DNA from: Escherichia phage Ecp_YSF
Sequence record: OR327751.1
Strand: one strand, 5' to 3'
DNA length: 53,268 nucleotides
Position numbers and translations under genes: made by a program. The notes under the pieces were generated by a model. The model saw only the letters and a list, made by a program, of their open reading frames with translations, did not search any database and was not told the DNA's origin. This document shows positions 1-53,268 of this stretch, piece after piece. Numbering within the stretch: position 1 is the stretch's first letter; the number at the start of each line of letters is the position of its first letter.

Positions 1-141
1 AAGTTCAGGCTTTCGTTTGGGTTACTCCTCATCCCGAAGTTAGCTGGATTCAAAATCCAGACTATGTTCCTATACACATGAAATATGCAAGTCGAGGGTT
101 CTTAATGTTCAAACATGATGCGAGCATTGAGCGGGTTTATA
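1..141. repeat. Left copy of direct terminal repeat; identical to 53128-53268
   Basis: Exact 141-nt identity with the last 141 nt of the window; repeat may extend beyond the window edge. Contains 7-bp hairpin CTGGATT-caa-AATCCAG at 44-60. Confidence 0.9.
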
Positions 142-306
142 CTTTTCCCCGATGGTCCCCATAAACAAGGCTGATTCACTTGGGCGGTTCGAATCAAATT
201 TAATAAGTGTCTTGGCCGCAGTGGAAACACCATTTAAGCCAATGTTTTGTAATGTCCGTAATAGTCCACGTCAGGGCACTTACTTAAATTTTAACTGGAG
301 AGAAAC

Positions 307-528
307 ATGAAAACTGCTGAAATTGCCGAAGAGATTTATAAGGCCGTAATAGCCAACCAAATTACCAGTGAAGTCCTGCACTTGGATATTGAAGAAGTTC
401 GCAATGCCTTTGGTGGTTTTGCAATCTTGTCAATAGAAGCTGCGGAAGCACTGACAAACACGTACAATCAACGCGAATATGAAAAGCGTTCTGTACTAAA
501 TGCGTCGCTACAGGCGTCATTAAAATAA
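307..528 (+). CDS. Hypothetical small protein (73 aa)
   Basis: ATG start preceded by GGAGAGAAAC; first ORF after terminal repeat. Confidence 0.45.
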   Translation: MKTAEIAEEIYKAVIANQITSEVLHLDIEEVRNAFGGFAILSIEAAEALTNTYNQREYEKRSVLNASLQASLK

Positions 529-584
529 TACCATTATCATGGTGCGGAGCTAATTAATCTCCCACCATATGAACCGGAGAGCAA

Positions 585-1235
585 ATGATTACTGCAACAC
601 TCGTTGACCACATGGGCAGCGACCTTACAACTGTTAATGCTGCACGAGTTTCTTACGGTGCAGAATCCCACGAAATGTCGCTTCGTGATGAGAAGCTGAT
701 TGAGTTTCTTGCCAAGCACAAACACATTACGCCGTTCCGTCATGCACAAGTAACTCTTCGTTGCAAAGCTCCAATCTTCATTGCACGTCAGCTTGGCAAA
801 CACCAAACTGGCTTTAGTTGGAATGAGGTAAGCCGTCGTTACAAAGATGGTGAAGCAATTTCAATCGAATGCTTTGTTCCGGAAACCGTGTTTGCACGGC
901 CCCAGAAGTTAATGACCCAGGCTGCACAAGCTGTTGAGCCAGAGGTGGCAAAAGCAATCTCAGAAATTATTGAGTATGCAAACCGTCGGGCTGTCCGAGA
1001 ATATAAATCCTTAGTTGGATTGGGTGTTGCTCCAGAGCAAGCTCGCATGGTGTTGCCACAATCCATGATGACTGAATGGGTTTGGACCGGTTCCCTTTAT
1101 GGCTGGGCATCCATGTATAATCAACGTTCCTCCGAACATGCGCAATATGAAGTTCGCTTGTTTGCGGAAGAAGTGAATAAAATCATGTCAGAACTGTTCC
1201 CAATTTGTTGGAAGGCTCTGACCAACCAGGAATAA
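585..1235 (+). CDS. thyX: Flavin-dependent thymidylate synthase (ThyX)-like
   Basis: Translation has ThyX-like blocks (VNAARVSYG; ITPFRHAQVTL; PIFIARQLGKHQTGFSWNEVSRRY). Canonical RHR triad is replaced by KHQ. Confidence 0.7.
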   Translation: MITATLVDHMGSDLTTVNAARVSYGAESHEMSLRDEKLIEFLAKHKHITPFRHAQVTLRCKAPIFIARQLGKHQTGFSWNEVSRRYKDGEAISIECFVPETVFARPQKLMTQAAQAVEPEVAKAISEIIEYANRRAVREYKSLVGLGVAPEQARMVLPQSMMTEWVWTGSLYGWASMYNQRSSEHAQYEVRLFAEEVNKIMSELFPICWKALTNQE

Positions 1236-1239
1236 ATAA

Positions 1240-3003
1240 ATGAACGTCAAGCAATGTGTGGCTAAGATTAAGCACGATGTACCAGACTGTAAATCCACAT
1301 CTGGCAAGTCTTTACAGGTTTGGTTGAATGTCGATGAAGCTGGTAATAAGAACTTCTCTGGTTACTGCTTTGCGTGTGGCGTTCTAGTACCAAATCCTTA
1401 TGGCAATAATCCGGACAACATTCCAGAGATTAAAGTCAAAACTCCAGAAGAAATTCAGGAAGAAGTTGATGAAATCACTGCTTGTCCTCCGTTTGATTTA
1501 ACCCATCGCAGCATCGAGCCAGACTTCTGGAAAGCTGCTGGTGTTCGACTTCTGTATTCAGAGTATGATGGGAAGACTCCAAATGCTCTGGCACATGGCT
1601 ACACCAAAAATGGTAAACTTGTTCGTTGGAAGATTAAACTTCTGAACAAGAAAGTTATGTGGTCAGTTGGCGACACCCAGGGTAACGACCCTTACAACTG
1701 GATGGCTGCAAAAGCAATTGGCGGTAAGACACTGTTCATCACAGAAGGTGAAGAAGACTGCATCGCATTGCGTCAAATCCTCAAAACTATGAACCGTGGT
1801 GGTGCATACGAAGATTTGGATTTTGCTGTAATTAGTTTGAGTGACGGAAGTGACTCCGTACACAAATGTTTGTCACCAGTTGCAGAAGAAATTAAGCAAC
1901 GTTGGGAGCAGGTTGTTATTGTATTCGATGATGATGAACCTGGACGTAAAGCTGCAAAAGAAGCGTGTCGATTGTTGCCTGGTGCAATGATTGCAACACT
2001 TCCAGCTAACGATGCCAACGATTGTTTGAAGCGTGGCTTGCTCAAAGCTACTCAATCTGCTGTTGTGTTCCGTGCTGCTCGTCCTCTGCCTACAGCACTT
2101 GTCAACAAAGAACTTCTTATGGAAGAGCTTGATGATGAGGTTGAACAGGGTGTGGATTATCCTTGGCCCAAGTTAACCGACTTAATGTTTGGTCAACGTC
2201 GAGCCGAAGTTATTACAATCGGTGGTGCAGAAGGTGGTGGTAAAACTACCCTGTCCCGTCAGATTGTGCATCACAACATTACCAAGCACGATTGGGGAGT
2301 GTTTACTGCATACATGGAGGAAACTCCTACAGAAACACTGCGCCGAATGGCTGGCCTTAATGACAACTTGCCATATTGGGAACCTGCGTTTACTCGTGAA
2401 GACCCTCGATATGATGAAGCTAAGTTCCGTCAAACTGCTGCGAAGATGCTTCGTAACATGGAGATTTGGGACCGCAAGCAAGCTGGAGAAGACCCTTATG
2501 AAACCTGGGATGGGTTAAAGACGATTCTTCGTCAGATTGGACCAGACATTGATATGTTTGTCCTTGATAACTTAACCTACTTATCGGAAGGGATTTCTGC
2601 CTCAGAGAAGAACGACTTCTTAGGTAAGCTGTATGCAGATATTACTAAGCTGGCAGACCAATACCAGTTCCATGTAAATATCTTGTCGCACCTTAACCCT
2701 GTGGCAAAAGGTCAACGACCTCATGAGGATGGTGGACGTATTAAGAAGTCAGACTTTACTGGCTCACGTGCTGCTGCTAAATATTCTCATGGCATGTTCG
2801 GCTTTGAGCGTAATAGCCAGGCAGTTGACCCAAACTGTTCTATCATTCGTTCCATTAAGGCTCGTAAGAGTGGTAAAACAGAAGGCTTCAAGACGTATTA
2901 TGACACCGAATCTGGTCGAATTATTCAACGTTCTTGGGACGACTCGCTGTTCGAAACCAAAGAGATTGTTCAACTTACTAAGAAGAACGGTCCACATCAA
3001 TAA
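1240..3003 (+). CDS. Bifunctional DNA primase/helicase (T7 gp4-like)
   Basis: N-terminal Cys-rich region and TOPRIM-like acidic motifs (LFITEGEEDC, VVIVFDDDEPGRK); C-terminal DnaB-like Walker A GGAEGGGKTT and Walker B FVLDNLTY. Confidence 0.85.
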   Translation: MNVKQCVAKIKHDVPDCKSTSGKSLQVWLNVDEAGNKNFSGYCFACGVLVPNPYGNNPDNIPEIKVKTPEEIQEEVDEITACPPFDLTHRSIEPDFWKAAGVRLLYSEYDGKTPNALAHGYTKNGKLVRWKIKLLNKKVMWSVGDTQGNDPYNWMAAKAIGGKTLFITEGEEDCIALRQILKTMNRGGAYEDLDFAVISLSDGSDSVHKCLSPVAEEIKQRWEQVVIVFDDDEPGRKAAKEACRLLPGAMIATLPANDANDCLKRGLLKATQSAVVFRAARPLPTALVNKELLMEELDDEVEQGVDYPWPKLTDLMFGQRRAEVITIGGAEGGGKTTLSRQIVHHNITKHDWGVFTAYMEETPTETLRRMAGLNDNLPYWEPAFTREDPRYDEAKFRQTAAKMLRNMEIWDRKQAGEDPYETWDGLKTILRQIGPDIDMFVLDNLTYLSEGISASEKNDFLGKLYADITKLADQYQFHVNILSHLNPVAKGQRPHEDGGRIKKSDFTGSRAAAKYSHGMFGFERNSQAVDPNCSIIRSIKARKSGKTEGFKTYYDTESGRIIQRSWDDSLFETKEIVQLTKKNGPHQ

Positions 3004-3068
3004 CAGAGCTGCTACGCTGCATGGTTCGCCCACCAGCGTAGCCCTCACCAATCCATTGGAGCCATACT

Positions 3069-5003
3069 GTGTTGTATCCTTGGGAAAATATGTATGCCAG
3101 TGACATTGAAACAACTGGTCTGTTGGAGCAAATGCGTAAGCAAGCTGCACCACGTCTTCACAACATCGGGTATATCGATGTTCTGACTCGTGAAGAAACT
3201 GTAATAGAGTGGACCGACAGAAAGTCTATCCAGGCATTTCTGGATACAGGCCCAACATTAATCATGCACAACGGCGCAACCTTCGACTTTGAAGCACTGA
3301 GGTTCCTTGGTTACGACGTTTCAAAATGTACACTAATTGATACTTTGTTTATCAGTTGGTATCTGCAACCTCGTCGTGTTAAGCACGGCTTAGAAGGTTA
3401 CGGCGAAGAGTTTGGTGTGCCAAAACCAGTCATTGAAGATTGGGAAAATCAAACTCAAGAAGAGTACAACCATCGTGTGATGGAAGACTGCAAGATTCAG
3501 TTGAAGCTGTGGGAACAGCAATACATTCAACTCTTAAAGATTTATAAATCTCCTGGCGAAGTTAAACGCTTCGTTGAATATCTGATGACAAAAGCTCGTC
3601 AACAGGTTATTCAGCAACGAACTCGCTGGAAGTTAAACATTGAGAAGGCACTGGCATTTAAGGCCAAGCTGGAACCAATGATTAAAGAGAAGACGGACGC
3701 ATTGGAAGCATCAATGCCGCGTGTTCCGGAATATGTTATCAAAACCCGTCCAGCTAAATGCCACAAGATGAACGGGCAACTGTCTGCCACTGGAATTAAG
3801 TGGAAGGCTATTTGTGATGCAAACGGTTTGGACTGGAAAGACCCAGACCTGGCTATAAAAGTTCTTAAAGGCTATAAGAAGCCTAATGCTGGTTCACATG
3901 TTCAAATTAAAGACTGGTTGTTCAGCCTAGGTTGGGAACCAGAAACCTTTAAGTTTGACCGTAATAAGGAAACAGGTGAAACTCGCCAGATTCCACAAAT
4001 CACTGTGAAGGATGAAGATGGCAATCCTGAAATATGTCCGAGCTTGCATAAGCTGGCGGAAAGAAACCCCGACTCTGGTATTCAACATCTTATTGGGATG
4101 GGCGTGTATAAACACCGTCTGTCTGTTGTTAATGGCTTCCTTCGCGACGTCGATGAAGATGGGTTCCTTACTGCACGATGTGGTGGCCTTACCAATACTT
4201 TACGCCTTAAACATCGCGAACTTGTTAACCTCCCTTCTATTCGTGTATTTGGCGGTGAAGAACTGCGTTCAATGTTGGAAGCGTGGCGCGAAGATTACGA
4301 ACAGTTAGGCTCTGACTTGTGCTCACTGGAAGACCGTTGTAAGCACCACTTCCAGTGGATGTATGACCCTGAATACGTTAAGAAGCAGTTGGCACCAGAC
4401 TATGATGCTCACCTTGCAATTGGCGTAATTGGCGGATTTATTACCGAACAGGAATCTCAGGACCACAAGGACGGGATTAAGAAGTGTAAACAACGTCCAA
4501 TGTTTAAGACTACAAACTATGCTTGTCAGTATGGTGCTGGTGTACCAACTGTAGCTCGTTCTGCTGGCTGTGACCAGACTACTGCTGCACGACTGCATAA
4601 AGCATATTGGGACTTGAACTGGTCTATTAAAGAGATTGCTGCCAACACCAAAGTTGTAACAATTGATGGTCAGATGTGGCAACAGAATCCAGTAAACAAA
4701 TTCTGGTATTCGTTGCGTACAGAGAAAGACCGCTTCTCCACATTGTGTCAGGGCACTGGTGCATATGTGTTTGATGTTTGGTGTAACAACATCATTGCAA
4801 TTTGTAATGAACGTTGGGGCTGTGACCCGCTTCTGTCTGGACAATTCCATGATGAATTGATTCTCCAAGTTAAGAAAGGTTTCCGTGATTTGTGGACGGA
4901 CTTGCTTAATGAAGCAATGGACCGGACCAACAAAGAACTTAAACTCAATCGTGATTGTGCATGTGATGTACAATTTGGCGATAACTACGCAGAGATTCAC
5001 TAA
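3069..5003 (+). CDS. DNA polymerase, family A, with 3'-5' exonuclease domain
   Basis: Exo motifs DIETTGL and HNGATFDFEAL; pol motif B KTTNYACQYGAG; motif C QFHDEL. GTG start at 3069 follows GGAG; in-frame ATG at 3090 is an alternative. Confidence 0.85.
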   Translation: MLYPWENMYASDIETTGLLEQMRKQAAPRLHNIGYIDVLTREETVIEWTDRKSIQAFLDTGPTLIMHNGATFDFEALRFLGYDVSKCTLIDTLFISWYLQPRRVKHGLEGYGEEFGVPKPVIEDWENQTQEEYNHRVMEDCKIQLKLWEQQYIQLLKIYKSPGEVKRFVEYLMTKARQQVIQQRTRWKLNIEKALAFKAKLEPMIKEKTDALEASMPRVPEYVIKTRPAKCHKMNGQLSATGIKWKAICDANGLDWKDPDLAIKVLKGYKKPNAGSHVQIKDWLFSLGWEPETFKFDRNKETGETRQIPQITVKDEDGNPEICPSLHKLAERNPDSGIQHLIGMGVYKHRLSVVNGFLRDVDEDGFLTARCGGLTNTLRLKHRELVNLPSIRVFGGEELRSMLEAWREDYEQLGSDLCSLEDRCKHHFQWMYDPEYVKKQLAPDYDAHLAIGVIGGFITEQESQDHKDGIKKCKQRPMFKTTNYACQYGAGVPTVARSAGCDQTTAARLHKAYWDLNWSIKEIAANTKVVTIDGQMWQQNPVNKFWYSLRTEKDRFSTLCQGTGAYVFDVWCNNIIAICNERWGCDPLLSGQFHDELILQVKKGFRDLWTDLLNEAMDRTNKELKLNRDCACDVQFGDNYAEIH

Positions 5004-5248
5004 TGGTTGTTGTATCTATATTCGACAAAGTGGACCATTTCCATTTTGTCAAGAAAGGTGAAGACGCACGGGAAGCTGTGCTGTCTGTAATTACCGAGAA
5101 TGCTGAAACATTATTTGGAAGTGGTTCTGCTACCAATTCAGTGTATCAGGCATTCATTAAAACTTTATCTGGTCCTGTCGTCAATGAGCAAGAGTTAATC
5201 TCTTGTATGAACGACCTGGACTTCTCCCTAGTTATCACTCAACTGTAA
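5003..5248 (+). CDS. Hypothetical protein (81 aa)
   Basis: ATG overlaps polymerase stop (TAATG); no recognisable motif. Confidence 0.4.
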   Translation: MVVVSIFDKVDHFHFVKKGEDAREAVLSVITENAETLFGSGSATNSVYQAFIKTLSGPVVNEQELISCMNDLDFSLVITQL

Positions 5249-5264
5249 TTTAAAGGTACTCAAA

Positions 5265-6131
5265 ATGGCATTTGCTGCTCCTACACTGGCCTCGAACAAG
5301 ACTCCTTCTGCTGCACCATTACTGGAAGCGGGTGGTTATCCTGCTCGTGTTTGCCGTATTATCGACCTGGGCTTACAGCCTGGTTCTGCTAAATATCCTA
5401 CTCCGTCCTTGAAACTTCTGGTTACTTTCGAACTGCTCGACGAGTACATGAAAGAAGTTGACAGTGAAGGTAAAATGGTCATGGTCCAAGACCCAGACGA
5501 AGATGACGGCATCATGATGGCGAAGAATCTTGAAGACAAGCCGCGTTGGTTTGACTTTGAGTTTACCTATAATGCTGACGGCTTCATGGGTGAGAACTCC
5601 CACATCTACAAATTCGCTAAGGCGATTGATGCACTGGAAGTTAAACCTAATCTGGAACAAGGCATCCAGGGCCATCCTGCCAAGAACCTGCCGGACTGGT
5701 TGGGCGAACCCCTGATTGTTGGCATTGTTCAGTATACCAAGCAGTCAGGTAAGAATGCTGGCCAGGTTGCAAACAAAGTTGCTACCTTCTCTCCGATGAA
5801 ATCTAAGGAGAAGAAAGAAGCTAAAGCTCTGGTTAACCCGACTGTCTTCTTTGACATGTCTGAGCCGGACTTAGAAGTATTCAACAAACTGCCAGGTGGC
5901 GAATCTCCGTATGCAATCAAGAACCGTATTACTTCCGGTGTTGATTTCTACAAGACTAAGCTGTCTGCACTGTTAGGCGGTAAACCTGCCGATGAAGGCG
6001 CTGTACCGAATCAGGCTTCTGATGAAGAAGTTGATGCAGCTATGAAAGCTGAACTGGAAGCACAGGCTGCTGCAAAAGCACAGCGTGAAGCAGAAGGTGG
6101 CGCTGCTGGCGGTACGGGTATGCCGTTCTAA
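5265..6131 (+). CDS. Hypothetical protein in replication module; possible ssDNA-binding or recombination protein
   Basis: 288 aa, acidic and Ala-rich C-terminal region ending GMPF; sits between polymerase and exonuclease. Function is inferred from position only. Confidence 0.3.
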   Translation: MAFAAPTLASNKTPSAAPLLEAGGYPARVCRIIDLGLQPGSAKYPTPSLKLLVTFELLDEYMKEVDSEGKMVMVQDPDEDDGIMMAKNLEDKPRWFDFEFTYNADGFMGENSHIYKFAKAIDALEVKPNLEQGIQGHPAKNLPDWLGEPLIVGIVQYTKQSGKNAGQVANKVATFSPMKSKEKKEAKALVNPTVFFDMSEPDLEVFNKLPGGESPYAIKNRITSGVDFYKTKLSALLGGKPADEGAVPNQASDEEVDAAMKAELEAQAAAKAQREAEGGAAGGTGMPF

Positions 6132-6141
6132 TTATAAATAT

Positions 6142-6166
6142 GGCTCCTTCGGGAGCCTTTAATTTT
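6142..6166 (+). terminator. Rho-independent terminator-like hairpin
   Basis: GGCTCC-ttcg-GGAGCC stem-loop followed by TTTAATTTT. Confidence 0.55.
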
Positions 6167-6179
6167 GGAGCTTACCAAA

Positions 6180-7202
6180 GTGAGTAAGAAACGAGTTTTG
6201 TTGCTGGTTGACGGCGACATGGTTGCATTCAGTCACTGTGCTGCTGAGGAATACGGCAAAGATTCAGAAGATATTAACTTTGCTAAGATTCAAATGTCAA
6301 TGGATTCCAAGATGGAATTCCTTGCGAAACGTGTAGGAGCTACAGAAGTAGTTACCTGCATTTCACCATCCAAAACATTCCGTAACGTTCTTGCCGAAAA
6401 TTACAAAGGCAACCGTGATGATGTTTGGCGACCAGAAAACTTGAAGAATGCGAAAGCACATCTTATGGTTGCCTGGAATGGCGTATGGATGAAAGGTTTG
6501 GAAGCAGATGACCTCCTTGCCGTATTCGCACGTCATGAATACGAAATGACAATGGGTAAACGTAATGAGATTAAGAGCCTCAAGCGCATTGGTCCTTGCA
6601 CATATGATGAAGTCTGGATTGCGTCGCTGGACAAAGACTTGCGACAAATCGGGCAGAATGGTGGTGCTGGTCCAGTAATTAAACATTACCAATGGGAACG
6701 AGAAACCCAAAACATTGGCGAGAAGGTTGTAACTCCGCAGGATTACGGCGAACTCAAATTAATCATCAAGGACAATGGCAAATCGAAGAAGAAAGAAGTT
6801 AAAGGCAATGGCCCTAAATTCTTCTTGCACCAATTGCTTATTGGCGACTCAACGGATAACGTTATGGGTTGCGGAGTTCTTGAAGAAAGAATCTACAAAA
6901 CTGGTGCCAAAGCCGGAGAAACTTATTTCCGTCGTGACGGCATTGGTGCAGTCGCTTCATTCGAGATGCTGGATGGTACAACCTCCTATGCAGAAGGTTT
7001 GAAGAAAGTTATTGGTGCATACATTATGCGCTTCGGAGATGGTTGGGAACAAGAGCTACTCAAAGTGGGCCGTCTTGTTTACATGCACCATCAAATTGAA
7101 AAGGGTAATTGTGTTCGCTTATGGCATTACAAGAACATTAACGAATACTTTGACCTTAAAGAGAATCGTATCCTCACTCAAGAAGAGTACCTCCATAAAT
7201 AA
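6180..7202 (+). CDS. 5'-3' exonuclease / flap endonuclease (T7 gp6-like)
   Basis: N-terminal LLLVDGD motif and H3TH-like LIGDSTDNVMG. GTG at 6180 follows a GGAG; the track's TTG at 6165 lies inside the upstream terminator U-tract. Confidence 0.8.
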   Translation: MSKKRVLLLVDGDMVAFSHCAAEEYGKDSEDINFAKIQMSMDSKMEFLAKRVGATEVVTCISPSKTFRNVLAENYKGNRDDVWRPENLKNAKAHLMVAWNGVWMKGLEADDLLAVFARHEYEMTMGKRNEIKSLKRIGPCTYDEVWIASLDKDLRQIGQNGGAGPVIKHYQWERETQNIGEKVVTPQDYGELKLIIKDNGKSKKKEVKGNGPKFFLHQLLIGDSTDNVMGCGVLEERIYKTGAKAGETYFRRDGIGAVASFEMLDGTTSYAEGLKKVIGAYIMRFGDGWEQELLKVGRLVYMHHQIEKGNCVRLWHYKNINEYFDLKENRILTQEEYLHK

Positions 7203-7213
7203 TTGGAGTTGGA

Positions 7214-7738
7214 ATGGCTTACGGTTATTGTGGAACGGAAGCCAAGTTTGTATCTTGGCTCCAATCTGCTATTCGAAGTGTTTGGTCTAAACACCCAAGC
7301 AAACTTGCGCTGATACAATCTCGACGCATTGCATTGAAGGTCGGTGACTCAAAGAAACCAATCTTCCACATTCAATGCTACCATTGCAAGAAGTTGTATA
7401 AGCTCAAAGATATTGAAGTAAACCACAAAGTTCAAGTTGGTGGCCTCCTTAAGTTGGAAGACCTGCACCGCTTTGTGGACAACCTTCTACTGGTTCAGCC
7501 AGAAGATTTGGAATTGCTGTGTAAAGATTGTCACGGCATTATCACATACATGGAACGATATGGTGTATCACGACGTGATGCAGTCATTGAGAAGAAGTGT
7601 ATTGCGTTTGCCAAATTGTCTGACGAAGAGCAAGTTGCCAAGTGCAATCTTGCTAAAATAGAGCCAGTTCCTAAAACCAAAATCGGACGCAAGAATGCTG
7701 TTCGAGAATACCTGAGAAAGAATCTTAATGTCTATTAA
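7214..7738 (+). CDS. HNH endonuclease (free-standing, homing-endonuclease-like)
   Basis: CYHCKK ... EVNHK ... CKDCH pattern (CxxC, H-N-H, CxxC). Confidence 0.55.
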   Translation: MAYGYCGTEAKFVSWLQSAIRSVWSKHPSKLALIQSRRIALKVGDSKKPIFHIQCYHCKKLYKLKDIEVNHKVQVGGLLKLEDLHRFVDNLLLVQPEDLELLCKDCHGIITYMERYGVSRRDAVIEKKCIAFAKLSDEEQVAKCNLAKIEPVPKTKIGRKNAVREYLRKNLNVY

Positions 7739-8483
7739 GCTCCTCGATGATGGTACAAAATACACAAAGGCTCACGCACATGATTGGGAAGACCCAGATT
7801 GCCGTATCAAAGGGCGCTGTGAACTCTTCATCAAGATTGACGGAATTCGAGCTATCCGTAATAAATCAGGTAGTGTCTGGAGTCGTAATTCCAAACCCCT
7901 ACCTCATTTGGACCACTTACAGTTCAGAGATGCTGAGATATTCCGTAATAGTTGGAATGAGACTTCTAGCATCCTCGGACGTATTGACCCACCAAGCGTC
8001 CCTCTAACCCAGGACAATGTGTATGAGTTGAGCGATGGTGCGGTTGACCCACGCTTGTACATCGGCTGGTGCAAAGACCCAAGCAATGAAAACCTTAAGG
8101 CATTGATGGATAAATATCTGGCGCTTGGTCATGAAGGTATCATTGTCCGTGATGCAAAAGGTAAGTGGTGGAAGATTGTACCATATAAATATGCCGATGT
8201 GAAGATTACTGGTATGAAAGAAGGTACTGGTGCTCTTAAAGGTATGTGTGGTTCTATCTCCTCGAACTACGGCAGTGCTGGTTCAATGGTGAAGGATTGT
8301 CTGGCAGACCACGGTATTCCAGAATCTAACACATTGATTCGTAAGTGGTTGTGGGAACATCGCCACGAGCTAATTGGTTCGATTATGCAAGTTCGATATC
8401 GTGAGAAGACAGAAGCTGGCAAGTTCCGGTTCCCGTCACTCGTTCGTTTACGTGCAGACAAAAGTGAGGAAAGTTTTGATTAA
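7728..8483 (+). CDS. ATP-dependent DNA ligase (minimal phage type)
   Basis: Motif I KIDGIR (KxDGxR); EGIIVRD and WWKIVPYK resemble motifs IV/V; 251 aa. Confidence 0.75.
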   Translation: MSIKLLDDGTKYTKAHAHDWEDPDCRIKGRCELFIKIDGIRAIRNKSGSVWSRNSKPLPHLDHLQFRDAEIFRNSWNETSSILGRIDPPSVPLTQDNVYELSDGAVDPRLYIGWCKDPSNENLKALMDKYLALGHEGIIVRDAKGKWWKIVPYKYADVKITGMKEGTGALKGMCGSISSNYGSAGSMVKDCLADHGIPESNTLIRKWLWEHRHELIGSIMQVRYREKTEAGKFRFPSLVRLRADKSEESFD

Positions 8484-9102
8484 GCGATTAGCTGTTATTC
8501 TCAATGGACCTCCTGGCTGCGGTAAAGATACCATTGCAAATAAGATTGTTGCTGCCGAGGAACCTTACTTTCTTGGCAGGCGCAAATTCATTAAACACCA
8601 GTTTAAGGATGCACTGTATGAGCATACTGCCAAACACTTTCAAGTTGATGTGGACAAGTTTATTCACTACGCTTCGGACCGTGACCTCAAAGACTCTATC
8701 TCCCTTGCAGGTCTTGGTGGCAGAACACCTCGTCAGGCTCTTATTCACGTTAGCGAAGATGTGTATAAGCCTCGCTACGGACAAGACTACTTCGGTAAGG
8801 TTGAAGCTGCTCGTGTTGAAGAACTCGCGGGGCGTATGGGTGGCATTATTAATGTCATTTATCCCGATGGCGGTTTTGGTGATGAAGTCGTTGCCATTGA
8901 GTCTGCTTATGATTTTGTCCTCATTGTGCGTTTGCATCGTGATGGTTTTGATTTCACGGGCGATTCTCGCAGATACATCAACCTCCCAGACACACCTACC
9001 CGCGTAACAGTGGATGAGCATCTAGTTGATGGTAAAGTGGGTGATTCTGTATTCAAAGTGTTCAACTGGATTGAACGCGTAACTTATCAAGTAGAGAAAT
9101 AA
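8464..9102 (+). CDS. P-loop NTPase, putative deoxynucleoside monophosphate kinase
   Basis: Walker A LNGPPGCGKDT near N-terminus; nucleotide-metabolism neighbourhood. GTG start at 8464 chosen to avoid a long overlap with the ligase. Confidence 0.45.
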   Translation: MRKVLIKRLAVILNGPPGCGKDTIANKIVAAEEPYFLGRRKFIKHQFKDALYEHTAKHFQVDVDKFIHYASDRDLKDSISLAGLGGRTPRQALIHVSEDVYKPRYGQDYFGKVEAARVEELAGRMGGIINVIYPDGGFGDEVVAIESAYDFVLIVRLHRDGFDFTGDSRRYINLPDTPTRVTVDEHLVDGKVGDSVFKVFNWIERVTYQVEK

Positions 9103-9104
9103 TC

Positions 9105-9626
9105 ATGTCTTGTATGACCCAAGTTGTTGCAGTTAAACGAGTGCATCCTAATGCGAAATTACCTGTGTACGCTACTTCTGGCGCTGCTGCTGCTGATGTT
9201 TGCACTATCTCCGATAGCACTGTTGTTATCAATCCCGGCTGCTCTGCTGTTTTCGATACTGGCCTCCAATTCGAGATTCCAGTTGGATACGAACTCAAAG
9301 TACATAGCCGTTCTGGTCATGGCTTTAAGTCTGGCATTCGCCTGGCAAACTGCACAGGAATTCTGGACTCCGATTATCGTGGCAATCTTATGGTTAAGTT
9401 GCACAACGACTCGGACACAGCCTTTGTGGTTCAGCCAGGTGAACGTATTTGTCAAGTGCAAGTTAGTAAAGCTACTCAACACCATTTCGTCGAAGTTGAC
9501 CGCTTGAATGCAACTGGTCGTGGTGAAGGTGGGTTTGGCTCAACTGGTCGTGTGGAACTCGGTCAACACGAAAGACCACATATTCCAGAAGGCTTGACAG
9601 TCCACAATCACAGTATTGCCAAGTAA
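9105..9626 (+). CDS. dut: dUTP diphosphatase (trimeric dUTPase)
   Basis: Motifs SRSGHGFKSG, GILDSDYRGNL, PGERICQV and C-terminal RGEGGFGSTG. Confidence 0.9.
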   Translation: MSCMTQVVAVKRVHPNAKLPVYATSGAAAADVCTISDSTVVINPGCSAVFDTGLQFEIPVGYELKVHSRSGHGFKSGIRLANCTGILDSDYRGNLMVKLHNDSDTAFVVQPGERICQVQVSKATQHHFVEVDRLNATGRGEGGFGSTGRVELGQHERPHIPEGLTVHNHSIAK

Positions 9627-9665
9627 TATTCGACATTCTCAGTAACCAATTGGAACCTATCTGAA

Positions 9666-9995
9666 ATGAAACTGTCCTCACCTGTTGTAGTAAATAACCG
9701 CAAAGTTAAATTTGCATATCTAAAGTCTAATGTCACCTCCACTGGTGGCGGGACTTATCTCACCCGTGCACTTGCAGTTCGCAACGAAACAGGTGCGGAT
9801 GTTATCGTTTTCATGCTTCCTCATGGTGAAAACACAATCAAGAACGTCGAACGTATCAAGCGTGGGCGCGAAGATTTAATGTCGGCTGTTAAGCCGCTGA
9901 TACTACCATTTAAGATTGTGGTGGTTGTTGGTTCTACCCAAGCATATCTGGAAGATTTCTATAAAGATATGGCCTGGAGCGATATTAAATATTAA
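9666..9995 (+). CDS. Hypothetical protein (109 aa)
   Basis: ATG-initiated ORF with no recognisable motif. Confidence 0.45.
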   Translation: MKLSSPVVVNNRKVKFAYLKSNVTSTGGGTYLTRALAVRNETGADVIVFMLPHGENTIKNVERIKRGREDLMSAVKPLILPFKIVVVVGSTQAYLEDFYKDMAWSDIKY

Positions 9996-10011
9996 GCGAC
10001 ACGCGTAACTA

Positions 10012-10040
10012 GGGAGGCTATCTGGCCTCCTATCTTATTC
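10012..10040 (+). terminator. Terminator-like hairpin between replication and packaging modules
   Basis: GGAGGC-tatctg-GCCTCC then TATCTTATTC; enclosed by a longer-range pairing AAGCGAC (about 9995) / GTCGCTT (about 10044). Confidence 0.45.
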
Positions 10041-10050
10041 GGAGTCGCTT

Positions 10051-10236
10051 ATGCGCACAATACAATGTCCTAACTGCCATTATGAAATTGCAGAAGATGA
10101 TTTCATAACGCAGCAATGTCCTATCTGTGATTCATACATGCCACTAAACCGCCTGTACTTAAAGGCCGATTCTGGTTTAGGCAGCATCATTCGCATCAAT
10201 CCCGTGCAAACTCAGCCATTAGTGGATTGTGATTAA
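10051..10236 (+). CDS. Small zinc-ribbon protein (61 aa)
   Basis: CPNCHYE ... CPICDS (two CxxC pairs); immediately upstream of terminase. Confidence 0.5.
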   Translation: MRTIQCPNCHYEIAEDDFITQQCPICDSYMPLNRLYLKADSGLGSIIRINPVQTQPLVDCD

Positions 10237-12274
10237 AAACAAAGAGAACGAATCAATGTCAAAGACTGATGACCTCGGACCGGAGTTTAATGATACAGTA
10301 GCCTCGTATCTTGCCAAGCACTACGGTGACGTATTAAAAGTCTCAAGAGAAAGATTCTGTATTCTATCTTTGCCATTGCTCCGTCGATATATTTCAGAAA
10401 ATACTGCAATAGTTGACAGCTATGAAGAACAAATTCAAGCAGAGTTAGAAGGCCAGGGTCTTGAAAACGATGCTGTATTGCGTTCCGTTTTCAGAGCACA
10501 ACTTGAGCGTCTTCGCTCTGGCGACAAGAAAGACTCGACTGCCTATGCAGATGAGTTGAAGAAAGGTATTCAAGCAGGTGTTACTGACCGTGTTGCAGGT
10601 TCCACATTAGAGGAGCCAAACTCGGAGCATGATAACACCGAGGAACTTGTAGACAAGATTCTGCATGACCCACATAACGTGGACCCAACTGTAATCCCTG
10701 CCAAGGTTGCAGAACGTGTTCGCAAAATCTTGATGAAAAGTTTCGAAGCCTTTGGTAAATGGCAGTTCCATATTCAGATGGGATTTCCATTTCAAGCACA
10801 AGACTTTCATGATGTAATATTCAGTGTTGGTCAGAAGGTTGTTGATGGTGAGATTGACCGCTTAATAGTGACCATTCCTCCACGACACTCTAAGACTCAG
10901 CTTATGAGTATTGCATTGCCCTTGTATTCATTTTGCCACAATGAATCGAGCCATAACATTATCACCTCGTATGCAGAAGACGTTGTTCTTGAATCGAGTG
11001 GTTACATCCGTGCTGTAATGATGGACCCACTGTTCCAACGAATATTCCCGAAGGTGAGAATCGACCCTAACAAACGTTCACTTGAACGCTGGGGTACAAC
11101 CAAAGCTGGAGTTATGCACGCAGTACCTACTGGTGGTAAGCTAACTGGTAAAGGTGCTGGACTTCTTGTTGCAAAATATTCCGGCTGTTTCGTGGTGGAT
11201 GACGTTATCAAGCCGAAAGATGCCTACTCTGACACAGTTCGAGCAGAAATCAACGACCGATTTGATAACACCTTTATGTCACGTCTTGCCAACGATGGTT
11301 GCATAACTGATTCGTACGGAAACCAAATTAAGTGTGCCCGTACACCAATGGTTATCATCATGCAGCGAGTTCATGACCAGGATTTAGTTGGTTACATACT
11401 CCGTGGTGGCTCTTCTGATAAATACCATTATCTCAATATCCCAGCGATTATTGAGAAAGGAGTTGGAAGTGCTGAGTGGTATGATAAGTTAATCAAGAAG
11501 CAGAACTACACTCATGCTATTCCCATTCTGTATAATTTGAACAGGAAGGAAGAGAAGTCTGCATTATGGCCTTCACGTAAGAGCTTAGAATCCCTGGAGG
11601 CAATGAAAGAGTCTAACCCATACACATACAATTCACAGTATGCTGGCGACCCATCTGCACAAGGCCACGGCCTTATCAAAGAAGATTGGTGGCAAGAGTA
11701 TGAGCCAGACGTTTTCGACAGAAGTCGCATAGTCAGAAGTTTTATTACAGCGGATACGGCATCAACTGCCAAATCCTATTCTGATTATTCGGTCCTTAAG
11801 CATTGGGGCGTGACTAAAGAGCGTGATGTTTATTGTTTAGATATTATGCTCGGTAAGTTTGAAACTCCAGAACTCAAGACTGCTATCATCGACTTCTGGA
11901 ACAAATGCAACAAGTTGGACTTGAAGTGTGTAGGCTGTATTCCTCGTGCATTGTACATGGAAGACAAGTCTGCCGGACAATTCTTGAACCAACAATTTAT
12001 CAGAGATGGGAGTGTCCGAGTTTTACCATTGCCTCGTGATGGGATTAATGGTAATGACAAGGTAACTCGATTCCTTAACGCAATCCCATATTTCTCACAA
12101 AAGAGAATATTCTTCCCTGCTGGTCATGAACACATCGACCACGTTAGACGTGAAATACTTGGATTCACTTCTTTGGGTAGTGGTACTGGACACGACGATT
12201 GTGTCGATAACGTTTCAGATATGGTTGCAATCGAATTCTCAGGCCCAAGTGCCAACTACTCCGCATGGATGTAA
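10229..12274 (+). CDS. Terminase large subunit
   Basis: ATPase motifs IPPRHSKTQ (Walker A-like) and GCFVVDD (Walker B); C-terminal nuclease-like region with ITADTAST and GHDDCVD. Start ambiguous (GTG 10229 or ATG 10256). Long N-terminal extension of about 190 aa. Confidence 0.75.
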   Translation: MIKNKENESMSKTDDLGPEFNDTVASYLAKHYGDVLKVSRERFCILSLPLLRRYISENTAIVDSYEEQIQAELEGQGLENDAVLRSVFRAQLERLRSGDKKDSTAYADELKKGIQAGVTDRVAGSTLEEPNSEHDNTEELVDKILHDPHNVDPTVIPAKVAERVRKILMKSFEAFGKWQFHIQMGFPFQAQDFHDVIFSVGQKVVDGEIDRLIVTIPPRHSKTQLMSIALPLYSFCHNESSHNIITSYAEDVVLESSGYIRAVMMDPLFQRIFPKVRIDPNKRSLERWGTTKAGVMHAVPTGGKLTGKGAGLLVAKYSGCFVVDDVIKPKDAYSDTVRAEINDRFDNTFMSRLANDGCITDSYGNQIKCARTPMVIIMQRVHDQDLVGYILRGGSSDKYHYLNIPAIIEKGVGSAEWYDKLIKKQNYTHAIPILYNLNRKEEKSALWPSRKSLESLEAMKESNPYTYNSQYAGDPSAQGHGLIKEDWWQEYEPDVFDRSRIVRSFITADTASTAKSYSDYSVLKHWGVTKERDVYCLDIMLGKFETPELKTAIIDFWNKCNKLDLKCVGCIPRALYMEDKSAGQFLNQQFIRDGSVRVLPLPRDGINGNDKVTRFLNAIPYFSQKRIFFPAGHEHIDHVRREILGFTSLGSGTGHDDCVDNVSDMVAIEFSGPSANYSAWM

Positions 12275-12489
12275 ATATGGCGGTTATCACTCGTTTAGAT
12301 GCCCGCTCACGCAAGAACAACTCCTTCCAGATTCAAGATTTGGAAGGAAACATTTTATGTGTGATTGAGGCAGTTTCTACCACAGAGAGCGACTGTGTTA
12401 AGTTAAAGCACGAGTCAAATCTGCGACTCCACACCTCCGACAACATTCAAATTGTTAAGGGTAATGGAACTATTCTAAGGAAGAAATAA
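12265..12489 (+). CDS. Hypothetical protein (74 aa)
   Basis: ATG overlaps terminase stop; no motif. Confidence 0.35.
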   Translation: MDVNMAVITRLDARSRKNNSFQIQDLEGNILCVIEAVSTTESDCVKLKHESNLRLHTSDNIQIVKGNGTILRKK

Positions 12490-13805
12490 TGACTTCCAAG
12501 AAGAAAAACAATCTTTCTGTTAAAGTTGCAGATGGGTTAGAAAACCTCGTAACAGGGTTGGGCGGTCAGGCAGATAAGTCCACTTTTAACCAGTGGACTT
12601 TCTCAAACAAGAACGCGAACTATCGCGAACTTATGAACCGCTTCCGTGAGGACTGGGTTGCACAGAAAGTGTGTACCGTCATTCCTCAGGACATGACGCG
12701 TAAGTGGCGACATATTGATACCGAAGAAGGACGCAAAGCGGATAAGAAACTTCGTATCCGTAAGCTGTTCCGTGAAGCATATCAATGGGCCAGATTGTAT
12801 GGTACTTCATTTGTTCTGCTCGACCTGAAAGGTACGGGCAAACTTGATACACCATTGCGACTGGATAACTTGAAGACTGGATGTATTAAATCCATGAGAG
12901 TTATTGACCGCTCGCGCTTATTTGCCGCAGGGACTATGGTTCTGGACCCTATGAGTCCTCACTATGGTTTGCCAGAGTATTACACTTTGGCTGGATATCC
13001 CGGCTATATCCACTACACTCGTTTTCTTCGGTTCGAGGGTACTGAACTGCCGCTGTTCGAATTCCAACGTAACATGTGGTATTCCGATTCGGTACTTATT
13101 CCACTGCTGAAAACGATTGACCAATTCTACACAACTGCCGCTGCTGCTGCCAGCCTTGCCCAAGAAGCCACCATTGATGTGGTAACTGTTGAAGGCTTAC
13201 AATCTCTGCTTACATCACCGGAAGGTGAAGCTGCTGTGATGAAGCGCTTCAAACTTATGAAGCTGGCAAAGAGTATTTATAACGTCTTAATTCTCGACAA
13301 CACTGAGAAGTATGACACCAAGTCAATTGCACTATCTGGTGTGAAAGATTTGATTTGGGAATACTTAAAGATAGTTGCTGCCGCAGTTGGTATTCCGGCT
13401 ACACGTTTCCTTTCTGCATCTCCAGACGGTATGAACGCTACGGGCGAATCTGACCTCGTAAACTATATCGACTTGTTGACAGGCTTGCAGACTTCTGTGT
13501 TCGACCCTCGTTTAGATGTGGTAGACAAGATTGTCCAGGCGCACTTTGGCATCGAAGAATATGACTACGAATGGTTAGATATCTTCCCTGAATCCAATGT
13601 TGAGAAAGCGAAGCGAGCTAAAGATTTGGCATTCGCTGTTGACCTGCTGGTTAACAATGGCACTATAACTACCGAAGTTGCAAACGAAGTCATGTTCCAT
13701 TCGGGCGTGTTCGGAACTTGTGACCTTGGCAAGCCAAATCCTAATCCTCCTAACATCCAAAAGGGTAACGCAAGTGAAGCAAAACCAAAACCTGGTTCAG
13801 CTTAA
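12489..13805 (+). CDS. Portal protein
   Basis: 438-aa ORF directly after terminase and before head genes; composition typical of portal proteins. Assigned by position and size, not by a specific motif. Confidence 0.6.
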   Translation: MTSKKKNNLSVKVADGLENLVTGLGGQADKSTFNQWTFSNKNANYRELMNRFREDWVAQKVCTVIPQDMTRKWRHIDTEEGRKADKKLRIRKLFREAYQWARLYGTSFVLLDLKGTGKLDTPLRLDNLKTGCIKSMRVIDRSRLFAAGTMVLDPMSPHYGLPEYYTLAGYPGYIHYTRFLRFEGTELPLFEFQRNMWYSDSVLIPLLKTIDQFYTTAAAAASLAQEATIDVVTVEGLQSLLTSPEGEAAVMKRFKLMKLAKSIYNVLILDNTEKYDTKSIALSGVKDLIWEYLKIVAAAVGIPATRFLSASPDGMNATGESDLVNYIDLLTGLQTSVFDPRLDVVDKIVQAHFGIEEYDYEWLDIFPESNVEKAKRAKDLAFAVDLLVNNGTITTEVANEVMFHSGVFGTCDLGKPNPNPPNIQKGNASEAKPKPGSA

Positions 13806-14838
13806 CGACGAAGATACCGTGAATGAAGTAGTTTTGTTGAACGACAAGGCTACTTTGACGACCCGTCGTTTACGTGACTCTGGCGAGATGATTGCAGAAT
13901 GCACCATCGCTCGTACTGGCATTATGCTGTACAAGGCGAAAGAACTTGGTGAAATCGCAAAACATCTAGACCCAGAATCTATTTGCCGTGTTCGTACCAA
14001 GCCGGAAGTATTATTTGACGAAGCAACCATCGAAGGCTGTCGTTCAATTCCGGTAACTATCGGCCATCCGAAAAATGATGTTAACATCAAGAACAACAAA
14101 GAACTCCAGAAAGGGTTCATCGAAGGGCGTCCAGTTGCAGACGGTTCTTTCTTGGCTGCATCAATCGTTTTGAATGACGAGCAAGCTATTCGATTAGTTG
14201 ATTCTGGTGTTGACCAAATCTCCTTGGGCCATAATGCCGAACTGGCTGTATCAGAAGATGATGAAGCCGACTTCGATAAAGTTCGCATTATCCCTAACCA
14301 TGCTGCAATTGTTGTTCGTGGTCGTGCTCAGACTACTCGCATTGGTGACTCTGGTGAAGAGATTGCCATTGTTGATAAGGCAACCTTTGACGTTGTTGAA
14401 GCAGAGCGTGATGCAGCGCTTGACAAGATTAGCGTCCTTGAACAGAAACTTGCTGATGCAGAAACTGCACGACTATCCGATGAAGCTATCCAGGCTGAGG
14501 TAGACAAACGTGTAGTTGCTCGTACAGCATTGCTTGTTGATGTGGCCCGTCTTGGCGACGAGTTCTCCAACCTCGATTTCTCCGGCAAGACCGATGCGGA
14601 AATTAAGTTGGCTGTAGTTAATAAATTGCATGACAAGGATTTCAGCGATAAGAGCGAAGACTATATCTCCGCCCGTTTCGATGCAGCTCTTGAAGATTGC
14701 GATTCCATTACTTTGGGAGATGCCCTGAATCAGTCTATGCAATTCTCTGCTAAGAAAGATTCAGAAGCTCGTAAACCTAAAGTTTCTATTTCCGAAGAAG
14801 CTAACAAACGTCGTTTAGAACGCTTCAACTCTTTATAA
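13774..14838 (+). CDS. Head scaffolding / head morphogenesis protein
   Basis: C-terminal half is charged and coiled-coil-like (LEQKLADAETARLSDEAIQAEVDKR). Start ambiguous: track ORF begins 13678 inside portal; GTG 13774, GTG 13819 or ATG 13888 are possible. Confidence 0.45.
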   Translation: MKQNQNLVQLNDEDTVNEVVLLNDKATLTTRRLRDSGEMIAECTIARTGIMLYKAKELGEIAKHLDPESICRVRTKPEVLFDEATIEGCRSIPVTIGHPKNDVNIKNNKELQKGFIEGRPVADGSFLAASIVLNDEQAIRLVDSGVDQISLGHNAELAVSEDDEADFDKVRIIPNHAAIVVRGRAQTTRIGDSGEEIAIVDKATFDVVEAERDAALDKISVLEQKLADAETARLSDEAIQAEVDKRVVARTALLVDVARLGDEFSNLDFSGKTDAEIKLAVVNKLHDKDFSDKSEDYISARFDAALEDCDSITLGDALNQSMQFSAKKDSEARKPKVSISEEANKRRLERFNSL

Positions 14839-14847
14839 GGTAAGACA

Positions 14848-15321
14848 ATGCCAAAGCAAGATTGGTCTATTAATACTGGTGAAGCATATGCAGGTGAACA
14901 ATATGGCCTGGCTACCACCAACTCCCAGCGCCTGACCTACGTTGCCGAAGAAGAAATGGCAAACTTTGGTCTGGCTGTTGTTCAAGGTACAGCTTCTAAT
15001 CAGGTTAAACCTGGTATTGGTTCTGATGGCACTGTTCTGGGCATTACCATGCGCCAGATTAATATCGAATCCGCTACTCGTCCTGGTGACGGTACTGTTG
15101 CAATCAAAGTTGGCTGGCCTCTGGGTGTTATGCTGTCTGGCCCAATCATGGTCAAACTGAAAACTGCAATCACCGACAAGAACATTGGCGTATCCACTAA
15201 AGGCGAATTTGGCGGTGTTGGTGCTGGGTATACTAAAGCAACCAACCTGACTGCCCTGCGTTATCCGGCTTCCGCTGGCGATGTTGTCCCGGTCATGATT
15301 AACGTAGTCCCAAAGCCGTAA
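14848..15321 (+). CDS. Small head protein (putative decoration protein), zero-frame product
   Basis: 157 aa, Gly/Val-rich, immediately upstream of major capsid gene; ends 4 nt after a CCCAAAG slippery heptamer. Confidence 0.5.
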   Translation: MPKQDWSINTGEAYAGEQYGLATTNSQRLTYVAEEEMANFGLAVVQGTASNQVKPGIGSDGTVLGITMRQINIESATRPGDGTVAIKVGWPLGVMLSGPIMVKLKTAITDKNIGVSTKGEFGGVGAGYTKATNLTALRYPASAGDVVPVMINVVPKP

Positions 15322-15614
15322 CGCCACCTCCAGCCCCTACAGTATCTGCTGTAGCTGGAGTTGTAACGGCTGATGCGTCTTCTACTGATGCCACTGTAAC
15401 TGTAGACAAGCTGTTCAAGTTTGGGAACTCTACAGCAACAGATTATAACTTCGCTGTTACACCTCCTGTGACTGGTGTTTCTGTGGCGGCAAACGGCACT
15501 GTGACTGTCTTGAATGAGACGACCACAGAGACTTCTGCTACAATTAAGGCAACAAACAAAACAACCTCTAGCGTAACTGCGACCAAAGAAATTACCATTA
15601 CGCCGAAGGCTTAA
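15309..15614 (+). other. Predicted -1 programmed frameshift site and Ig-like C-terminal extension of the upstream head protein
   Basis: Heptamer C_CCA_AAG at 15309-15315; -1 frame open from 15303 to TAA at 15612-15614 with no usable start codon; encodes about 100 aa rich in T/S/V/A. Hairpin CCAGC..TACAG/CTGTA..GCTGG at 15330-15358. Confidence 0.5.
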
Positions 15615-15669
15615 GTTGCAATGGCGCAATTAATGGTTGCGCCTCATCAAACAAAACGGATTAATTTAC

Positions 15670-16677
15670 ATGCCTAAGATGATTAAACTGGCGGACGGTT
15701 CTGAATTTGAACTGAACGACGCTATCACCCGTATTCAGGATTCTGGCACTGTTGTCCTGAATGACGACGATGCAGTATTCTTTCAACGCCAGCTTGAGTT
15801 CATTGAAGCTCAAACTTACGACACTCTGTATCCAGAACTGGAAGCTCGTGCTGCTTTCGGTGTGGACACCACTGGTGGCGCTGGCGTAAACACTCTGACC
15901 TACCGTTCCTACAACCATGTTGGCAAAGCCCAGGTAATTAACGCCCGTGCAACCGACCTGCCGAAGTCCAGCATTTCTGGTAAAGAATACAGCATCCCTG
16001 TTAAATCAGTTGGTACTGCATTCGACTACGATATTGACGAAGTAGCGTCTGCTGCTGTTACTGGCCTCCCGCTGGAAACTCGTAAAGCGAATGCTGCTAT
16101 TCGTGGTTACGAGCAGTATGTTAACTCTGCTGCATGGTACGGCGATAAAGCTAACGGCTTTGTTGGCTTCTTCGAAAACCCAGACATTACCAAAGCAACT
16201 GTTGCTCAGGGTGCTGGTGGTTCTACCAAGTGGGCCGAGAAGACCCCGACCGAAGTTATTGCCGACCTGACTGCTGCTGTGTCTGCAATGTATGCTTCTA
16301 CTCTGAAAATTATGCGCCCGGATGAAATCTGGATGCCTGTTGAGCATGAGCAGTACATCTTCAACACTGCACGTTCTGAACAGTCTGATAAGACGATTGG
16401 TCAGTTCTTCATTGACAACAACCAGTTCATCAACTCCCGCGATAAAATCAAGGGTCTGAACGCAATCAAAGGTCACGGCGATTCTGGCTCCGATTGCTTC
16501 GTTGTTGTTTGCCGCAATGCAATGGGCAACCGTACTTTCCGTCTGCGTGAGCCTCTGCCACTGACCTGGCAACCGGTACAGCTTCATGGTCTGGTTTATG
16601 AAGTTCCTGGCCGTGGTCGTTTCGCTGGCTTCCAAGCGATGTACCCGGCAGCAATCTCCATCAACTCCGGCATCTGA
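15670..16677 (+). CDS. Major capsid protein
   Basis: About 335 aa, directly after scaffold and decoration genes. ATG at 15670 preferred over the track's 15637 alternative start. Confidence 0.7.
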   Translation: MPKMIKLADGSEFELNDAITRIQDSGTVVLNDDDAVFFQRQLEFIEAQTYDTLYPELEARAAFGVDTTGGAGVNTLTYRSYNHVGKAQVINARATDLPKSSISGKEYSIPVKSVGTAFDYDIDEVASAAVTGLPLETRKANAAIRGYEQYVNSAAWYGDKANGFVGFFENPDITKATVAQGAGGSTKWAEKTPTEVIADLTAAVSAMYASTLKIMRPDEIWMPVEHEQYIFNTARSEQSDKTIGQFFIDNNQFINSRDKIKGLNAIKGHGDSGSDCFVVVCRNAMGNRTFRLREPLPLTWQPVQLHGLVYEVPGRGRFAGFQAMYPAAISINSGI

Positions 16678-16683
16678 TAAATA

Positions 16684-16703
16684 GGGCGGGACTGTTCTCG
16701 CCC
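16684..16703 (+). terminator. Hairpin after capsid gene (possible terminator or stability element)
   Basis: GGGCG ... CGCCC with wobble-extended stem; no U-tract. Confidence 0.3.
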
Positions 16704-16723
16704 ATAACTTAAGAGAAATAGTA

Positions 16724-17164
16724 ATGCAGATTAAGAACAACGAATCACGCAACCTTCAATTCTTCTTCTATAAGAAGGGAAAGTCTGGCAAATCTGAACT
16801 GGACTTTGTTCACATTCCTGGTGGCGCAACTGTAGAAATCGATGACGAAATCTACAAATCTCTTACGGCATCTCTGACGGAAGTTGAAGAACTGCGCGAA
16901 GAAGTGGTTCCGCTTGATGACGAGAATATCGGTGCTTCTGTTAAGACTGGTAAAGAAGCTCTTGTCATTAAAGAGTATTACAGCACTGGCAAAACTCGCA
17001 AAGTCAACCTGGTTAAAGAAGCAATCAAAGCTGGTTCTCTTACCATTGTTGAACGTGTGAAAGTTGGTATGCCTGACATTGATGCTATTCTGACTAAGAA
17101 TGGTATTGATATTAAGGGTATGCCGGAAGACGTTAAACTGGCACTCTACGATAAGTTGGCGTAA
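16724..17164 (+). CDS. Hypothetical virion or morphogenesis protein (146 aa)
   Basis: Tightly packed between capsid and tail genes. Confidence 0.4.
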   Translation: MQIKNNESRNLQFFFYKKGKSGKSELDFVHIPGGATVEIDDEIYKSLTASLTEVEELREEVVPLDDENIGASVKTGKEALVIKEYYSTGKTRKVNLVKEAIKAGSLTIVERVKVGMPDIDAILTKNGIDIKGMPEDVKLALYDKLA

Positions 17165-17554
17165 ATGATAACACTAACCGATTTGGTGAAACGTTATCCG
17201 GCTATGGCTGACATGACCCAAGCACGTTTTGACATTTTAATTGAAGATGCAAAACTTGTGATGGGAACAATCGAATCGCGTTGGTGTGGGTTTTATGACC
17301 CAGCTATGGCATCACTTGTCGCGCACTGGTCTTCAACAATTGATGACTTAATGCCCGGTGATGCCGCAATGCCAGCTATGCCTGTAAGTCGTACTGATGT
17401 AGACGATGTTCAGGTAGAGTTCAGCGACCGAATCATTTCGACTATCCCATATATCGAAGCTGATTTCATGTCAACCGTGTACGGTCAACGTTATTTACAA
17501 TGGCGGCGCATGGCATTTGCTGGGCCGAGGGTAAGCCCTGGGTCACAGTTTTGA
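17165..17554 (+). CDS. Hypothetical head-tail joining protein (129 aa)
   Basis: Position in head-completion block; ATG overlaps previous stop. Confidence 0.4.
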   Translation: MITLTDLVKRYPAMADMTQARFDILIEDAKLVMGTIESRWCGFYDPAMASLVAHWSSTIDDLMPGDAAMPAMPVSRTDVDDVQVEFSDRIISTIPYIEADFMSTVYGQRYLQWRRMAFAGPRVSPGSQF

Positions 17555-17916
17555 TTAATCAACGCCTAGCTTTCAACAGGTACACAACCACGGGTCGTCC
17601 TACTCTTGCAGTATATGTAGAGGGTCACTACGACAATCTTAATAATTGGGTGGAAGATTCTTGGGAACCTCCAAAGAAATTCCGCTGTACTCCTATCGCA
17701 TATGGGGACAGGGATTCGGGCGTAGCTGGACAACAGCTTAAAGCAACGGATGTTGGCGAGCGTCAACCAGCATTCATGAAGATTCATAGTCGTACTGAGA
17801 TGCCGATGAAATCAATCATCACTGTTTATGGCATTCAGTATAAAGTTATAGCAATAAACGATTATGAAGATGCCGGATTCTTCTCTGTAATTGCTGCCCG
17901 CGTACTGGAGAAGTGA
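17500..17916 (+). CDS. Hypothetical head-tail joining protein
   Basis: Start ambiguous (ATG 17500 overlapping upstream gene, or TTG 17551). Confidence 0.35.
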   Translation: MAAHGICWAEGKPWVTVLINQRLAFNRYTTTGRPTLAVYVEGHYDNLNNWVEDSWEPPKKFRCTPIAYGDRDSGVAGQQLKATDVGERQPAFMKIHSRTEMPMKSIITVYGIQYKVIAINDYEDAGFFSVIAARVLEK

Positions 17917-18431
17917 TGGATATTCGACTCGAAGAACTACAATCCATGAAGGAGATTGTAGATGTGTGTGTAGGTATTCCGAAGTTTACCTACAACATGC
18001 AAATTAATGCTCCCAGACCTCATGGCGAGTATGCCGCAATCAAATGTCTATCAAGCACCAATCCGGGCTTTGACGAAAACAGAATAGTAACCATTAACGG
18101 TGAAGAGATGTTTCGTACCCGTGGCGTGCGCATCCTGACGTTTGCAATAATGTTTTCTCGTGAGGGTGATGAATTTATCAAGTTTGATAATTCGTTTTAC
18201 CGTCCCGATGTTCAAGCCAAATTGAAGCAGGAGAAGTTTGCTGCTCTTGGTAAAGAACCTTTAAATCTTGCCACCATACAAATGGAAACCAATTGGGAAG
18301 TTCGCCAAGCGGTTAAAATGCAATTCAATATTATACGTGAAGATTTGAGTCCTATTGGGGTCATGTCTGGCGCATATGTTGGTGGCAACTTCTATGATGG
18401 TAATTCACTCATCACAACCAAAAAGGTTTAA
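17916..18431 (+). CDS. Hypothetical tail completion / terminator protein (171 aa)
   Basis: ATG overlapping upstream stop (TGATG); position just before sheath gene. Confidence 0.4.
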   Translation: MDIRLEELQSMKEIVDVCVGIPKFTYNMQINAPRPHGEYAAIKCLSSTNPGFDENRIVTINGEEMFRTRGVRILTFAIMFSREGDEFIKFDNSFYRPDVQAKLKQEKFAALGKEPLNLATIQMETNWEVRQAVKMQFNIIREDLSPIGVMSGAYVGGNFYDGNSLITTKKV

Positions 18432-18433
18432 TA

Positions 18434-19882
18434 ATGTCAATCCCAATTTCTGACTTAGTTCAGGTTGATATCGCAATCTCCCCGAACGCCATTGCGACTG
18501 ATGGTTTTGGGCCATTGCTCTTCATGAGCAAAGAGTTTGTACCATCTGTTGATATATATCCAGTTCGTTCTTACACCAGTTTGAAAGAAGTTCTGGCAGA
18601 TTTCCCTGGTGGCGAGATTGCCAAAGCTGCTACCACTTGGTACTCGCAGAAACCGACTCCGAAGACTTTCCTGGTCGGCGCTATCAAGAATGATACAATG
18701 ACTCCAGCAACTCCTGCCACTGTTACTGCTGCATCTGCTGGTGTACTGTCAACGATTAAGCTGGAAACTGCTGCAACCCTACAGTTGAGTGTTAGTGGTG
18801 TTCAGTATGTCACTGACCCGATTAACTTCTCTTCTGCCGGAGATTTTGAAGAAGTTGCAACCCTGGTGACTACTGCACTGTCTTCTGTTGGTGCTGGCGT
18901 AACTGTTACTCAAGATGCTGGCAAGTTTAAGCTGACTACCTCTGCAACTGGCGCTAACGCAACTATCAGCAACGTTGGTGGTAAAGTTGGGGAAGTGTTG
19001 AAGCTGCAATCTTCCGACAATGCAGTCACTGTTGATGGCAAGAACGAGTTGTCTATTTCCTCCGACCTGGCTGCCATTGCGGATGCTCCATTTAACTTCT
19101 TCTATGTGGGCCTTGACCGCAAGTATCGTGGCAAGTTTACTCCGGTAGACAACCAAATGTCTGTGGCGAAGTGGTGCGAAGCATCCAGCAAAGTATTTGG
19201 CTGGGGCGACAGCGACAAGAATATTCTTATCAACGGCACTAACAACAGTTTCCGCCGCGCTAAGAACCAGAACCTGCGTAACACTCTGTGTGTTTACGAT
19301 GCTTCTACAAATGGTGACGAATATCCGGAAATTTCTATTCTGGGTCGTGCATCAACTGTCAACTTTAATGTTGCAAACTCTGTCCTCACTCTGGCATATA
19401 AGAAAGGTCCAGGTGTTGCCACTGCTGACTTATCTTCTGGCCAGTTGAGCGCACTACTTTCTTGTGGCGGTAACGCATTCATCTCCGTTGCTGGCAACGT
19501 AATGTTCTACAACGGCCGTATGGCTGACGGTACGTGGTTCGACTCCGTACAAGGTGTTGAATGGCTTACCCAGAAAGTTCGACTGAATGTGTTCAACTTG
19601 TTCTACACCTCCAATACCAAGATTCCTTGGACAGACACTGGTGTAGCAATGGTTAACCAGCAAGTAACCCTGGCGCTCGAACTCGCTAAGACTAACGGCC
19701 TCATTGCCCCTGGCTACGATAACGAAGGCGTCTTCTACCCAGAAGGCTACAAAGTTATCTCCACTCCGTTAGAACTCTTGCAGTCGCAGAAGGGTGAACG
19801 TATTTGGGAAGGTACTTCCTTTATTGCTATCGGTTCCGGTGCAATCCAGGGTGCTGTAATCTCTGGCAACTTCATTCAGTAA
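18434..19882 (+). CDS. Tail sheath protein
   Basis: 482 aa, first gene of the sheath-tube-chaperone-tape measure block. Confidence 0.5.
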   Translation: MSIPISDLVQVDIAISPNAIATDGFGPLLFMSKEFVPSVDIYPVRSYTSLKEVLADFPGGEIAKAATTWYSQKPTPKTFLVGAIKNDTMTPATPATVTAASAGVLSTIKLETAATLQLSVSGVQYVTDPINFSSAGDFEEVATLVTTALSSVGAGVTVTQDAGKFKLTTSATGANATISNVGGKVGEVLKLQSSDNAVTVDGKNELSISSDLAAIADAPFNFFYVGLDRKYRGKFTPVDNQMSVAKWCEASSKVFGWGDSDKNILINGTNNSFRRAKNQNLRNTLCVYDASTNGDEYPEISILGRASTVNFNVANSVLTLAYKKGPGVATADLSSGQLSALLSCGGNAFISVAGNVMFYNGRMADGTWFDSVQGVEWLTQKVRLNVFNLFYTSNTKIPWTDTGVAMVNQQVTLALELAKTNGLIAPGYDNEGVFYPEGYKVISTPLELLQSQKGERIWEGTSFIAIGSGAIQGAVISGNFIQ

Positions 19883-19891
19883 GGGTGAACA

Positions 19892-20347
19892 GTGAAGCAA
19901 TATTCGTTTTATAATACAGACCTCCTGATTGACGGTGCTCGTGTAGACGGTTTTCAGGCAGGGCAATCTGTAATTACGGCACGCTACAACGTGCCACAAC
20001 ATGTTCCTGTAATGGATGCTTACGGCAAACTTGCTGTAGCAACCACTGCTGACCAGTCTGGGGTTATTACTTTCCCTCTGCTGCAAACGGCAGACTGGAA
20101 CGAAATTCTGTATCAACGTGCGCAGCTTACTCGTGCAACTGGCCTGTCTGGTAATAAATCCCTGTGGGAACCTTTGCAGATTCAGTTGGTAGATAAGATG
20201 GGCGACGTTCTGGTTAACGGTGTTAACGGTGCAATCCTGCAACAGCCTGCTATTGTTCGTGGTGTAACCTTTACATCCAACATGTGGGCTATCTTTGTAG
20301 AGCGCCTCACCATCGTAACTGGCCAGTATCCAGAAATCGGCGTATAA
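19892..20347 (+). CDS. Tail tube protein
   Basis: 151 aa immediately after sheath; GTG start with upstream AGGGTG. Confidence 0.45.
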   Translation: MKQYSFYNTDLLIDGARVDGFQAGQSVITARYNVPQHVPVMDAYGKLAVATTADQSGVITFPLLQTADWNEILYQRAQLTRATGLSGNKSLWEPLQIQLVDKMGDVLVNGVNGAILQQPAIVRGVTFTSNMWAIFVERLTIVTGQYPEIGV

Positions 20348-20362
20348 CATTAAGGTAAGAGC

Positions 20363-20821
20363 ATGGCTTGTGAACTTCGTCAACGCGAGTTACAAGCCGA
20401 CTCTGGTGATGTAGTCTTGGTTGGTACTCGTCAATTGAGTGCCAGCCAAGCTCTTGACCTACAAGTCGAGCTTGTTCAGAAACTTGGAACTTCAATCTTC
20501 CCATTCGTTGAGAATAAATATAACTTTGCAGACATTATTTATTTAATGCAGCAAGGTGGGACGAGTAACGAAGTAACAGAATTAATTAAACGTGTAGTGT
20601 GTATGGCAACCATTGATGGTGTCGAAGTTACTCCACGCACTATGCAAATGAAATACAACGGCAACTTGATGCTTATGCACCATGTGTTTGCATTTGTTTT
20701 GGAATCGAACTTCCTTGATTTTTTCAAGCAAGGGCTCGAACTCAACGAACGCAGACGATTGGAGGCGGTGGAAGCATCCAAGATGGCCGAGCAGAAGAAT
20801 TCGAGTCCGGAAACGATTTAA
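20363..20821 (+). CDS. Tail assembly chaperone (G-like), zero-frame product
   Basis: 152 aa directly upstream of tape-measure gene; contains a T_TTT_TTC slippery heptamer. Confidence 0.55.
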   Translation: MACELRQRELQADSGDVVLVGTRQLSASQALDLQVELVQKLGTSIFPFVENKYNFADIIYLMQQGGTSNEVTELIKRVVCMATIDGVEVTPRTMQMKYNGNLMLMHHVFAFVLESNFLDFFKQGLELNERRRLEAVEASKMAEQKNSSPETI

Positions 20822-20997
20822 CTGCAAAGTTCCCGGAAATAAAATACTTCTTGCACCGTCCTGTAATAGAGGACAGTTCACTCTGTTCTCTTAAAGAGTT
20901 ACAAGATGGGACCTACTCTATTATGGATTTGTTGACCTTCCACGCAATACTCGATTTGCGTAACGAATTAAAACCTAAAGAAGAAGACAATGGCTAA
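20719..20997 (+). other. Predicted -1 frameshift extension of tail assembly chaperone (GT-like product)
   Basis: Heptamer T_TTT_TTC at 20719-20725; -1 frame is open for 93 codons from 20719 to TAA at 20995-20997, ending at the tape-measure start. Confidence 0.5.
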
Positions 20998-23900
20998 TAA
21001 CATAAAAGATTTGATGAGAATGTCCGAAGCCGAATTGATTGGCTTAGGCGCTCAATATGGTCTGTCGTTCAATCCAGGTATGCGCAAACGAGATATGGCA
21101 CAGCAACTTGAATCAAGTGCTGCATCTGGTTGGATGGAAACAAATTCGCAGCTTATGGAAGAAACCCATACAGAAGATGATGGCATCTCTTATGGCACTT
21201 CCGACATGATTTCAGACTCAGCCCACATTGCACAGATGATTTCTGGCGCTGGGCTGACTGAAACATTCCATGCTGCAATGAACGGTCCAAGTCACCATGT
21301 AGAAGCTATTCATGCCTACATGGAGAAATTAGGTGTATCCGCCGATGATGTGTGGATGCACATGCCCAAAGCAAACCCGAACAAACCGGAAGGTCATTGG
21401 GGAATGCTTAATGCGTACATGCGTGATACGCTGACAGGCCATCAAGATATAATGCCAGAGCTTCCTGGACATTATTCGGGCGACATTATGGGCGAGTATT
21501 CCACAAACCGTGGAGATATTGCCAAGTCGTTCGGCTATCTTGCCCACATGTATGTTGACCGTGAACAATACGACAACCCAGACCGCTATGCACGAGATGT
21601 TTATCGTGTAGCCAAACGTTTAGAATCAGAATTGCCGCAAAACTTCCGAGAAGTTGCTGCGGTATCTGCAATGAATGTAGGAAATAAGTCGGGGCCAAAA
21701 CTTTCATACATGGATTCATTGCCTAAACTTGGCTCTGAATCAATTGTTAGTGGTATCCAACACCCTCGACAGCCACTTAACGCATCTGGTTTACCACTTG
21801 GTTCATTTGGCAGCGGTATTAATGCCGAATACTCATTATCTGCATCCTTGTCTGGCTCGCCAGGCTGGTCTGATGTAAGTAGGACTCTGTACCAAGATGT
21901 TTCTAGCGTAGTTAAGTCTGCGGCAAAGGTCTATTCTGGTGATTCTGAAAGAGGAATGAACGCGTACCGCACTCAATCTTCTGACAGAGATTTGATTCTT
22001 GATTCTGCTTCCCGCTATGCAGACATTATAGATGTTCGTTCTGGGTATGAGAATCTTAAGAAAGATATTGGTGACGACCCTCGCTACTCTGGTGCATCCA
22101 TCCGTGGCGTACTTGAGAATGCTCACCAATATAATGAGGCAGAGGTAAGCAAGACATTTGACCCTGCTGAACGCTTAAGAAACACTGAACCTGCCGAACT
22201 AAGCCCTTCAACAGAGTTTATTACGCAACTCGATTCACCAACGAGTTGGAACTCTGCTCGCGCTCGTCGTGAGAGTATTGCTATATCTAACTTGGACTCT
22301 GCTCCACAACCAGCTCCGAAAGAAGGCCCAATCCATTATCACAACATGGAACAGGGAACTCAGGAATGGTTGGACTTCCGCAAACAATACGACATTACTG
22401 GCTCCACTGTTGGTTCGTTTCTTGGTAACAATGAATACACCCGACCTTGGGCTGCAATGATTGATAAAATTGGCCTACAACGCGGAAAGGGGCCAAGTGA
22501 ATTTACTAAAAGAATGTTCGAAGCAGGTCATCGGACGGAAGAAATTGCTCGTAACCGTGTCGCCAAAGAGTTTGGATTCGATATCGAGCAAGCTGGCGCA
22601 ATAACAAATGACAATTATCCGTCGTTCATGTATTCTCCAGATGGCCTTATCGGTGATGACGCGATTTGGGAACACAAGAATCCTGAAAGGGCTAAAAAGT
22701 TTTCTAATCTCTCTGCTGGCGAGCATAAGGACTATTTCGACCAAATTCAATTTGGCTTGCTTGTATCTGGCCGTAGTCGTGCACTGTTCTCTCAGACAAT
22801 CGGGGACAAGACGGTATCTGAGTGGATTGAGAAAGACGAGGGATGGTACGAGCGCAACAAAGATAAGATTGATTCTACTATTGGGCGTCTCAATGCTGGT
22901 CGAAAGTTTGTTGAAGATAATCCAGACTTACCTAATGATGAGTTAATCAAGGGTGCTCGTGCTGCAATGACTGGCGATGGCATCTGGAAAGATGTTAAGC
23001 AAAGGTCGACTCGTGGATATTCTGCCGCAGCTGGAACACCTGATGACCCATTCATAGGCAACCGCACTGATGCTGGAATTGGCGAGGCCACGACTTCTGC
23101 CGTAGGCTCTGACAGCACGACTGGCAATGACTCGATGGCAGTATCTGTCAAGAAAGGTATTCTTGCTGCACAGGAAGAAAACAAACTGCGCGGACAAGAT
23201 GCCGACTTTGGTGGAAATGATGGTCGTGGTGGCGGTGGTGGCTTCTGGGATACATTTGATGCCAGCAGTTATGGTATCAGCGGAGGTGGTTCTGGTGGCG
23301 GTGGTCGTGGTGGTTGGAGAGTTGGCGGTAGCTTCTCAGATGACTTCGGTCGTGCTGGTGGGGCATTGGCTGCTGGCGTAGCTGGTGGCAGTATTGGTTC
23401 ATTATCCAATGGCGCAATGAATGCCCTCATGATGACTCCTTGGGGTCGTGTAGCTGGCATGGCTATTGGTGCTGCCCAGATTGGAAACGAAGCTCTGGAA
23501 GGTCTGAACGACTTCTATGGCAATTCTTTAGATGCTGGTGTTAATAATCCTAACGAGTATTCTTCCATGACTCAGGGCATGGAAATGTTGGGACTTAACT
23601 CACAACAAGCCAATCGACTCAATCAAACCACACATAGTGCCTATAACACCCTCCTAAATGGCGACCCCAGCGGCGCTGTGAACATCGTTCAGGGAACCCG
23701 TGGTCTTATCACAATTGGCGACATTCGTGCGGCACAGGGCGACCCTGTGGCCCTAGCGCGGATAATGCGTGAGCGTGGTCAGGAACGGGGTTGGAGTCAG
23801 GCCCGTATTGCTGGTGCAATGCAAATGGCTGGTCTGGATGGTATGGCTCGTGCCTATGACCGTACAGAATACAGCATGGGCGAGGCTGAGGCGAACGTTA

Positions 23901-24661
23901 AGCGCGGAGCCGACTCAAACTATGCCGAAGGCGTTGCACAGCTAGGAATCGCGCAGACGGAGCGTGCTGGCGTACTGCCTGGATACGCTGTTCCGCAAGC
24001 TGCAATTTCATACGGCAGCACCTTTATTGAGGCAGGTGGTGACGCAGCCAGAGTGATGCGTATGACCTCCAACGGTACAGCCGATGCAGCACGTAATGTT
24101 TATGACTTTATCGCGGGAGAAGAGTCAGGGAACCGCGATTTTAACGCAGATGGTTCGGTAGTTACATCGCCAACTGGTGCTAAAGGTCGTATGCAAGTTC
24201 TTGATTCAACTTCTCGTGACCCTGGCTTTGGTGTTCGTCCTGCCAAAGATAACTCACTTGAAGAACGTGCTCGTGTTGGTCGTGATTATTACGATGCAAT
24301 GCTTAAGCGATATAATGGTGACGCTGAGAAGGCTATGGCGGCGTATACAGATGGTGCCGGGACTGTTGATGATGCTATCAACAAACATGGAACCGACTGG
24401 CTGAACGCTGTTCCACTACAGGCACAGAACCGTGTCAAGAAGTACCGCGAATGGGCTTCTCAGGGAGATTCTATTGCAGAAGGTGCAACTGGATTCACCA
24501 GAAACGGACTGTCCTATGGTCAGACACAGCCCACCATAGTTAACGTTGAAGTCAAAGCTACCGTAAACAACAAACAAGCGTCTGCAACCGTGTCAACTCC
24601 GAACGGTCAAACTGTTACCCAAACAATCAACATGGGTAATGGTGCAATGGAACGCAGATAA
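20990..24661 (+). CDS. Tape-measure-like protein with embedded YqaJ-like PD-(D/E)xK nuclease domain and C-terminal lytic transglycosylase domain
   Basis: 1223 aa after chaperone. Central block QGTQEWLDFRKQYDITGSTVGSFLG ... EAGHRTEE ... SPDGLIGDDAIWEHKNPE (about nt 22340-22800); Gly-rich hydrophobic stretch about nt 23200-23450; SLT-like ESGNRDF ... GAKGRMQVLDSTSRD (about nt 24100-24420). Confidence 0.6.
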   Translation: MANNIKDLMRMSEAELIGLGAQYGLSFNPGMRKRDMAQQLESSAASGWMETNSQLMEETHTEDDGISYGTSDMISDSAHIAQMISGAGLTETFHAAMNGPSHHVEAIHAYMEKLGVSADDVWMHMPKANPNKPEGHWGMLNAYMRDTLTGHQDIMPELPGHYSGDIMGEYSTNRGDIAKSFGYLAHMYVDREQYDNPDRYARDVYRVAKRLESELPQNFREVAAVSAMNVGNKSGPKLSYMDSLPKLGSESIVSGIQHPRQPLNASGLPLGSFGSGINAEYSLSASLSGSPGWSDVSRTLYQDVSSVVKSAAKVYSGDSERGMNAYRTQSSDRDLILDSASRYADIIDVRSGYENLKKDIGDDPRYSGASIRGVLENAHQYNEAEVSKTFDPAERLRNTEPAELSPSTEFITQLDSPTSWNSARARRESIAISNLDSAPQPAPKEGPIHYHNMEQGTQEWLDFRKQYDITGSTVGSFLGNNEYTRPWAAMIDKIGLQRGKGPSEFTKRMFEAGHRTEEIARNRVAKEFGFDIEQAGAITNDNYPSFMYSPDGLIGDDAIWEHKNPERAKKFSNLSAGEHKDYFDQIQFGLLVSGRSRALFSQTIGDKTVSEWIEKDEGWYERNKDKIDSTIGRLNAGRKFVEDNPDLPNDELIKGARAAMTGDGIWKDVKQRSTRGYSAAAGTPDDPFIGNRTDAGIGEATTSAVGSDSTTGNDSMAVSVKKGILAAQEENKLRGQDADFGGNDGRGGGGGFWDTFDASSYGISGGGSGGGGRGGWRVGGSFSDDFGRAGGALAAGVAGGSIGSLSNGAMNALMMTPWGRVAGMAIGAAQIGNEALEGLNDFYGNSLDAGVNNPNEYSSMTQGMEMLGLNSQQANRLNQTTHSAYNTLLNGDPSGAVNIVQGTRGLITIGDIRAAQGDPVALARIMRERGQERGWSQARIAGAMQMAGLDGMARAYDRTEYSMGEAEANVKRGADSNYAEGVAQLGIAQTERAGVLPGYAVPQAAISYGSTFIEAGGDAARVMRMTSNGTADAARNVYDFIAGEESGNRDFNADGSVVTSPTGAKGRMQVLDSTSRDPGFGVRPAKDNSLEERARVGRDYYDAMLKRYNGDAEKAMAAYTDGAGTVDDAINKHGTDWLNAVPLQAQNRVKKYREWASQGDSIAEGATGFTRNGLSYGQTQPTIVNVEVKATVNNKQASATVSTPNGQTVTQTINMGNGAMERR

Positions 24662-24666
24662 GAAAG

Positions 24667-24695
24667 TGCCGGGATTAATCTCGGCATTCTTCTTT
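24667..24695 (+). terminator. Terminator-like hairpin after tape-measure gene
   Basis: TGCCGGGA-ttaa-TCTCGGCA followed by TTCTTCTTT. Confidence 0.5.
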
Positions 24696-24736
24696 AACAT
24701 TATTTGAATATGTATTAATTTCAATAGGTGTATAAC

Positions 24737-25834
24737 ATGCCGTGGATGCGTGGTATAGAGATAGTTGTCTCAAGAAAGGATGACCCAGAAACCAAGTCTG
24801 TGTTTAAAGCACACAAGATTGATTTCACCATCCGGTCAACTGTTGGTTGGCCAGCAGATACTGCCGATATTACTCTATACAACCTGGGCGTCGATGAAGT
24901 TAAATTCCTTCAAGACAAGTCCTATGGTGATATGTATATTGAAATTCGTGCAGGATATTACGAAGACGAGCGTGTCGTTAATGCTGGTCATAATAAGTAT
25001 CAAAGCCCAGGTCAGATGGATTCGGAAGTAAGGGTTGAGATTGGCCAAGTCCTTCCAACAATCTTCTCTGGCATCGTAACAAACGCAGTGGGATTCAGAC
25101 GCCCTCCAGAACACATAACACAATTGTTTTGTATCTCCAAAGCCTATGGTGCATCTACTGAGTTTACTCAGATGAGGGACATTCCAAATGGGGCAACCTT
25201 GGAAGATGCCATTCGTTCTATGTGTGCTGACTATGGCTTCTCAACCATTTCATCTTTTGGTGTTGAAGAATCTGTATTCAAAACCAAGTTGAAGTTAGGT
25301 CGAGTATTCCATGACACATTCTTGGAAGAATTTCGGGCCTTGCTTGGGGAATATAATTTACTATTCTCAGTAACAACTGGTGAGATTCAAATCTTTCCAG
25401 ACACCTACGGCAATAAAGATGCTGTAGACAGAATGTCAAAAGACCGTGAACCAATCAAGCTGGATGCCAATCAGGTTATTGGGAACCCTATTGCTGGAAT
25501 TGCAACATACTCCTTGAATACATTTCTTAACGCCAGCTATCAGCCAGGAATGATTCTGGATGTATCTCCTTTGTTGGGAGAACAATTGCTGGCTAATGGC
25601 GTTACTTCGGTAAATGGAAAAGGTGTTGTATTAAACACAGACCAAAGCGTGTTCCGTTGGGCGATGGAAGATAAATACTTCATCACAGAAGTTGTCCATC
25701 ATGGCTCAACCCATGAAACTGTTTTCCAAACATCCATCACTGCAATGCTTGGTGGCAATACTGCAATGGGCGGTAAAGAAGCGGCTTGGCAGCAAGCCTA
25801 CTTAAACAGTGGAATGGCTATGGAGTCTTTCTAA
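24737..25834 (+). CDS. Tail / baseplate hub-associated protein
   Basis: About 365 aa, first gene after tape measure; ATG 24737 with AGGTG upstream. Confidence 0.4.
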   Translation: MPWMRGIEIVVSRKDDPETKSVFKAHKIDFTIRSTVGWPADTADITLYNLGVDEVKFLQDKSYGDMYIEIRAGYYEDERVVNAGHNKYQSPGQMDSEVRVEIGQVLPTIFSGIVTNAVGFRRPPEHITQLFCISKAYGASTEFTQMRDIPNGATLEDAIRSMCADYGFSTISSFGVEESVFKTKLKLGRVFHDTFLEEFRALLGEYNLLFSVTTGEIQIFPDTYGNKDAVDRMSKDREPIKLDANQVIGNPIAGIATYSLNTFLNASYQPGMILDVSPLLGEQLLANGVTSVNGKGVVLNTDQSVFRWAMEDKYFITEVVHHGSTHETVFQTSITAMLGGNTAMGGKEAAWQQAYLNSGMAMESF

Positions 25835-26736
25835 TGGCATTAATTGATACAAGTCTTATTGGGGATGGATTATCATCCCTATCGAAAGCATTTAGTTATG
25901 GGCATAACCCGTCTGTGATTATGTGGTCTAATGGCCCATCGGTCCAGAAAGAAGACGAAGGATTGTTTGGTAAAGCCTTTGGTGGCATTGCTAAGACAAT
26001 GGAACCTCTTGTTACATCTTCGGCCCCAGAGAGTTTCAACTCTTTTAAGTTCGATGCAATTGTTAGTGAAGAGCACGATGCTCAGTCGGTCGTTACCAAG
26101 TTCCCTGTAAGTTCTGGCTTCATGGTTAGTGACCACATTATCAAACAAAACCGAATCTTAAAACTAACTGCTGTTGCAACAAACATGCAGAACGCTGCAA
26201 TGTGGACTGCTTCTGTTCAGGGTTTATCTGTTGCCACTGGTGCAATCTTTAACAACCCAATCATTCCCATCATCGGTGCTGCTGCTGGTGCTGTTGCCTC
26301 TGCATTTGAAACGAGCAATCGAATCCAGTCTACCTACGATTTGTTCAACAACTTTCGCTCAACCGGAACCAAGCTGTACATCTCCACTATCATCGGCCCT
26401 TATTTGAATTGTGTAGTAACTGGCATTCGAACTAAGACTGACAAAATGACTTCTGCAATTCTGGCTGTTGAAATTACACTGGAAGAGCTGCAAGTTATTG
26501 GTGAAGATGTTCTGGCAATCGAGGCTCGTAAAGCAATGCAGTCTATGACAGATTATTCAGAATTTGGGAAGATTGCTCAAAGTGCTGGTATAGGTGCTCT
26601 TGGCGGTGCTGGCGTAACTCTCCCAGGTCTGGGTGCAGTTGGCGCTACGGCAGTGAGTCAGCTTGGTACGTTAAAAGATAAACTTGCCAAACTGGAATCT
26701 CCTCTGTCCTCGGTTAAAGGGAAGCTGTTCAAATGA
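25834..26736 (+). CDS. Baseplate protein
   Basis: About 300 aa; ATG overlaps upstream stop (TAATG). Confidence 0.4.
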   Translation: MALIDTSLIGDGLSSLSKAFSYGHNPSVIMWSNGPSVQKEDEGLFGKAFGGIAKTMEPLVTSSAPESFNSFKFDAIVSEEHDAQSVVTKFPVSSGFMVSDHIIKQNRILKLTAVATNMQNAAMWTASVQGLSVATGAIFNNPIIPIIGAAAGAVASAFETSNRIQSTYDLFNNFRSTGTKLYISTIIGPYLNCVVTGIRTKTDKMTSAILAVEITLEELQVIGEDVLAIEARKAMQSMTDYSEFGKIAQSAGIGALGGAGVTLPGLGAVGATAVSQLGTLKDKLAKLESPLSSVKGKLFK

Positions 26737-27095
26737 CAGAACAACAAGCTATGCAAGAGATATTATCACTACTCCCACCAGGATATGTGAAGACTGTCCC
26801 ATACGATACCTCAAAGGATGTATCTTTCGAGTTTCGTGGTGTCACAGTTAAAATGTCTGCATTGTATTTAAACGAGTATTTAAACTGCTACATGTTTGAC
26901 CTTGCTTGGGGTTCATCTGAAAAGATTTATGGAATCCCTATTCGCGGAGGTGTTGATATTCTTAAGCAATACAGCACACCACTGCCAAACATGTACGTTA
27001 CGAATACTGTAAGTCCAGGAGAAGAGGTCTACACTTGGCGACAAATGTTCCTCTTCATTGTAGATGCGAGTGTACTTGAACGTGGCGAGTCATAA
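26733..27095 (+). CDS. Hypothetical baseplate protein (120 aa)
   Basis: ATGA overlap with upstream gene. Confidence 0.4.
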   Translation: MTEQQAMQEILSLLPPGYVKTVPYDTSKDVSFEFRGVTVKMSALYLNEYLNCYMFDLAWGSSEKIYGIPIRGGVDILKQYSTPLPNMYVTNTVSPGEEVYTWRQMFLFIVDASVLERGES

Positions 27096-27855
27096 CAACG
27101 ATGTAAAGTCTGCAACTGTTAATACAGGATACCCAGGCCATATTTATAACTTCGATGCTGTAACTCAAACCTGTGAGGTGCAGCTTGCAATCGAAAACCT
27201 ATTTACAGGCTACACCAATGCCTACACCTTAGAGAAGAAGAAGCGGCTCAGAAATGTTCCTGTGCAGTTCATCCAAGGTGGCGGCTGGAGTCTAACACAT
27301 CCGGTTCCAGATGGTACTCCTTGCTATGTTCATTTTGCTCAGCGCGGGATTGAACATTGGTTGGCAGAGAATAGAGACTCTGCTGGCATGATTGGTGGAA
27401 GACCTGCCCCAGCATTCAGTCAGTTGTTCTCCCACAACTCTGCTGTGTGCATTATTGGGATACAACCAATTCCAGGTGCAATACCAGGATTTAATGCAGG
27501 AGTTACTGAACTCCGAAATGCAAGTCGTGACCAACGTCTGACTCTTCATGGTGACGGAAAGGTAGAACTTATTACTGGTGCTGCAAAGATTACAATCACG
27601 AAAGATTCGGAGATAGTAATTGAAGCGACAGAAAAAGCGTCTGTTATCTCGCCGCAAATCCTTTTGGATGGCGACACCACAGTTACAAAATCGCTCACCG
27701 TTCTCGGAGGAATGTCAGTGTCAGGTGGCAGTGGTGGAACAATGTCAATTACGGGCGATATGGTTCAACAGGGTACGTTCACCATTAACGGAGTCACGGT
27801 TAACGAACACACCCACACTAACCCAGAAGGCGGCGATGTAGGGCCGATGAAATAA
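27064..27855 (+). CDS. Baseplate spike / gpV-like protein
   Basis: Gly-rich C-terminus SGGSGGTMSITGDMVQQGTFTINGVTVNEHTHTNPEGG. Confidence 0.5.
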   Translation: MRVYLNVASHNNDVKSATVNTGYPGHIYNFDAVTQTCEVQLAIENLFTGYTNAYTLEKKKRLRNVPVQFIQGGGWSLTHPVPDGTPCYVHFAQRGIEHWLAENRDSAGMIGGRPAPAFSQLFSHNSAVCIIGIQPIPGAIPGFNAGVTELRNASRDQRLTLHGDGKVELITGAAKITITKDSEIVIEATEKASVISPQILLDGDTTVTKSLTVLGGMSVSGGSGGTMSITGDMVQQGTFTINGVTVNEHTHTNPEGGDVGPMK

Positions 27856-28226
27856 TGGCTGGAAACTTACTGTTAGATTCTAACCACGATATTATTATTG
27901 GTCGTGGTGCAACCAGGGTCGGTGGTGTAGAAGAGGTTGCTCAAATAGTTAAGTGCAGATTACTAACAGTGTTCGGAGAATGGAAACATGACACGACCAC
28001 TGGCCTCCCTTGGTTCGAGGGAATCTTCACTAAGACTGTCAGAACTGCTGATATTGAAGCAGCCATCGCCAACGTCATTCGAAGCACCCCAGGTGTTCAA
28101 CAACTTATCTCTATAAATATTGATGCTGACTTCCGTGAGCGTGAAGTAAGAGTTTCATTCATTGCTATCTCAGATTATGGAAGTCTTGAGGATTACTTAA
28201 CATGGCAACAATCCAGTACGGCGTGA
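27855..28226 (+). CDS. Baseplate wedge protein (gp25/GPW-like)
   Basis: 123 aa, position immediately before J-like gene. Confidence 0.45.
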   Translation: MAGNLLLDSNHDIIIGRGATRVGGVEEVAQIVKCRLLTVFGEWKHDTTTGLPWFEGIFTKTVRTADIEAAIANVIRSTPGVQQLISINIDADFREREVRVSFIAISDYGSLEDYLTWQQSSTA

Positions 28227-29356
28227 CTGAAAACGGGTTCGTACAGAAGCCTGTTCAAGAAATCGTGTCACACATTAATAGCAGATTCCGTAGCGTGTTC
28301 GGTGCCAACTTCGACATTAGTCCAGAAGGCCCAGATGGACAGGTTATTGGAATTATTTCAGAAGAAATTTCTAAGTGTTGGCAACAGGCTGAAATGGTAT
28401 TCAATGCCTATCGTCCTGGTGCAATGCAGAAGGTTGGTCTGGACAACATCTGCGAGCTAACCTTCACAAAGCGATTAGTCAATTGGCCATCTCGTGTTGG
28501 TGTTCGTTGTGCTGGTCAGGCTGGCACTCTTGTCCCTGCTGGCTCTATTGTCAGTGACGGGACGATGAACTTCAAAACACAGTATGATTGTATTATTCCA
28601 GGAACTGTTACGGCAGTAGCAACTGAGTCTGGCGAATATTACATTGCTGCTAACACTGTTAATAAAATTGTTACCACAGTCGCAGGTTGGGAATCAGTTA
28701 ACAACCCAGAGATTGGGCAAACAGGTGTGGATTATGAGTCTGACCCAGCACTTCGTATCCGCCGTGACAGAACTACTGCGCACAGCGGTTCAGCATTTGT
28801 TGAAGCTATTTACGCTGCACTCGCTGACCTTAATCTTTCTTACATTCGTATTCGTGATAATGATACCGGCGCTCCTATTGGGACTCAGCCTCCGGGTACA
28901 GTATTTGTTGTCGTAGAGGGTGGAACAGAGGACGAAATTGCTCGTCGAATTTACTCCTCCAAAACAGGCGGTGTTCCTACCCATGGTACTACATCCGTAT
29001 CTATCTACGATAGTAAAGGCTATCCGCACGAAATTAAGTTCAGTCGTCCAGAAGATGCAACCATTTATGTAACTGGTACATTCAAGCGTCGCCCTGGTTC
29101 TAATATTAGTTCCAACGATGCGGCACGCCAGTTGCAAACGGCTATGATGGAGTATATCAACTCCCTGAACCCAGGTGATTCTGTTATCTGGTCAGAATGT
29201 TTCAAGCCTATCATGGACGCTACTAACGGTGTTCAGGTTGATTCATTATTCATTGGTACTTCTGCAAGTCCAACTGGAATTGCTACAATCGAGCTGGACA
29301 TTGACAAGAAGGCTGTAGCCACATCTGCGTCTGTAGTTTTCACTGAAACACCATAA
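28202..29356 (+). CDS. Baseplate J-like protein
   Basis: 384 aa following W-like gene in conserved order. Confidence 0.5.
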   Translation: MATIQYGVTENGFVQKPVQEIVSHINSRFRSVFGANFDISPEGPDGQVIGIISEEISKCWQQAEMVFNAYRPGAMQKVGLDNICELTFTKRLVNWPSRVGVRCAGQAGTLVPAGSIVSDGTMNFKTQYDCIIPGTVTAVATESGEYYIAANTVNKIVTTVAGWESVNNPEIGQTGVDYESDPALRIRRDRTTAHSGSAFVEAIYAALADLNLSYIRIRDNDTGAPIGTQPPGTVFVVVEGGTEDEIARRIYSSKTGGVPTHGTTSVSIYDSKGYPHEIKFSRPEDATIYVTGTFKRRPGSNISSNDAARQLQTAMMEYINSLNPGDSVIWSECFKPIMDATNGVQVDSLFIGTSASPTGIATIELDIDKKAVATSASVVFTETP

Positions 29357-29364
29357 GGTTAATA

Positions 29365-30009
29365 ATGGCTGGTAAATCTGGTTTAGATATGCTGCTAATG
29401 CAGTATAGCGATTCTCCAAACTTACGGGCGTACATTCAGATTTTCTTGGACGAGTTAAAGCTCGTCCAGAATGCTCAAGAAGAGTCTGTTAAATACCGAT
29501 ACCTTGCCGATTCATTTGGCGTTATGGTTGATGATATTGCATACCTCGTTGGTGCCAGCCGTACTATCTATGGTGCAGCACCACTTGGGTACTTCGGTTT
29601 CTATTCTGACCCAAGTGCATTCCCTGCCGGAGATGATAATAATCCTGGCGTTGGTGGCATTTTGAAATCAGATGGCGACCGGGACTCTGGTGACTTTGTT
29701 CGTACCGATACTCAACTTAAAGATGCAATACGTGCACGTATCCGCAAGGTTGTAGGAAGCTGCACAATCGAAGAACTGATTGTTTATGTGGACCTTGTTC
29801 TTGGTCGTAGCCTGAATCTTGAAATCATTGAAGGATTCCAGACTCTACATTACCAAGTGCATAACACGCTGTCAGTTGCAGAGAAAGTGTTGTTGGCTTA
29901 CATGCTTCCAGACTTTAAGCCTGTTGGCATCTCCATAACTCTTTCGGACAATGGTGGTGCTATTGAACTCCCATATGTTTCTAAAGTTTATCCACCGGAG
30001 AACCGATGA
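29365..30009 (+). CDS. Baseplate / tail-fibre attachment protein
   Basis: 214 aa between J-like gene and fibre genes. Confidence 0.4.
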   Translation: MAGKSGLDMLLMQYSDSPNLRAYIQIFLDELKLVQNAQEESVKYRYLADSFGVMVDDIAYLVGASRTIYGAAPLGYFGFYSDPSAFPAGDDNNPGVGGILKSDGDRDSGDFVRTDTQLKDAIRARIRKVVGSCTIEELIVYVDLVLGRSLNLEIIEGFQTLHYQVHNTLSVAEKVLLAYMLPDFKPVGISITLSDNGGAIELPYVSKVYPPENR

Positions 30010-31205
30010 CAAATCGTTTGAATTACGCAGAATATTGGGCGCAGGATGGCGAAGCACTTGACCCCGACTTGGATACGACTGCACCATCCTATATCCCAGA
30101 CCGATACGAAAATGTCGGCTGGGAAGCCGAAAAGCCTCCCGAACAATGGCAGAACTTCTTAACTCAAATCACTGACGTTAAGATTCGAGATATGTTGGTT
30201 GGTGGGATATTGCAATGGTGTGATACCGTAACATATTCGCTTGGCGCTTTTGCAATAGTTGATGGTAAGATTTATCAGAAGCGGGAAGAAGTTCCTGGCA
30301 ATATAAATCCTCCAACTTCTGGAAGTGGTTGGCAAGAGGTTCTTGAGACAAACCTTATTAAGTTTAATGAAAAGGTTCAATATCTCAAGAATGTGTTCAA
30401 TGCTCATATGGCAGAACAGAACCCTCACAAAGATACTGTAGACACAATTGTTGATGGGACATACCTTCAAGAATATGTGTACGACAGATTTGCCAGCGAC
30501 GAACGAGTTACAACAATCCCATACCACATCTCCAGAACCGGCGCATCTGTCCACAGGGTAACTCCAGAACAGCTTGGAACACTCCCAACATCTGGTGGGA
30601 CTTTCACAGGACCGATAACTTTCACCGAAGAAGCGTATGCTGGTGGTGGTGTTTCACAATATGTACACCGAAATGATTCGACTGGCATATTCGAATTGGT
30701 TAATGGAACCACTGCAATTGGTGTGGACAGCAGTGGTCATGCGTGGTTCATCAACTCCGCTGGTGCTTTTGAAATCATTACAGAAGCAAACTACAACAAG
30801 TTCAACATTAAGTATGGAAACCAGTTTGCACTCCCTGTGCCAATGCTTCGTGCTGACTTTCATGAAGACATTAATGATGCGGAGTCTGTTGGTTTATGGA
30901 CTGTTGAGACAACCGCTGCCCCAGAATTTTGGTATGGCGGATTTAACATCTCCAACAATGGGTTGAAGTTCTTTGGACCAACCTTTAATATCCCAACCAC
31001 AGTTGTTGTTGTAGTTACTACCGATGAAGTTGATGTAGTTATGCGAACTTCTAATGAAGATTCTTTCAGCTTTCCAGACGGACTTGACCTGAAAGACTAC
31101 ATTGATAACAAACTCTTTGCAGATAAGAATGTAATGGCCCTAAGATTCTTTGAGGTATATCCAAGACTTTCTGCTAACCAAATCTCTATGCTTGCGAGAC
31201 GATAA
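30006..31205 (+). CDS. Tail fibre protein
   Basis: Shares motif NPHK...TPEQLG...GGTFTGPITF with next gene. Confidence 0.55.
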   Translation: MTNRLNYAEYWAQDGEALDPDLDTTAPSYIPDRYENVGWEAEKPPEQWQNFLTQITDVKIRDMLVGGILQWCDTVTYSLGAFAIVDGKIYQKREEVPGNINPPTSGSGWQEVLETNLIKFNEKVQYLKNVFNAHMAEQNPHKDTVDTIVDGTYLQEYVYDRFASDERVTTIPYHISRTGASVHRVTPEQLGTLPTSGGTFTGPITFTEEAYAGGGVSQYVHRNDSTGIFELVNGTTAIGVDSSGHAWFINSAGAFEIITEANYNKFNIKYGNQFALPVPMLRADFHEDINDAESVGLWTVETTAAPEFWYGGFNISNNGLKFFGPTFNIPTTVVVVVTTDEVDVVMRTSNEDSFSFPDGLDLKDYIDNKLFADKNVMALRFFEVYPRLSANQISMLARR

Positions 31206-32596
31206 TGTTAAGACCAAAACTTAATAGAGTCTGGACTTCAAACAATGCCAACCTGCGGCGTGACCCTGGGGATGCCAAGTATCTTCAAGGGTGGATTGCA
31301 GAAATCCCAACCTTCCAGGTTCTTAACTATTTGCAGTATAAGGTTGACACTACTCTCCTAGCACTGGCTGAGCGTGGTGTCTTCGAATGGGGAACCGATG
31401 TTCAGTATGGACTTGGTTCCCTCGTGTGGGATGATGCAACTCGAACTGTTTATGTTGCAACTGTTGGTTCTCCTAGCCGTACTTTACGTCCTAGTGAGAA
31501 CTTGGGGCAGTGGGCTGCAAGTGCTATTCAAGTATCTCGTTACGACTACGATGATATTGTTAGCAAGATTTCTGCACACATCGCAGATACCACTTCCAAC
31601 CCACATCGACTGACAGCCAACATGATTGGTGCATACAACAAAGCACAAATCGATTCGCTGATTTCTCAGTATAATGCCCTTGTTGCAAGTCATGCCAATG
31701 ACCGAAACAATCCGCACAAAGTAACTGCTGCCCAGGCAGGTGCTGTTCCTGTCACTGGTGGTACTTACACCGGACCTGTTACATTCCAGCAAGGTATGCT
31801 GTTTGATGTAAGCGGAACTTCTAAGTTGTCGTTTGGTCCTGCTGGCCTTTATATGCAGTCAGGTGACGAACGTATTGGGCTGGATGCCAGTGGTGTTCCG
31901 GTTGTTGGCAAGGCATCAACAAACACCAACTCCCGAATTATTACTGATGCAACATTTGCAGAAGTTAAGGCGCGAGAAGAGCCAAAGTATGCAGTACCTG
32001 CACCAAATTTCTGTCAGCACTTGATTGGTGATTTTAATATCAACTCTGGCAAGGGTGCAATCAATGCCTCCGACAGTCTATATTTTAACAACAATTATGG
32101 TGGCGCTCTGTACAGAACTGCCGGGCAGGATGTTCGAGAAACTCTTTACGAAGGTGCGGGATATGGATTTACAGACTGCACAATCTGTGTAGATGTTCTT
32201 TCCAACTCACCTCGTGCGCCGAGCAGTGACGACTCTGTTGGCGTATTCTTCTCCTTAAATGGATTGAATAGTGAGAACATAGACTTCTATTTGCAGAACA
32301 AGGGGCAGCTTAACCTTAACCGAAATGCCTCTGGTGCTAGTGACTGGATTTACTATAATCTCCCTAACCGAGTGAATCGCTGGTATCGTATTGCTGCAAC
32401 CCTAAGTACTACCACTGGACTTGAAATATACGTTGATGGTGTTCGTGTGGCTTCTGATGCCTCGCAGAATGGTGCGGCTGCATGTGTTGGCAGGTATCCT
32501 CAGATTCATTTCCAGCCAACATCAAGAAACTATGCTGTTCGCAACTTCCGAGTTTGGGATTTCAAAATGACACCAAACCAAATCTCTACTTTATAA
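31205..32596 (+). CDS. Tail fibre protein
   Basis: Two NPH(R/K) repeats and GGTYTGPVTF; paralogous segment with 30006-31205. Confidence 0.55.
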   Translation: MLRPKLNRVWTSNNANLRRDPGDAKYLQGWIAEIPTFQVLNYLQYKVDTTLLALAERGVFEWGTDVQYGLGSLVWDDATRTVYVATVGSPSRTLRPSENLGQWAASAIQVSRYDYDDIVSKISAHIADTTSNPHRLTANMIGAYNKAQIDSLISQYNALVASHANDRNNPHKVTAAQAGAVPVTGGTYTGPVTFQQGMLFDVSGTSKLSFGPAGLYMQSGDERIGLDASGVPVVGKASTNTNSRIITDATFAEVKAREEPKYAVPAPNFCQHLIGDFNINSGKGAINASDSLYFNNNYGGALYRTAGQDVRETLYEGAGYGFTDCTICVDVLSNSPRAPSSDDSVGVFFSLNGLNSENIDFYLQNKGQLNLNRNASGASDWIYYNLPNRVNRWYRIAATLSTTTGLEIYVDGVRVASDASQNGAAACVGRYPQIHFQPTSRNYAVRNFRVWDFKMTPNQISTL

Positions 32597-32605
32597 GGTA
32601 ATGTA

Positions 32606-33958
32606 ATGGCTAAAGGTTGGTCATTTGGCGGCTTAATTGCCGCCTTAAAGTCTGCTGCATTCTTAAATGCAGGTACTGCTCGTGGTGAAGTAATCACTGT
32701 TGGACAAAAGAATGCCCAGATTCCAACCACAGCATTTGTAACAAACTTCAATTTCAATACATACACATTCACCAATGGTGAAGTTCTATATGTTGAGATG
32801 AACTCTGCTGTAAACGTTCCACCAGAGTTACAGAAGTGGGACCTTGGGAAGTTCAGTGGGGCATGTGTAATTATAACTGTGCTTGGAATTTCTGATAACA
32901 GCAATGCCTCCATCCTCGTAACGCATGGTGAGGCAGCACGACCTCCAATCATGTACTATTCTCGCGGACCGTCTGGTGGCAGGTCGTACACAGCGCAACC
33001 CCTAATGTCTTGCAAGGATGCCGGAAGCGCGAACATTAACCTGTTTACAGGTGCGTCAGATGTTGGTGTTTATTATCAAGAGTCTGATGCTGTTGCTGGC
33101 TCTGCTGGTGGCTATCCAGCAGCACATGCTGGCACACTGGAAGTTTTGCCAACTGCATATGGTGTACAGCAACGCTATACATCCATATATGGTAACGTTT
33201 GGGTTCGTAGTCGTACGCTTGATTCCTCGCAGAATTGGGCTGATTGGAGAGAGCTTGCACGAGTAAATCAGCGCGACCGCATCACAGAAGTTGGTGCAAT
33301 GGAGTTGTATAACGATATTCCATACATCGACTTCCACTATGCAAACTCTGGTTTAGACTACACTGCACGTATTATCGCAGAAGGATACAATCAGTTAGCT
33401 TTACGTGGAACTGGCACAGACTTCAAGCTGTTCCTGAATGGGCAGTATCGCGGCGTAACTTGGGGCCGTGGTTGGGGTCAAGAGACAGATGGGCACGTCC
33501 CTTATGGAGTGTACAACTGTGAAGTTGGTCCAGATGCCTGGGTCCCAATCTTGACACTCCAAACTGTAACATCTGGTCAAGGGTATGGAACTCATATTTC
33601 GTTTGGTGCGTACAGCAGAAATAATGATTTCTCAAATCCTGTAATCTCACGACGTGGTGATAATGGTGCTGTACATAACTGGACATTCCAGAATGACGGC
33701 AACATTGACTACACTGGCAATGGTGGTCCATTCCGTTTTGCACGGGAGAATTGGGTAAACGCTTCTTTCATGAGCGATATTCGCCTGGCCTCCTACCAAG
33801 AGACTACAACATGGCGTGGCTACGGGTATCGAGATGAATCTGGTTGGGTAATCACTGCTGTAATCAACCAAACTGCTGACGAATTCATCGACTACGTTGG
33901 TCGTCGTAAACTCCAGAAATATATGAATGGAACATGGTATGACAGCTATTCTGTGTAA
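32606..33958 (+). CDS. Tail fibre protein (distal / receptor-binding candidate)
   Basis: 450 aa, Gly/Asn/Tyr-rich C-terminal half. Confidence 0.5.
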   Translation: MAKGWSFGGLIAALKSAAFLNAGTARGEVITVGQKNAQIPTTAFVTNFNFNTYTFTNGEVLYVEMNSAVNVPPELQKWDLGKFSGACVIITVLGISDNSNASILVTHGEAARPPIMYYSRGPSGGRSYTAQPLMSCKDAGSANINLFTGASDVGVYYQESDAVAGSAGGYPAAHAGTLEVLPTAYGVQQRYTSIYGNVWVRSRTLDSSQNWADWRELARVNQRDRITEVGAMELYNDIPYIDFHYANSGLDYTARIIAEGYNQLALRGTGTDFKLFLNGQYRGVTWGRGWGQETDGHVPYGVYNCEVGPDAWVPILTLQTVTSGQGYGTHISFGAYSRNNDFSNPVISRRGDNGAVHNWTFQNDGNIDYTGNGGPFRFARENWVNASFMSDIRLASYQETTTWRGYGYRDESGWVITAVINQTADEFIDYVGRRKLQKYMNGTWYDSYSV

Positions 33959-34469
33959 GTATGAAGGGTTTGTTGAGAATACGAACCTGACTGAAAGCCA
34001 ACAAGTGCTCAGGGACGAGCACAAGATTCTATTCGGATGCGATAAGAATGGAACATGTTGGTATAAAATTCGTGAGTCTTTAAAGGACGGTACAGCCAAA
34101 GTTGTATACGAAAATGATGGGACTATTCGACACATTGACTTTGGTCCTGGCGATACTGTGGCTACACCGCTGGGTGGAAACATAGTTGAGCTGGAGTCAC
34201 TGCCAGAGGGTGTCGAAGAAAACAGACACTTTTGGAAGTTTGATGGTGAGAAGTTTGTCGAGCATAAAGAAAACCGTGTGAAATATAACGAGTTTATGCG
34301 TAAGAAGAAACTTGCACCATTGACGGAAGAAATTGGCATTCTCACCGACATGGTTGAGCTTGGTATGGCCAAGAAGTCTGACAACGAACTGCTTGTTAAA
34401 CTTAAGAAGAAGCGTATCAAACTGTCTCAACTCGACCTAACCGAAACAATCGACTGGAATGAATTCTAA
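33927..34469 (+). CDS. Tail fibre assembly chaperone candidate
   Basis: 180 aa directly after fibre genes, charged C-terminal half; overlaps fibre gene end. Confidence 0.35.
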   Translation: MEHGMTAILCKYEGFVENTNLTESQQVLRDEHKILFGCDKNGTCWYKIRESLKDGTAKVVYENDGTIRHIDFGPGDTVATPLGGNIVELESLPEGVEENRHFWKFDGEKFVEHKENRVKYNEFMRKKKLAPLTEEIGILTDMVELGMAKKSDNELLVKLKKKRIKLSQLDLTETIDWNEF

Positions 34470-34810
34470 TGGATAGACAAACTTTCCAGATGATTTGGGA
34501 AGCAATGCACCAATACGGCGTTTGGCATGGGCTGTTGGCTGGACTGACAGCCTTAATCCGTGGTGCATATGAGAGTGAGGGTTTAAGCAAAGCGTTGCTG
34601 GATGCGACGCTATGCAGCTTAATCGGCCTGTTTGCATTTCAGGTCGCAGGTACATTTGAAACTTTCACAACTAACGTCACTATGCAGTTGGTGTTAGCTA
34701 TTGTGATTGGCGTCATTGGTGCCAACCTCATTATCACAACTGTCAGGGAAAGTTTCTCTGGCGCAATCAAACAACTTAATCCTTTGACGTGGTTCAAGAA
34801 GGCACGATGA
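34469..34810 (+). CDS. Holin candidate
   Basis: 113 aa with about three hydrophobic segments and charged C-terminus; immediately upstream of hydrolase. Confidence 0.5.
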   Translation: MDRQTFQMIWEAMHQYGVWHGLLAGLTALIRGAYESEGLSKALLDATLCSLIGLFAFQVAGTFETFTTNVTMQLVLAIVIGVIGANLIITTVRESFSGAIKQLNPLTWFKKAR

Positions 34811-34827
34811 AATGGTAAGGAACTCGA

Positions 34828-35382
34828 ATGTTATCATTCAAAGTCCTTGCACTTCTGACAGCTTTAGTTCACATCAACGCCCCAGCTTCGGTTGGGGCAG
34901 TGAATTCTGCTATTACAGATTTTGCAAGTCACTCTTATTTAAATGGAAGTCTGAAACTATCTTCTTCACAACGCAAAGAGCTAGAATGCTATACTAAAGT
35001 TATCTGGTATGAAGCTCGCGGAGAAGACAAACATGGAAAGATTCTGGTAGCTAATGTCGTCCGTAATAGAACTAAGTTCGGGAAGCCATTCGCTAACACC
35101 GTTTGTGATGTTGTCTATCAACGCAATCAATTTGCATGGACACGAGAAGCAAAGAAGAAGAATGCTCAATGGAAGCATGTAGCAAAGATTAATTATGCCA
35201 CAGAACAACAACAAGTTCTGGACACCATTAATGTTGCAATCTCTTTTGTACTATTCAATCAACCCTCTGTCACCAAAGCAACCCACTTTTGTACAGCATC
35301 GGAGAAGTGCAACTTCAAGAATGTTAAAGGTTTGGGACGTTATGGTGGCCATAAATTCTATGAGTATCTAGGAAATCTGTAA
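34828..35382 (+). CDS. Endolysin candidate: SleB/CwlJ-like cell-wall hydrolase with N-terminal signal peptide
   Basis: N-terminus [24 protein letters not shown] is signal-like; motif [24 protein letters not shown]. Confidence 0.6.
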
Positions 35383-36482
35383 TGGCTTACACTACCTTTT
35401 CACAAACCAAGAATAACCAACTATTAGAACCAATGTTCTTTGGTCAGAACGTTAACGTTGCTCGATATGACCAACAGAAGTACAGCATCTTCGAGAAGTT
35501 AATCGAGAAGCAGTTATCTTTCTTTTGGCGACCTGAGGAGGTTGATGTTAGCCAGGACCGAATTGACTATGCTGGTCTTCCTGAGTGTGAGAAACACATT
35601 TTCACCAGCAATTTACGATACCAAATCCTGCTTGATTCCATTCAGGGGCGTGGACCAACTACAGTTTTGCTACCAATTGTGAGCATTCCTGAGCTTGAAA
35701 CTTGGATTGAAACTTGGTCATTCTCAGAGACAATTCATTCTCGTTCTTACACGCATATTATTCGTAATATCGTGACAGACCCAAGCGTAATTTTCGATGA
35801 AATTGTGGAGAATGAGCATATTAAAATGCGTGCAATTGGCATCTCCCAATATTATGACGAGCTTCAACACCTAACTTCCATGTGGCATCTGCATGAAGAC
35901 AAAGTTTCTCTTCGTGAGCTTAAGAAGAAGCTGTATTTATGCCTCATGTCTATCAATGCATTGGAAGCAATCCGCTTTTATGTCAGCTTTGCTTGCTCAT
36001 TTGCCTTCGCTGAACGCAAGTTAATGGAAGGAAATGCCAAGATTATTCGCTTAATTGCTCGTGATGAAGCACTCCATTTGACTGGAACTCAACACATGCT
36101 GAACCTTCTTGCAAGCGGTGTTGATGACCCAGAAATGGCCGAAATTGCTAAAGAATGCCGCCAAGAATGCCAAGAAATGTTCGAAAATGTGGCCCAACAA
36201 GAGAAAGATTGGGCTGATTATTTGTTCAAAGATGGCTCAATGATTGGCTTAAATAAGCAAATTCTGTGCGGATATGTGGAATATATCACGAATATTCGTA
36301 TGCAAGCAGTTGGATTGGATGCTCCATTCAAAGGTGCTACTAACCCGATTCCTTGGATTAACGCATGGTTGAATTCGGATGCTGTACAAGTCGCTCCACA
36401 AGAAACGGAGATTAGTTCGTACCTTGTCGGGCAGATTGATTCCGAAGTGGACACCAATGCTCTTGGCGGATTTGAGCTTTAA
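35382..36482 (+). CDS. nrdB: Ribonucleotide reductase class Ia small (beta) subunit
   Basis: Translation is colinear with E. coli NrdB as recalled from memory, not computed ([11 protein letters not shown]...; EEVDVS; [16 protein letters not shown]; [11 protein letters not shown]). Confidence 0.9.
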
Positions 36483-36769
36483 CGATTATATGCGAGAAGA
36501 GATTCGATGCGTTAGCGTCGTTTCTCTTTGAGCTAGAATAAGACAAGTAAATTAAATATTTATTTATTCCCAATATTGCTACAATATTAAGAGTAATATT
36601 AGGAATGCGTAAAGTTAAAACCAAATGGTACATGGTCGGTCAACTGTACCTAGACATAGACTTGTTCACAATCGGTCAGCTGTATCTAGCCGGAATTTGT
36701 TCGAACAGAAGTCCGACTATGTTATAAAAATTTTTATATAATTTTTTTTAATTTAAATATTGTTACGGA

Positions 36770-36847
36770 ATTAATGAGACTCAAATTGTTTCAATATTAA
36801 TGAGACTAGAATTGTAACGATATTGACGAGACTAGAATTGTGGCAAT
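36770..36847 (+). repeat. Three tandem imperfect 26-bp repeats
   Basis: ATTAATGAGACTCAAATTGTTTCAAT / ATTAATGAGACTAGAATTGTAACGAT / ATTGACGAGACTAGAATTGTGGCAAT; core resembles T7 promoter TAATACGACTCACTATAG. Confidence 0.8.
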
Positions 36848-36852
36848 ATTAT
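36823..36852 (+). promoter_or_regulatory. Sigma70-like promoter candidate upstream of RNAP gene
   Basis: TTGACG, 18 nt, TATTAT (TATAAT also present at 36850-36855); AT-rich tract upstream at 36700-36770. Confidence 0.4.
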
Positions 36853-37030
36853 AATTTTTATTTTGGGCCAGCGGGGGAGGGGAAGCCCAACGTCCTATCG
36901 GACTTAAATACGGTCCCTACTCCAACTTTTTCCTACAGCCTATCGGCTTTCAAACAACACCAAGTTAGGCGCTTCGCTTATGGGTCAAGGTCAAAGTCTC
37001 CGTGCTGTTGTAACAATGGCACAGGTTTGT

Positions 37031-37052
37031 GATATTAGTTGGTTGTGAATTG
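37031..37052 (+). promoter_or_regulatory. Conserved phage motif copy a (candidate phage-RNAP promoter)
   Basis: GATATTAGTTGGTTGTGAATTG; matches consensus CTGAAACATTAGTTGGATGTGAA; about 65 nt upstream of RNAP start. Confidence 0.4.
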
Positions 37053-37115
37053 TGTAATGGCTACGCTATTATAATCCGTTTCAGTTAAATCATACACAAT
37101 CTTGGAGACTTACAA

Positions 37116-39056
37116 ATGATTACTATCACCACTCAAACTATCAAATCTGTTGTTCCTGCTATCACTGCTCTGGTATACCGTGCCAAAGAGAAGCAGAACT
37201 ATATGCAGCCTCAGACTTGTGCTATTGCTGCCCTAGCCATATTCAAGATGATGACGTCTTTCACTCGTGATGACGTTGTTCCTGCCATTGCGATGGTTGA
37301 GCTGGCTTCTGCTTCTATTGCTGATGCCAACCGCTACAACAACGATTTGAAAGCAATGCACTATGTTGACCCAGCTATCAACCTCATTGGTTTGGCTAAG
37401 CACTTTGGCTTCATCACCATGAACGAAGACAAGTCATTCCAGCAAACTGACACATGGGTTGAACTGGTTACAACCAAAGACACAGCAGTGCCATTCACTG
37501 AGCGTGTTACATCTGAATCTCGTCGCAAGCCTTTCGTTAAAGGTGGCAAAGTTAAGCCATCCAAAACTCTGAAAGCTGCAATCGAATTCCTGCAAGATAC
37601 TGAGTACCATGTGGAGACTGAGATGGTTCGCATCATCCAGTCCATGCTTGAGCAACGTACTTATGGTGGCTTGCAGATGCCAGAAGCAATCCAAACTGAA
37701 CTCCATGTTTGGAACAATGCTGTAGCAATGATGAATCAGGATAAGCTGTATTCTGACTACTTTGCTGATAACCGTGGTCGTCTGTATCATGTAGCATGTG
37801 CTGGTCCTAACCCACAATCCTCTGACTTTGCTCGTTGCTTGTATTCTCACAATGTTGAGAACATCGTTAAGAAGTTTAACGAAGATGGTTCTACTACCAT
37901 TGCATACAACATGTTCATGGCAGAGCTGGAAGATATTTCCGGTGGTGAATGGTGCAGTGCTAAGCGTTTAACTTATGTTGCTCAGAATCCAGCTGGTTCA
38001 CTTGCTCGCATGATGAACATGCCTAAAGCTGAGCGTCCTTCTAAGCCATTCACTTATGTTCGTCTGGCTCTGGATTGGTTCAAGTTTGAGACTACAGGTG
38101 AATGCGATTCTCGTGTAGGCTTTGGCTTAGATGCTAAATGTTCTGGTACTCAATATCTGGCATTCATTGCTGGTAACATGGAAATGGCTCGTGCAACAGG
38201 TCTGGTTGATTCTGAGACTAAAGCATCTGACCCATACCAGTTGAGTCTTCGTGAACTGTTGAAGCTGCTGGACAAGTCTTCAATGAAACCATCTCCTGAA
38301 ATTATGGATGAATTCTTGAATCCGAAAGCTGGTCGTAAGTTTATCAAAACTCCATACATGGCTATCCAATATGGTGGTGGTAAAGCTGCACTAACTGGTT
38401 CTTCTGACTTTATCTCCTACATGACAGAAGCTCTCCAGATTCCTATGGAGAAAGCTGAGGCATTTGCTGAACTGTGTGTAGAAGCAATCCATAACGCATT
38501 GGGTGCTAAGATTAACATGTTCATTGAGAAAGCTGCTGATGCTGCATACAACCGTTGTGTTGAACTTGGTAAAGAGTACATCACATACCGTCACACTGAT
38601 GGTCAGGTTGTAATGAAGCCTTGCTTCCCATCTCGTGAAATCTGTGAGGCATTCAGCATTCGTGTTGACTCCCAAACTCGTGTTATCTTTGGTCAGATTC
38701 AGGAGAATAAGCCTTGGACCATTCGTGAATCCAATCCAACTAAAGAAGAATTCAAGCGTACTTTCGTTGTTAACTACATTCAAGGTATTGACGCACTGGT
38801 TGCTCGTACTGTTGCAGTTAAAGCTAAAGAAGCTGGTCTTCGTGGCTTTACTTCAATTCACGATTGTTTCCGTTGCTGCTTAGCTGATGCTCCACGTATG
38901 ATGGAAGTTATTCGTGCAGCATATGTTGAAATCTTCGTAACCAACAATCAATTCGAGAATCTGTCTAAGCAACTCGGTGGCATTCAGATGTATCATGAGA
39001 ACATCGTAACCGAAGAGCTTCTGATGAGCGAACACGCTTACTACTTCTGTCAATAA
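37116..39056 (+). CDS. Single-subunit DNA-dependent RNA polymerase (T7-like catalytic core, compact 646 aa)
   Basis: Motif A-like LDAKCSGTQYLAF; motif B-like RKFIKTPYMAIQYGGGKA; motif C-like FTSIHDCFRC; RBS GGAGAC before ATG. Confidence 0.75.
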   Translation: MITITTQTIKSVVPAITALVYRAKEKQNYMQPQTCAIAALAIFKMMTSFTRDDVVPAIAMVELASASIADANRYNNDLKAMHYVDPAINLIGLAKHFGFITMNEDKSFQQTDTWVELVTTKDTAVPFTERVTSESRRKPFVKGGKVKPSKTLKAAIEFLQDTEYHVETEMVRIIQSMLEQRTYGGLQMPEAIQTELHVWNNAVAMMNQDKLYSDYFADNRGRLYHVACAGPNPQSSDFARCLYSHNVENIVKKFNEDGSTTIAYNMFMAELEDISGGEWCSAKRLTYVAQNPAGSLARMMNMPKAERPSKPFTYVRLALDWFKFETTGECDSRVGFGLDAKCSGTQYLAFIAGNMEMARATGLVDSETKASDPYQLSLRELLKLLDKSSMKPSPEIMDEFLNPKAGRKFIKTPYMAIQYGGGKAALTGSSDFISYMTEALQIPMEKAEAFAELCVEAIHNALGAKINMFIEKAADAAYNRCVELGKEYITYRHTDGQVVMKPCFPSREICEAFSIRVDSQTRVIFGQIQENKPWTIRESNPTKEEFKRTFVVNYIQGIDALVARTVAVKAKEAGLRGFTSIHDCFRCCLADAPRMMEVIRAAYVEIFVTNNQFENLSKQLGGIQMYHENIVTEELLMSEHAYYFCQ

Positions 39057-39073
39057 CATTAATTGGGTCAAGG

Positions 39074-39298
39074 ATGACCACAAACTTGGAGACTACAATG
39101 AATACCATGCAAATCAATCAAATCGAAAACTGTTTCAATCCTCATCACACCTGTGACATGAGTGATTTATCTCGTCCTACGGTGGAGGAGACTAAAGACT
39201 TCTTAGAATTGTTATCAGAATATAAGCAAGAGTCGCATGTATTATTGCACGCATTCTTGCATAATTCTGGATTCTTTGATACAGAAATACCGTTCTGA
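39074..39298 (+). CDS. Hypothetical small acidic protein (74 aa)
   Basis: ATG-initiated ORF after RNAP; in-frame ATG at 39098 with GGAG upstream is an alternative. Confidence 0.4.
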   Translation: MTTNLETTMNTMQINQIENCFNPHHTCDMSDLSRPTVEETKDFLELLSEYKQESHVLLHAFLHNSGFFDTEIPF

Positions 39299-39303
39299 TA
39301 CTT

Positions 39304-39328
39304 GGGAGCTTCGGCTCCCTATTTTTGT
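39304..39328 (+). terminator. Rho-independent terminator
   Basis: GGGAGC-ttcg-GCTCCC followed by TATTTTTGTTCT. Confidence 0.75.
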
Positions 39329-39367
39329 TCTAATTAATCTTAGAGCTGGCTTCAATATTGTAGCCAG

Positions 39368-39392
39368 TTGTAACATTAGTTGGATGTGAAGT
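39368..39392 (+). promoter_or_regulatory. Conserved phage motif copy b
   Basis: TGTAACATTAGTTGGATGTGAAGTA. Confidence 0.4.
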
Positions 39393-39599
39393 AACAGAAT
39401 ACGGAGAAGTATTCCGCATGTCATGTTGAAATCATTCTAGAAACATTTCAGCATGTCAACTAAACATACAGCGTTGTAATGATGTGGCAATCATTGAACT
39501 CCCTGTCTTTGGCCGGACAAAGTTCCAGCAACCATGTGTGAAGTAGGAATATCATTCGAAACTGTTCTTCAAATAAACATGACTTATCCCTAAAGAAGC

Positions 39600-40320
39600 T
39601 GGGACAGCTCATGTAGTACCAGCATGTTCAATTGTGACAATATTGCTCCATCTCCTATTATAAAGGCCCACCCACAAGCCGGGAGATAACTTTGGTAATA
39701 TTGGAACTTTTGGACATGCTTCTTTCTTTCAATCAGAATTCGAAAGAAGAGAAGAGTCGGAGCAAAGCCGCGAAACTAATCCCGTAGCCCGCCCCGATTT
39801 TGAGCAACAAATATTGTGACAATTTTGTCGCAGTATGGCATGTAAATATTGCTACAAATTGGCATGTTGGAATGTGGCAGAATTGTTAGAGGACTAATCC
39901 CCTCGAAGATACAATCGTCTACCAATCTGGCATGTTATTTTTGTAACAGTATTTGTGCCAATTTCGCATGTATTAGCTGTATCAGTATTAACCCAATATT
40001 CTTGCAACCCGCATGAATACTGGCTTCCAGCCAAGCGAAGGCTTTATCATCGCATGTAAATATTGTGACAATATTGGGATAAAACCCTTTATTTAATTAG
40101 TTTTATTATGCTGTACATGGTCGGTTTTCCGTACCTGCTTGCTCCAATCTTAATGTGCCAAATACGTTAAGTATGGGAGTAAACCTGTAATTAATGGTGC
40201 ATGTTTAATTGTGACAAAATTCGTCTATTTGGCAGATGAATTAGTTGCAATTAAGCATGTTCATTTATCATTAGTTGCATGTGAATAAGACCAAATCTCT
40301 GTAAATTCTGCCGAAATTGT
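39600..40320. repeat. Cluster of operator-like palindromes (AATATTGTGACAATATT family), each preceded by GCATGT
   Basis: Copies near 39616, 39810, 39836, 39925, 40050 (perfect 17-bp palindrome at about 40063-40079), 40197; related AATATTGCTACAATATT at about 36567. Confidence 0.7.
40265..40290 (+). promoter_or_regulatory. Conserved phage motif copy c
   Basis: TTATCATTAGTTGCATGTGAATAAGA. Confidence 0.4.
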
Positions 40321-40484
40321 GTGACAGATTTTAGAGAGATTATGTCTCCAAGCTAATCATTGCAGTTTTTCGACACTTTGTGTGTCACATATAGCCTGTG
40401 AAAAACGTGTGGTATATTGCTGGATTGCGACGCGCCCACCAGACTAGGAAGTCACTGACGGCGGCACACACAGGAATACTATAT

Positions 40485-40555
40485 AACTCCCTACAACTTT
40501 AAGGTGGATTGAGGTAAGACAAGACCTCCACAATCGTTCTGTAGGGAGTTCTTTT
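40485..40555 (+). promoter_or_regulatory. Long-range stem enclosing an inner hairpin, then U-tract, 8 nt before the RBS of the first small gene
   Basis: AACTCCCTACA (40485-40495) pairs with TGTAGGGAGTT (40540-40550); inner GTGGA/GAGG...CCTC/CAC; followed by CTTTT and AGGAG-ATG. Confidence 0.45.
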
Positions 40556-40571
40556 AACTCAGGAGAATAAA

Positions 40572-40790
40572 ATGACTCGTTTTAAAGATTTGGTAGATGG
40601 TGCAATCTTCTTTACGCGTGGTGGGGAACATCTGCAAAAGGTTTTGGAAGATGACATTAATGTAAATGCTGTATTCGTTGGTGATTCTAACATTGGTGTT
40701 TTATTAAATGACAATGAAAGGACTTTTACCGAGGAGGAGTTTAAAGAAATCTCAGCCTCTGATTTAGTTCAAGAGCCAATTGAAGTTTAA
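40572..40790 (+). CDS. Small acidic protein (72 aa), first gene after control region
   Basis: Strong RBS AGGAG; about 16 Asp/Glu versus about 7 basic residues. Confidence 0.55.
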   Translation: MTRFKDLVDGAIFFTRGGEHLQKVLEDDINVNAVFVGDSNIGVLLNDNERTFTEEEFKEISASDLVQEPIEV

Positions 40791-40833
40791 TGCGTGGGAG
40801 GGGGAGTAAACCCTCCAAATTTGGAGAGCAGAA

Positions 40834-41064
40834 ATGAATTATGCACTGTATTGTTATTTAAACAAGCAAGGCTTTGTTAAGCACGCCCTAGTTAACATTA
40901 AAACTAAGGAAGTATTATTGGCCGACCAATCAATTGTTGATTTCAGATTGGTATGGAAGAAAGCAATGCATCCTGGACATGTTTGGGAAACAATTCAGTT
41001 GGATAAGCACCACAAAATTGTGGCAACTGCTACTCGTCCAGACCATATTCTACCAAGAGGTTAA
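40834..41064 (+). CDS. Hypothetical protein (76 aa)
   Basis: RBS GGAGAG before ATG. Confidence 0.5.
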   Translation: MNYALYCYLNKQGFVKHALVNIKTKEVLLADQSIVDFRLVWKKAMHPGHVWETIQLDKHHKIVATATRPDHILPRG

Positions 41065-41066
41065 TC

Positions 41067-41255
41067 ATGGACTTCATCGTCTACTTTAAGTTAAATGGTG
41101 TGGAGCAAAGATTGTACTTCAATTCTTTACTTCGTCTGCAACAGTGGGCGGAGAAGTTTGTTGGGTATGACTTTGAATACATCAACGCATGTACACCTGA
41201 CGAACATGAGGAAATCGTGTTCAGTTCATTGAGCCAAATTCTGGAGGCAAAATGA
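41067..41255 (+). CDS. Hypothetical protein (62 aa)
   Basis: RBS GAGG before ATG. Confidence 0.45.
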   Translation: MDFIVYFKLNGVEQRLYFNSLLRLQQWAEKFVGYDFEYINACTPDEHEEIVFSSLSQILEAK

Positions 41256-41500
41256 CGCAGTTTAAATTGAAGGCCGACTTAATAGAGTTGGCCTCTTATG
41301 AAGAAAAGATTGAGTTCATACAAGAGCGTCTTGTTGTCAACTTTAATAATTGGATACACCTTCCAGTAAGTGATGTAGTTAAAGAAGTTAAAAATGATTT
41401 CGGCATCGAAATCACAAAAAGACAATTCAATAAAGATGTTATGACTGACCGAATCATGGACAGTTTGATTAACAACTTTATGTCCTACAAAGGTATGTGA
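41252..41500 (+). CDS. Hypothetical protein (82 aa)
   Basis: RBS GGAGG; ATGA overlap with upstream gene. Confidence 0.5.
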   Translation: MTQFKLKADLIELASYEEKIEFIQERLVVNFNNWIHLPVSDVVKEVKNDFGIEITKRQFNKDVMTDRIMDSLINNFMSYKGM

Positions 41501-41502
41501 TA

Positions 41503-41676
41503 ATGAACGACCAGCAATTCAACACATTCATGCAGCAAATTAATCATCAAGAATTGATGGACACTCTCAAAGGCAAGAAGCCAGTCGAACGTCAATATCG
41601 TAAAATTGATAATTATATGCCAACCATTATTGCATGTGTTGGATTTCTAATTGTTCTCTACTTCCTGGTGAAATAG
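41503..41676 (+). CDS. Small membrane peptide (57 aa, C-terminal TM helix)
   Basis: Not in ORF track (below 60 aa); ends IIACVGFLIVLYFLVK. A further 27-aa hydrophobic ORF follows at 41677-41760. Confidence 0.35.
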   Translation: MNDQQFNTFMQQINHQELMDTLKGKKPVERQYRKIDNYMPTIIACVGFLIVLYFLVK

Positions 41677-41773
41677 ATGGATATTGTAAAGAAACTAGTA
41701 TTCTGTATTATGATGTTCCCACTTGTGCTACTTGTTGTTGGCGCATTCATGTACTTTTAATGCCGGAGTTATT

Positions 41774-42037
41774 ATGGCTACCAGAACAGGCATGATGATT
41801 GTCCCAAGCCGTAATAACTCTTTAAGCGGCTTTACACCATATAAAATCTATGAAGTGATTTCTGGCACTGGTGAAGCAAACCTGTCAGAAGTTGCTTTGA
41901 AGTTGGGCCGTATGGTCCATTCCGAAATCTCCTGTAACGTAGTTGATGATGAAGGTAAAATCCGTTTTGTAACAATGGATTTCTTTCGTGAATTTAACCT
42001 CAAATCTGAGATAGGTGTTTTATATCATGAAATTTAA
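41774..42037 (+). CDS. Hypothetical protein (87 aa)
   Basis: ATG with GGAG upstream; track ORF starts earlier at 41723. Confidence 0.45.
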   Translation: MATRTGMMIVPSRNNSLSGFTPYKIYEVISGTGEANLSEVALKLGRMVHSEISCNVVDDEGKIRFVTMDFFREFNLKSEIGVLYHEI

Positions 42038-42254
42038 ATGTGTTGCTTCAACCAAAGATTATGTTCCAGTTGGCTTCATCGTTGAGGGTGAAGCTATCTC
42101 GCCTTTGGAATTTAAAGTGACTAAATCTGCTGAGAATGTGTCTCCAGCATTTCGTAAAGGTGCTGTAGTGCCTATGAATGGTGCATTCTGGACATGGCAG
42201 CGTGACCATGAAGCAGAATTTGCAGATATTTGTGAACAAGGGTTATTGCAATGA
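42027..42254 (+). CDS. Hypothetical small protein, paralog family member A
   Basis: Starts MKFKCVASTKDY, ends with WTWQRD motif. Confidence 0.45.
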   Translation: MKFKCVASTKDYVPVGFIVEGEAISPLEFKVTKSAENVSPAFRKGAVVPMNGAFWTWQRDHEAEFADICEQGLLQ

Positions 42255-42481
42255 CAAAGTTTAAGTGCGTGAAATCGACCTCTTCATCTGAATACTCTCC
42301 GAAAGTTGGAGATGTGATTGAGGGGAGGATTATGCACGTAGAGCGGAGAGGCAAAATCGAGCCTCGCATACTCCTTTCAAAAGTCAGTGACCGTAAAGAT
42401 GCCAATGGCAATCCATACTTTGGTGAAGGAGAAAATATTCCTTTAGAGGGTGGAATCTGGTCCTGGGAAGAAGTTAAATAA
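42251..42481 (+). CDS. Hypothetical small protein, paralog family member B
   Basis: Starts MTKFKCVKSTSS, ends GGIWSWEEVK; similar to the preceding gene. Confidence 0.45.
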   Translation: MTKFKCVKSTSSSEYSPKVGDVIEGRIMHVERRGKIEPRILLSKVSDRKDANGNPYFGEGENIPLEGGIWSWEEVK

Positions 42482-42544
42482 TTTCCTCAACCATTCTTAT
42501 AATGAGAGTGGTTGCTGAATATTATTAATTAACTTGGAGCATTT

Positions 42545-42835
42545 ATGAAACAACGTACTCGTTTACAGCGTGACCCCGCCACAGGCCGCTTGTTACCAGC
42601 ATATTTGAAAGTTGGTGACTTAGTTTACACTCGTGACTTTGCTTTTGATATTTGCCCAAGCAAAGCATATGAAGTTCTCGCCACCAGCTTGTCTGGTCCT
42701 AAAGTAATATTTGGTGCTCTTGAGCCAATCCAGTTAACTGGAACTCAGTTTGTCATTAAAGATGAATCTGGTTGCAATCGTATCTTCAATCTCGAAGGTG
42801 GATTATCCAAATGGGAGAAGGTGAAGCGTGGGTAA
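42545..42835 (+). CDS. Hypothetical protein (96 aa), possibly related to the paralog family
   Basis: C-terminus GGLSKWEKVKRG resembles GGIWSWEEVK. Confidence 0.45.
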   Translation: MKQRTRLQRDPATGRLLPAYLKVGDLVYTRDFAFDICPSKAYEVLATSLSGPKVIFGALEPIQLTGTQFVIKDESGCNRIFNLEGGLSKWEKVKRG

Positions 42836-43061
42836 GAATTATATCGAAATGTTTAAACGACTGACCGTCAATGGGCAGGAGTTCTTGCTGAATGATGCAA
42901 GGCAAGATATCGAATTGTCTGACAAGTATTCTTATTTTGACCAAAAGACAATTGTGAAGTGGACATTCTCTTACATGTCCGCCAATACTCCCGGAGAAAC
43001 GCTTGTGATTAGCGGCTCTGGTGATTCCGTATTATCCGCTTTGGAGAAACTAAAGCAATGA
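42828..43061 (+). CDS. Hypothetical protein (77 aa)
   Basis: GTG start with GGAGAAGG upstream. Confidence 0.4.
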   Translation: MGKNYIEMFKRLTVNGQEFLLNDARQDIELSDKYSYFDQKTIVKWTFSYMSANTPGETLVISGSGDSVLSALEKLKQ

Positions 43062-43345
43062 ACAAGAATTCAGTCTTACGTTATGTTGGTAAAACAAATT
43101 ACAACTTTACCAACGGTAAGAAATACAAAATCGTCGCAGGTCGTGGTGACGGGGTTCCTCGCAACAACGGTACACTCGGTGCGTATATTCAATCTCCTTT
43201 GGGTTTTGTCGTTAATGACGATAACCGCAATTTATGTTATCGCACATTCTCCGATAATTGGGAACTTGTGAAAGATTCTGGTGAAGTTAGTTGGTATAAA
43301 CCTGAATCAAACATTGACCCAATTCCTGTATCGAAGGTGATGTGA
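43058..43345 (+). CDS. Hypothetical protein (95 aa)
   Basis: ATGA overlap with upstream gene. Confidence 0.45.
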   Translation: MNKNSVLRYVGKTNYNFTNGKKYKIVAGRGDGVPRNNGTLGAYIQSPLGFVVNDDNRNLCYRTFSDNWELVKDSGEVSWYKPESNIDPIPVSKVM

Positions 43346-43500
43346 GGATTGAATATTAAATACCTAATACTGACACTTACTATTAGCGTTGTTATACTTA
43401 CGATTGTTATAGGCTTTGCCAACCTGCTGCTATTACAAGCAGGAATATAAACTGGCGCGTTAAATTAACAAGGAGCATTCATTGAGTGTTCCTGATTAAT

Positions 43501-43521
43501 CTGACATTAGTTGCGTGTGAA
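43501..43521 (+). promoter_or_regulatory. Conserved phage motif copy d
   Basis: CTGACATTAGTTGCGTGTGAA, 22 nt upstream of ATG 43543. Confidence 0.4.
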
Positions 43522-43542
43522 TAACAACTTTTGGAGGTATTT

Positions 43543-44064
43543 ATGTTTTACACTGGTGTGGGAAGTCGTGAAACTCCCGAGCATATTTGCGAACTGCTGA
43601 CTAAAGTAGCTTCCAAACTGGCCAGGCTTGGCTGGGTAGTTCGTACGGGAGGTGCTCAAGGTGCTGACGAAGCATTCCTGGCTGGCTGCAACGGAAGGAC
43701 AGAGAACTTTATACCTTGGAATGGTTTTGGAAGTTATGGTGGCGTAGTACCGGACCTGAATCGAAATTGGGAATACCTGCAAAGTGTTGAAAACGTAAAC
43801 CCGCTAATTCACAAGAAAGAAACCAGAAACCTCGACAAATACAGAGGATTTTGGAAACTGCAGGCACGAAATGTTAGTCAGGTACTTGGGCTTAACTTAG
43901 ACACTCCATCCAAGTTCTGTATCTTGTACGCTCTGACAACATCAACTGGTGTGAGCGGAGGCACCAACACTGCATATCAGGTTGCAGTGCAGTCTGGAAT
44001 ACCTTGTTTTAACCTGTTTGACCCTGCTGTAGTAGCAAGGTTTGAGAAATTTGTATCTGAGTGA
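43543..44064 (+). CDS. Rossmann-like SLOG/DprA-like protein (possible nucleotide-binding or processing)
   Basis: N-terminus MFYTGVGSRETP ... VVRTGGAQGADEAFLAGC. Confidence 0.35.
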   Translation: MFYTGVGSRETPEHICELLTKVASKLARLGWVVRTGGAQGADEAFLAGCNGRTENFIPWNGFGSYGGVVPDLNRNWEYLQSVENVNPLIHKKETRNLDKYRGFWKLQARNVSQVLGLNLDTPSKFCILYALTTSTGVSGGTNTAYQVAVQSGIPCFNLFDPAVVARFEKFVSE

Positions 44065-44100
44065 TTATCAGGGTGCATTTACGAGTGTACCCGAATAATC

Positions 44101-44119
44101 CAATTAGTTGGATATGAGG
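44101..44119 (+). promoter_or_regulatory. Conserved phage motif copy e (variant)
   Basis: CAATTAGTTGGATATGAGG. Confidence 0.35.
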
Positions 44120-44189
44120 GACAAAGCTATTCCGTGGTTAGCAATGTCACTGAAACTTAAACTGTAATTAACTTAAGAGAATCTTAATC

Positions 44190-44564
44190 ATGGCACAATA
44201 TTCAGATGTAAACACTGGCATTATCGGTCCTAACGGCTTCAAGAAAGACCCAAAACATCCTGACATTCGTGGGCGTATTAACGTTGACGGAATCTGGTAT
44301 TGGGTATCTGGCTGGAATAAGCAAGCAAATGGTAATGAATTTACCTCACTTGCATTAACCATCATGACCCAAGAACAGGTTGATGAAATGATGCGTAAGC
44401 GTGAAGAGAAAGCTAAAGCCAAAGCTCAACCTCAAGCTGCCGCTCAACAGCAACAGCAACGCCAGCAACCTTCTGCGCAACAGCAAGCTCCTACTCAACA
44501 ACAGCAGCAGAGCAACTATAACCCGAACGAGCCGAAAGATTTCGACGACGACATTCCGTTCTAA
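44190..44564 (+). CDS. Small protein with Q-rich linker and SSB-type C-terminal tip DFDDDIPF
   Basis: Last 8 residues DFDDDIPF match the conserved SSB acidic tip; preceded by a Q/A-rich low-complexity linker; N-terminal domain only about 60 aa. Confidence 0.55.
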   Translation: MAQYSDVNTGIIGPNGFKKDPKHPDIRGRINVDGIWYWVSGWNKQANGNEFTSLALTIMTQEQVDEMMRKREEKAKAKAQPQAAAQQQQQRQQPSAQQQAPTQQQQQSNYNPNEPKDFDDDIPF

Positions 44565-44685
44565 TGGAGATGCCCTATGAAAATTCTATGTTTTATGGGG
44601 CTACATAATTGGGAAATTTCACACGAAAACGATTATGTAACCATTTGGGTTTGCAAACACTGTGCAGTAATGCGTGAGGAATATC

Positions 44686-45411
44686 ATGGGAGCTAGAATC
44701 TTCGAAATTCCAGTAAATCTGGTTAAGAATGGTGATACACTTTGGTATGGAAATAAAGAGTATCCAATCGTAAATGTAGTACGTCTACGAGACTGCACAA
44801 CACTTAACTACTTATTGGGAAAAGACCAGAGCGGATACTTTAACTTCGAAAACAGTCGAATTGTTAAACTCATCGACAAACAAAATGAATTCAATATTCC
44901 TTACACTGCGGTGTCACCAACAATTGAGTTCCCTAATCAAATAAAACCAGCATTCCTTCCTGTGGAGGAGTTCAAGAAGCAGGAAATATCCGATGAAGAA
45001 GATGTTCTCGGAAAAGATGTGGAAGTTGGTGACGTTATTTGGTACAACGCCAATTGGGCAACTGTTACAAATGTGTACAAACATCCAAACTCGCCATACA
45101 ACAAAGTCAATATTGACTACGATGGTGTAAAAGGTTTGCAAGTACGACTAACGTTAACCGGAACTTACTCAAGAAAGGTAAGAGCAGTAATGGAAACATT
45201 AAATATTCAAAATGCAATCGAAGCACAACGAATTCTTCTGCAAAAGCTGGAGCAAATGCTGGAAGCAATCCTACTTGAGCCAGGAGAAGATGGCAAGATT
45301 GCGGTAGTAAACACATCGTTTCGTGTTGATAAGGCAACAGTTGTTAAAGTAACGCGAGATGAAATGAAAGCTGCCGCAAACAAATCCGCAGAGCTTATCA
45401 AGAAGCTGTAA
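44686..45411 (+). CDS. Hypothetical protein (241 aa)
   Basis: ATG with GAGGA upstream; coiled-coil-like C-terminal third. Confidence 0.5.
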   Translation: MGARIFEIPVNLVKNGDTLWYGNKEYPIVNVVRLRDCTTLNYLLGKDQSGYFNFENSRIVKLIDKQNEFNIPYTAVSPTIEFPNQIKPAFLPVEEFKKQEISDEEDVLGKDVEVGDVIWYNANWATVTNVYKHPNSPYNKVNIDYDGVKGLQVRLTLTGTYSRKVRAVMETLNIQNAIEAQRILLQKLEQMLEAILLEPGEDGKIAVVNTSFRVDKATVVKVTRDEMKAAANKSAELIKKL

Positions 45412-45417
45412 TTAACA

Positions 45418-45455
45418 GAGGCCATTCCACTTCGAGTGGCCTCGATTAATTATTG
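45418..45455 (+). terminator. Terminator-like hairpin
   Basis: GAGGCCA-(12 nt loop)-TGGCCTC followed by GATTAATTATT. Confidence 0.4.
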
Positions 45456-45597
45456 GAGGATTTATGTGGGATATTTATCTTGAAGGTGTTGACGAGCCAA
45501 TTTCAACACTTAATACACAATTTATTGCAGTTGGGTGTGCAATTCTTTATAAAGGTAAGTTACACACTGTATCTAAAATCGTTCAGAGGTTTTAATT

Positions 45598-45957
45598 GTG
45601 AAACTTAAGTACATTATTATTTATACTTTAGCATTAATTGTTTTGGCATTCTTTAGCTTTGAGTCTAAAGCGTCAACAAAGAACTTCAAATGTGGAGCGT
45701 ATACTCTTGTAGTTGATAACATCGGAGACAGCCAACCTCTGATTGCGTCAATAATTCCTGAAGCTGGTGTTTGGATAGAGGTTCCAAGTGATGAACCCAA
45801 TCCTGCAACAGTTTTATTTTACAACATTAAAGATAGCAGGTTTGCTGCACTGTTTATAAATCATGAAGATAAACTTGTGCTACAGATTTTCCGTGATGGG
45901 GATTTCCTCAAAGCAAACTATCCTGTCTTGTCCACCAGCTGTACGGAGAAGAAATGA
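45598..45957 (+). CDS. Secreted / periplasmic protein with N-terminal signal peptide
   Basis: MKLKYIIIYTLALIVLAFFSFESKA signal-like N-terminus; GTG start with GAGG upstream. Confidence 0.45.
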   Translation: MKLKYIIIYTLALIVLAFFSFESKASTKNFKCGAYTLVVDNIGDSQPLIASIIPEAGVWIEVPSDEPNPATVLFYNIKDSRFAALFINHEDKLVLQIFRDGDFLKANYPVLSTSCTEKK

Positions 45958-46187
45958 CTTCAACAGAATTTATTATTGATGGGGTTCAATACCTGCTGGA
46001 ATCCAATTGCGAGTATCGCCATTGGGCAGTAATTCACGACCGAGTTGTAAAATACTTGGAACGTGTAGGGAAGGAAACTGCTAAATCTATGCTGTTTGAG
46101 GCAACAGTTCTTGGAACAACCTCAATCAATAAAGAATTAGTGTCTTTCAAATTAACCATTCACCCTAGTGGGAATAGCTTTCAATGA
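45954..46187 (+). CDS. Hypothetical protein (77 aa)
   Basis: ATGA overlap. Confidence 0.45.
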   Translation: MTSTEFIIDGVQYLLESNCEYRHWAVIHDRVVKYLERVGKETAKSMLFEATVLGTTSINKELVSFKLTIHPSGNSFQ

Positions 46188-46459
46188 TTTCAATAGACCA
46201 AGTTCCAGTTGAACTAAGTAAGGCAAAAGGTAAGCTAGATGATGCCAAATCTGACTTATCTACCTTTGATTTAAATGCTCCGGCCGATAAAGTTAAGGTT
46301 TTCATCGACTGTATTGATGGATGGGTGCTTATTGAGCATGGAGTCCTTCGAGCATTACTTGTTGATGAAGTTGCCAAGGCTCAGGAAGCATTTGACGAGA
46401 TTGATAACCTCAACACACTGTTAAACAACACTTTAAGCGATGCGCTAAAGGATAAGTAA
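46184..46459 (+). CDS. Hypothetical protein (91 aa)
   Basis: ATGA overlap. Confidence 0.45.
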   Translation: MISIDQVPVELSKAKGKLDDAKSDLSTFDLNAPADKVKVFIDCIDGWVLIEHGVLRALLVDEVAKAQEAFDEIDNLNTLLNNTLSDALKDK

Positions 46460-46854
46460 TGAATGTTAAGCTCGGTCAACGTTCTTTGGACCGACTTAAG
46501 GGAGTAAATCCTTCATTAGTTGCAGTTTTCAAACGTGCATGTGAAACGATGCCTTTTGATGTGACTGTTTTGGAAGGTTTACGCTCTTATGAACGTCAAC
46601 AAGAACTATTAAAACAGGGTGCAACCAAAGTTTCAGTTAGCCGACACATGTCAGGCAACGCTTTGGACATTGCGCCGTACCCAATTGACTGGAATGACCT
46701 TGAACGATTCCAAATTGTGGCTGAACACATGTTCAAAGCCGCAGAAGAGCTTGGAGTTGTTATTCGCTGGGGCGGAACATGGGAACGAACCTTCACTAAG
46801 CCAGTGAAATGGGCCAAGTTCCTTGATGCACCGCACTTCGAACTTCCGGCATAA
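46459..46854 (+). CDS. Peptidase M15-like (VanY / L-alanyl-D-glutamate peptidase-like) zinc peptidase
   Basis: Motifs SRHMSGNALDIAP (H-x6-D) and DAPHFEL. Confidence 0.6.
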   Translation: MNVKLGQRSLDRLKGVNPSLVAVFKRACETMPFDVTVLEGLRSYERQQELLKQGATKVSVSRHMSGNALDIAPYPIDWNDLERFQIVAEHMFKAAEELGVVIRWGGTWERTFTKPVKWAKFLDAPHFELPA

Positions 46855-46862
46855 CTTCATCA

Positions 46863-47153
46863 ATGGAGCATCCGATGGAATATCAGGAAATACCGAAAGA
46901 GTTAGAGCGTATGCAATCTCGCACATATCGTGCAGGGGCAGAACTCCACCAGCATTTGTCAAACTATGTGAACGATTCTCGAAATCTCAGGTCCGAAATT
47001 GCGGTTGATGGTTGTTGCTATCTGGTAACATACGACGAGAAGACCGCCATACTAGACATGCTAGTAAAGGGTGGAAAAGAGCGAATTGAACAGCTCAAAA
47101 TCCTTAATGCGGAACTTCAAGGCATGTGGGAGAAACTCAATGCAAAACGATAA
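46863..47153 (+). CDS. Hypothetical protein (96 aa)
   Basis: ATG-initiated; coiled-coil-like C-terminus. Confidence 0.45.
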   Translation: MEHPMEYQEIPKELERMQSRTYRAGAELHQHLSNYVNDSRNLRSEIAVDGCCYLVTYDEKTAILDMLVKGGKERIEQLKILNAELQGMWEKLNAKR

Positions 47154-47688
47154 CATTGCTCAAGCAGTAGAACAGCTTAAGTCCTGGCGTAGAGATGAAA
47201 CCTTATTGGTTCGTTTCTACACAGGCGAAACTAATTCTGAATTTGTAGATGCGTGGATTGATGGCCTGTCTTGGCGTCATTATGATTTCGACATGCGGGA
47301 GTATTTGCATGAAGAATATGGCATCGAGTATCCAGAATCCGGTACATACGACGTAATTGAATCGAATGAGGAAGATGTTACCGAAGTTTGCTTTGTTGAC
47401 GGGCTGTTCAGCATTCGTAAATATGACAAGTTCAACGAACTGCTTGTTGATACTGACTTGGACGTAATTCTTGCGGCATTCCGTAGCGGTGATATCGACA
47501 TTTTCACTGTAGACGATTTGAATGACAAGGTTATTTGCCGATGTGATTCAATTGCGGATTATTTCCAGCAATATGATGGCATAGAAGTTCCAGACCATCT
47601 TCGTCCATATATCGATTGGGATGCAGTTGCGAGAGATTACGGAAGTGATTACACTTTCTCCGAAGGGATACTATTCTCAAATGCGTGA
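47140..47688 (+). CDS. Acidic protein, ArdA-like anti-restriction candidate
   Basis: Highly acidic; segments VDAWIDGL and YIDWDAVARDYGSDYTF resemble ArdA blocks as recalled from memory; start taken at ATG 47140. Confidence 0.4.
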   Translation: MQNDNIAQAVEQLKSWRRDETLLVRFYTGETNSEFVDAWIDGLSWRHYDFDMREYLHEEYGIEYPESGTYDVIESNEEDVTEVCFVDGLFSIRKYDKFNELLVDTDLDVILAAFRSGDIDIFTVDDLNDKVICRCDSIADYFQQYDGIEVPDHLRPYIDWDAVARDYGSDYTFSEGILFSNA

Positions 47689-47920
47689 TTTAAATATCGC
47701 TGAACTTGAGGCTGGATTGATTGTCCACCACCAGCCTCGAAACACTTTCTATCGTATTCTTGGGCCTACAAAGATTAAAACTCATTGCGGAAGTTGGGTA
47801 GATGGGTTTGCTTACCAAGAAGTTAAGAAGTACGGGGACCATACTTTCTTAAGTATTGATTCTTCTACTATCTACACACGACCGAAAGAGTTATTTGACT
47901 CAGATTGGAAAACGCTATAG
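47681..47920 (+). CDS. Hypothetical protein (79 aa)
   Basis: ATG 47681 overlapping upstream stop. Confidence 0.4.
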   Translation: MRDLNIAELEAGLIVHHQPRNTFYRILGPTKIKTHCGSWVDGFAYQEVKKYGDHTFLSIDSSTIYTRPKELFDSDWKTL

Positions 47921-47984
47921 TTCCAGGCGGGTTTCTTCGAAGTGCCAAGCGGGTTTTGTACTCGCATTGGCCTTCGGCTTTAGT

Positions 47985-48008
47985 CTGAAACATTAGTGGG
48001 ATTTGATT
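47985..48008 (+). promoter_or_regulatory. Conserved phage motif copy f
   Basis: CTGAAACATTAGTGGGATTTGATT. Confidence 0.35.
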
Positions 48009-48124
48009 CTGACCACTTAGGGAAGAAAGGCATTATACACTTATCGCCAAATGGGTGTCAAGCACTTTCTTCATTTATTTAATTTATTCTTATTATTCTT
48101 TTTGTTTGGAATATTGGAATAATC

Positions 48125-48147
48125 CTGAAACATTAGTTGGAATTGGA
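48125..48147 (+). promoter_or_regulatory. Conserved phage motif copy g
   Basis: CTGAAACATTAGTTGGAATTGGA immediately before ATG 48148. Confidence 0.4.
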
Positions 48148-48324
48148 ATGATTAAAGTTCTGGAAAAAGATAACGTAACCTTCGCACGTCAGTGTGGAGG
48201 ATGTTTCTCTGTAGTATCTTACGTGTTCTCTGACTTAAAGATGTACACAGGAAAGAATGACCGAGGATACTTCGCATACAGATTCATTACTTGTCCTGTT
48301 TGCAAGAAGAGTATTCGGCATTAG
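48148..48324 (+). CDS. Small Cys-containing protein (58 aa)
   Basis: Motif copy g abuts the ATG; C-terminal CPVCKK; the track's longer ORF (48055) would contain the motif. Confidence 0.35.
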   Translation: MIKVLEKDNVTFARQCGGCFSVVSYVFSDLKMYTGKNDRGYFAYRFITCPVCKKSIRH

Positions 48325-48337
48325 TTGGAATTGAAAC
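48317..48337 (+). promoter_or_regulatory. Conserved phage motif copy h
   Basis: CGGCATTAGTTGGAATTGAAA; overlaps stop codon of the upstream ORF. Confidence 0.35.
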
Positions 48338-48352
48338 AACATCAGATAAGAG

Positions 48353-48417
48353 CTTTGTAACTAGGTAGTCCGTCTGGTACCAAGACGTGTGAGAACGTTC
48401 GATTCGTTCTACAAAGC
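48353..48417 (+). ncRNA. tRNA-like structured element (acceptor-like stem and canonical T-arm; reduced D region)
   Basis: CTTTGTA pairs with TACAAAG (extendable to 11 bp); hairpin CGTCT-GGTACCA-AGACG; T-arm GAACG-TTCGATT-CGTTC; followed by CTCTTTTCG. Confidence 0.4.
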
Positions 48418-48969
48418 TCTTTTCGATGGAATGTTTCCATCATATACATTTATCTTTTAACATAGGCCAAAGGGCCGGAATACTTATTCGCAGAAAAGCT
48501 ATTCACTTGTTATAGGCGATGTATTGGGATGAATTAGAACTAAATAAGCAAGCTGTTAGGGCTGAATAATTAGAGGGTTGTGCCTCATGCTTATGTTAGT
48601 CATTCGAAAATAGGTTTGTGCCACAAGCTGCTGGTGCTCTGAGGAAGTCGGACAAACAGGGCTTAGAGTGGCATAATCCGCACAAAACCGCGCCACCAGC
48701 TATGCCAAAGCAGGTGGATTGGGTGAATGTATTGGGAAGGGTTGCAAAGCCTCTGCGAGCACGGTATCGCGTATAATAAGTGACGTCTGCGCTGCGTGTA
48801 TCGCACCCTAACGGGAGTAACCCTTCGCCAATGCAGTTATCCAGAATTGACACAAACGGTAGGCAGTGGCCCGATTTTCGGCCTTCCTGTGCTACCCTGT
48901 GGCCTGTTTCATGGGCCAAAAGATGAGAAGAGAAGTCACAAACCCCGAATCGAAAATTGGAGAGTTCCT

Positions 48970-49260
48970 ATGATTCGCAAACATTCTATCCGGGTAATTA
49001 AGGCCCGTAATATTCACACAGGAGAGATGGAAGCATTCGCTTTCTTGGGTGGAAAGTTTTATTTATTTGGTTGGGAAGGAAGTGATTTAAAGTTTGAATT
49101 CTTTATGAATATGTACTCGATTAAAGAGTTGTTAAACAATGCGACCTACGGACCATCCTACATGGAATATTGTTTCGGCAAGCCAGTCGAGCATCTTCTG
49201 TCCAAATCTTTCATTTACAGCTGGACAACAAACCAACCAGTTTACGGAGTTCCATTTTGA
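48970..49260 (+). CDS. Hypothetical protein (96 aa)
   Basis: ATG with GGAGAG upstream. Confidence 0.45.
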   Translation: MIRKHSIRVIKARNIHTGEMEAFAFLGGKFYLFGWEGSDLKFEFFMNMYSIKELLNNATYGPSYMEYCFGKPVEHLLSKSFIYSWTTNQPVYGVPF

Positions 49261-49547
49261 ACTTACAAGACAAATCTAAAGAAGAGTTGATTGAGATTAT
49301 CCAGAAAGAGCACGAACTCGCTGGCATCACAATCAACTATGAACTCCGGGCAATGCAAGCTGTTGCTTTGGGTCATGGTCTAATGGCTACACTCATTCAT
49401 GCCAAGAATGTGTTAGGCATTGACAACGAAAAATACCAAATTCTGGAGAAAGCTGCGCAAGAGCGGATTTCGCAGTGCTTGGTGACATTAGTTGATTTGG
49501 GAATCGACGCAGAAACTGCGAACAAACGTATCCTACAAGGCCACTAA
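49257..49547 (+). CDS. Hypothetical protein
   Basis: TTG start with GGAG upstream, overlapping previous stop; internal ATG is an alternative. Confidence 0.35.
   Translation: MNLQDKSKEELIEIIQKEHELAGITINYELRAMQAVALGHGLMATLIHAKNVLGIDNEKYQILEKAAQERISQCLVTLVDLGIDAETANKRILQGH
49484..49501 (+). promoter_or_regulatory. Conserved phage motif copy j (inside 3' end of upstream gene)
   Basis: GACATTAGTTGATTTGGG, about 48 nt upstream of ATG 49549. Confidence 0.3.
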
Positions 49548-49548
49548 A

Positions 49549-50223
49549 ATGTCTTATCATGATGATGACAAAGAGATTGCACTATCAACGTGTAAGCAAT
49601 GGCTCAATGATAATGATGCCGTCTATCTTGCCAAGGAAGATGTTATCATTATGTGGGTCCATTTTAATCCAGAATCGAAGCGCGGTGAGTGGCAACGCTA
49701 CAAGATGAAAGAGGCTTGTCGCATAATTAAAGCCACACGCGCTGGCTTCTCTGCTATGAAATACATCAAGCCAGAGATGCTGATGCTTGCTGCACAGGAA
49801 GAAGAACGTGCATATAAGCAAGCTGTTAAATCTCGTTCAACTGTTCCTCCAGAGTTCTTTAATTTGGAGCGCGCTGGACACTTCAACAATTTAGAAATGT
49901 TGACACTGTGCCTGTTGCAAGAATTAGTTGGAAGAGGACAAAACATTGAAGCTGTTTGTCTTGGAGAACTTATGAAAGAGTTGTTCTCGGCAAAGGGCTT
50001 TGCTGTGCCAAATCGAACTTTACGCTGGAAATTGTTGCGAGCAGTCGCTCAAGAAGCTGGTGTAGTTGTTCGTGACAGAACAAACCGACTCACTGTAACT
50101 GGAGTTGGGCGTTTTGTAGCAATCCAGATTGAGGGTTATGACGAATCAATCATCACTGAACTCACTGTCGATGAGACAAAGGATTTAGTAAATAAAACAC
50201 TAGAACGATTCAATAGATACTGA
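49549..50223 (+). CDS. Hypothetical protein (224 aa)
   Basis: ATG-initiated; no recognised motif. Confidence 0.5.
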   Translation: MSYHDDDKEIALSTCKQWLNDNDAVYLAKEDVIIMWVHFNPESKRGEWQRYKMKEACRIIKATRAGFSAMKYIKPEMLMLAAQEEERAYKQAVKSRSTVPPEFFNLERAGHFNNLEMLTLCLLQELVGRGQNIEAVCLGELMKELFSAKGFAVPNRTLRWKLLRAVAQEAGVVVRDRTNRLTVTGVGRFVAIQIEGYDESIITELTVDETKDLVNKTLERFNRY

Positions 50224-50247
50224 GTCGTTTGACGAATCAGAGCAGTT

Positions 50248-50272
50248 CTGAAACATTAGTTGGATGTGGAAA
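50248..50272 (+). promoter_or_regulatory. Conserved phage motif copy i
   Basis: CTGAAACATTAGTTGGATGTGGAAA. Confidence 0.4.
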
Positions 50273-50346
50273 GAGAAAGGCTCTTTAATTTTATCTAAGT
50301 CACGTCATCGTGGCGTGCAAAACTATTCAATATAAGGTATATACAA

Positions 50347-50685
50347 ATGGCTAAGATTGTAACCGTAACTCAGTACGAAGCTAACGATGGTTCCCTGTTC
50401 CTGACCGAAGCAGAGTGTAATGCACACGACTTCAAACTGGAAAACGGTGCTAAAATTGAGAAAGCTGCCGAAGCGTACCTGAACACCGTTGGCGCTATCG
50501 ACCGTTCTCGCTCCATGCAGAAGAACACCATCGAGCAGTTCCTGGCATTCTACCTGCCGTGGGTTGAAGCTGGTGAGCCGGAAGTTGAGCGTACTAAGTT
50601 CGATACTCCGAAAGAAGCCAAAGTTGCTGACGCAAGTGTTGCCGAAGCTGCCGAAGCTGCTGTTGAAGAAGCTCCGGTATTCTAA
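50347..50685 (+). CDS. Hypothetical protein with acidic Ala/Glu-rich C-terminus (112 aa)
   Basis: ATG with AAGGT upstream. Confidence 0.5.
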   Translation: MAKIVTVTQYEANDGSLFLTEAECNAHDFKLENGAKIEKAAEAYLNTVGAIDRSRSMQKNTIEQFLAFYLPWVEAGEPEVERTKFDTPKEAKVADASVAEAAEAAVEEAPVF

Positions 50686-50726
50686 GTTGCCGATGGCAAA
50701 CTTGAGAGACTAAGCTAAATCGATCT

Positions 50727-50757
50727 GGCATGCACTGGGAGATCTGCCAGTGCTGCC
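50727..50757 (+). other. Stable hairpin downstream of last small gene
   Basis: GGCA-t-GCACTGG (8-nt loop) CCAGTGC-t-GCC; no U-tract. Confidence 0.35.
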
Positions 50758-51583
50758 TTGAATCCCATTCCAGAGTGAGTGGGCTTCAATGAGCATTCTT
50801 GTGATTAGAGTTGGGAGGTAGGCCGATGCCCAAGCTCGTGGCCCAGACAAGAGTGTTCATTGAAGTAGTTTTCTGAGTCTTACGACGGGCCTAAACTGCC
50901 TGGAGTTATTGCGACTGTTTTATTCATTTAAAATAAATGCAAATGATTCTGAAATGCGAGTTGCGGCTTAATTAAATTTAAGTCCTCTCCGTGGTCTTCC
51001 AATCCCACGTAACCAAATTTGGCGCATTGTGGCTTCGAGATGTGATTAATAAATCGGAGCAATAATTAATTTGTATTCTGCGATGCAAAGCAGGCTTAAG
51101 TCCTCCAGTGCGCGTGGGGATGTGACAGAGTACAAACTTAATTATGCAGTTGGATATTTCTAGAGGACGGACGAGCACACTGGAATGTCTTCAATTGGTT
51201 TAGTGTGAGAAGCTATGCCAATTTGAAACGTAACTCCTTGGGGAAGTGCTCCTCTGGATTTCCCTCCACACAGGAATCTCAAGCCTGTGGCAGCGACTTC
51301 GAAGCTGCACTGCGTAACCTAATTCACCCTAAAGTGAGTTGCCCTGAGCATGGAAATAAACTGCTCTAACCGATGGTATCTACAAAGGTAGATTAAATCA
51401 GGTTGCCTGTTGGTACTTGGGTTCAACACCTGCTTGCACTCGCAAAGTAGTGCCTCGTACCTGAGATGAAGTGAGTCGGGACCATCAATCCCACGTTATG
51501 TCAAAACACAGTAGGCGACTCACAGATTCTACAAGCCTCGCAGTTCGGGAAAACCTGCGTTATCAAAACCCCCCCCTCAATTT

Positions 51584-51676
51584 GGACGAGTAGCTCAGAA
51601 GGTCTGCTCCAGAGCTTAGTCAGGTAGAGCAATCTGTTCGACAGATGTGTCGTTGGTTCGAATCCAACCTCGTCCA
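51584..51676 (+). tRNA. tRNA-like gene, possibly type II (Leu-CAG-like), with atypical D region; CCA encoded at 51677-51679
   Basis: Acceptor GGACGAG / CTCGTCC; T-arm GTTGG-TTCGAAT-CCAAC; candidate anticodon arm 51614-51630 with loop GTCAGGT; variable-arm hairpin ATCTG-TTCGA-CAGAT; D region does not fold canonically by hand. Confidence 0.45.
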
Positions 51677-51706
51677 CCAACTCTCAATAATAAACATGGA
51701 GTCCTT

Positions 51707-51847
51707 ATGGACATTGATGCACTAGACAATTTGGACTTCGGTGCTGCCGAAGAAGCAATTGAAGAACTCAAGAAAAAGCAGGACGAAGAAGCAATCGTTC
51801 CTGGTGCTGGCGATAACGACTGCTCAAGTGGTGCGTGCGCCATCTAA
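51707..51847 (+). CDS. Small acidic protein (46 aa)
   Basis: RBS GGAG before ATG 51707. Confidence 0.35.
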   Translation: MDIDALDNLDFGAAEEAIEELKKKQDEEAIVPGAGDNDCSSGACAI

Positions 51848-51855
51848 GGTGATTT

Positions 51856-52092
51856 ATGCAACAGCTTAAATCAATAATTCTTGGCGTCCTGACTGCATTT
51901 GGTATTATCATTGCAGTGTTCCTCAAAGGCAAAAGCTCAGGCAAAGCCGAGGAGCGTCAGGAAGCCACAGAGAAGCAACTAGATTCATTAAAAGAATCTA
52001 TCGAGATTAAATCGCATGTTCAGAAAGAAGTGTCTAGCAGTTCTGATAGCAATGTCGATAGTGAGTTGCTCTCAAAGTGGGTTCGTAAGTGA
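51856..52092 (+). CDS. Small membrane protein, i-spanin-like topology
   Basis: N-terminal TM segment IILGVLTAFGIIIAVFL followed by charged helical region. Confidence 0.4.
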   Translation: MQQLKSIILGVLTAFGIIIAVFLKGKSSGKAEERQEATEKQLDSLKESIEIKSHVQKEVSSSSDSNVDSELLSKWVRK

Positions 52093-52225
52093 TTATTGCT
52101 TAATTGCACAACCAATCTATTTGGATGTTGCAGAAGTGAAAATCTTATCACGCGAAACCAAAACACAGATTTTAGTCCACAATGAAACGTGGGCACAAAA
52201 GTGTTCGAAACTTACCCGACAGTGA
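52016..52225 (+). CDS. Putative lipoprotein, o-spanin-like, overlapping the upstream gene in another frame
   Basis: MFRKKCLAVLIAMSIVSC has lipobox-like IVSC; ORF overlaps 3' end of 51856-52092. Confidence 0.3.
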   Translation: MFRKKCLAVLIAMSIVSCSQSGFVSDYCLIAQPIYLDVAEVKILSRETKTQILVHNETWAQKCSKLTRQ

Positions 52226-52546
52226 GTGAACATGGCCTAGCTAGTTGGTGGTGTAAAGACTGACCAAGGTGACGACAGCCAAAGTCGAGGGAGTGCGCGA
52301 CTTTAAATAACGAGACTCTAGCCACTTGTGGTATGGCAGGTGTAACTCCTGCAATTGCTCTGGGCATAACAATTAAAATTGCTGCCTCGTATTGAACGCG
52401 AGAAAGTTCAGGTGGTCACTTCCTAGAACAGTGTCCGAGAACACACTCGCCAAAGTGCTTGAGAACGTTAGCTCTGTCTTGCCAGCATTAATGGCACGTT
52501 GGCCGCGTAAAGGCCGCAACCTCAATCATATATAAGGTAGTCTTCT

Positions 52547-52747
52547 ATGGACAAAATTAGCATTCGTGCAATCATTCGTAACGCAATCATTAATAATGAG
52601 GTGCGTACATATCAGTATCAAGAAATTCAGGTAGCTCTAGGTTGTAGCCGACATAAGGCAAAGCAACTTTATTACGCATTTCTGTATAACGCAGGGGATG
52701 CATTTCTTCGCAAGAAGTTGACAGAACCTGATAGCGACCCTTGTTAA
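52547..52747 (+). CDS. Hypothetical protein (66 aa)
   Basis: ATG with AAGGTAG upstream. Confidence 0.45.
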   Translation: MDKISIRAIIRNAIINNEVRTYQYQEIQVALGCSRHKAKQLYYAFLYNAGDAFLRKKLTEPDSDPC

Positions 52748-52789
52748 TCATCACAGCGTCTGGCCAACGTATCGGCCGCCAAATTCAAT

Positions 52790-52857
52790 GGGATTTTCGT
52801 ATGTACGGGCTTGACCGTGGTGAAACGACCTGACTGGTTCGATTCCAGTGAATCCCA
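52790..52857 (+). ncRNA. tRNA-like acceptor/T-arm element
   Basis: GGGATTT pairs with GAATCCC; T-arm ACTGG-TTCGATT-CCAGT; intervening region does not form a cloverleaf by hand. Confidence 0.3.
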
Positions 52858-53127
52858 CGAACAATGGATTCGTAGAGTTAATTAAACCTGCACGATGGGA
52901 TAGGGATGAAGCATCCGAGGCCGACTGTGTAATTGTGAACTTATCGTTCACCGAATCCACCAAATACCCGGGAGAAAGTGCTGTGGACGATATTGTATCG
53001 TAGGTGGTCGCATTCCACCCTCCCAACTCTTACCAAACAGTTATGCCTCTGTTCAAAAGGCTCAAGAGAGCGTCTGGCATACCGTAGCGATACGGCTTAG
53101 TTGCGCTGATTGTGTTGTGCAGAAAGA

Positions 53128-53268
53128 AAGTTCAGGCTTTCGTTTGGGTTACTCCTCATCCCGAAGTTAGCTGGATTCAAAATCCAGACTATGTTCCTAT
53201 ACACATGAAATATGCAAGTCGAGGGTTCTTAATGTTCAAACATGATGCGAGCATTGAGCGGGTTTATA
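53128..53268. repeat. Right copy of direct terminal repeat; identical to 1-141
   Basis: Exact 141-nt identity with window start. Confidence 0.9.

Follow-up and report, generated by a model that had tools for sequence, protein, structure and literature searches.

An orphan nrdB gene in Escherichia phage Ecp_YSF and the probable pairing of its product with host NrdA

Escherichia phage Ecp_YSF (sequence record OR327751.1) was analysed over the full 53,268 nt of the record, a stretch referred to below as the window. An earlier note, made from the letters without database searches, had placed an orphan nrdB gene at positions 35382–36482. We found an exact open reading frame (ORF) there on the plus strand, running from ATG to TAA and coding for a class Ia ribonucleotide reductase (RNR) beta subunit of 366 aa, with the ferritin-like RNR small-chain domain (PF00268) across its full length. 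The gene follows an endolysin ORF on the same strand (34828–35382; PF07486). The nrdB start overlaps the endolysin stop by one base (TAATG), and reading of the sequence reveals a Shine-Dalgarno-like AGGAAA (35370–35375) seven bases upstream of the ATG, the whole start region occupying 35370–35384 on the plus strand. This overlap of stop and start suggests that nrdB may be co-transcribed and translationally coupled with the lysis genes. A terminator-like hairpin with a T-rich tract, identified by consensus scan only, lies 23 nt past the nrdB stop (36505–36530, plus strand), the hairpin itself spanning 36505–36520. When the genome was scanned for the GJ1-type phage promoter motif, which is annotated in SA91KD, copies were located at 37030, 39371, 43502, 48316, and 50251, and none was found in front of nrdB. 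Since the physical genome ends in relatives fall between nrdB and the RNA polymerase gene, nrdB closes the rightmost transcription unit, which is a late one.

An identical 141-nt sequence stands at the beginning and at the end of the window, and both window ends map to adjacent positions in phage flopper. It follows that the window represents a complete genome of about 53.1 kb, assembled as a closed, circularly permuted sequence, which justifies speaking of the absence of nrdA "anywhere in the genome". All recognised genes are on the plus strand. Megablast of positions 34000–40000 against GenBank phages gave 17 near full-length matches with 87–96% identity, all of them phages of E. coli, Shigella, and Yersinia (e.g., flopper, ST32, SA91KD, and Bp10) that are classified in the genus Carltongylesvirus of the Chaseviridae. 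The enterobacterial host proposed in the earlier note is thus borne out by the nearest genomes. Besides nrdB, the window contains a further gene for dNTP supply, thyX, coding for the flavin-dependent thymidylate synthase ThyX (585–1235, plus strand; PF02511, E 5e-44), and a dUTPase gene was assigned by synteny with flopper.

The identity of the nrdB product was consistent across databases. It matched Ribonuc_red_sm (PF00268) in Pfam over residues 32–322 (E 3.8e-49), phrog_86 in PHROGs (E 1.5e-151), and, in a phmmer search of PDB sequences, E. coli R2 (E 2e-200), with residues 1–366 aligned to 1–376. The colinearity and similarity with enterobacterial NrdB stated in the earlier note were confirmed by a pairwise alignment, in which 300 of the 366 aligned residues (82%) were identical to E. 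coli NrdB. The sole indel was the loss of E. coli residues 173–182 (GTHTVNGKTV), which form a beta-hairpin; the junction of this 10-residue deletion is at 35898–35903 on the plus strand. Alignment to the E. coli protein also showed that the six diiron ligands (D84, E115, H118, E204, E238, and H241) and the radical tyrosine Y122 (Y123 in phage numbering) are kept, and that the residues for radical transfer and gating (W48, E52, D237, E350, and Y356) are all identical. The protein is 100% identical to those of SA91KD and 2KOFFS. Two apparent fusions among the matches of the NrdB protein search (P0004 and P0040) proved to be assembly artefacts.

The earlier note had also stated that no nrdA exists anywhere in the genome. 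Searches of all six frames with E. coli queries (tblastn and phmmer --max) detected no homologue of NrdA, NrdE, or NrdD (best E 0.3), the tblastn runs using a word size of 2 and E values up to 100; class II NrdJ was covered solely by a Pfam scan of the longest ORFs. Of the ten longest remaining ORFs, all at least 380 aa in length, eight had a Pfam identity other than RNR (primase-helicase, DNA polymerase, terminase, portal, sheath, tape-measure-like, head-protease-like, and RNA polymerase) and two (384 and 399 aa) had no match. No nrdA annotation was found in the records of relatives either. With the genome closed, these negative searches uphold the statement, and a hidden or split nrdA was rejected on the same grounds. 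One qualification is a 46-aa acidic microprotein (51707–51847, plus strand) that resembles the extreme C-terminus of NrdA. Its ORF was the best NrdA match of the six-frame search, although not significant alone, and at only 46 aa it does not contain the ten-stranded barrel domain (PF02867/PF00317) with C225, C439, and C462; it qualifies the absence of nrdA but is not a catalytic subunit. A phage large subunit too divergent, split, or novel to be recognised might be imagined, since phage RNR genes are often split or interrupted by introns (PMC3653736) and the 46-aa ORF has an NrdA-like C-terminus. However, the six-frame searches yielded nothing beyond this ORF, which is a member of a separate group of microproteins that share a conserved N-terminus of their own and occur in several phage families, and only the 384- and 399-aa ORFs among the ten longest are left without assignment. 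Such a subunit is already largely refuted and, in our judgement, extremely improbable.

The similar C-terminal peptide noticed earlier, equivalent by alignment to the NrdA-docking peptide Y356–L375 of E. coli, is encoded at 36420–36479 (plus strand) and is indeed well conserved, with 15 of its 20 residues identical. When it was compared with 113 cellular NrdBs drawn from the protein search, all positions invariant among them (Y, L, G, Q, I, D, F, and L) were kept in the phage. The substitutions relative to E. coli were D368N, D369A, S371G, N372G, and Q374E, and D369A was the only departure at a near-invariant position (D in 105 of 113 cellular sequences). For the rest of the interface, we used the beta residues that contact alpha, directly or via water, in the 2.6 Å cryo-EM structure of E. 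coli alpha2beta2, in which 26 direct interactions come from the beta tail and 18 from residues outside it (PMC11551348 SI Tables S9–S11). The phage NrdB was identical to E. coli at 43 of 47 contact residues, compared with 256 of 318 residues elsewhere (one-sided Fisher p 0.045). The changed contacts were N343A, D368N, N131T, and R57Q. N343A and D368N are tail changes, as is D369A, and D368 touches alpha Q712 in the E. coli complex. This pattern appears to be what a hybrid enzyme requires, yet it would be expected of any close NrdB homologue too. Taken as a whole, the phage protein shares with E. coli NrdB (R2; PDB 1RIB, 6W4X chain C) the ligands, Y122, the radical-transfer residues, and the invariant tail positions. 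It differs in the missing hairpin and the five tail changes, and its gene differs in having a phage codon composition, only 70% DNA identity, and no adjacent nrdA or yfaE.

The gene had been called host-like. This description has to be qualified: the protein is of the enterobacterial type, but the gene belongs to an old phage lineage and is not a copy of the present host's nrdB. Identity of the phage NrdB was 75–82% with the NrdB of virtually every member of the Enterobacterales and 76% with that of Vibrio, so that no particular donor stands out. At the DNA level, identity to nrdB was about 70% in every one of the 5426 complete E. coli genomes, synonymous sites between the two genes were saturated (pS 0.82–0.88), and GC3 was 0.41, like that of other phage genes, versus 0.62 in E. 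coli nrdB. The dN/dS values of nrdB were 0.010 against flopper, 0.088 against FXie-2024a, and 0.070 against GJ1, at dS of 0.23–0.78, and synonymous divergence among phage copies reached about 0.2–0.9. Purifying selection on the gene is strong, and the gene is an old one whose composition has been ameliorated. A recent capture from E. coli was rejected by the DNA identity, pS, and GC3 values and by the tree described below, and the status of a pseudogene or relic was rejected by the dN/dS values.

In a neighbour-joining tree (Kimura distances, 300 bootstraps, Vibrio outgroup), the Carltongylesvirus NrdBs clustered together with 100% bootstrap support and formed one clade with those of Cronobacter phage 009, Pantoea jumbo phage Survivor, and metagenomes (78%). 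This phage clade was sister to the cellular Enterobacterales and not nested among them, a placement to which long-branch attraction may have contributed. The nearest branch thus comprises NrdBs of the Grimontviridae (Cronobacter phage vB_CsaP_009) and of a jumbo phage (Pantoea phage Survivor), which are 75–79% identical to the protein studied here, and a "TNA" tail signature is common to part of the clade. In Cronobacter phage 009, unlike in the genome analysed here, nrdA lies directly upstream of nrdB, and the NrdA encoded there has 76% identity to that of E. coli. The likeliest origin of the orphan gene is a phage nrdAB pair, of which nrdA was either lost or not captured at all.

The distribution of nrdB was then compared with that of the genus. 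RNA polymerase with at least 90% identity was found in 45 records and NrdB with at least 90% identity also in 45, which indicates that every member of Carltongylesvirus carries the gene, and its reading frame was intact in all 45 genomes. In the records inspected (flopper, SA91KD, GJ1, and FXie-2024a), nrdB directly follows the endolysin. In the sister genera it was absent after the holin and endolysin genes of Loessnervirus Y2, Suwonvirus PM1, Faunusvirus, and Sabourvirus 4HA13, and neither NrdB nor NrdA was found in the whole genome of 4HA13, a phage that infects E. coli. A Chaseviridae-wide trait was rejected on this basis; nrdB is a genus-specific accessory gene. Its absence from sister genera, together with the adjacent nrdA-nrdB of the phages with the nearest NrdBs, would agree with nrdB being what is left of a phage nrdAB operon in decay, or a passenger without function. 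This explanation is already disfavoured and seems very improbable to us, because the frame has stayed intact throughout the genus, dN/dS is 0.01–0.09 at dS of up to about 0.9, and the composition is fully ameliorated to that of the phage.

With catalytic residues intact, 43 of 47 alpha contacts retained, and purifying selection evident, the simplest reading is that phage NrdB pairs with host NrdA. That a functional phage beta2 uses host NrdA is the best-supported explanation and, on balance, a probable one, and as part of it the gene product would probably be a catalytically competent class Ia RNR beta subunit. We infer a hybrid of host NrdA and phage NrdB in each of its aspects, namely cofactor assembly, binding, activity, and benefit to the phage. 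Phage NrdB would dimerise to beta2, assemble its diferric-tyrosyl radical cofactor from the iron, oxygen, and reductants of the host, and dock on host NrdA (alpha2) through the conserved C-terminal tail and the body surface. With this hybrid of host alpha2 and phage beta2, deoxyribonucleotide synthesis in the infected cell would be kept up or increased, and radical-generating capacity would be added alongside the phage's ThyX and its syntenic dUTPase. Some observations count against host pairing: the tail changes D368N and D369A, the grouping of nrdB with phage NrdBs that are paired to phage NrdAs and not to the host's, and the ability of Sabourvirus to infect E. coli without nrdB, which makes the gene dispensable for such phages. 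The end of a late structural and lysis block is also an odd place for a DNA-precursor gene, and this is a weak point for a role in dNTP supply.

The conserved docking tail would also suit a decoy, a dominant-negative protein that ties up host NrdA and halts host DNA synthesis, and vaccinia R2 is dominant negative when it has lost activity but not R1 binding (PMC2900304). However, the tail alone would suffice for such a purpose, whereas the phage protein retains every metal ligand and the radical tyrosine at dN/dS below 0.1, and the phage has its own need for dNTPs and no second RNR. We therefore regard a decoy as quite improbable. For a functional pairing with the host subunit, the poxviruses offer a direct precedent from experiment. 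Most Chordopoxviruses encode R2 only, and in these viruses R2 and the R1 of the host make up a functional hybrid enzyme that supplies dNTPs; in vaccinia, F4 attaches to host R1 via its C-terminus, and the complex is needed for efficient replication (PMC2900304). The phage protein is likewise an R2 with intact catalytic residues and no viral R1, but the poxvirus case concerns a eukaryotic virus and host and was shown by co-immunoprecipitation and genetics. A real hybrid would make this phage the bacterial-virus counterpart of the R2-only poxviruses, and it would indicate that for a 53 kb phage the radical-generating subunit of RNR, and not the catalytic one, is worth its place in the genome. 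Such a hybrid would also provide a simple system for studying class Ia subunit compatibility, with a natural beta variant that has 66 substitutions and no hairpin.

The existence of the gene and its orphan status are already known and were catalogued in 2013. Two phages with nrdB only were stated at that time, phiEcoM-GJ1 being listed among the nrdB-only phages (Table S1), and the functionality of incomplete RNR sets was left open (Dwivedi et al. 2013, PMC3653736). Annotation of the gene, an auxiliary metabolic gene, goes back to phiEcoM-GJ1 and ST32 (PMC6266442). The gp75 of phiEcoM-GJ1, ORF79 of ST32, and gp78 of SA91KD are the same gene after the endolysin (91–100% identical), the only differences being in hairpin length and a few substitutions. 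A literature search for phage NrdB together with "host NrdA" found no paper. Phage T4 NrdA/NrdB is also a phage-encoded aerobic class Ia RNR, but it is a complete two-subunit enzyme, and T4-like NrdBs (RB14 and RB55) have only about 51% identity to the NrdB studied here. T4 RNR subunits are not known to cross-react with E. coli subunits.

The hairpin varies within the genus. Ten residues are missing in the ST32 type, seven in FXie-2024a, and four in GJ1, so the Carltongylesvirus NrdBs are accordingly 366, 369, or 372 aa long, while the hairpin was retained in the cellular NrdBs inspected and in the inspected phage NrdBs that have an nrdA partner. This trimming to three lengths, together with the co-occurrence of nrdB with the genus-specific NrdA-tail-like microprotein, raises the idea that pairing with host NrdA mainly alters control rather than capacity. 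Phage beta2 might replace host beta2 after shut-off, or it might allow escape from radical quenching, dATP feedback, dNTP depletion, or another limitation or defence. On the other side, I297 is the sole beta residue reported to anchor the dATP-inhibited alpha4beta4 ring, where it packs on alpha I47 (PMC11447812), and both I297 and residues 293–301 are unchanged in the phage NrdB. Moreover, no alpha contacts are listed within beta residues 171–183 (PMC11551348 SI Tables S9–S11), and nothing points to altered allostery. Loss of the hairpin as an escape from dATP-induced alpha4beta4 inhibition thus finds no support, and a change that mainly concerns control is rather unlikely.

The microprotein at 51707–51847 (MDIDALDNLDFGAAEEAIEELKKKQDEEAIVPGAGDNDCSSGACAI, 46 aa) has its own ribosome-binding site, GGAG 5 nt before the ATG, and its ORF lies just upstream of the spanin genes. 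It ends in ...DNDCSSGACAI-stop, where E. coli NrdA ends in ...DDGCESGACKI-stop, and the resemblance to NrdA is confined to its last approximately 20 residues. In NrdA, the tail with C754 and C759 supplies the active site with reducing equivalents that it takes from thioredoxin or glutaredoxin. The microprotein was found in the same 45 genomes as nrdB, with at least 95.7% identity, and none was found in other Chaseviridae. Distant homologues of 42–84 aa, all annotated as hypothetical, came from Ounavirinae of Pectobacterium, Siatvirus of Klebsiella and Serratia, Erwinia phage Caitlin, a Zobellviridae phage of Vibrio, and metagenomes. Another came from Salmonella phage SPAsTU, in which the gene is located between those for thymidylate synthase and MazG. 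All homologues end in C-x-G/S-G-A/G-C-K/A-I-stop except P0129 (...CDGCKI). PHROGs contained only families of unknown function for these proteins, and there was no Pfam annotation.

A five-member profile of the family was searched against all PDB sequences, and class Ia RNR alpha C-termini were the best 14 of the 15 matches. They aligned end to end at NrdA residues 740–761 with E values of 0.01–2.7 and included the R1 C-terminal peptide of PDB 1QFN (chain B). Judged by sequence, the likeness to the NrdA tail is specific. The family shares with the E. coli tail (residues ~737–761) the ending D-D-x-C-x-G/S-G-A-C-K/A-I-stop, at marginal E values of 0.01–0.2, but its members are free-standing proteins of 42–84 aa and have their own acidic N-terminal motif of the L-D-x-L/M-D-F-like type. 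A 3' remnant of a lost nrdA was rejected as their origin in view of the separate ribosome-binding site and the conserved non-NrdA N-terminus, and it is also ruled out by the homologues in Ounavirinae, Siatvirus, Seoulvirus, and Zobellviridae phages.

The microprotein could act in trans, either by re-reducing the NrdA active site or by capturing thioredoxin or glutaredoxin. Its co-occurrence with nrdB inside one genus faintly hints at a possible functional link between the two. It is conceivable but unlikely that the orphan NrdB and this 46-aa mimic of the NrdA redox tail upgrade host NrdA as two genus-specific parts; if they did, the supply of radical and of reductant to a host enzyme would both be under the control of a phage that does not encode that enzyme. 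While nrdB itself is of low novelty, the microprotein family is the newer lead and the one most worth following up. One member of the family is situated between iscS and iscU in an Fe-S cluster operon.

A 46-aa acidic microprotein ORF on the plus strand (window 51707-51847) ends in DNDCSSGACAI immediately before the stop codon and so resembles the C-terminal redox tail of NrdA. The microprotein and nrdB were found in the same 45 genomes, an exact co-occurrence. The ORF belongs to an unannotated family whose members occur in five or more phage groups that are not related to one another. In the database locus L021 (positions 1541-1669; also in L022 and L023), a 42-aa member is flanked by iscS (Aminotran_5) and iscU (NifU_N). 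The operon is one for Fe-S cluster assembly, and its other genes include hscB, hscA, fdx, and a T4-endoV-like gene. Such an iscS/iscU setting does not fit the reading of the microprotein as an RNR tail.

The beta subunit itself is altered at a beta-hairpin, the site of which corresponds to nrdB codons 173-174 (window 35898-35903). Three length variants of the hairpin occur in Carltongylesvirus NrdB, with 10, 7, or 4 residues absent, and it is full-length in the cellular NrdB homologues inspected and in phage NrdBs having an nrdA partner.

Downstream of nrdB, the 633-nt gap before the RNA polymerase gene contains a tandem repeat of three copies with a 26-nt period (ATTGT..CAATATTAATGAGACT...; window 36759-36851), which overlaps a good predicted sigma-70-like promoter (TTGACG-18-TATTAT, window 36823-36852). 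The corresponding gap in relatives contains the physical ends of the genome or the terminal repeat. The first 141 nt of the window (1-141) are identical to the last (53128-53268); the identity appears to be an overlap left by the assembler where the contig was circularised, and the unique genome length is thus 53,127 bp. When the window was scanned for the GJ1-type phage promoter motif (ACATTAGTTGGATGTGAA) with up to three mismatches, five plus-strand copies were found (37030, 39371, 43502, 48316, and 50251) against a chance expectation of 0. All five lie in the early/middle region, and none was detected at this threshold in the structural or lysis region.

Among the database records, GenBank PP952070.1 (H122), named "Staphylococcus phage Pel53", has Staphylococcus hyicus as its recorded host. 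The phage has the typical features of a Carltongylesvirus, including 90% identity in nrdB, RNA polymerase, and microprotein, and the host label is probably wrong. Two proteins from the NrdB protein search were rejected as artefacts: P0004 contains a repeated translated adaptor-like sequence (PVSYTHLDVYKRQ), and P0040, which comes from a 2.9-kb contig, is a chimera of an NrdA C-terminus and NrdB. In the search of E. coli genomes (ecoli_genomes), phage nrdB matched the chromosomal nrdB in all 5426 of 5426 genomes; a further 201 matches, at 60-80% identity, were on E. coli plasmids.

What the first reader, a model, noticed from the sequence alone, without database searches (positions are those of the whole stretch)
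36770..36855. Three tandem 26-bp repeats resembling T7-type promoter cores, overlapping a sigma70-like promoter, upstream of the RNAP gene
The repeat core TAATGAGACTCAAATTGT is about two-thirds identical in register to the T7 promoter TAATACGACTCACTATAG, including GACTCA. The third repeat begins with TTGACG and, with TATTAT 18 nt downstream, also reads as a host sigma70 promoter. A related sequence (ATAACGAGACTCTAGCCACTTGTGG) occurs near 52306-52330. These could be a second class of phage promoter, host early promoters driving RNAP expression, or regulator binding sites.
Basis: seen in the sequence. Interest (0 to 1): 0.5.

Follow-up and report, generated by a model that had tools for sequence, protein, structure and literature searches.

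The report
Direct repeats at phage early promoter
The three 26-bp repeats are real, but they are not T7-type promoters; they are a conserved array of short direct repeats built into the probable host-polymerase promoter upstream of the RNA polymerase gene of a phiEcoM-GJ1-like coliphage, and public records of its relatives already annotate that promoter and the repeat region.

Summary
The window is a Carltongylesvirus (Chaseviridae, phiEcoM-GJ1-like) genome. Three tandem 26-bp units lie at 36770-36847, far beyond chance. TTGACG-18-TATTAT (36823-36852) is the best sigma70-like site in the region.

That promoter is already annotated in phiEcoM-GJ1, and the repeats are annotated as a repeat_region in phage flopper. 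The T7 resemblance is chance: 11 of 18 for the first unit only, a level 136 other 18-mers in the window reach. The "related" sequence at 52306 is unrelated.

The family's multi-copy candidate phage-polymerase promoter is a different motif, ATTAGTTGSATGTGAA, with a copy at 37034.

Arrays of 2-3 such units occur in 20 close relatives and in phages whose polymerase is only 62% identical. Their most conserved part is GAGACT-NR-AATTG, not the sigma70 hexamers. Other genera carry different cores at the same place, uniform within each genome. That pattern suggests recognition sites for a phage-encoded protein.

The array lies about 50 bp (or about 200 bp) outside the terminal repeat that carries the polymerase gene.

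Best reading (confidence 0.4): a host-promoter region with embedded regulatory repeats. Main rival: a packaging or replication element. Interest is modest.

The parts
36505..36530 (+). Intrinsic-terminator-like hairpin plus T tail, just after the nrdB stop at 36482. It closes the preceding (late) gene block.
   Evidence: CGATGCGTTAGCGTCG + TTTCTCTTTG; ORF and Pfam.
36572..36588 (.). Perfect 17-bp dyad AATATTG-CTA-CAATATT, the founder of a motif family whose degenerate copies sit inside each 26-bp unit.
   Evidence: 21 hits at up to 3 mismatches against 4.95 expected, clustered at 36572-36850 and 39628-40075. The dyad is kept in 4HA13, Faunus and L010 with different central triplets.
36636..36689 (+). 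Two copies of TCGGTCAnCTGTAyCTAG (36636-36653 and 36672-36689). This second direct-repeat motif is found across the family.
   Evidence: family D4; homologues in Faunus, 4HA13, Y2, PM1, Myduc, phiA050, L023 and L058.
36713..36742 (+). AT-rich tract holding a weaker promoter-like site 'P0': CCGACT, 18 nt, TATAAT.
   Evidence: Read from the sequence. It scores 9 of 12 but falls below the scanner's 4-of-6 rule for the first hexamer. GACTAT...TATAAT plus a T-run is conserved in relatives.
36759..36769 (+). Partial unit (3' part only: ATTGTTACGGA).
   Evidence: family D1.
36770..36795 (+). Unit 1: ATTAATGAGACTCAAATTGTTTCAAT.
36796..36821 (+). Unit 2: ATTAATGAGACTAGAATTGTAACGAT. This is the optional middle unit, absent from 8 of 20 close relatives.
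36822..36847 (+). Unit 3: ATTGACGAGACTAGAATTGTGGCAAT.
36823..36852 (+). Sigma70-like promoter 'P1': TTGACG, 18 nt, TATTAT. The predicted start is about 36859-36861, inside a T-run.
   Evidence: The homologous site is annotated 'putative host (Escherichia coli) sigma70 promoter' in EF460875 at 364-393.
36865..36990 (+). Conserved G+C-rich noncoding element with short hairpins (GTCC-TATC-GGAC at 36892-36903, AGCC-TATC-GGCT at 36937-36948, AGGCG-CTT-CGCTT at 36967-36979). The left genome end recorded for several relatives maps to 36898-36904.
   Evidence: conservation; record ends and terminal-repeat boundaries; no Rfam family.
37034..37049 (+). ATTAGTTGGTTGTGAA, one of 10 + strand copies of the motif annotated in GJ1 as 'putative phage promoter'. 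In PYps23T the experimentally mapped terminal repeat starts after its tenth base (window 37043|37044).
   Evidence: PMC8762354.
37116..39056 (+). Single-subunit RNA polymerase gene (646 aa).

Best explanation
The three 26-bp units are an array of direct-repeat recognition sites for a sequence-specific protein, most likely phage-encoded. Each unit has the core GAGACT-NR-AATTG followed by a degenerate half of the family's AATATTG-N3-CAATATT dyad. The array is built into the host-polymerase early promoter region of the phage RNA polymerase gene.

Proposed working. After the late genes end at a terminator (36505-36530), E. coli sigma70 holoenzyme binds P1, whose -35 TTGACG lies inside unit 3 and whose -10 TATTAT lies just after it. 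It starts at about 36860 and transcribes a roughly 255-nt structured leader and the polymerase gene. The units occupy the -35 and spacer of P1 and the roughly 55 bp upstream. A protein bound there would therefore occlude or modulate P1, most likely shutting off host-driven polymerase synthesis once phage promoters such as the one at 37034 take over.

Shown: the repeats, their conservation pattern, the sigma70 match, the position after a terminator and before the polymerase gene, and the position just outside the terminal repeat. Inferred: that P1 fires, that a protein binds the units, and the direction of the effect.
For: 1. P1 is the best sigma70-like site in the region and one of four on the + strand of the genome at 10 of 12 or better. 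It was independently annotated as a host promoter in phiEcoM-GJ1.
2. Another of those four sites (39634-39661) lies in the other ORF-free early region. Like P1, it is a TATTAT(A)A followed by a G+C hairpin.
3. Seventeen of 20 close relatives have a hexamer at the start of the last unit (TTGACG, TTAACG or TTAATG) followed after 18 nt by TATTAT, TATTAA or AATTAT. In the three with a 21-bp insert, the junction creates TTGCTC-18-TATAAT (Bp7, Bp10) or TTGCTC-18-TATTTT (TH37).
4. Similar geometry is seen in Myduc (TTAAGT-18-TATATA), PM1 (TTAACG-17-TATAAA) and the first unit of phiA050 (TTAATG-18-TATTAT).
5. In Faunus the second unit runs straight into the ribosome-binding site of a small ORF, so a promoter must lie in or before the array.
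6. GAGACT and AATTG stay constant across the units recovered, while the -35-like and -10-like positions vary more; GAGACT and part of AATT were required by the pattern used to pick the units, so this comparison is not independent.
7. The core and the 26-bp phasing persist in L023, whose polymerase is only 62% identical and whose sigma70-like hexamers are degraded (TTCTGA, AATCTT).
8. At the same position PM1 has three units with core ACGGCTC, Myduc three with AGTCGTAAG, and Y2 about five 12-13-bp GATTCG units. The cores are uniform within a genome but differ between lineages. Faunus and Y2 share the host Erwinia amylovora yet have different cores, which argues for a phage-encoded rather than a host reader.
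9. No similar sequence occurs in 5,426 complete E. coli genomes.
Against: No transcription start mapping exists for any Chaseviridae phage, so P1 is only a consensus match. Its -35 weakens to TTAATG in 7 of 20 relatives, and in L058 and L023 the -10 is out of register or absent.

No DNA-binding domain was found in ten early ORFs, so there is no candidate reader protein. 4HA13 and L010 lack the array.

The array lies outside the terminal repeat, so the polymerase gene copy at the left end of virion DNA would have no P1. Closeness to the genome end suits a packaging role equally well.
Confidence: 0.4

Rival explanations
1. The array is a cis-acting DNA site for genome maturation or replication rather than transcription. 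It would be either a terminase-recognition array next to the cut that creates the left end of the terminal repeat (in the manner of lambda cosB R-sites or T7/T3 pacB), or origin iterons next to the AT-rich tract.
For: The last unit ends 51-56 bp from the position where JL1, Y2 and 4HA13/Mangalitsa/TH53 records place the left end (window 36898-36904). It ends about 197 bp from the experimentally mapped PYps23T boundary (window 37043|37044). The array has two or three directly repeated sites with regular phasing and lineage-specific cores, and is flanked by AT-rich tracts. Degenerate dyad copies cluster on both flanks of the terminal repeat. From memory, not tested here: T7 carries short repeat arrays beside its terminal repeat, and lambda cosB has three gpNu1 sites within about 150 bp of the nick site.
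Against: The array is missing or degenerate in 4HA13 and L010 although the terminase is highly conserved in the group (PMC8762354). Its distance to the conserved G+C element varies widely: a roughly 120-bp ORF is inserted in Faunus, the gap is about 200 bp in L023, and the units are interleaved with T-runs in phiA050. The universally conserved G+C element and the GTCGGTCAnCTGTAC motif are better candidates for a family-wide packaging signal. No small terminase or initiator gene is annotated. Cumulative GC skew is uninformative because all genes face one way.
Confidence: 0.25
2. The units are simply tandem duplications of one sigma70 promoter module. Each unit gives a weak -35-like TTAATG and, at the junction with the next unit, a -10-like AATATT or TATTAA. 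This would make a cluster of overlapping host promoters with no separate binding protein.
For: Every unit starts with TTAAYG or TTGACG and every junction reads ATATTA or TATTAA at 16-18 nt. Copy number varies between 2 and 3 among close relatives, as expected for slippage. From memory: T7 also uses several early host promoters (A1-A3).
Against: The apparently best conserved positions, GAGACT and AATTG, are in the spacer, where sigma70 promoters are not constrained. L023 keeps the core but loses the hexamers. The cores change in concert between lineages that share a host. The internal junction -10s lack the -7 T (TATTAA, TATTGA).
Confidence: 0.15
3. The units are promoters, or a second promoter class, for the phage's own T7-like RNA polymerase.
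For: Unit 1 matches the T7 promoter at 11 of 18 positions, including GACTCA. Lineage-specific cores would in principle fit polymerase-promoter co-evolution. The ICTV profile says the promoters of these polymerases are not yet identified (PMC12842549).
Against: A match of 11 of 18 is at or below chance (136 sites observed, 186 in shuffles), and units 2 and 3 score lower. The unit occurs at this one locus only, whereas a phage-polymerase promoter should precede many gene blocks. A different motif, ATTAGTTGSATGTGAA, has 10 copies against 1.5 expected, all on the + strand, and its ATTAGTTG core is conserved across the family. The units have no G-rich initiation sequence after the AT box.
Confidence: 0.03
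4. The repeats are a functionless product of replication slippage in an AT-rich spacer.
For: Copy number is polymorphic. Small insertions (21-bp and hairpin inserts) are tolerated in and around the array.
Against: The array, its 26-bp phase and its core are kept in Faunus, phiA050, L058 and L023 (76% to 62% polymerase identity), while the flanking spacer has diverged. Unit 1 of PYps23T and Faunus differ at 1 of 26 positions, while their polymerases are only about 77% identical and Faunus aligns to this intergenic region at about 74%. Unit-specific variable positions (TTTC versus TGGC) are stable across phages, so there is no ongoing homogenisation.
Confidence: 0.07

Closest known systems
'Putative host (Escherichia coli) sigma70 promoter' of phiEcoM-GJ1 (EF460875, 364-393) and the 'repeat_region' of phage flopper (MN850594, 10914-10970)
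   Same: These are the homologous sequences: TTGACGAGACTAGAATTGTGGCGATATTAT in GJ1, and the two-unit array in flopper.
   Different: Neither record links the promoter to the repeat array, the core GAGACT-NR-AATTG, the lineage-specific variants or the position relative to the terminal repeat. Neither annotation is experimental.
T7 early promoters A1-A3 (host sigma70 promoters that drive gene 1; from memory)
   Same: The proposed role is the same: the host polymerase makes the first phage polymerase mRNA from a promoter near a genome end, upstream of the polymerase gene.
   Different: The T7 promoters are separate strong promoters inside the left end. Here there is one good consensus match embedded in 26-bp repeats, lying outside the terminal repeat, so it precedes only the right-hand copy of the gene in virion DNA.
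T7/T3/SP6 single-subunit polymerase promoters
   Same: An AT-rich 5' part, and GACTCA in unit 1.
   Different: The similarity is at chance level, the unit sits at a single locus, and there is no G-rich start. The family's multi-copy motif is ATTAGTTGSATGTGAA.
Operator or iteron arrays and terminase-binding repeats (lambda oriL iterons, plasmid iterons, lambda cosB R1-R3; from memory)
   Same: Two to five direct repeats with regular phasing, beside AT-rich DNA. The core is homogeneous within a genome and differs between lineages.
   Different: No cognate protein is known. The 26-bp (2.5-turn) phasing is unusual. The array overlaps a promoter-like site, and it is absent from some family members.

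Membership tests
T7-type single-subunit RNA polymerase promoter | Similarity to a known phage-polymerase promoter consensus beyond chance. | tested here: not met
   Best match is 11 of 18, for unit 1 only. 136 sites in the window reach 11 of 18 or better, against 186 in shuffles. T3, SP6 and K11 consensus sequences give no better.
T7-type single-subunit RNA polymerase promoter | Many near-identical copies ahead of middle and late gene blocks, all on the coding strand. | tested here: not met
   The unit is found only at 36770-36847. ATTAGTTGSATGTGAA, not the unit, has this distribution.
T7-type single-subunit RNA polymerase promoter | Initiation by the phage polymerase (rifampicin-resistant). 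| not testable with these tools
   No transcript-mapping data were found for any Chaseviridae phage.
Bacterial sigma70 promoter | -35 and -10 hexamers close to TTGACA and TATAAT with a 16-18-nt spacer. | tested here: met
   TTGACG-18-TATTAT scores 10 of 12, best in the region, and is one of four such + strand sites in 53 kb.
Bacterial sigma70 promoter | Hexamers and spacing conserved in relatives. | tested here: inconclusive
   The geometry is kept in 17 of 20 close relatives and regenerated after a 21-bp insert in the other 3. However, the -35 weakens to TTAACG (9) or TTAATG (7), and the site is out of register or degraded in L058 and L023.
Bacterial sigma70 promoter | A mapped transcription start. 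| not testable with these tools
   None published.
Direct-repeat protein-binding array (operator or iteron type) | At least two direct repeats with regular spacing, and a core more conserved than its surroundings. | tested here: met
   The period is 26 bp. GAGACT and AATTG are the highest-information positions over 33 distinct units, with the caveat that the selection pattern required GAGACT and part of AATT. The core is kept down to 62% polymerase identity.
Direct-repeat protein-binding array (operator or iteron type) | Core specific to lineage and uniform within a genome (co-evolution with a reader protein). | tested here: met
   GAGACT in Carltongylesvirus, Faunus, phiA050, L023 and L058; ACGGCTC in PM1; AGTCGTAAG in Myduc; GATTCG in Y2.
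Direct-repeat protein-binding array (operator or iteron type) | An identified cognate DNA-binding protein. | tested here: inconclusive
   Ten early ORFs gave no Pfam DNA-binding domain, and their PHROGs are all of unknown function. No regulator is annotated in flopper.
Terminase recognition site (cosB or pacB type) | Lies next to the terminus-generating cut. | tested here: met
   It is 51-56 bp from the JL1, Y2 and 4HA13-type left end and about 197 bp from the PYps23T-type end.
Terminase recognition site (cosB or pacB type) | Present in all phages that share the terminase. | tested here: not met
   The array is absent or degenerate in 4HA13 and L010, and its spacing to the terminus varies by more than 100 bp.

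The most novel reading that the evidence does not exclude
The GAGACT-NR-AATTG units and their lineage-specific counterparts (ACGGCTC, AGTCGTAAG, GATTCG) are the docking array of an unrecognised, fast-evolving phage protein. That protein would act at the junction between the unique DNA and the terminal repeat, coupling early transcription across the boundary to the cut or duplication that makes the roughly 2.3-3 kb terminal repeat. This would be a pac- or cosB-like device for a long-terminal-repeat myovirus that encodes a T7-like polymerase.
Probability: 0.15. Interest if true: 0.55.

Novelty: new member of a known kind. Interest (0 to 1): 0.3.

Why it matters
Chaseviridae are myoviruses that carry a T7-like RNA polymerase gene inside a long terminal repeat, and their transcription programme has not been mapped. 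The ICTV profile states that their phage-polymerase promoters are still unidentified. Knowing which signal lets the host polymerase make the first phage polymerase, and what the conserved repeats beside it do, is the entry point to that programme. The lineage-specific cores found here give a concrete handle for finding the reader protein, through pull-down or by phylogenetic co-variation. As a finding in itself it is modest: the promoter and the repeat region are already annotated in relatives, and the T7-like idea does not hold.

Tried and rejected
- Rfam on 36300-37300 at E up to 1 and on the whole window at gathering scores: no credible family.
- tRNA scan, to test whether the 52306 sequence is part of the tRNA reported for GJ1: no tRNA in this window.
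- Folding the repeat region as single-stranded DNA: z = -0.92, so no hairpin or cruciform signal. This, together with the short 4-bp stems, makes an N4-style hairpin-promoter idea for the dyads unattractive.
- RNAalifold on the G+C element from 11 phages: only 13 pairs and no compensatory pair counted, partly because of a 1-nt misalignment of Faunus and phiA050. Structure conservation is therefore left as an observation, not a claim.
- blastn of the array against all complete E. coli genomes: no match, so it does not copy a host regulatory site.
- IMG/VR pattern scan for two phased cores: it added L058 and confirmed L023 and L025; the other hits were chance matches inside coding DNA.
- By eye, the IHF, Fis, CRP, LexA, NrdR, sigma54 and sigmaE consensus sequences do not fit the unit. 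A loose likeness of TCGAATT / TTCGAAATT to the H-NS nucleation motif was not pursued.
- The idea that GAGACU repeats in an upstream transcript compete with the polymerase gene's Shine-Dalgarno for the AAGUCUCC anti-SD was dropped: only 6 bp could pair, against an extended SD pairing.
- Pfam and PHROGs on ten early ORFs, and the flopper annotation table, gave no candidate regulator and no small terminase. A planned test of co-variation between terminase and unit core was abandoned for that reason.
- Literature: no start-site mapping for Chaseviridae. The GJ1 and Y2 genome papers are not held. The ST32 paper mentions no promoters or repeats. A search for T7 pacB literature returned only PacBio papers, so the T7 and lambda comparisons rest on memory.

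Full report
**What the window is.** The region 36000-39100 matches Escherichia phage flopper at 95.6% over its full length. It also matches about 60 other phiEcoM-GJ1-like phages of the Chaseviridae; the closest (flopper, GJ1, ST32, JL1) belong to genus Carltongylesvirus. The ORF at 37116-39056 is a 646-aa single-subunit RNA polymerase (PF00940, E = 3.7e-18). The gene upstream, 35382-36482, is the small subunit of ribonucleotide reductase.

**Checking the observation.** The repeats are real.
- Tandem Repeats Finder gives a 26-bp period, 3.2 copies and a score of 103.
- The unit 20-mer with up to 3 mismatches occurs only at 36770, 36796 and 36822, against 0.02 expected.
- TTGACG (36823-36828), an 18-nt spacer and TATTAT (36847-36852) are present and score 10 of 12.

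The T7 likeness is not more than chance. Only unit 1 reaches 11 of 18, and 136 other 18-mers in the window do as well or better, compared with 186 in shuffles.

The sequence at 52306 is not a relative of the unit. A weight matrix built from 33 distinct units scores the three units at 36-39 bits and the next best site in the genome at 8.4; the best score around 52306 is negative.

**What is already on record.** The phiEcoM-GJ1 GenBank record annotates the homologous TTGACG...TATTAT as a 'putative host (Escherichia coli) sigma70 promoter'. The flopper record annotates its two-unit array as a repeat_region.

GJ1's 'putative phage promoters' are a different sequence, ATTAGTTGSATGTGAA. The window has 10 copies of it against 1.5 expected, all on the + strand between 37034 and 50270. 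One copy, at 37034-37049, lies between the repeats and the polymerase start codon. The ICTV profile nevertheless regards the phage-polymerase promoters of this family as unidentified (PMC12842549). I found no transcript-mapping study for the family.

**Anatomy of the intergenic region (36483-37115).** In order, it contains:
1. a terminator-like hairpin at 36505-36530;
2. a perfect dyad, AATATTG-CTA-CAATATT, at 36572-36588;
3. two copies of TCGGTCAnCTGTAyCTAG;
4. an AT-rich tract with a weak promoter-like site, CCGACT-18-TATAAT, at 36713-36742;
5. a partial unit and then the three units;
6. TATTAT followed by a T-run;
7. a G+C-rich element with short hairpins at 36865-36990;
8. the ATTAGTTGG motif;
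9. the ribosome-binding site of the polymerase gene.

Each unit contains a degenerate copy of the 17-bp dyad. That dyad has 21 hits in the window against 4.95 expected, and 12 of them fall in two clusters, 36572-36850 and 39628-40075.

**Comparative evidence on the units.** I collected the region from 20 close relatives.
- Twelve have three units and eight have two; the middle unit is the optional one.
- The hexamer at the start of the last unit is TTGACG in 4, TTAACG in 9 and TTAATG in 7.
- Eighteen nt downstream lies TATTAT in 13, TATTAA in 3 and AATTAT in 1.
- In Bp7, Bp10 and TH37 a 21-bp insert separates the last unit from the -10. The junction then reads TTGCTC-18-TATAAT in Bp7 and Bp10, and TTGCTC-18-TATTTT in TH37.

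Across 33 distinct units the highest-information positions are GAGACT and AATTG, which lie in what would be the promoter spacer. The -35-like and -10-like positions vary more. The pattern used to collect the units required GAGACT (or GATACT) and most of AATT, so this comparison is partly circular.

The same core and 26-bp phase recur in more distant phages:
- Erwinia phage Faunus has two units, and the second runs into the ribosome-binding site of a small ORF.
- Aeromonas phage phiA050 has three units.
- L058 has three units.
- L023 and L025 have three units, although their polymerase is only 62% identical and the sigma70-like hexamers are degraded.

At the same position, other genera carry arrays with other cores:
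- PM1 has three units with ACGGCTC.
- Myduc has three units with AGTCGTAAG.
- Y2-like phages have about five 12-13-bp GATTCG units.
- 4HA13 and L010 lack a clear array.

Faunus and Y2 infect the same host but have different cores. The array also has no counterpart in 5,426 complete E. coli genomes. Cores that are uniform within a genome, specific to a lineage and independent of the host are the signature of sites read by a phage-encoded protein.

**The promoter reading.** On the + strand of the whole window only four sites reach 10 of 12, fewer than the 8.6 seen in shuffles. Two of them lie in the two ORF-free regions that flank the terminal repeat: P1 at 36823 and a second site at 39634. Each is followed by TATTAT(A)A and a G+C hairpin.

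A promoter after the late terminator and ahead of the polymerase gene is what the biology needs, because the first polymerase mRNA must be made by the host enzyme. The last-unit geometry (a TTAAnn-type hexamer, 17-18 nt, then a TAT-rich hexamer and a T-run) also appears in Myduc, PM1 and the first unit of phiA050, even though their cores differ. This supports a promoter whose spacer and upstream DNA carry lineage-specific recognition sites.

**Genome ends.** Chaseviridae have non-permuted genomes with long terminal repeats (PMC12842549). The available boundary data are as follows.
- PYps23T (89.8% identical here): restriction analysis, ligation PCR and direct sequencing gave a 2,339-bp repeat (PMC8762354). 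In the record both boundaries fall inside copies of the ATTAGTTGG motif, ATTAGTTGGA|CGTGAA and ATTAGTTGGA|TGTGAA. These correspond to window 37043|37044 and 39384|39385.
- JL1 (same genus as the window): the record holds an exact 2,995-bp repeat that starts at CCTAT|CGGACTTAAATACGG.
- Y2: the 2,608-bp repeat starts at GTCG|GACTTAATAATACGG.
- 4HA13, Mangalitsa and TH53: the records start at CGGAC|TTAAAT.

The last three map to window 36898-36904, inside the conserved G+C element.

Under either set of boundaries, the units and P1 lie just outside the repeat, by 51-56 bp or by about 197 bp. Virion DNA would then carry them once, upstream of the right-hand copy of the polymerase gene only.

**Verdict on mechanism.** I favour, at confidence 0.4, a host-polymerase early promoter (P1) with embedded and upstream direct-repeat sites for a phage-encoded regulator, probably used to shut down or tune host-driven polymerase expression.

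The main rival, at 0.25, is a cis element for terminus formation, packaging or replication. It is favoured by closeness to the end and by the repeat architecture. It is weakened by the absence of the array from some family members and by its variable spacing to the conserved G+C element.

The other readings score lower: plain tandem sigma70 promoters at 0.15, neutral slippage at 0.07, and phage-polymerase promoters at 0.03.

**What led nowhere.**
- Rfam and tRNA scans found nothing.
- DNA folding of the array showed no structure.
- RNAalifold of the G+C element was weak.
- Pfam and PHROGs on ten early ORFs and the flopper annotation table gave no candidate regulator.
- Several literature look-ups failed or returned nothing useful.
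- The comparisons with T7 and lambda therefore rest on memory and should be treated as leads, not tests.

Noticed in passing
window 37034-37049 and 39375-39390 (also 40270, 43506, 44103, 47992, 48132, 48320, 49923, 50255): The 16-bp motif ATTAGTTGSATGTGAA, annotated in GJ1 as a putative phage promoter, has 10 copies, all on the + strand. In PYps23T both experimentally mapped terminal-repeat boundaries fall after the tenth base of two copies (ATTAGTTGGA|YGTGAA). The motif may therefore mark, or be used to generate, the repeat ends as well as, or instead of, acting as a promoter.
   Followed up: partly
window 36865-36990: A noncoding G+C-rich element with short hairpins sharing the loop TATC (GTCC-TATC-GGAC, AGCC-TATC-GGCT) and a third hairpin. 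It is conserved down to 62% polymerase identity and has apparent compensatory variants (ATCCC-TATC-GGGAT in Faunus and phiA050; CCTGC-TTC-GCAGG in Y2 against CCCAC-TTC-GTGGG in L013). It has no Rfam family. The left genome end of JL1, Y2, 4HA13, Mangalitsa and TH53 falls in or next to the first hairpin (window 36898-36904). RNAalifold support was weak.
   Followed up: partly
window 39385-40570: A 1.2-kb ORF-free stretch just after, or straddling, the right boundary of the terminal repeat. It holds 10 of the genome's 23 + strand GCATGT copies (an eleventh lies just upstream at 39235), usually followed by the dyad AATATTGTGACAATATT, and a second 10-of-12 sigma70-like site (39634-39661) followed by a conserved GGCCCACCCACAAGCCGGG hairpin.
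   Followed up: partly
relatives: L002 (GJ1) 316-336; L037 (Bp7), L044 (Bp10) and L043 (TH37) between the last unit and the -10; absent from the window: A 21-bp insert (TRCTCACTTYGYTCG...AT) sits exactly at unit junctions (after CAAT, before ATTA) at different junctions in different phages. A similar sequence is inserted in GJ1's early region (about 2938-2960 of L002) relative to PYps23T. Small hairpin inserts (CCGTTACGAAGTAACAA; CCTTCGGAGAAG) also occur in the same spacer in some relatives. It looks like a tiny mobile or recombination-prone element.
   Followed up: partly
window 36994-37012 with 37093-37111: The Shine-Dalgarno region of the polymerase gene (GGAGACTT, 37104-37111) can pair with AAGTCTCC at 36994-37001 as part of a 19-nt imperfect inverted repeat. 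The pairing is kept, with a G-U, in PYps23T. A transcript starting at the ATTAGTTGG motif (about 37044) would lack the upstream arm, whereas a P1 transcript would contain it. The leader folds with z = -1.77.
   Followed up: partly
window 36636-36653 and 36672-36689: The motif GTCGGTCAnCTGTAC (two copies here) is present in one to three copies at the same place in every family member examined, including those that lack the GAGACT array (4HA13, PM1, Myduc, Y2). It is a better candidate than the 26-bp units for a family-wide cis signal.
   Followed up: no
window 36853-36864: The predicted P1 start lies in A-TTTT-G, within a T-run that is 4-12 nt long in all relatives and lies just before the G+C element. 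This arrangement resembles promoters controlled by UTP-sensitive reiterative transcription (pyrBI, codBA, upp; from memory).
   Followed up: no
whole window, + strand: Sigma70-like sites at 10 of 12 or better are fewer on the coding strand (4) than in shuffles (8.6 +/- 2.5) or on the other strand (9).
   Followed up: no

What the first reader, a model, noticed from the sequence alone, without database searches (positions are those of the whole stretch)
37031..50272. A roughly 23-bp motif (consensus CTGAAACATTAGTTGGATGTGAA) recurs at least 10 times, always on the + strand and mostly in intergenic positions: candidate phage-RNAP promoters
Copies at about 37031, 39368, 40265, 43501, 44101, 47985, 48125, 48317, 49484 and 50248 share the core CATTAGTTGGATGTGAA with minor variation, all in the orientation of downstream genes. 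Length and conservation resemble T7-type promoters and not sigma70 promoters. All copies lie in the 37-50.3 kb region (the RNAP gene and the small-gene block); none was noticed in the replication or structural modules by eye.
Basis: seen in the sequence. Interest (0 to 1): 0.65.

Follow-up and report, generated by a model that had tools for sequence, protein, structure and literature searches.

The report
Predicted promoters for phage's own RNA polymerase
The repeated 20-23 bp motif is real and is most likely the promoter read by this phage's own T7-type RNA polymerase, but the same motif was already annotated as "putative phage promoter" in the related phage phiEcoM-GJ1, and nobody has tested it experimentally.

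Summary
CATTAGTTGGATGTGAA gives 9 matches (up to 3 mismatches), all on the + strand, against 0.29 expected. A weight-matrix scan gives 15 + strand and 0 - strand sites.

The window is a phiEcoM-GJ1-like myovirus (Chaseviridae, Carltongylesvirus) with every gene on the + strand. It carries a 646-aa T7-family RNA polymerase gene at 37116-39056.

The motif is the top result of a de novo search of intergenic DNA. It has no RNA structure and no sigma70 layout. It survives as a conserved island at syntenic gene boundaries in four other genera: 78 + strand sites and 0 - strand sites in 399 kb.

It persists where the polymerase is at least 44% identical, including a Hafnia prophage. It is absent where the polymerase is 31-40% identical, and two of those three genomes show other strand-specific motifs.

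GenBank NC_010106.1 already annotates nine of these sites as "putative phage promoter 1-9". The finding is therefore a rediscovery of a known but untested prediction. The ICTV 2022 profile still says chasevirus promoters are unidentified.

Promoter function is the best explanation, at about 0.8 confidence. Interest is low to moderate.

The parts
37116..39056 (+). Single-subunit (T7-family) RNA polymerase gene, 646 aa. This is the proposed reader of the motif.
   Evidence: Pfam PF00940 E=3.7e-18. A family profile matches T7 RNAP chains at E=1.9e-11, with DxRGR, motif A (LDAKCSGTQY) and motif C (IHDCF) aligned. AlphaFold model pLDDT 91; best PDB folds are T7 RNAP at E=4.5e-19.
37033..37049 (+). 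Motif copy TATTAGTTGGTTGTGAA, 66 nt upstream of the RNAP start codon and downstream of the sigma70-like promoter. Implies possible positive feedback. Not annotated in GJ1, although the copy is present there at 572.
   Evidence: 27.4 bits. Orthologous copies lie upstream of the RNAP gene in GJ1, TH53, 4HA13, PP101, Faunus, L016 and L020.
39374..39390 (+). Perfect consensus copy (equals GJ1 'putative phage promoter 1'). It lies about 55 nt after an intrinsic terminator and is followed by 1181 nt with no convincing ORF.
   Evidence: 33.5 bits. The downstream sequence GTAACAGAATACGGAGAAGTATTCCGCATGTCAT is conserved across genera.
40269..40285 (+). Copy CATTAGTTGCATGTGAA (equals GJ1 promoter 2), 286 nt upstream of the first gene of the small-gene block (ATG at 40572).
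   Evidence: 29.3 bits.
43505..43521 (+). Copy 21 nt upstream of a DprA-like gene (43543-44064). It forms the left boundary of a 600-bp cassette that GJ1 lacks.
   Evidence: 28.3 bits.
44102..44118 (+). Copy AATTAGTTGGATATGAG (equals GJ1 promoter 3), 71 nt upstream of the SSB gene. It is preceded by a hairpin and forms the right boundary of the DprA-like cassette.
   Evidence: 21.3 bits. The site upstream of the SSB gene is conserved in 8 genomes.
47991..48007 (+). Copy CATTAGTGGGATTTGAT (equals GJ1 promoter 4), lying after the gene that follows the ArdA-like gene.
   Evidence: 26.5 bits.
48131..48147 (+). Copy CATTAGTTGGAATTGGA, directly abutting the ATG of a 58-aa gene (48148-48324). It forms the left boundary of a 185-bp cassette that GJ1 lacks.
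   Evidence: 28.5 bits.
48319..48335 (+). Copy CATTAGTTGGAATTGAA (equals GJ1 promoter 5). Its TAG is the stop codon of the 58-aa gene. It is followed by about 630 nt with no convincing ORF.
   Evidence: 25.7 bits.
49486..49502 (+).
   Evidence: 15.6 bits.
49922..49938 (+). Weak copy AATTAGTTGGAAGAGGA inside the gp28-homologue gene (equals GJ1 promoter 6). It is conserved in four genera, but that may reflect protein coding.
   Evidence: 18.0 bits.
50254..50270 (+). Copy CATTAGTTGGATGTGGA (equals GJ1 promoter 7), 76 nt upstream of the gene at 50347.
   Evidence: 31.0 bits.
5109..5125 (+). Weaker copy CATTATTTGGAAGTGGT (equals GJ1 promoter 8), inside the small ORF 5003-5248 after the DNA polymerase gene and 139 nt before the next gene.
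   Evidence: 20.4 bits.
10217..10233 (+). Weaker copy CATTAGTGGATTGTGAT, 22 nt before the terminase large-subunit ATG (10256). Present in GJ1 at 26984 but not annotated there.
   Evidence: 15.6 bits.
24698..24714 (+). Weak late variant CATTATTTGAATATGTA (equals GJ1 promoter 9), immediately after a terminator-like hairpin and 22 nt before the baseplate-hub ATG.
   Evidence: 13.4 bits. The same hairpin-plus-variant-motif arrangement occurs in GJ1, 4HA13, Y2 and PP101.
24666..24695 (+). GC-rich hairpin followed by a T-rich tail, after the tape-measure-like gene and directly upstream of the 24698 motif copy. Together they form a terminator-promoter pair.
   Evidence: upstream fold -17.1 kcal/mol, z=-3.4.
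36823..36852 (+). Sigma70-like promoter TTGACG-18-TATTAT in the last of four tandem 26-bp units. This is the proposed host-RNAP early promoter for the RNAP gene.
   Evidence: 10/12 match. The homologous site is annotated 'putative host sigma70 promoter' in GJ1. Sequence.
39304..39329 (+). Intrinsic terminator GGGAGCTTCGGCTCCC followed by TATTTTTGTT. It ends the proposed host-transcribed early unit (RNAP plus a 74-aa gene) just before motif copy 39374.

Best explanation
The motif is the promoter recognised by the phage's own T7-family single-subunit RNA polymerase. In the 67 aligned sites its signal spans about 22 bp, starting with a conserved T four bases upstream of the first core base. The core is C-A-T-T-A-G-T-T-G-G-A-W-K-T-G-A-A, and T3, T4, A5, T7, G9 and G15 are invariant.

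Proposed sequence of events:
1. Host RNA polymerase starts at the sigma70-like promoter cluster near 36.8 kb. It transcribes the RNAP gene (37116-39056) and stops at the intrinsic terminator at 39304.
2. The new polymerase binds the double-stranded motif through its 5' block (CATTAGTTG). It melts the 3' block and starts at or just after the invariant T14-G15, probably with a purine.
3. Eight strong copies (25-34 bits) and one intermediate copy at 44102 (21 bits) between 37 and 50.3 kb drive the small-gene, SSB and anti-restriction block. The copy at 37033 also drives the RNAP gene itself, giving positive feedback.
4. All genes share one strand and terminators are few, so these transcripts probably read on into the replication and structural genes. 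Weak copies at 5109, 10217 and 24698 (the last placed after a terminator hairpin) would top up late transcription.

What is shown: the motif statistics, the strand bias, the positions, the cross-genus conservation, the co-occurrence with the RNAP clade, and the RNAP fold and catalytic motifs. What is inferred: that the RNAP binds and initiates at the motif, the position of +1, the read-through model and the temporal order.
For: - Statistics and strand: 9 matches against 0.29 expected, all on +. In the window, 15 + sites and 0 - sites. In 399 kb from 14 Cleopatravirinae genomes or loci, 78 + and 0 -.
- De novo: the motif is the top family in an unbiased search of intergenic DNA, and CATTAGTTG is the most frequent + strand 9-mer in the window, GJ1 and 4HA13.
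- Position: the copies lie upstream of genes at gene boundaries, 0-286 nt from the next start codon, except for two that precede long ORF-free stretches.
- Conservation: at four orthologous sites across genera the majority-base fraction is 0.87-0.92 inside the motif and 0.49-0.68 in the flanks. The late terminator-plus-motif pair is conserved in five genera.
- Co-occurrence with the polymerase: the exact 17-mer occurs 13 times in IMG/VR, and 11 of these are in 9 chasevirus contigs. The motif is kept where the RNAP is 67-100% identical, 53% identical (a Hafnia alvei prophage, 8 + and 0 -) and 44% identical (with a drifted 3' half). It is absent at 40%, 35% and 31% identity. The 35% and 31% genomes carry other + strand-only intergenic motifs.
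The model has a beta-hairpin block at residues 506-537 ahead of motif C, where T7 has its specificity loop.
- T7-like logic of the locus: a host-type promoter, then the RNAP gene, then a terminator, then the first motif copy.
- Independent annotation: nine of the sites are 'putative phage promoter 1-9' in NC_010106.1.
Against: - No experimental 5'-end mapping, rifampicin-resistance data or in vitro transcription exists for any member of the family in the searched literature. The ICTV 2022 profile says chasevirus promoters 'have not yet been identified'.
- The strongest copies sit in the early-region small-gene block, while structural genes have only weak copies. This is the reverse of T7, where class III promoters are strongest. 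Late expression therefore needs read-through or another, undetected signal.
- The base right after the 17-mer is not a conserved purine, so +1 cannot be placed.
- The copy at 48131 abuts an ATG. Initiation there would give a nearly leaderless mRNA.
- The RNAP's N-terminal region is only about 200 aa against about 400 in T7. It is not shown whether the AT-rich recognition loop and the intercalating hairpin have counterparts.
Confidence: 0.8

Rival explanations
1. The motif is a binding site for another phage-encoded or host DNA-binding protein. This could be an activator, a repressor or a sigma-like factor that redirects host RNA polymerase to middle genes. It would not be the RNAP's own promoter.
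For: Strand-specific intergenic sites upstream of genes would also fit an asymmetric factor site. Most early proteins have no known function. The strongest copies lie in the early block, which suits a middle-gene activator.
Against: There are no -35/-10 hexamers at fixed spacing. Sigma70-like matches total 38 against 36.8 expected, and only one of them (37043-37072) uses a motif copy. About 17 contiguous informative positions with no dyad or direct-repeat symmetry is unusual for a transcription-factor site. No sigma or helix-turn-helix domain was found in the ten larger early proteins scanned. The motif's presence or absence follows the RNAP clade, including a prophage with otherwise different gene content.
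Confidence: 0.08
2. The motif acts at the RNA level, for example as a processing site (RNase E or III), a translational signal or an antitermination site on long polycistronic transcripts.
For: It is strand-specific and lies between genes on a single-strand genome. Hairpins often sit just upstream (8 of 13 upstream windows have z at or below -2.3).
Against: The motif has no consistent fold (z from -2.0 to +1.1, mean near 0). Its distance to the next start codon ranges from 0 to 1181 nt. There is no Rfam match. Conservation stops abruptly at position 18, which is what a DNA signal ending at the start site would show.
Confidence: 0.05
3. The motif is primarily a recombination or mobility joint (a cassette boundary or endonuclease target), and its positions upstream of genes are secondary.
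For: Two window-specific insertions relative to GJ1 are bounded exactly by motif copies: 43501-44102 (the DprA-like gene) and 48148-32 (the 58-aa gene). Other relatives carry different inserts between duplicated copies at the second locus. These genomes carry several HNH endonuclease genes.
Against: The cassettes encode no endonuclease or recombinase. Most copies are at stable syntenic positions with no indel. Recombination between dispersed identical promoters is the expected by-product of promoter function. As I recall it, T4-type 'promoter-early stem-loop' cassettes behave this way.
Confidence: 0.05

Closest known systems
'Putative phage promoters 1-9' of Escherichia phage phiEcoM-GJ1 (GenBank NC_010106.1; Jamalludeen et al. 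2008)
   Same: The same 20-mers at homologous positions. Window 39374, 40269, 44102, 47991, 48319, 49922, 50254, 5109 and 24698 correspond to P1 through P9. Same family, same RNAP (92% identity), same interpretation.
   Different: The window has extra copies that GJ1 lacks, at 43505 and 48131; both bound inserted cassettes. Two further copies are present in GJ1 but not annotated there: 37033 (GJ1 572) and 10217 (GJ1 26984). Neither set has been tested experimentally.
T7-group promoters (T7, T3, SP6, K11; 23 bp, -17 to +6) read by T7-family single-subunit RNAPs
   Same: About 22-23 bp, contiguous, asymmetric and double-stranded. Many copies, all co-oriented with the genes, in a genome that encodes a T7-fold RNAP placed behind host promoters and followed by a terminator. 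Terminator-promoter pairs occur. An invariant G lies near the 3' end.
   Different: The sequence is unrelated apart from an ATTAG block that resembles K11/SP6 positions -16 to -12 (from memory, not tested). The strongest copies are in the early-region block, not upstream of structural genes. The polymerase is 646 aa with a shortened N-terminal region. The host virus is a myovirus with 2.3-3.1 kb terminal repeats that contain the RNAP gene.
Promoter-early stem-loop (PeSL) cassettes of T4-type phages (Arbiol et al. 2010; recalled, not checked here)
   Same: Hairpin-plus-promoter modules flank small accessory genes. They coincide with the boundaries of insertions and deletions between relatives.
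   Different: PeSLs carry host sigma70 early promoters. Here the repeated unit would be a phage-RNAP promoter.
N4 virion-RNAP hairpin promoters
   Same: Relevant only to the sister subfamily. Aeromonas phage pAh6.2TG has 8 + strand copies of a 5-bp-stem, 3-4-nt-loop hairpin (GGCTC-TTC-GAGCC) followed by ACAAG, with compensatory stem changes, clustered after its RNAP gene.
   Different: The window's motif has no hairpin potential. Its RNAP's best structural matches are T7 and mitochondrial RNAPs, and N4 RNAP does not appear in the top 50.

Membership tests
Promoter of a T7-family single-subunit phage RNAP | The same genome encodes a T7-family single-subunit RNAP with intact catalytic motifs | tested here: met
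   PF00940 E=3.7e-18. Motif A Asp and motif C His-Asp align to T7 D537 and H811/D812. Model pLDDT 91, and T7 RNAP is the best PDB fold at E=4.5e-19.
Promoter of a T7-family single-subunit phage RNAP | A contiguous, asymmetric conserved sequence of about 20-23 bp present in multiple copies | tested here: met
   The logo of 67 non-redundant sites spans -4 to +18 (one search's numbering). Six positions are invariant and there is no dyad symmetry.
Promoter of a T7-family single-subunit phage RNAP | All copies are co-oriented with transcription and lie upstream of genes | tested here: met
   15 + and 0 - in the window. 78 + and 0 - in relatives. Positions.
Promoter of a T7-family single-subunit phage RNAP | The motif co-varies or co-occurs with the polymerase across relatives | tested here: met
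   Kept at RNAP identity of 44% or more, with progressive drift of the 3' half. Absent at 31-40% identity; the 31% and 35% genomes carry different + strand motifs. 11 of 13 exact IMG/VR hits lie in chasevirus contigs.
Promoter of a T7-family single-subunit phage RNAP | A defined start site with a conserved initiating purine at a fixed distance from the binding block | tested here: inconclusive
   T14-G15 is nearly or fully invariant and the downstream sequence is A-rich. The base after the 17-mer varies (G, T or A), and no 5'-end data exist.
Promoter of a T7-family single-subunit phage RNAP | Specific initiation by the cognate polymerase (run-off transcription, primer extension, rifampicin-resistant transcripts) | not testable with these tools
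   No such data were found for any chasevirus.
Promoter of a T7-family single-subunit phage RNAP | Sequence similarity to the T7/T3/SP6/K11 consensus | not tested
   Compared from memory only. Only an ATTAG block resembles K11/SP6. Sequence similarity is not required for membership, because specificities differ between polymerases.
Bacterial sigma70 promoter | -35 and -10 hexamers separated by 16-18 bp | tested here: not met
   Only 1 motif copy (37043-37072, 9/12) overlaps a sigma70-like match. The region total is 38 against 36.8 expected.
Structured RNA element or known RNA family | A conserved secondary structure or an Rfam match | tested here: not met
   No Rfam hit at gathering thresholds. 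Motif folds have z from -2.0 to +1.1.

The most novel reading that the evidence does not exclude
The motif is the promoter of a compact (646-aa) T7-family polymerase, and its specificity is unlike that of any characterised single-subunit RNAP. That would make a new orthogonal polymerase-promoter pair. The promoter copies would also do two further jobs. First, they would act as recombination joints that swap small gene cassettes between phages. Second, the copy at 39374 would fire into a conserved, ORF-free array of GCATGT and AATATTGTGACAATATT repeats that straddles the right edge of the long terminal repeat. This would couple phage-RNAP transcription to replication initiation or concatemer processing, as promoters phi1.1A/B and the concatemer-junction pause site do in T7.
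Probability: 0.2. Interest if true: 0.55.

Novelty: already known. Interest (0 to 1): 0.3.

Why it matters
If confirmed, this would fill the gap stated in the ICTV profile, that chasevirus promoters are unidentified. It would explain how a myovirus with a podovirus-type polymerase organises its transcription. It would also provide a small polymerase-promoter pair that might be usable as an orthogonal expression system. For the genome scan itself the result is ordinary: a correct rediscovery of a prediction deposited in GenBank in 2008. This analysis adds the family-wide conservation, the missed late copies and the link to the RNAP clade.

Tried and rejected
- Sigma70 reading: rejected. Match counts equal the shuffle expectation, and only one motif copy has a -10-like partner.
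- RNA element: rejected. There is no fold signal and no Rfam or tRNA hit.
- A second, late-specific promoter motif: the de novo search found only the RNAP motif, AT-rich runs and a palindrome family. The apparently ORF-free stretch before the major capsid gene (15.3-15.6 kb) is coding; it is an Ig-like extension.
- Plain k-mer counting in Vibrio phage VPs20 gave only coding k-mers. Restricting the search to intergenic DNA was needed.
- Homing-endonuclease explanation for the motif-bounded cassettes: rejected. The cassette genes are a DprA-like protein and a 58-aa protein of unknown function.
- Papers: the phiEcoM-GJ1 genome paper (PMC2223254) and the Erwinia Y2 paper (PMC3165370) are not held, so the prior-art claim rests on the GenBank feature table. 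The ST32, PYps23T, PP101, 'Tiny' and T7-like promoter-decoding papers contain nothing on chasevirus promoters.
- A text search for the motif string found only unrelated papers.
- Host-genome and genome-contig scans were not run, because a 17-mer is expected dozens of times by chance in 596 Gb.

Full report
**What the window is**

The 14 kb around the finding is 89-94% identical to Escherichia phages PO103-1, ST32, EcoM1 and phiEcoM-GJ1, and to Yersinia phage PYps23T. These are myoviruses of the family Chaseviridae, genus Carltongylesvirus. All long ORFs are on the + strand.

The first and last 141 nt of the window are identical. The contig is therefore a circular assembly of a genome of about 53,127 bp. 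Position ~36.5 kb corresponds to position 1 of phiEcoM-GJ1.

ORF 37116-39056 (646 aa) is a single-subunit RNA polymerase:
- It matches Pfam RNA_pol at E=3.7e-18.
- It aligns to T7 RNAP over the DxRGR segment, motif A (LDAKCSGTQY against T7 FDGSCSGIQH) and motif C (IHDCF against IHDSF).
- A 47-sequence alignment gives an AlphaFold model with pLDDT 91 and pTM 0.85.
- The best PDB matches of that model are T7 RNAP (E=4.5e-19, TM 0.58-0.60), followed by mitochondrial RNAPs.
- T7 residues ~401-883 align to residues ~198-646 here, so the N-terminal region is about half the size of T7's.
- A block of beta-strands at 506-537 precedes the helix leading to motif C. T7 has its specificity loop in that place. 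This equivalence is an inference from topology.

**Checking the observation**

CATTAGTTGGATGTGAA matches nine times with up to three mismatches, all on the + strand, against 0.29 expected.

The tenth listed copy (49486) is degenerate. It keeps the invariant 5' half and scores 15.6 bits.

A 20-column matrix gives 15 + strand and no - strand sites above 10 bits. An unbiased search of intergenic DNA for 16-mers with up to four mismatches returns this motif first. CATTAGTTG is also the commonest + strand 9-mer in the window.

Weaker copies lie at:
- 5109, in a small ORF after the DNA polymerase gene;
- 10217, 22 nt before the terminase ATG;
- 24698, between the tape-measure-like and baseplate-hub genes;
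- 49922, inside a gene.

**Anatomy**

From 67 non-redundant sites in 14 genomes or loci, the signal runs from a T four bases upstream of the first core base to position 18, numbering as. That T was outside the selecting matrix and still carries 1.0 bit. T3, T4, A5, T7, G9 and G15 are invariant. Position 18 is never C, and the next ~8 positions are A-rich.

The consensus contains TAG (positions 4-6) and TGA (14-16), so only one reading frame can pass through it. At 48319 the TAG serves as the stop codon of the upstream gene.

The motif has no fold of its own (z from -2.0 to +1.1). Eight of 13 copies have a significant hairpin in the 48 nt upstream.

The locus follows T7-like logic:
- A sigma70-like promoter (TTGACG-18-TATTAT, 36823-36852) lies within tandem 26-bp units. 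Its GJ1 homologue is annotated as the host promoter.
- It precedes the RNAP gene.
- A clean intrinsic terminator (39304-39319 plus a T-run) follows the RNAP gene and one small gene.
- The perfect consensus copy at 39374 comes ~55 nt later.

Sigma70-like matches in general are at the shuffle expectation (38 against 36.8). Only one of them uses a motif copy.

**Comparative evidence**

The motif occurs, + strand only, at syntenic gene boundaries in these genomes:

| Genome | Genus or type | RNAP identity |
|---|---|---|
| 4HA13 | Sabourvirus | 76% |
| Erwinia phage Y2 | Loessnervirus | 71% |
| Pectobacterium phage PP101 | Suwonvirus | 71% |
| Faunus | - | 77% |
| Myduc-like Proteus phage | - | 67% |

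Uncultivated relatives carry it as well. In total there are 78 + and 0 - sites above 18 bits in 399 kb.

At four orthologous sites (upstream of the RNAP gene, after it, upstream of the SSB gene, and upstream of the gp29 homologue), the majority-base fraction is 0.87-0.92 in the motif and 0.49-0.68 in the flanks.

The weak late copy is also syntenic. In five genera a GC-rich hairpin with a T-rich tail is followed directly by AACATTAGTTGAAnnTGTA, just before the baseplate-hub gene.

The exact 17-mer occurs 13 times in IMG/VR, and 11 of these are in nine chasevirus contigs.

Going further out by RNAP identity:

| Genome | RNAP identity | Result |
|---|---|---|
| Prophage in the Hafnia alvei chromosome (with integrase) | 53% | Same motif, 8 + and 0 - |
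| Contig L037 | 44% | Keeps ATTAGTTG, with a changed 3' half (..ATGGA) |
| Contig L038 | 40% | Lacks the motif |
| Vibrio phage VPs20 (Nefertitivirinae) | 35% | Lacks it; has GGGCTCG-N4-CTCGCCCACTAGAA, 7 + and 0 - |
| Aeromonas phage pAh6.2TG (Nefertitivirinae) | 31% | Lacks it; has the hairpin GGCTC-TTC-GAGCC-ACAAG, 8 + and 0 -, with compensatory stem changes |

The motif therefore follows the polymerase clade and not the host or the gene content.

**Interpretation**

The best explanation is that these are promoters of the phage RNAP (confidence ~0.8).

The proposed order of events is as follows. Host RNAP makes the phage polymerase. The phage polymerase then initiates at the motif copies. 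Eight strong copies and one intermediate copy (44102) drive the 39-50 kb block and, through 37033, its own gene. Co-directional read-through plus the weak copies serve the replication and structural genes.

What is not shown is binding, initiation, the +1 position and timing. The unusual point is that the best copies are in the early-region block and the late genes have only weak ones, which is the reverse of T7.

Three rivals remain. They are a site for another factor acting with host RNAP (0.08), an RNA-level signal (0.05) and a recombination joint (0.05). Each conflicts with at least one result above, but only experiments can exclude them.

**Prior knowledge**

GenBank NC_010106.1 (phiEcoM-GJ1) annotates nine 20-mers as 'putative phage promoter 1-9'. 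They are the same motif at the homologous positions of nine window copies.

The genome paper itself is not in the held library. No paper found reports transcript mapping or polymerase biochemistry for the family. The ICTV 2022 profile says the promoters 'have not yet been identified'.

Hence the novelty rating is 'already known' as a prediction that remains experimentally open.

**Additional observations**

1. Two insertions relative to GJ1 are bounded exactly by motif copies. One is 43501-44102, carrying a DprA-like gene. The other is 48148-48332, carrying a 58-aa gene. Other relatives carry different inserts between duplicated copies at the second locus. Hairpin-plus-promoter modules therefore behave as cassette joints. 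As I recall, T4-type PeSLs behave the same way.

2. The 1.2-kb ORF-free stretch after 39374 holds 11 + strand copies of GCATGT within 860 nt. About 0.2 would be expected from 6-mer frequency (my estimate, not a tool result). It also holds five copies of the near-palindrome AATATTGTGACAATATT. A second cluster of that palindrome lies at 36572-36850. The array is conserved in GJ1, 4HA13, Y2, PP101 and relatives with 44-55% RNAP identity. By homology with 4HA13 (terminal repeat 1-3120) and PYps23T (2.3-kb repeat), the two clusters sit near the two edges of the terminal repeat. It could be an origin of replication, a terminal-repeat or packaging signal, or a set of operator sites. This was not resolved.

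3. An invariant CCCAAAG heptamer lies 6 nt before the stop of gene 14848-15321. It opens a -1 frame encoding a ~100-aa Ig-like extension.

4. Relatives with integrase genes, one of them integrated in a Hafnia alvei chromosome, show that temperate relatives exist for this family, which is described as lytic.

Noticed in passing
window 39416-40282 (and 36572-36860): The 1.2-kb ORF-free stretch between motif copies 39374 and 40269 holds 11 + strand GCATGT hexamers. It also holds five copies of the near-palindrome AATATTGTGACAATATT, often as GCATGT-AAATATTGTGACAATATT. A second cluster of the palindrome lies upstream of the RNAP gene. The array is conserved in GJ1, 4HA13, Y2, PP101 and in relatives with 44-55% RNAP identity. 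By homology, the two clusters flank the long direct terminal repeat. Candidate roles are a replication origin, a terminal-repeat or packaging signal, or operator sites.
   Followed up: partly
window 36756-36860: Four tandem 26-bp units (..TAATGAGACTnnAATTGTnnCnATAT..) lie in an AT-rich stretch. The last unit forms the sigma70-like promoter TTGACG-18-TATTAT(AAT) upstream of the RNAP gene. They may be stacked early host promoters, like A1-A3 of T7.
   Followed up: partly
window 43501-44102 and 48148-48332: Two insertions relative to phiEcoM-GJ1 are each bounded exactly by copies of the promoter motif. One carries a DprA-like gene (phrog_768). The other carries a 58-aa gene (phrog_2834). Other relatives carry different inserts at the second spot. 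The promoter copies look like recombination joints for gene cassettes.
   Followed up: yes
window 15303-15617 (slippery site 15309-15315): A CCCAAAG heptamer, invariant in five genera, lies 6 nt before the stop of gene 14848-15321. The -1 frame stays open for ~100 codons and encodes a Thr/Val/Ala-rich Ig-like segment (annotated as a separate 'Ig domain containing protein' in Erwinia phage Y2). This is probably a programmed -1 frameshift that adds an Ig-like domain to a virion protein.
   Followed up: partly
window 1-141 and 53128-53268: The first and last 141 nt are identical (141/141). The contig is a circular assembly with an overlap, and the unique length is about 53,127 bp. The physical genome probably has a 2.3-3.1 kb direct terminal repeat that collapsed in assembly.
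   Followed up: yes
L006 (Vibrio phage VPs20) 2316-20995; L021 (Aeromonas phage pAh6.2TG) 17985-24980: The sister subfamily Nefertitivirinae lacks the window's motif and has its own + strand-only intergenic motifs clustered after the RNAP gene. VPs20 has GGGCTCG-N4-CTCGCCCACTAGAA (7 copies). pAh6.2TG has a 5-bp-stem hairpin GGCTC-TTC-GAGCC followed by ACAAG (8 copies, with compensatory stem changes). These may be hairpin-type promoters or processing sites.
   Followed up: partly
L036 (Hafnia alvei chromosome NJFP02000002.1, 2778075-2800021); L035; L037: RNAP homologues of 44-55% identity sit next to integrase genes. One is integrated in a bacterial chromosome beside holin and hydrolase genes and carries the same promoter-like motif. 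Temperate relatives of this 'strictly lytic' family therefore appear to exist.
   Followed up: partly
window 39391-39425: The sequence just downstream of motif copy 39374 (GTAACAGAATACGGAGAAGTATTCCGCATGTCAT, containing a GAATAC/GTATTC stem-loop) is conserved across several genera. If 39374 is a promoter, this would be a conserved 5' leader of a non-coding transcript.
   Followed up: no
window 15590-15636: A conserved stem-loop (GGCGCAATTAATGGTTGCGCC) lies directly before the major capsid gene start, with GTTGCGCC invariant in five genera. It may be a processing or stabilising hairpin for the capsid mRNA.
   Followed up: no

What the first reader, a model, noticed from the sequence alone, without database searches (positions are those of the whole stretch)
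37116..39056. Unusually compact T7-like single-subunit RNA polymerase (646 aa) at the right end of the genome
The ORF has the three catalytic signatures of T7-type RNAPs (D-x-x-CSG-x-Q; K...YGGG; IHD) but is about 240 aa shorter than T7 RNAP (883 aa), so most of the N-terminal promoter-binding domain seems absent. The gene lies after the structural and lysis genes rather than in an early region, and has both a sigma70-like promoter and a phage-motif copy upstream.
Basis: partly seen in the sequence, partly recalled or inferred. Interest (0 to 1): 0.7.

Follow-up and report, generated by a model that had tools for sequence, protein, structure and literature searches.

The report
Chaseviridae phage's compact single-subunit RNA polymerase
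The ORF is the already-annotated T7-type RNA polymerase of GJ1/ST32-like (Chaseviridae) coliphages; it really is about 240 residues shorter than T7's enzyme, but it is the phage's first, early gene inside the terminal repeat, not a late gene at the right end.

Summary
The ORF 37116..39056 (+, 646 aa, 72.8 kDa) is real and carries every catalytic signature of T7-type single-subunit RNA polymerases. It is 99.7% identical to gp1 of Escherichia phage ST32 and 92-93% identical to gp1 of phiEcoM-GJ1. That enzyme was published in 2008 as the "podovirus-like RNA polymerase" of a myovirus, and it is a hallmark gene of the family Chaseviridae.

The compactness is genuine and conserved across the family (about 600-670 aa, down to 35% identity). 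Profile and structure comparisons place the losses mainly in the N-terminal domain and the thumb. The palm, fingers and specificity loop are kept.

The "right end / after lysis genes" placement is an artefact. The window is a circularised assembly (its first 141 nt equal its last 141 nt). In related phages with mapped ends the gene lies inside the 2.3-3.2 kb direct terminal repeat, as the leftmost gene, followed by about 13 kb of small early genes.

The upstream "phage motif" (ATTAGTTGGATGTGAA) is the putative promoter proposed in 2008. It has 10 co-directional copies, all in the early region. Nobody has tested it, and the enzyme has never been characterised biochemically.

Verdict: already known and modestly interesting. 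Its value is as an unstudied, naturally minimal single-chain polymerase.

The parts
37116..39056 (+). RNA polymerase gene (646 aa plus stop; 72.8 kDa; pI 6.2). Approximate regions from the T7 alignment: reduced N-terminal domain aa 1-~161; shortened thumb aa ~162-208; palm/fingers aa ~209-646.
   Evidence: Tblastn finds it 99.7% identical to ST32 gp1.
38130..38153 (+). Motif A, D339-A-K-C-S-G-T-Q346 (catalytic Asp equivalent to T7 D537)
   Evidence: (invariant D339, S343, G344, T345, Q346)
38346..38381 (+). Motif B, K411...Y419-G-G-G (equivalents of T7 K631 and Y639)
38856..38864 (+). Motif C, I581-H582-D583 (catalytic Asp equivalent to T7 D812)
38607..38750 (+). Region aligned with the T7 specificity loop (aa 498-545; predicted beta-strands 506-537; FSIR...R-VIFG conserved, intervening residues variable)
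37413..37445 (+). Short beta-hairpin (aa 100-110) aligned with the T7 intercalating hairpin region; 9 residues shorter than in T7
37104..37107 (+). Shine-Dalgarno GGAG, 8 nt before the ATG
   Evidence: the same start is used for ST32 (PMC6266442)
37034..37049 (+). Copy 1 of the repeated motif ATTAGTTGGTTGTGAA (putative phage promoter of Jamalludeen 2008), 67 nt before the start codon
37043..37074 (+). Sigma70-like promoter candidate (TTGTGA-N18-TATTAT; TATAAT at 37069-37074), overlapping the motif
   Evidence: Weak: chance-level match, and the -10 is not conserved outside close relatives.
36901..39759 (.). Stretch equivalent to the direct terminal repeat as mapped in Erwinia phage Y2 and predicted in Mangalitsa (about 2.86 kb). 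It contains the leader, the RNAP gene, a 74-aa ORF, a terminator and motif copy 2. By the PYps23T measurement the equivalent stretch would be 37045-39384.
   Evidence: Inferred by homology, not measured for this genome.
39074..39298 (+). Small conserved ORF (74 aa; PHROG 20790, function unknown) immediately after the RNAP gene, inside the repeat
39304..39329 (+). Intrinsic-terminator-like hairpin GGGAGCTTCGGCTCCC followed by a T-run
   Evidence: a terminator is annotated at the equivalent place in SA91KD
39375..39390 (+). Motif copy 2 (exact ATTAGTTGGATGTGAA)
40270..50270 (+). Eight further motif copies, all on the + strand, starting at 40270, 43506, 44103, 47992, 48132, 48320, 49923 and 50255. 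Several lie just before ORFs; 49923 falls inside the called ORF 49492-50223. Copies precede the DprA-like gene and the SSB gene.
36759..36852 (+). Three tandem 26-bp repeats. The third forms the best sigma70-like site of the region (TTGACG-N18-TATTAT, 10 of 12). They lie just outside the repeat-equivalent stretch.

Best explanation
This is the single-subunit, T7-type DNA-dependent RNA polymerase of a Carltongylesvirus (family Chaseviridae; the phiEcoM-GJ1 / ST32 / flopper group), assembled here as a circular contig.

Shown:
- It is an orthologue of ST32 gp1 and GJ1 gp1.
- It keeps the complete polymerase core: DxxGR, motifs A, B and C, the ribose-discriminating Tyr, and a specificity-loop hairpin.
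- It is confidently predicted to adopt the ssRNAP fold.
- It is short because of defined deletions relative to T7. About 200 residues are lost before the palm: T7 1-~70, ~165-213, 9 residues of the intercalating hairpin, 266-275, 298-316, and thumb residues 372-399. About 35 more are lost from the fingers.

Inferred:
- The gene lies in the direct terminal repeat, so it is the first gene at the left end and is present twice per virion DNA.
- It is transcribed first by host sigma70 RNA polymerase from a promoter in the ~200-bp leader.
- The enzyme then transcribes the phage, whose annotated genes are essentially all on one strand, from the ~20-bp motif (A)ACATTAGTTGGATGTGAA. One copy precedes its own gene, giving positive feedback. 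Nine more are spread over the next 13 kb.
- The motif-free 39 kb of replication, structural and lysis genes are reached by read-through.
- Promoter recognition would rest mainly on the retained specificity loop plus a pared-down N-terminal domain that lacks the AT-rich recognition loop.
For: Identity:
- Pfam RNA_pol E=3.7e-18.
- PHROG 414 'RNA polymerase' E=6.7e-98, covering profile positions 155-816 of 816.
- 95.8% nucleotide identity to phage flopper over the locus.
- 99.7% amino-acid identity to ST32 gp1. The ST32 paper lists ORF1 as 646 aa and 72.7 kDa, and GJ1 gp01 as 648 aa.
- The BFVD best match is the GJ1 RNA polymerase, TM 0.96.

Fold:
- AF2 model with pLDDT 92.4 and pTM 0.86.

Deletion map:
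- hhalign of the family profile against the T7 family: probability 98.75%, E=1.5e-16, q88-641 = T7 214-881.

The compactness is a family trait:
- 119 homologues, mostly 626-670 aa, down to 35% identity. 56 columns are invariant, including all catalytic residues.
- No other ORF in the window resembles the T7 N-terminal domain or the Spp001 N-terminal extension.

Position:
- The window has a 141-nt terminal overlap.
- Repeats contain the gene in Mangalitsa, PYps23T, Y2 and 4HA13.
- The ICTV profile states that genomes are linear with about 3 kb repeats.

Motif:
- 10 copies against 0.78 expected, all on the + strand and all within 37.0-50.3 kb.
- No conserved -10 element at a fixed distance.
- The core and its placement are conserved in Erwinia phage Y2 (RNAP 70% identical) and in a Hafnia element (53% identical).
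- SA91KD annotates it as the GJ1 promoter.
Against: - No experiment exists. [quoted passage not shown]
- The motif is absent (at 3 mismatches or fewer) from the 39 kb of replication, structural and lysis genes. This is the opposite of T7, where phage promoters are spread through the middle and late regions. Read-through is an assumption.
- The reduced N-terminal domain resembles that of N4 RNAPII, which cannot use promoters unaided.
- In PYps23T both measured repeat boundaries fall inside motif copies, which hints at a role in end formation instead of, or as well as, a promoter role.
- The sigma70-like site before the gene is a chance-level match with a poorly conserved -10.
- The mapping of q1-87 onto T7 71-164, and hence the loss of the AT-rich loop, rests on an insignificant alignment (probability 0.8%).
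Confidence: 0.72

Rival explanations
1. Cofactor-dependent minimal polymerase. Like N4 RNAPII, the enzyme cannot find or open promoters by itself. A phage early protein would recruit it, for example the SSB at 44190-44564, the DprA-like protein, or the 74-aa ORF next to the gene. The repeated motif would be that factor's binding site.
Against: The protein is a single chain. The region aligned to the specificity loop is kept, with conserved FSIR/R-VIFG residues. By my own count from the printed sequence it is close to neutral (about +1), whereas the N4 RNAPII loop is described as too negatively charged to bind DNA. The motif is a long, asymmetric, one-strand sequence of about 20 bp. In size and orientation that is typical of T7-type promoters (own knowledge). 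No homologue of N4 gp1, gp2 or Drc was looked for specifically.
Confidence: 0.2
2. The repeated motif is not this polymerase's promoter. It would be a site for genome-end formation, replication or a regulator. The enzyme's real promoters would be something else, possibly degenerate and still unrecognised.
For: In PYps23T the 2,339-bp repeat begins and ends immediately after ATTAGTTGGA within two motif copies (measurement described in PMC8762354). There are no motif copies in the middle or late gene regions. The ICTV profile regards the promoters as unidentified. All hosts of motif-bearing phages seen here are Enterobacterales, so a host factor cannot be excluded. No comparable motif was found in the Shewanella phage or the Pseudomonas element with a simple k-mer scan.
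Against: There are ten copies but at most two ends. Y2 (measured) and Mangalitsa (PhageTerm) have ends elsewhere, and these agree with each other to within 5 bp at both boundaries. All copies are co-directional with the genes, and several lie just upstream of ORFs, as expected of promoters. The motif co-occurs with the polymerase across 53-100% identity.
Confidence: 0.2
3. The ORF is a truncated, split or decaying polymerase gene. The missing N-terminal part would be encoded elsewhere, or lost through a frameshift or an assembly error.
For: Mangalitsa-type records annotate a 704-aa product. A 69-aa ORF lies upstream in another frame.
Against: The 626-670 aa length and the N-terminal sequence (...IKSVVPAI...) are conserved in more than 100 clusters down to 35% identity. 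The 58-aa Mangalitsa extension comes from a 174-bp insertion that carries its own duplicated Shine-Dalgarno sequence. The upstream 69-aa ORF has no PHROG match. No ORF in the window matches a T7 N-terminal-domain profile or the Spp001 N-terminus; all hits have E>0.5. The model is compact and confident from residue 6 onward.
Confidence: 0.03
4. It is a family A DNA polymerase or a primase-like enzyme rather than an RNA polymerase.
Confidence: 0.01

Closest known systems
gp1 RNA polymerase of Escherichia phages phiEcoM-GJ1 (648 aa) and ST32 (646 aa), family Chaseviridae, genus Carltongylesvirus
   Same: It is the same gene: 99.7% (ST32) and 92-93% (GJ1) amino-acid identity. It has the same neighbours (endolysin, nrdB, then RNAP, then small early ORFs) and the same repeated motif.
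   Different: Nothing of substance. This copy comes from a circularised assembly, so its coordinates are rotated.
T7 RNA polymerase (883 aa; Autographiviridae)
   Different: It is 237 aa shorter. There is no counterpart of T7 1-~70 or ~165-213 (subdomain H). The intercalating hairpin is 9 aa shorter. T7 266-275, 298-316 and thumb 372-399 are absent. Pfam RPOL_N is not detected. T7 His784 is an invariant Gln (Q556). The gene lies inside a ~2.3-3 kb terminal repeat, against 160 bp in T7 (own knowledge). The host phage is a myovirus. The putative promoters are confined to the early region.
N4 RNAPII (gp15 269 aa + gp16 404 aa)
   Different: N4 RNAPII is a heterodimer that binds only single-stranded DNA, needs gp1 and gp2, and has an acidic specificity loop. 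The present enzyme is one chain. By my own count from the sequence its loop is roughly neutral. Whether it needs a cofactor is unknown.
Mitochondrial RNA polymerases (yeast Rpo41, human POLRMT)
   Different: Those enzymes are far larger (887-1062 residues in the solved chains), with extra N-terminal domains. They require initiation factors such as Mtf1 or TFAM/TFB2M.
RNA polymerase of Nefertitivirinae (e.g. Shewanella phage Spp001, annotated 781 aa)
   Same: It is a collinear homologue, 34% identical over q68-644, in the same phage family and with the same genomic neighbourhood.
   Different: It carries about 125 extra N-terminal residues, if the annotated start is right. These residues have no detectable counterpart in the window.

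Membership tests
T7-like single-subunit RNA polymerases (Pfam RNA_pol, PF00940) | Significant match to the family profile above the curated threshold | tested here: met
   66 bits against a cut-off of 22, E=3.7e-18, aa 323-621. hhalign to the T7 family gives probability 98.75%.
T7-like single-subunit RNA polymerases (Pfam RNA_pol, PF00940) | Two catalytic aspartates (T7 D537 in motif A, D812 in motif C) | tested here: met
   D339 and D583 are aligned to them and invariant in 68 sequences.
T7-like single-subunit RNA polymerases (Pfam RNA_pol, PF00940) | Motif B Lys and Tyr (T7 K631, Y639; Y639 selects ribonucleotides) and the DxxGR motif (T7 D421-R425) | tested here: met
   K411, Y419 and D218-N-R-G-R222 are all invariant.
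T7-like single-subunit RNA polymerases (Pfam RNA_pol, PF00940) | Right-hand fold closer to ssRNAPs than to family A DNA polymerases | tested here: met
T7-like single-subunit RNA polymerases (Pfam RNA_pol, PF00940) | Specificity-loop beta-hairpin in the fingers | tested here: met
   Predicted strands 506-537 align to the T7 739-770 region. Whether it contacts DNA was not tested.
T7-like single-subunit RNA polymerases (Pfam RNA_pol, PF00940) | T7-type N-terminal domain (Pfam RPOL_N, PF14700) with AT-rich recognition loop and full intercalating hairpin | tested here: not met
   RPOL_N gives no hit at E<=1, whereas T7 itself hits at 1.2e-34. Only q88-178 maps to T7 214-342, and the hairpin is 9 aa shorter. 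The loss of the AT-rich loop is suggested only by an insignificant alignment. This feature is also lacking or altered in accepted family members such as N4 RNAPII.
T7-like single-subunit RNA polymerases (Pfam RNA_pol, PF00940) | Promoter-specific, DNA-dependent RNA synthesis by the single polypeptide | not testable with these tools
   No biochemical data were found in the literature.
Chaseviridae hallmark RNA polymerase (GJ1 gp1 orthologues) | High identity to gp1 of classified members, and the conserved gene neighbourhood | tested here: met
   99.7% amino-acid identity to ST32. Synteny endolysin, nrdB, RNAP, early ORFs is shared with flopper, PYps23T and Mangalitsa.
Chaseviridae hallmark RNA polymerase (GJ1 gp1 orthologues) | Gene located within the long direct terminal repeat at the genome's left end | tested here: inconclusive
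   This holds for PYps23T, Y2, Mangalitsa and 4HA13. The boundary sequences are conserved in the window. However, this assembly has collapsed any repeat and its ends were not measured.
N4 RNAPII-type heterodimeric minimal RNAP | Two separate subunits splitting the polymerase | tested here: not met
   A single 646-aa ORF covers both parts.
N4 RNAPII-type heterodimeric minimal RNAP | Dependence on ssDNA-binding cofactors (gp2, Drc) | not testable with these tools
   An SSB gene exists at 44190-44564, but no interaction can be inferred from it.

The most novel reading that the evidence does not exclude
The chasevirus enzyme is a naturally minimal, self-sufficient, single-chain promoter-specific RNA polymerase of about 73 kDa. 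It would recognise a ~20-bp promoter (ACATTAGTTGGATGTGAA) using essentially only its specificity loop and a stripped-down N-terminal domain. It would have no AT-rich recognition loop, no subdomain H (and hence no T7-style refolding on promoter escape), and only half a thumb. It also carries Gln in place of T7 His784. A more speculative extension is that its promoter copies flanking the gene help define the ends of the terminal repeat, as the PYps23T boundaries suggest.
Probability: 0.3. Interest if true: 0.55.

Novelty: already known. Interest (0 to 1): 0.3.

Why it matters
As a gene this is ordinary. It is a family hallmark described in 2008 and used by the ICTV for classification.

What remains open is biochemical. 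No one has purified this enzyme or mapped its promoters, and the ICTV profile says so explicitly.

If it proves self-sufficient, a 73-kDa orthogonal polymerase with a short promoter would be a useful addition to T7, SP6 and Syn5-type tools. It would also be a natural experiment on how much of the T7 N-terminal domain and thumb is needed for promoter opening, promoter escape and processivity.

If it needs a cofactor, it would be a single-chain counterpart of N4 RNAPII. That would support the view that T7's autonomy is the exception among these enzymes.

For genome scanning, the practical lesson is that 'position in the genome' read from a circularised contig is meaningless. The first 141 nt of this window equal its last 141 nt.

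Tried and rejected

2. Missing N-terminal part encoded elsewhere. tblastn and an hmmsearch with a T7 N-terminal-domain profile against all six frames gave nothing better than E=0.6. PHROG scans of neighbouring ORFs found nothing RNAP-like.

3. Structured RNA in the conserved ~200-bp leader. There are no Rfam hits in the window. RNAalifold gave no covariation support, with a covariation term of +0.62.

4. The motif as a sigma70 promoter. There is no conserved -10 element at a fixed spacing after the motif copies.

5. A lineage-specific promoter motif in the Shewanella phage Spp001 and in a Pseudomonas element, as a covariation test. Simple k-mer scans found only coding repeats in a tail-fibre gene and weak candidates. 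The result was inconclusive.

6. The 2008 GJ1 paper (PMC2223254) is not held in the library. Its promoter proposal is known here only through the SA91KD annotation.

7. Mapping q1-87 to T7 71-164. Only an insignificant alignment was obtained (probability 0.8%), so I treat it as a hint.
Full report
**1. The observation**

No longer version is possible in that frame. A GGAG lies 8 nt before the ATG.

The three signatures are present at the stated kind of spacing. They are D339-AK-CSG-T-Q346, K411...Y419-GGG and I581-H582-D583. The DxxGR motif is also present, at D218-R222. The protein is 72.8 kDa, which is 237 residues fewer than T7 RNAP (883 aa).

**2. What it is**

Pfam RNA_pol matches at E=3.7e-18, 66 bits against a cut-off of 22. 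PHROG 414 ("RNA polymerase") matches at E=6.7e-98. That match covers only profile positions 155-816, which is a first sign that the N-terminus is short.

The 6-kb neighbourhood is 95.8% identical to Escherichia phage flopper and about 90-96% identical to a set of other coliphages. The protein is 99.7% identical to ST32 gp1. It is 70-77% identical to the Erwinia phage orthologues and about 34% identical to those of Shewanella and Aeromonas phages. All of these belong to the family Chaseviridae.

The ST32 paper lists ORF1 as a 646-aa, 72.7-kDa RNA polymerase, 93% identical to the 648-aa gp01 of phiEcoM-GJ1 (PMC6266442). The GJ1 paper of 2008 has the "podovirus-like RNA polymerase" in its title. 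The ICTV profile treats the enzyme as a hallmark of the family (PMC12842549). So the gene is already known and annotated.

**3. Is it really compact, and what is missing?**

A search of 5.8 billion proteins returned 119 relatives. Nearly all are 626-670 aa, down to 35% identity. In a 68-sequence alignment 56 columns are invariant, including every catalytic residue. The short length is therefore a conserved family property, not a truncation.

A profile-profile alignment of the family against a T7-family profile has probability 98.75% and E=1.5e-16. It maps q88-641 onto T7 214-881. Read against the T7 domain boundaries, which I take from my own knowledge of the T7 structures, the mapping is:
- N-terminal domain, T7 1-325
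- thumb, T7 326-411
- intercalating hairpin, T7 ~230-245
- AT-rich loop, T7 93-101
- subdomain H, T7 ~152-205
- specificity loop, T7 739-770

On that basis the differences are:
- The hairpin region is kept but is 9 residues shorter (q100-110).
- T7 266-275 and 298-316 are absent.
- The segment AIEFLQDTEYHV aligns with T7 AINIAQNTAWKI.
- T7 372-399 (thumb helix) is absent.
- q196 corresponds to T7 400.
- The fingers lack about 35 residues, mainly around T7 589-611.

The first 87 residues have no significant alignment. A weak one (probability 0.8%) pairs q6-85 with T7 71-164 and gaps out the AT-rich loop. T7 1-70 and ~165-213 have no counterpart. Pfam RPOL_N detects T7 but not this protein.

No other ORF in the window encodes anything like the missing parts.

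About half of the pre-palm region is gone, a reduced core and a short hairpin remain, and the thumb accounts for a good share of the loss.

Two further points:
- T7 His784 is replaced by an invariant Gln, Q556.
- The sister subfamily's enzyme (Spp001, annotated 781 aa) is collinear but has about 125 extra N-terminal residues.

Other phage RNAP-like proteins of 599-699 aa appear among the BFVD matches. N4 RNAPII totals 673 aa in two chains. The size is therefore small but not unprecedented.

**4. Where the gene really sits**

The window's first and last 141 nt are identical. This is the signature of a circularised assembly, so window coordinates say nothing about genome ends.

Chasevirus genomes are linear, with terminal repeats of about 3 kb. 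Four relatives give direct information:
- In PYps23T the repeat was measured at 2,339 bp (PMC8762354). The record carries it at both ends, identical. It maps to window 37045-39384.
- In Erwinia phage Y2 the repeat is 2,608 bp.
- In Mangalitsa PhageTerm predicts 3,234 bp.
- In 4HA13 the predicted repeat is 3,120 bp (PMC9699118).

The Y2 and Mangalitsa boundaries agree with each other to within 5 bp at both ends when aligned to the window. The left end is at about 36901-36905, within CCTATCG|GACTTAAA. The right end is at about 39754-39759, within AGAGTCG|GAGCA.

Either way the whole RNAP gene lies inside the repeat. It is the leftmost gene and is present twice in virion DNA.

Downstream of it come about 13 kb of small ORFs, including a DprA-like protein, an SSB and an anti-restriction protein. 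The replication genes follow (window 585 onward), then packaging, structural and lysis genes, and then nrdB at 35382-36482. This is the same order as in Y2.

The apparent position "after the lysis genes" is simply the junction between the unique region and the right-hand repeat copy.

**5. Signals around the gene**

The repeated "phage motif" is the sequence that SA91KD annotates as "similar to promoter of phiEcoM-GJ1 (Jamalludeen 2008)".

With up to 3 mismatches to ATTAGTTGGATGTGAA there are 10 copies, against 0.78 expected. All are on the + strand and all lie between 37034 and 50270. Several are directly upstream of ORFs. Conservation extends to about 20-22 bp (aACATTAGTTGGATGTGAAnaAC). No -10 element follows at a fixed distance. 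This argues against a sigma70 promoter and fits the size of T7-type promoters.

The core and its placement recur in Erwinia phage Y2 and in a Hafnia element whose RNAP is 53% identical. In each case one copy lies before the RNAP gene, one or more lie just after it, and further copies are spread through the downstream early-gene region.

No copy exists in the remaining 39 kb.

A sigma70-like site overlaps copy 1: TTGTGA-N18-TATTAT, with TATAAT at 37069-37074. Such sites occur at chance frequency in this region, 12 found against 11.8 +/- 3.6 in shuffles. The -10 also degenerates in Mangalitsa and Y2.

The ~200-bp leader contains blocks conserved as far as Y2. I found no Rfam match and no covariation support for an RNA structure. 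These blocks are more likely DNA signals for ends or promoters.

**6. How it most likely works**

Shown:
- It is an intact ssRNAP orthologue with a complete catalytic core and a region aligned to the T7 specificity loop.
- By homology it is encoded in the terminal repeat.

Inferred:
- Host RNA polymerase transcribes it first from the leader.
- The enzyme then initiates at the motif copies, including the one before its own gene.
- It transcribes the genome, whose annotated genes are essentially all on one strand, and reaches the late genes by read-through.
- Recognition depends mainly on the specificity loop. The loop keeps the conserved FSIR...R-VIFG residues around variable positions. By my own count from the sequence it is about neutral in charge.

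The main rival is an N4 RNAPII-like dependence on a cofactor. This is prompted by the reduced N-terminal domain and by the fact that most ssRNAPs other than T7 need factors.

A second rival is that the motif is not the promoter at all. This is prompted by its absence from the late regions, by the ICTV's statement that promoters are unidentified, and by the PYps23T repeat boundaries falling inside two motif copies.

None of these can be settled without experiments.

**7. Novelty and score**

The gene, its family, its unusual presence in a myovirus and the candidate promoter are all in the literature or in database annotation.

The following appear not to have been published, judging from searches of the held library:
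- the explicit deletion map relative to T7
- the confident structural model
- the His784-to-Gln substitution

I rate the finding "already known" with interest 0.3. The interest lies in the enzyme being an unstudied, naturally minimal single-chain polymerase.

Noticed in passing
window 1-141 and 53128-53268: The first 141 nt are identical to the last 141 nt. The window is a circularised assembly with a unit length of 53,127 bp, an arbitrary origin and any terminal repeat collapsed.
   Followed up: yes
L004 1-2339 and L005 (Yersinia phage PYps23T); window 37034-37049 and 39375-39390: The experimentally measured 2,339-bp terminal repeat of PYps23T starts and ends immediately after ATTAGTTGGA, inside two copies of the putative promoter motif. 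Y2 and Mangalitsa have ends about 140 bp further left and about 375 bp further right. Either end formation differs between close relatives, or the motif plays a part in it, or the PCR-based mapping was misled by the repeated motif.
   Followed up: partly
window 36575, 36759-36851, 39632, 39814, 40063, 40209: A near-palindromic element ATATTGTGACAATAT occurs about nine times, including three tandem 26-bp repeats. All copies lie in the non-coding DNA flanking the RNAP gene. Some copies overlap sigma70-like sites. It looks like an operator or iteron for an unknown dimeric protein. A similar cluster (GTGTGACTTTGTAG) follows the RNAP gene of Spp001.
   Followed up: partly
L011 6881-21947 (Hafnia alvei chromosome, GCA_002206365.2); L013 1-19732 (Pseudomonas assembly): Compact RNAP homologues (648 aa at 53% identity; 632 aa at 36% identity in the alignment) sit in chasevirus-like gene arrays that include an integrase and abut host genes. 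In Hafnia the order is integrase, holin, endolysin, RNAP, ArdA and onward. In Pseudomonas it is baseplate, lysozyme, RNAP, small ORFs, integrase, then the host ahpC. These look like integrated, temperate relatives of a family that the ICTV describes as lytic.
   Followed up: partly
window 38781-38783 (Q556): The residue aligned with T7 His784, which contacts the 2'-OH and is mutated in T7 variants that accept 2'-modified NTPs (own knowledge), is Gln in all 68 aligned family members.
   Followed up: no
L001 211-384 (Mangalitsa); P0001: Mangalitsa-type genomes carry a 174-bp insertion just before the RNAP start. It is in frame and has its own copy of the Shine-Dalgarno sequence TTGGAGACTT. It produces a 704-aa annotation, represented by a cluster with 271 member sequences. 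Whether it is a fused extension or a separate 58-codon upstream ORF is unknown.
   Followed up: no
window 36901-37100: The non-coding leader at the predicted left genome end has blocks conserved as far as Erwinia phage Y2: AATACGGTCCCT, AGCCTATCGGCTT, AACACCAA, AAGGTCAA, GCTACGC and AATCCGTTTCA. It also has a direct repeat of CCTATCGG that spans the Y2/Mangalitsa end. There is no Rfam hit and no RNA covariation. These may be packaging or end-recognition signals.
   Followed up: partly
window 50686-53268: The stretch between the last motif copy and the replication genes has unusually large gaps between called ORFs (519, 277 and 299 bp). No tRNA genes were found in the window, although some relatives carry one.
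   Followed up: no
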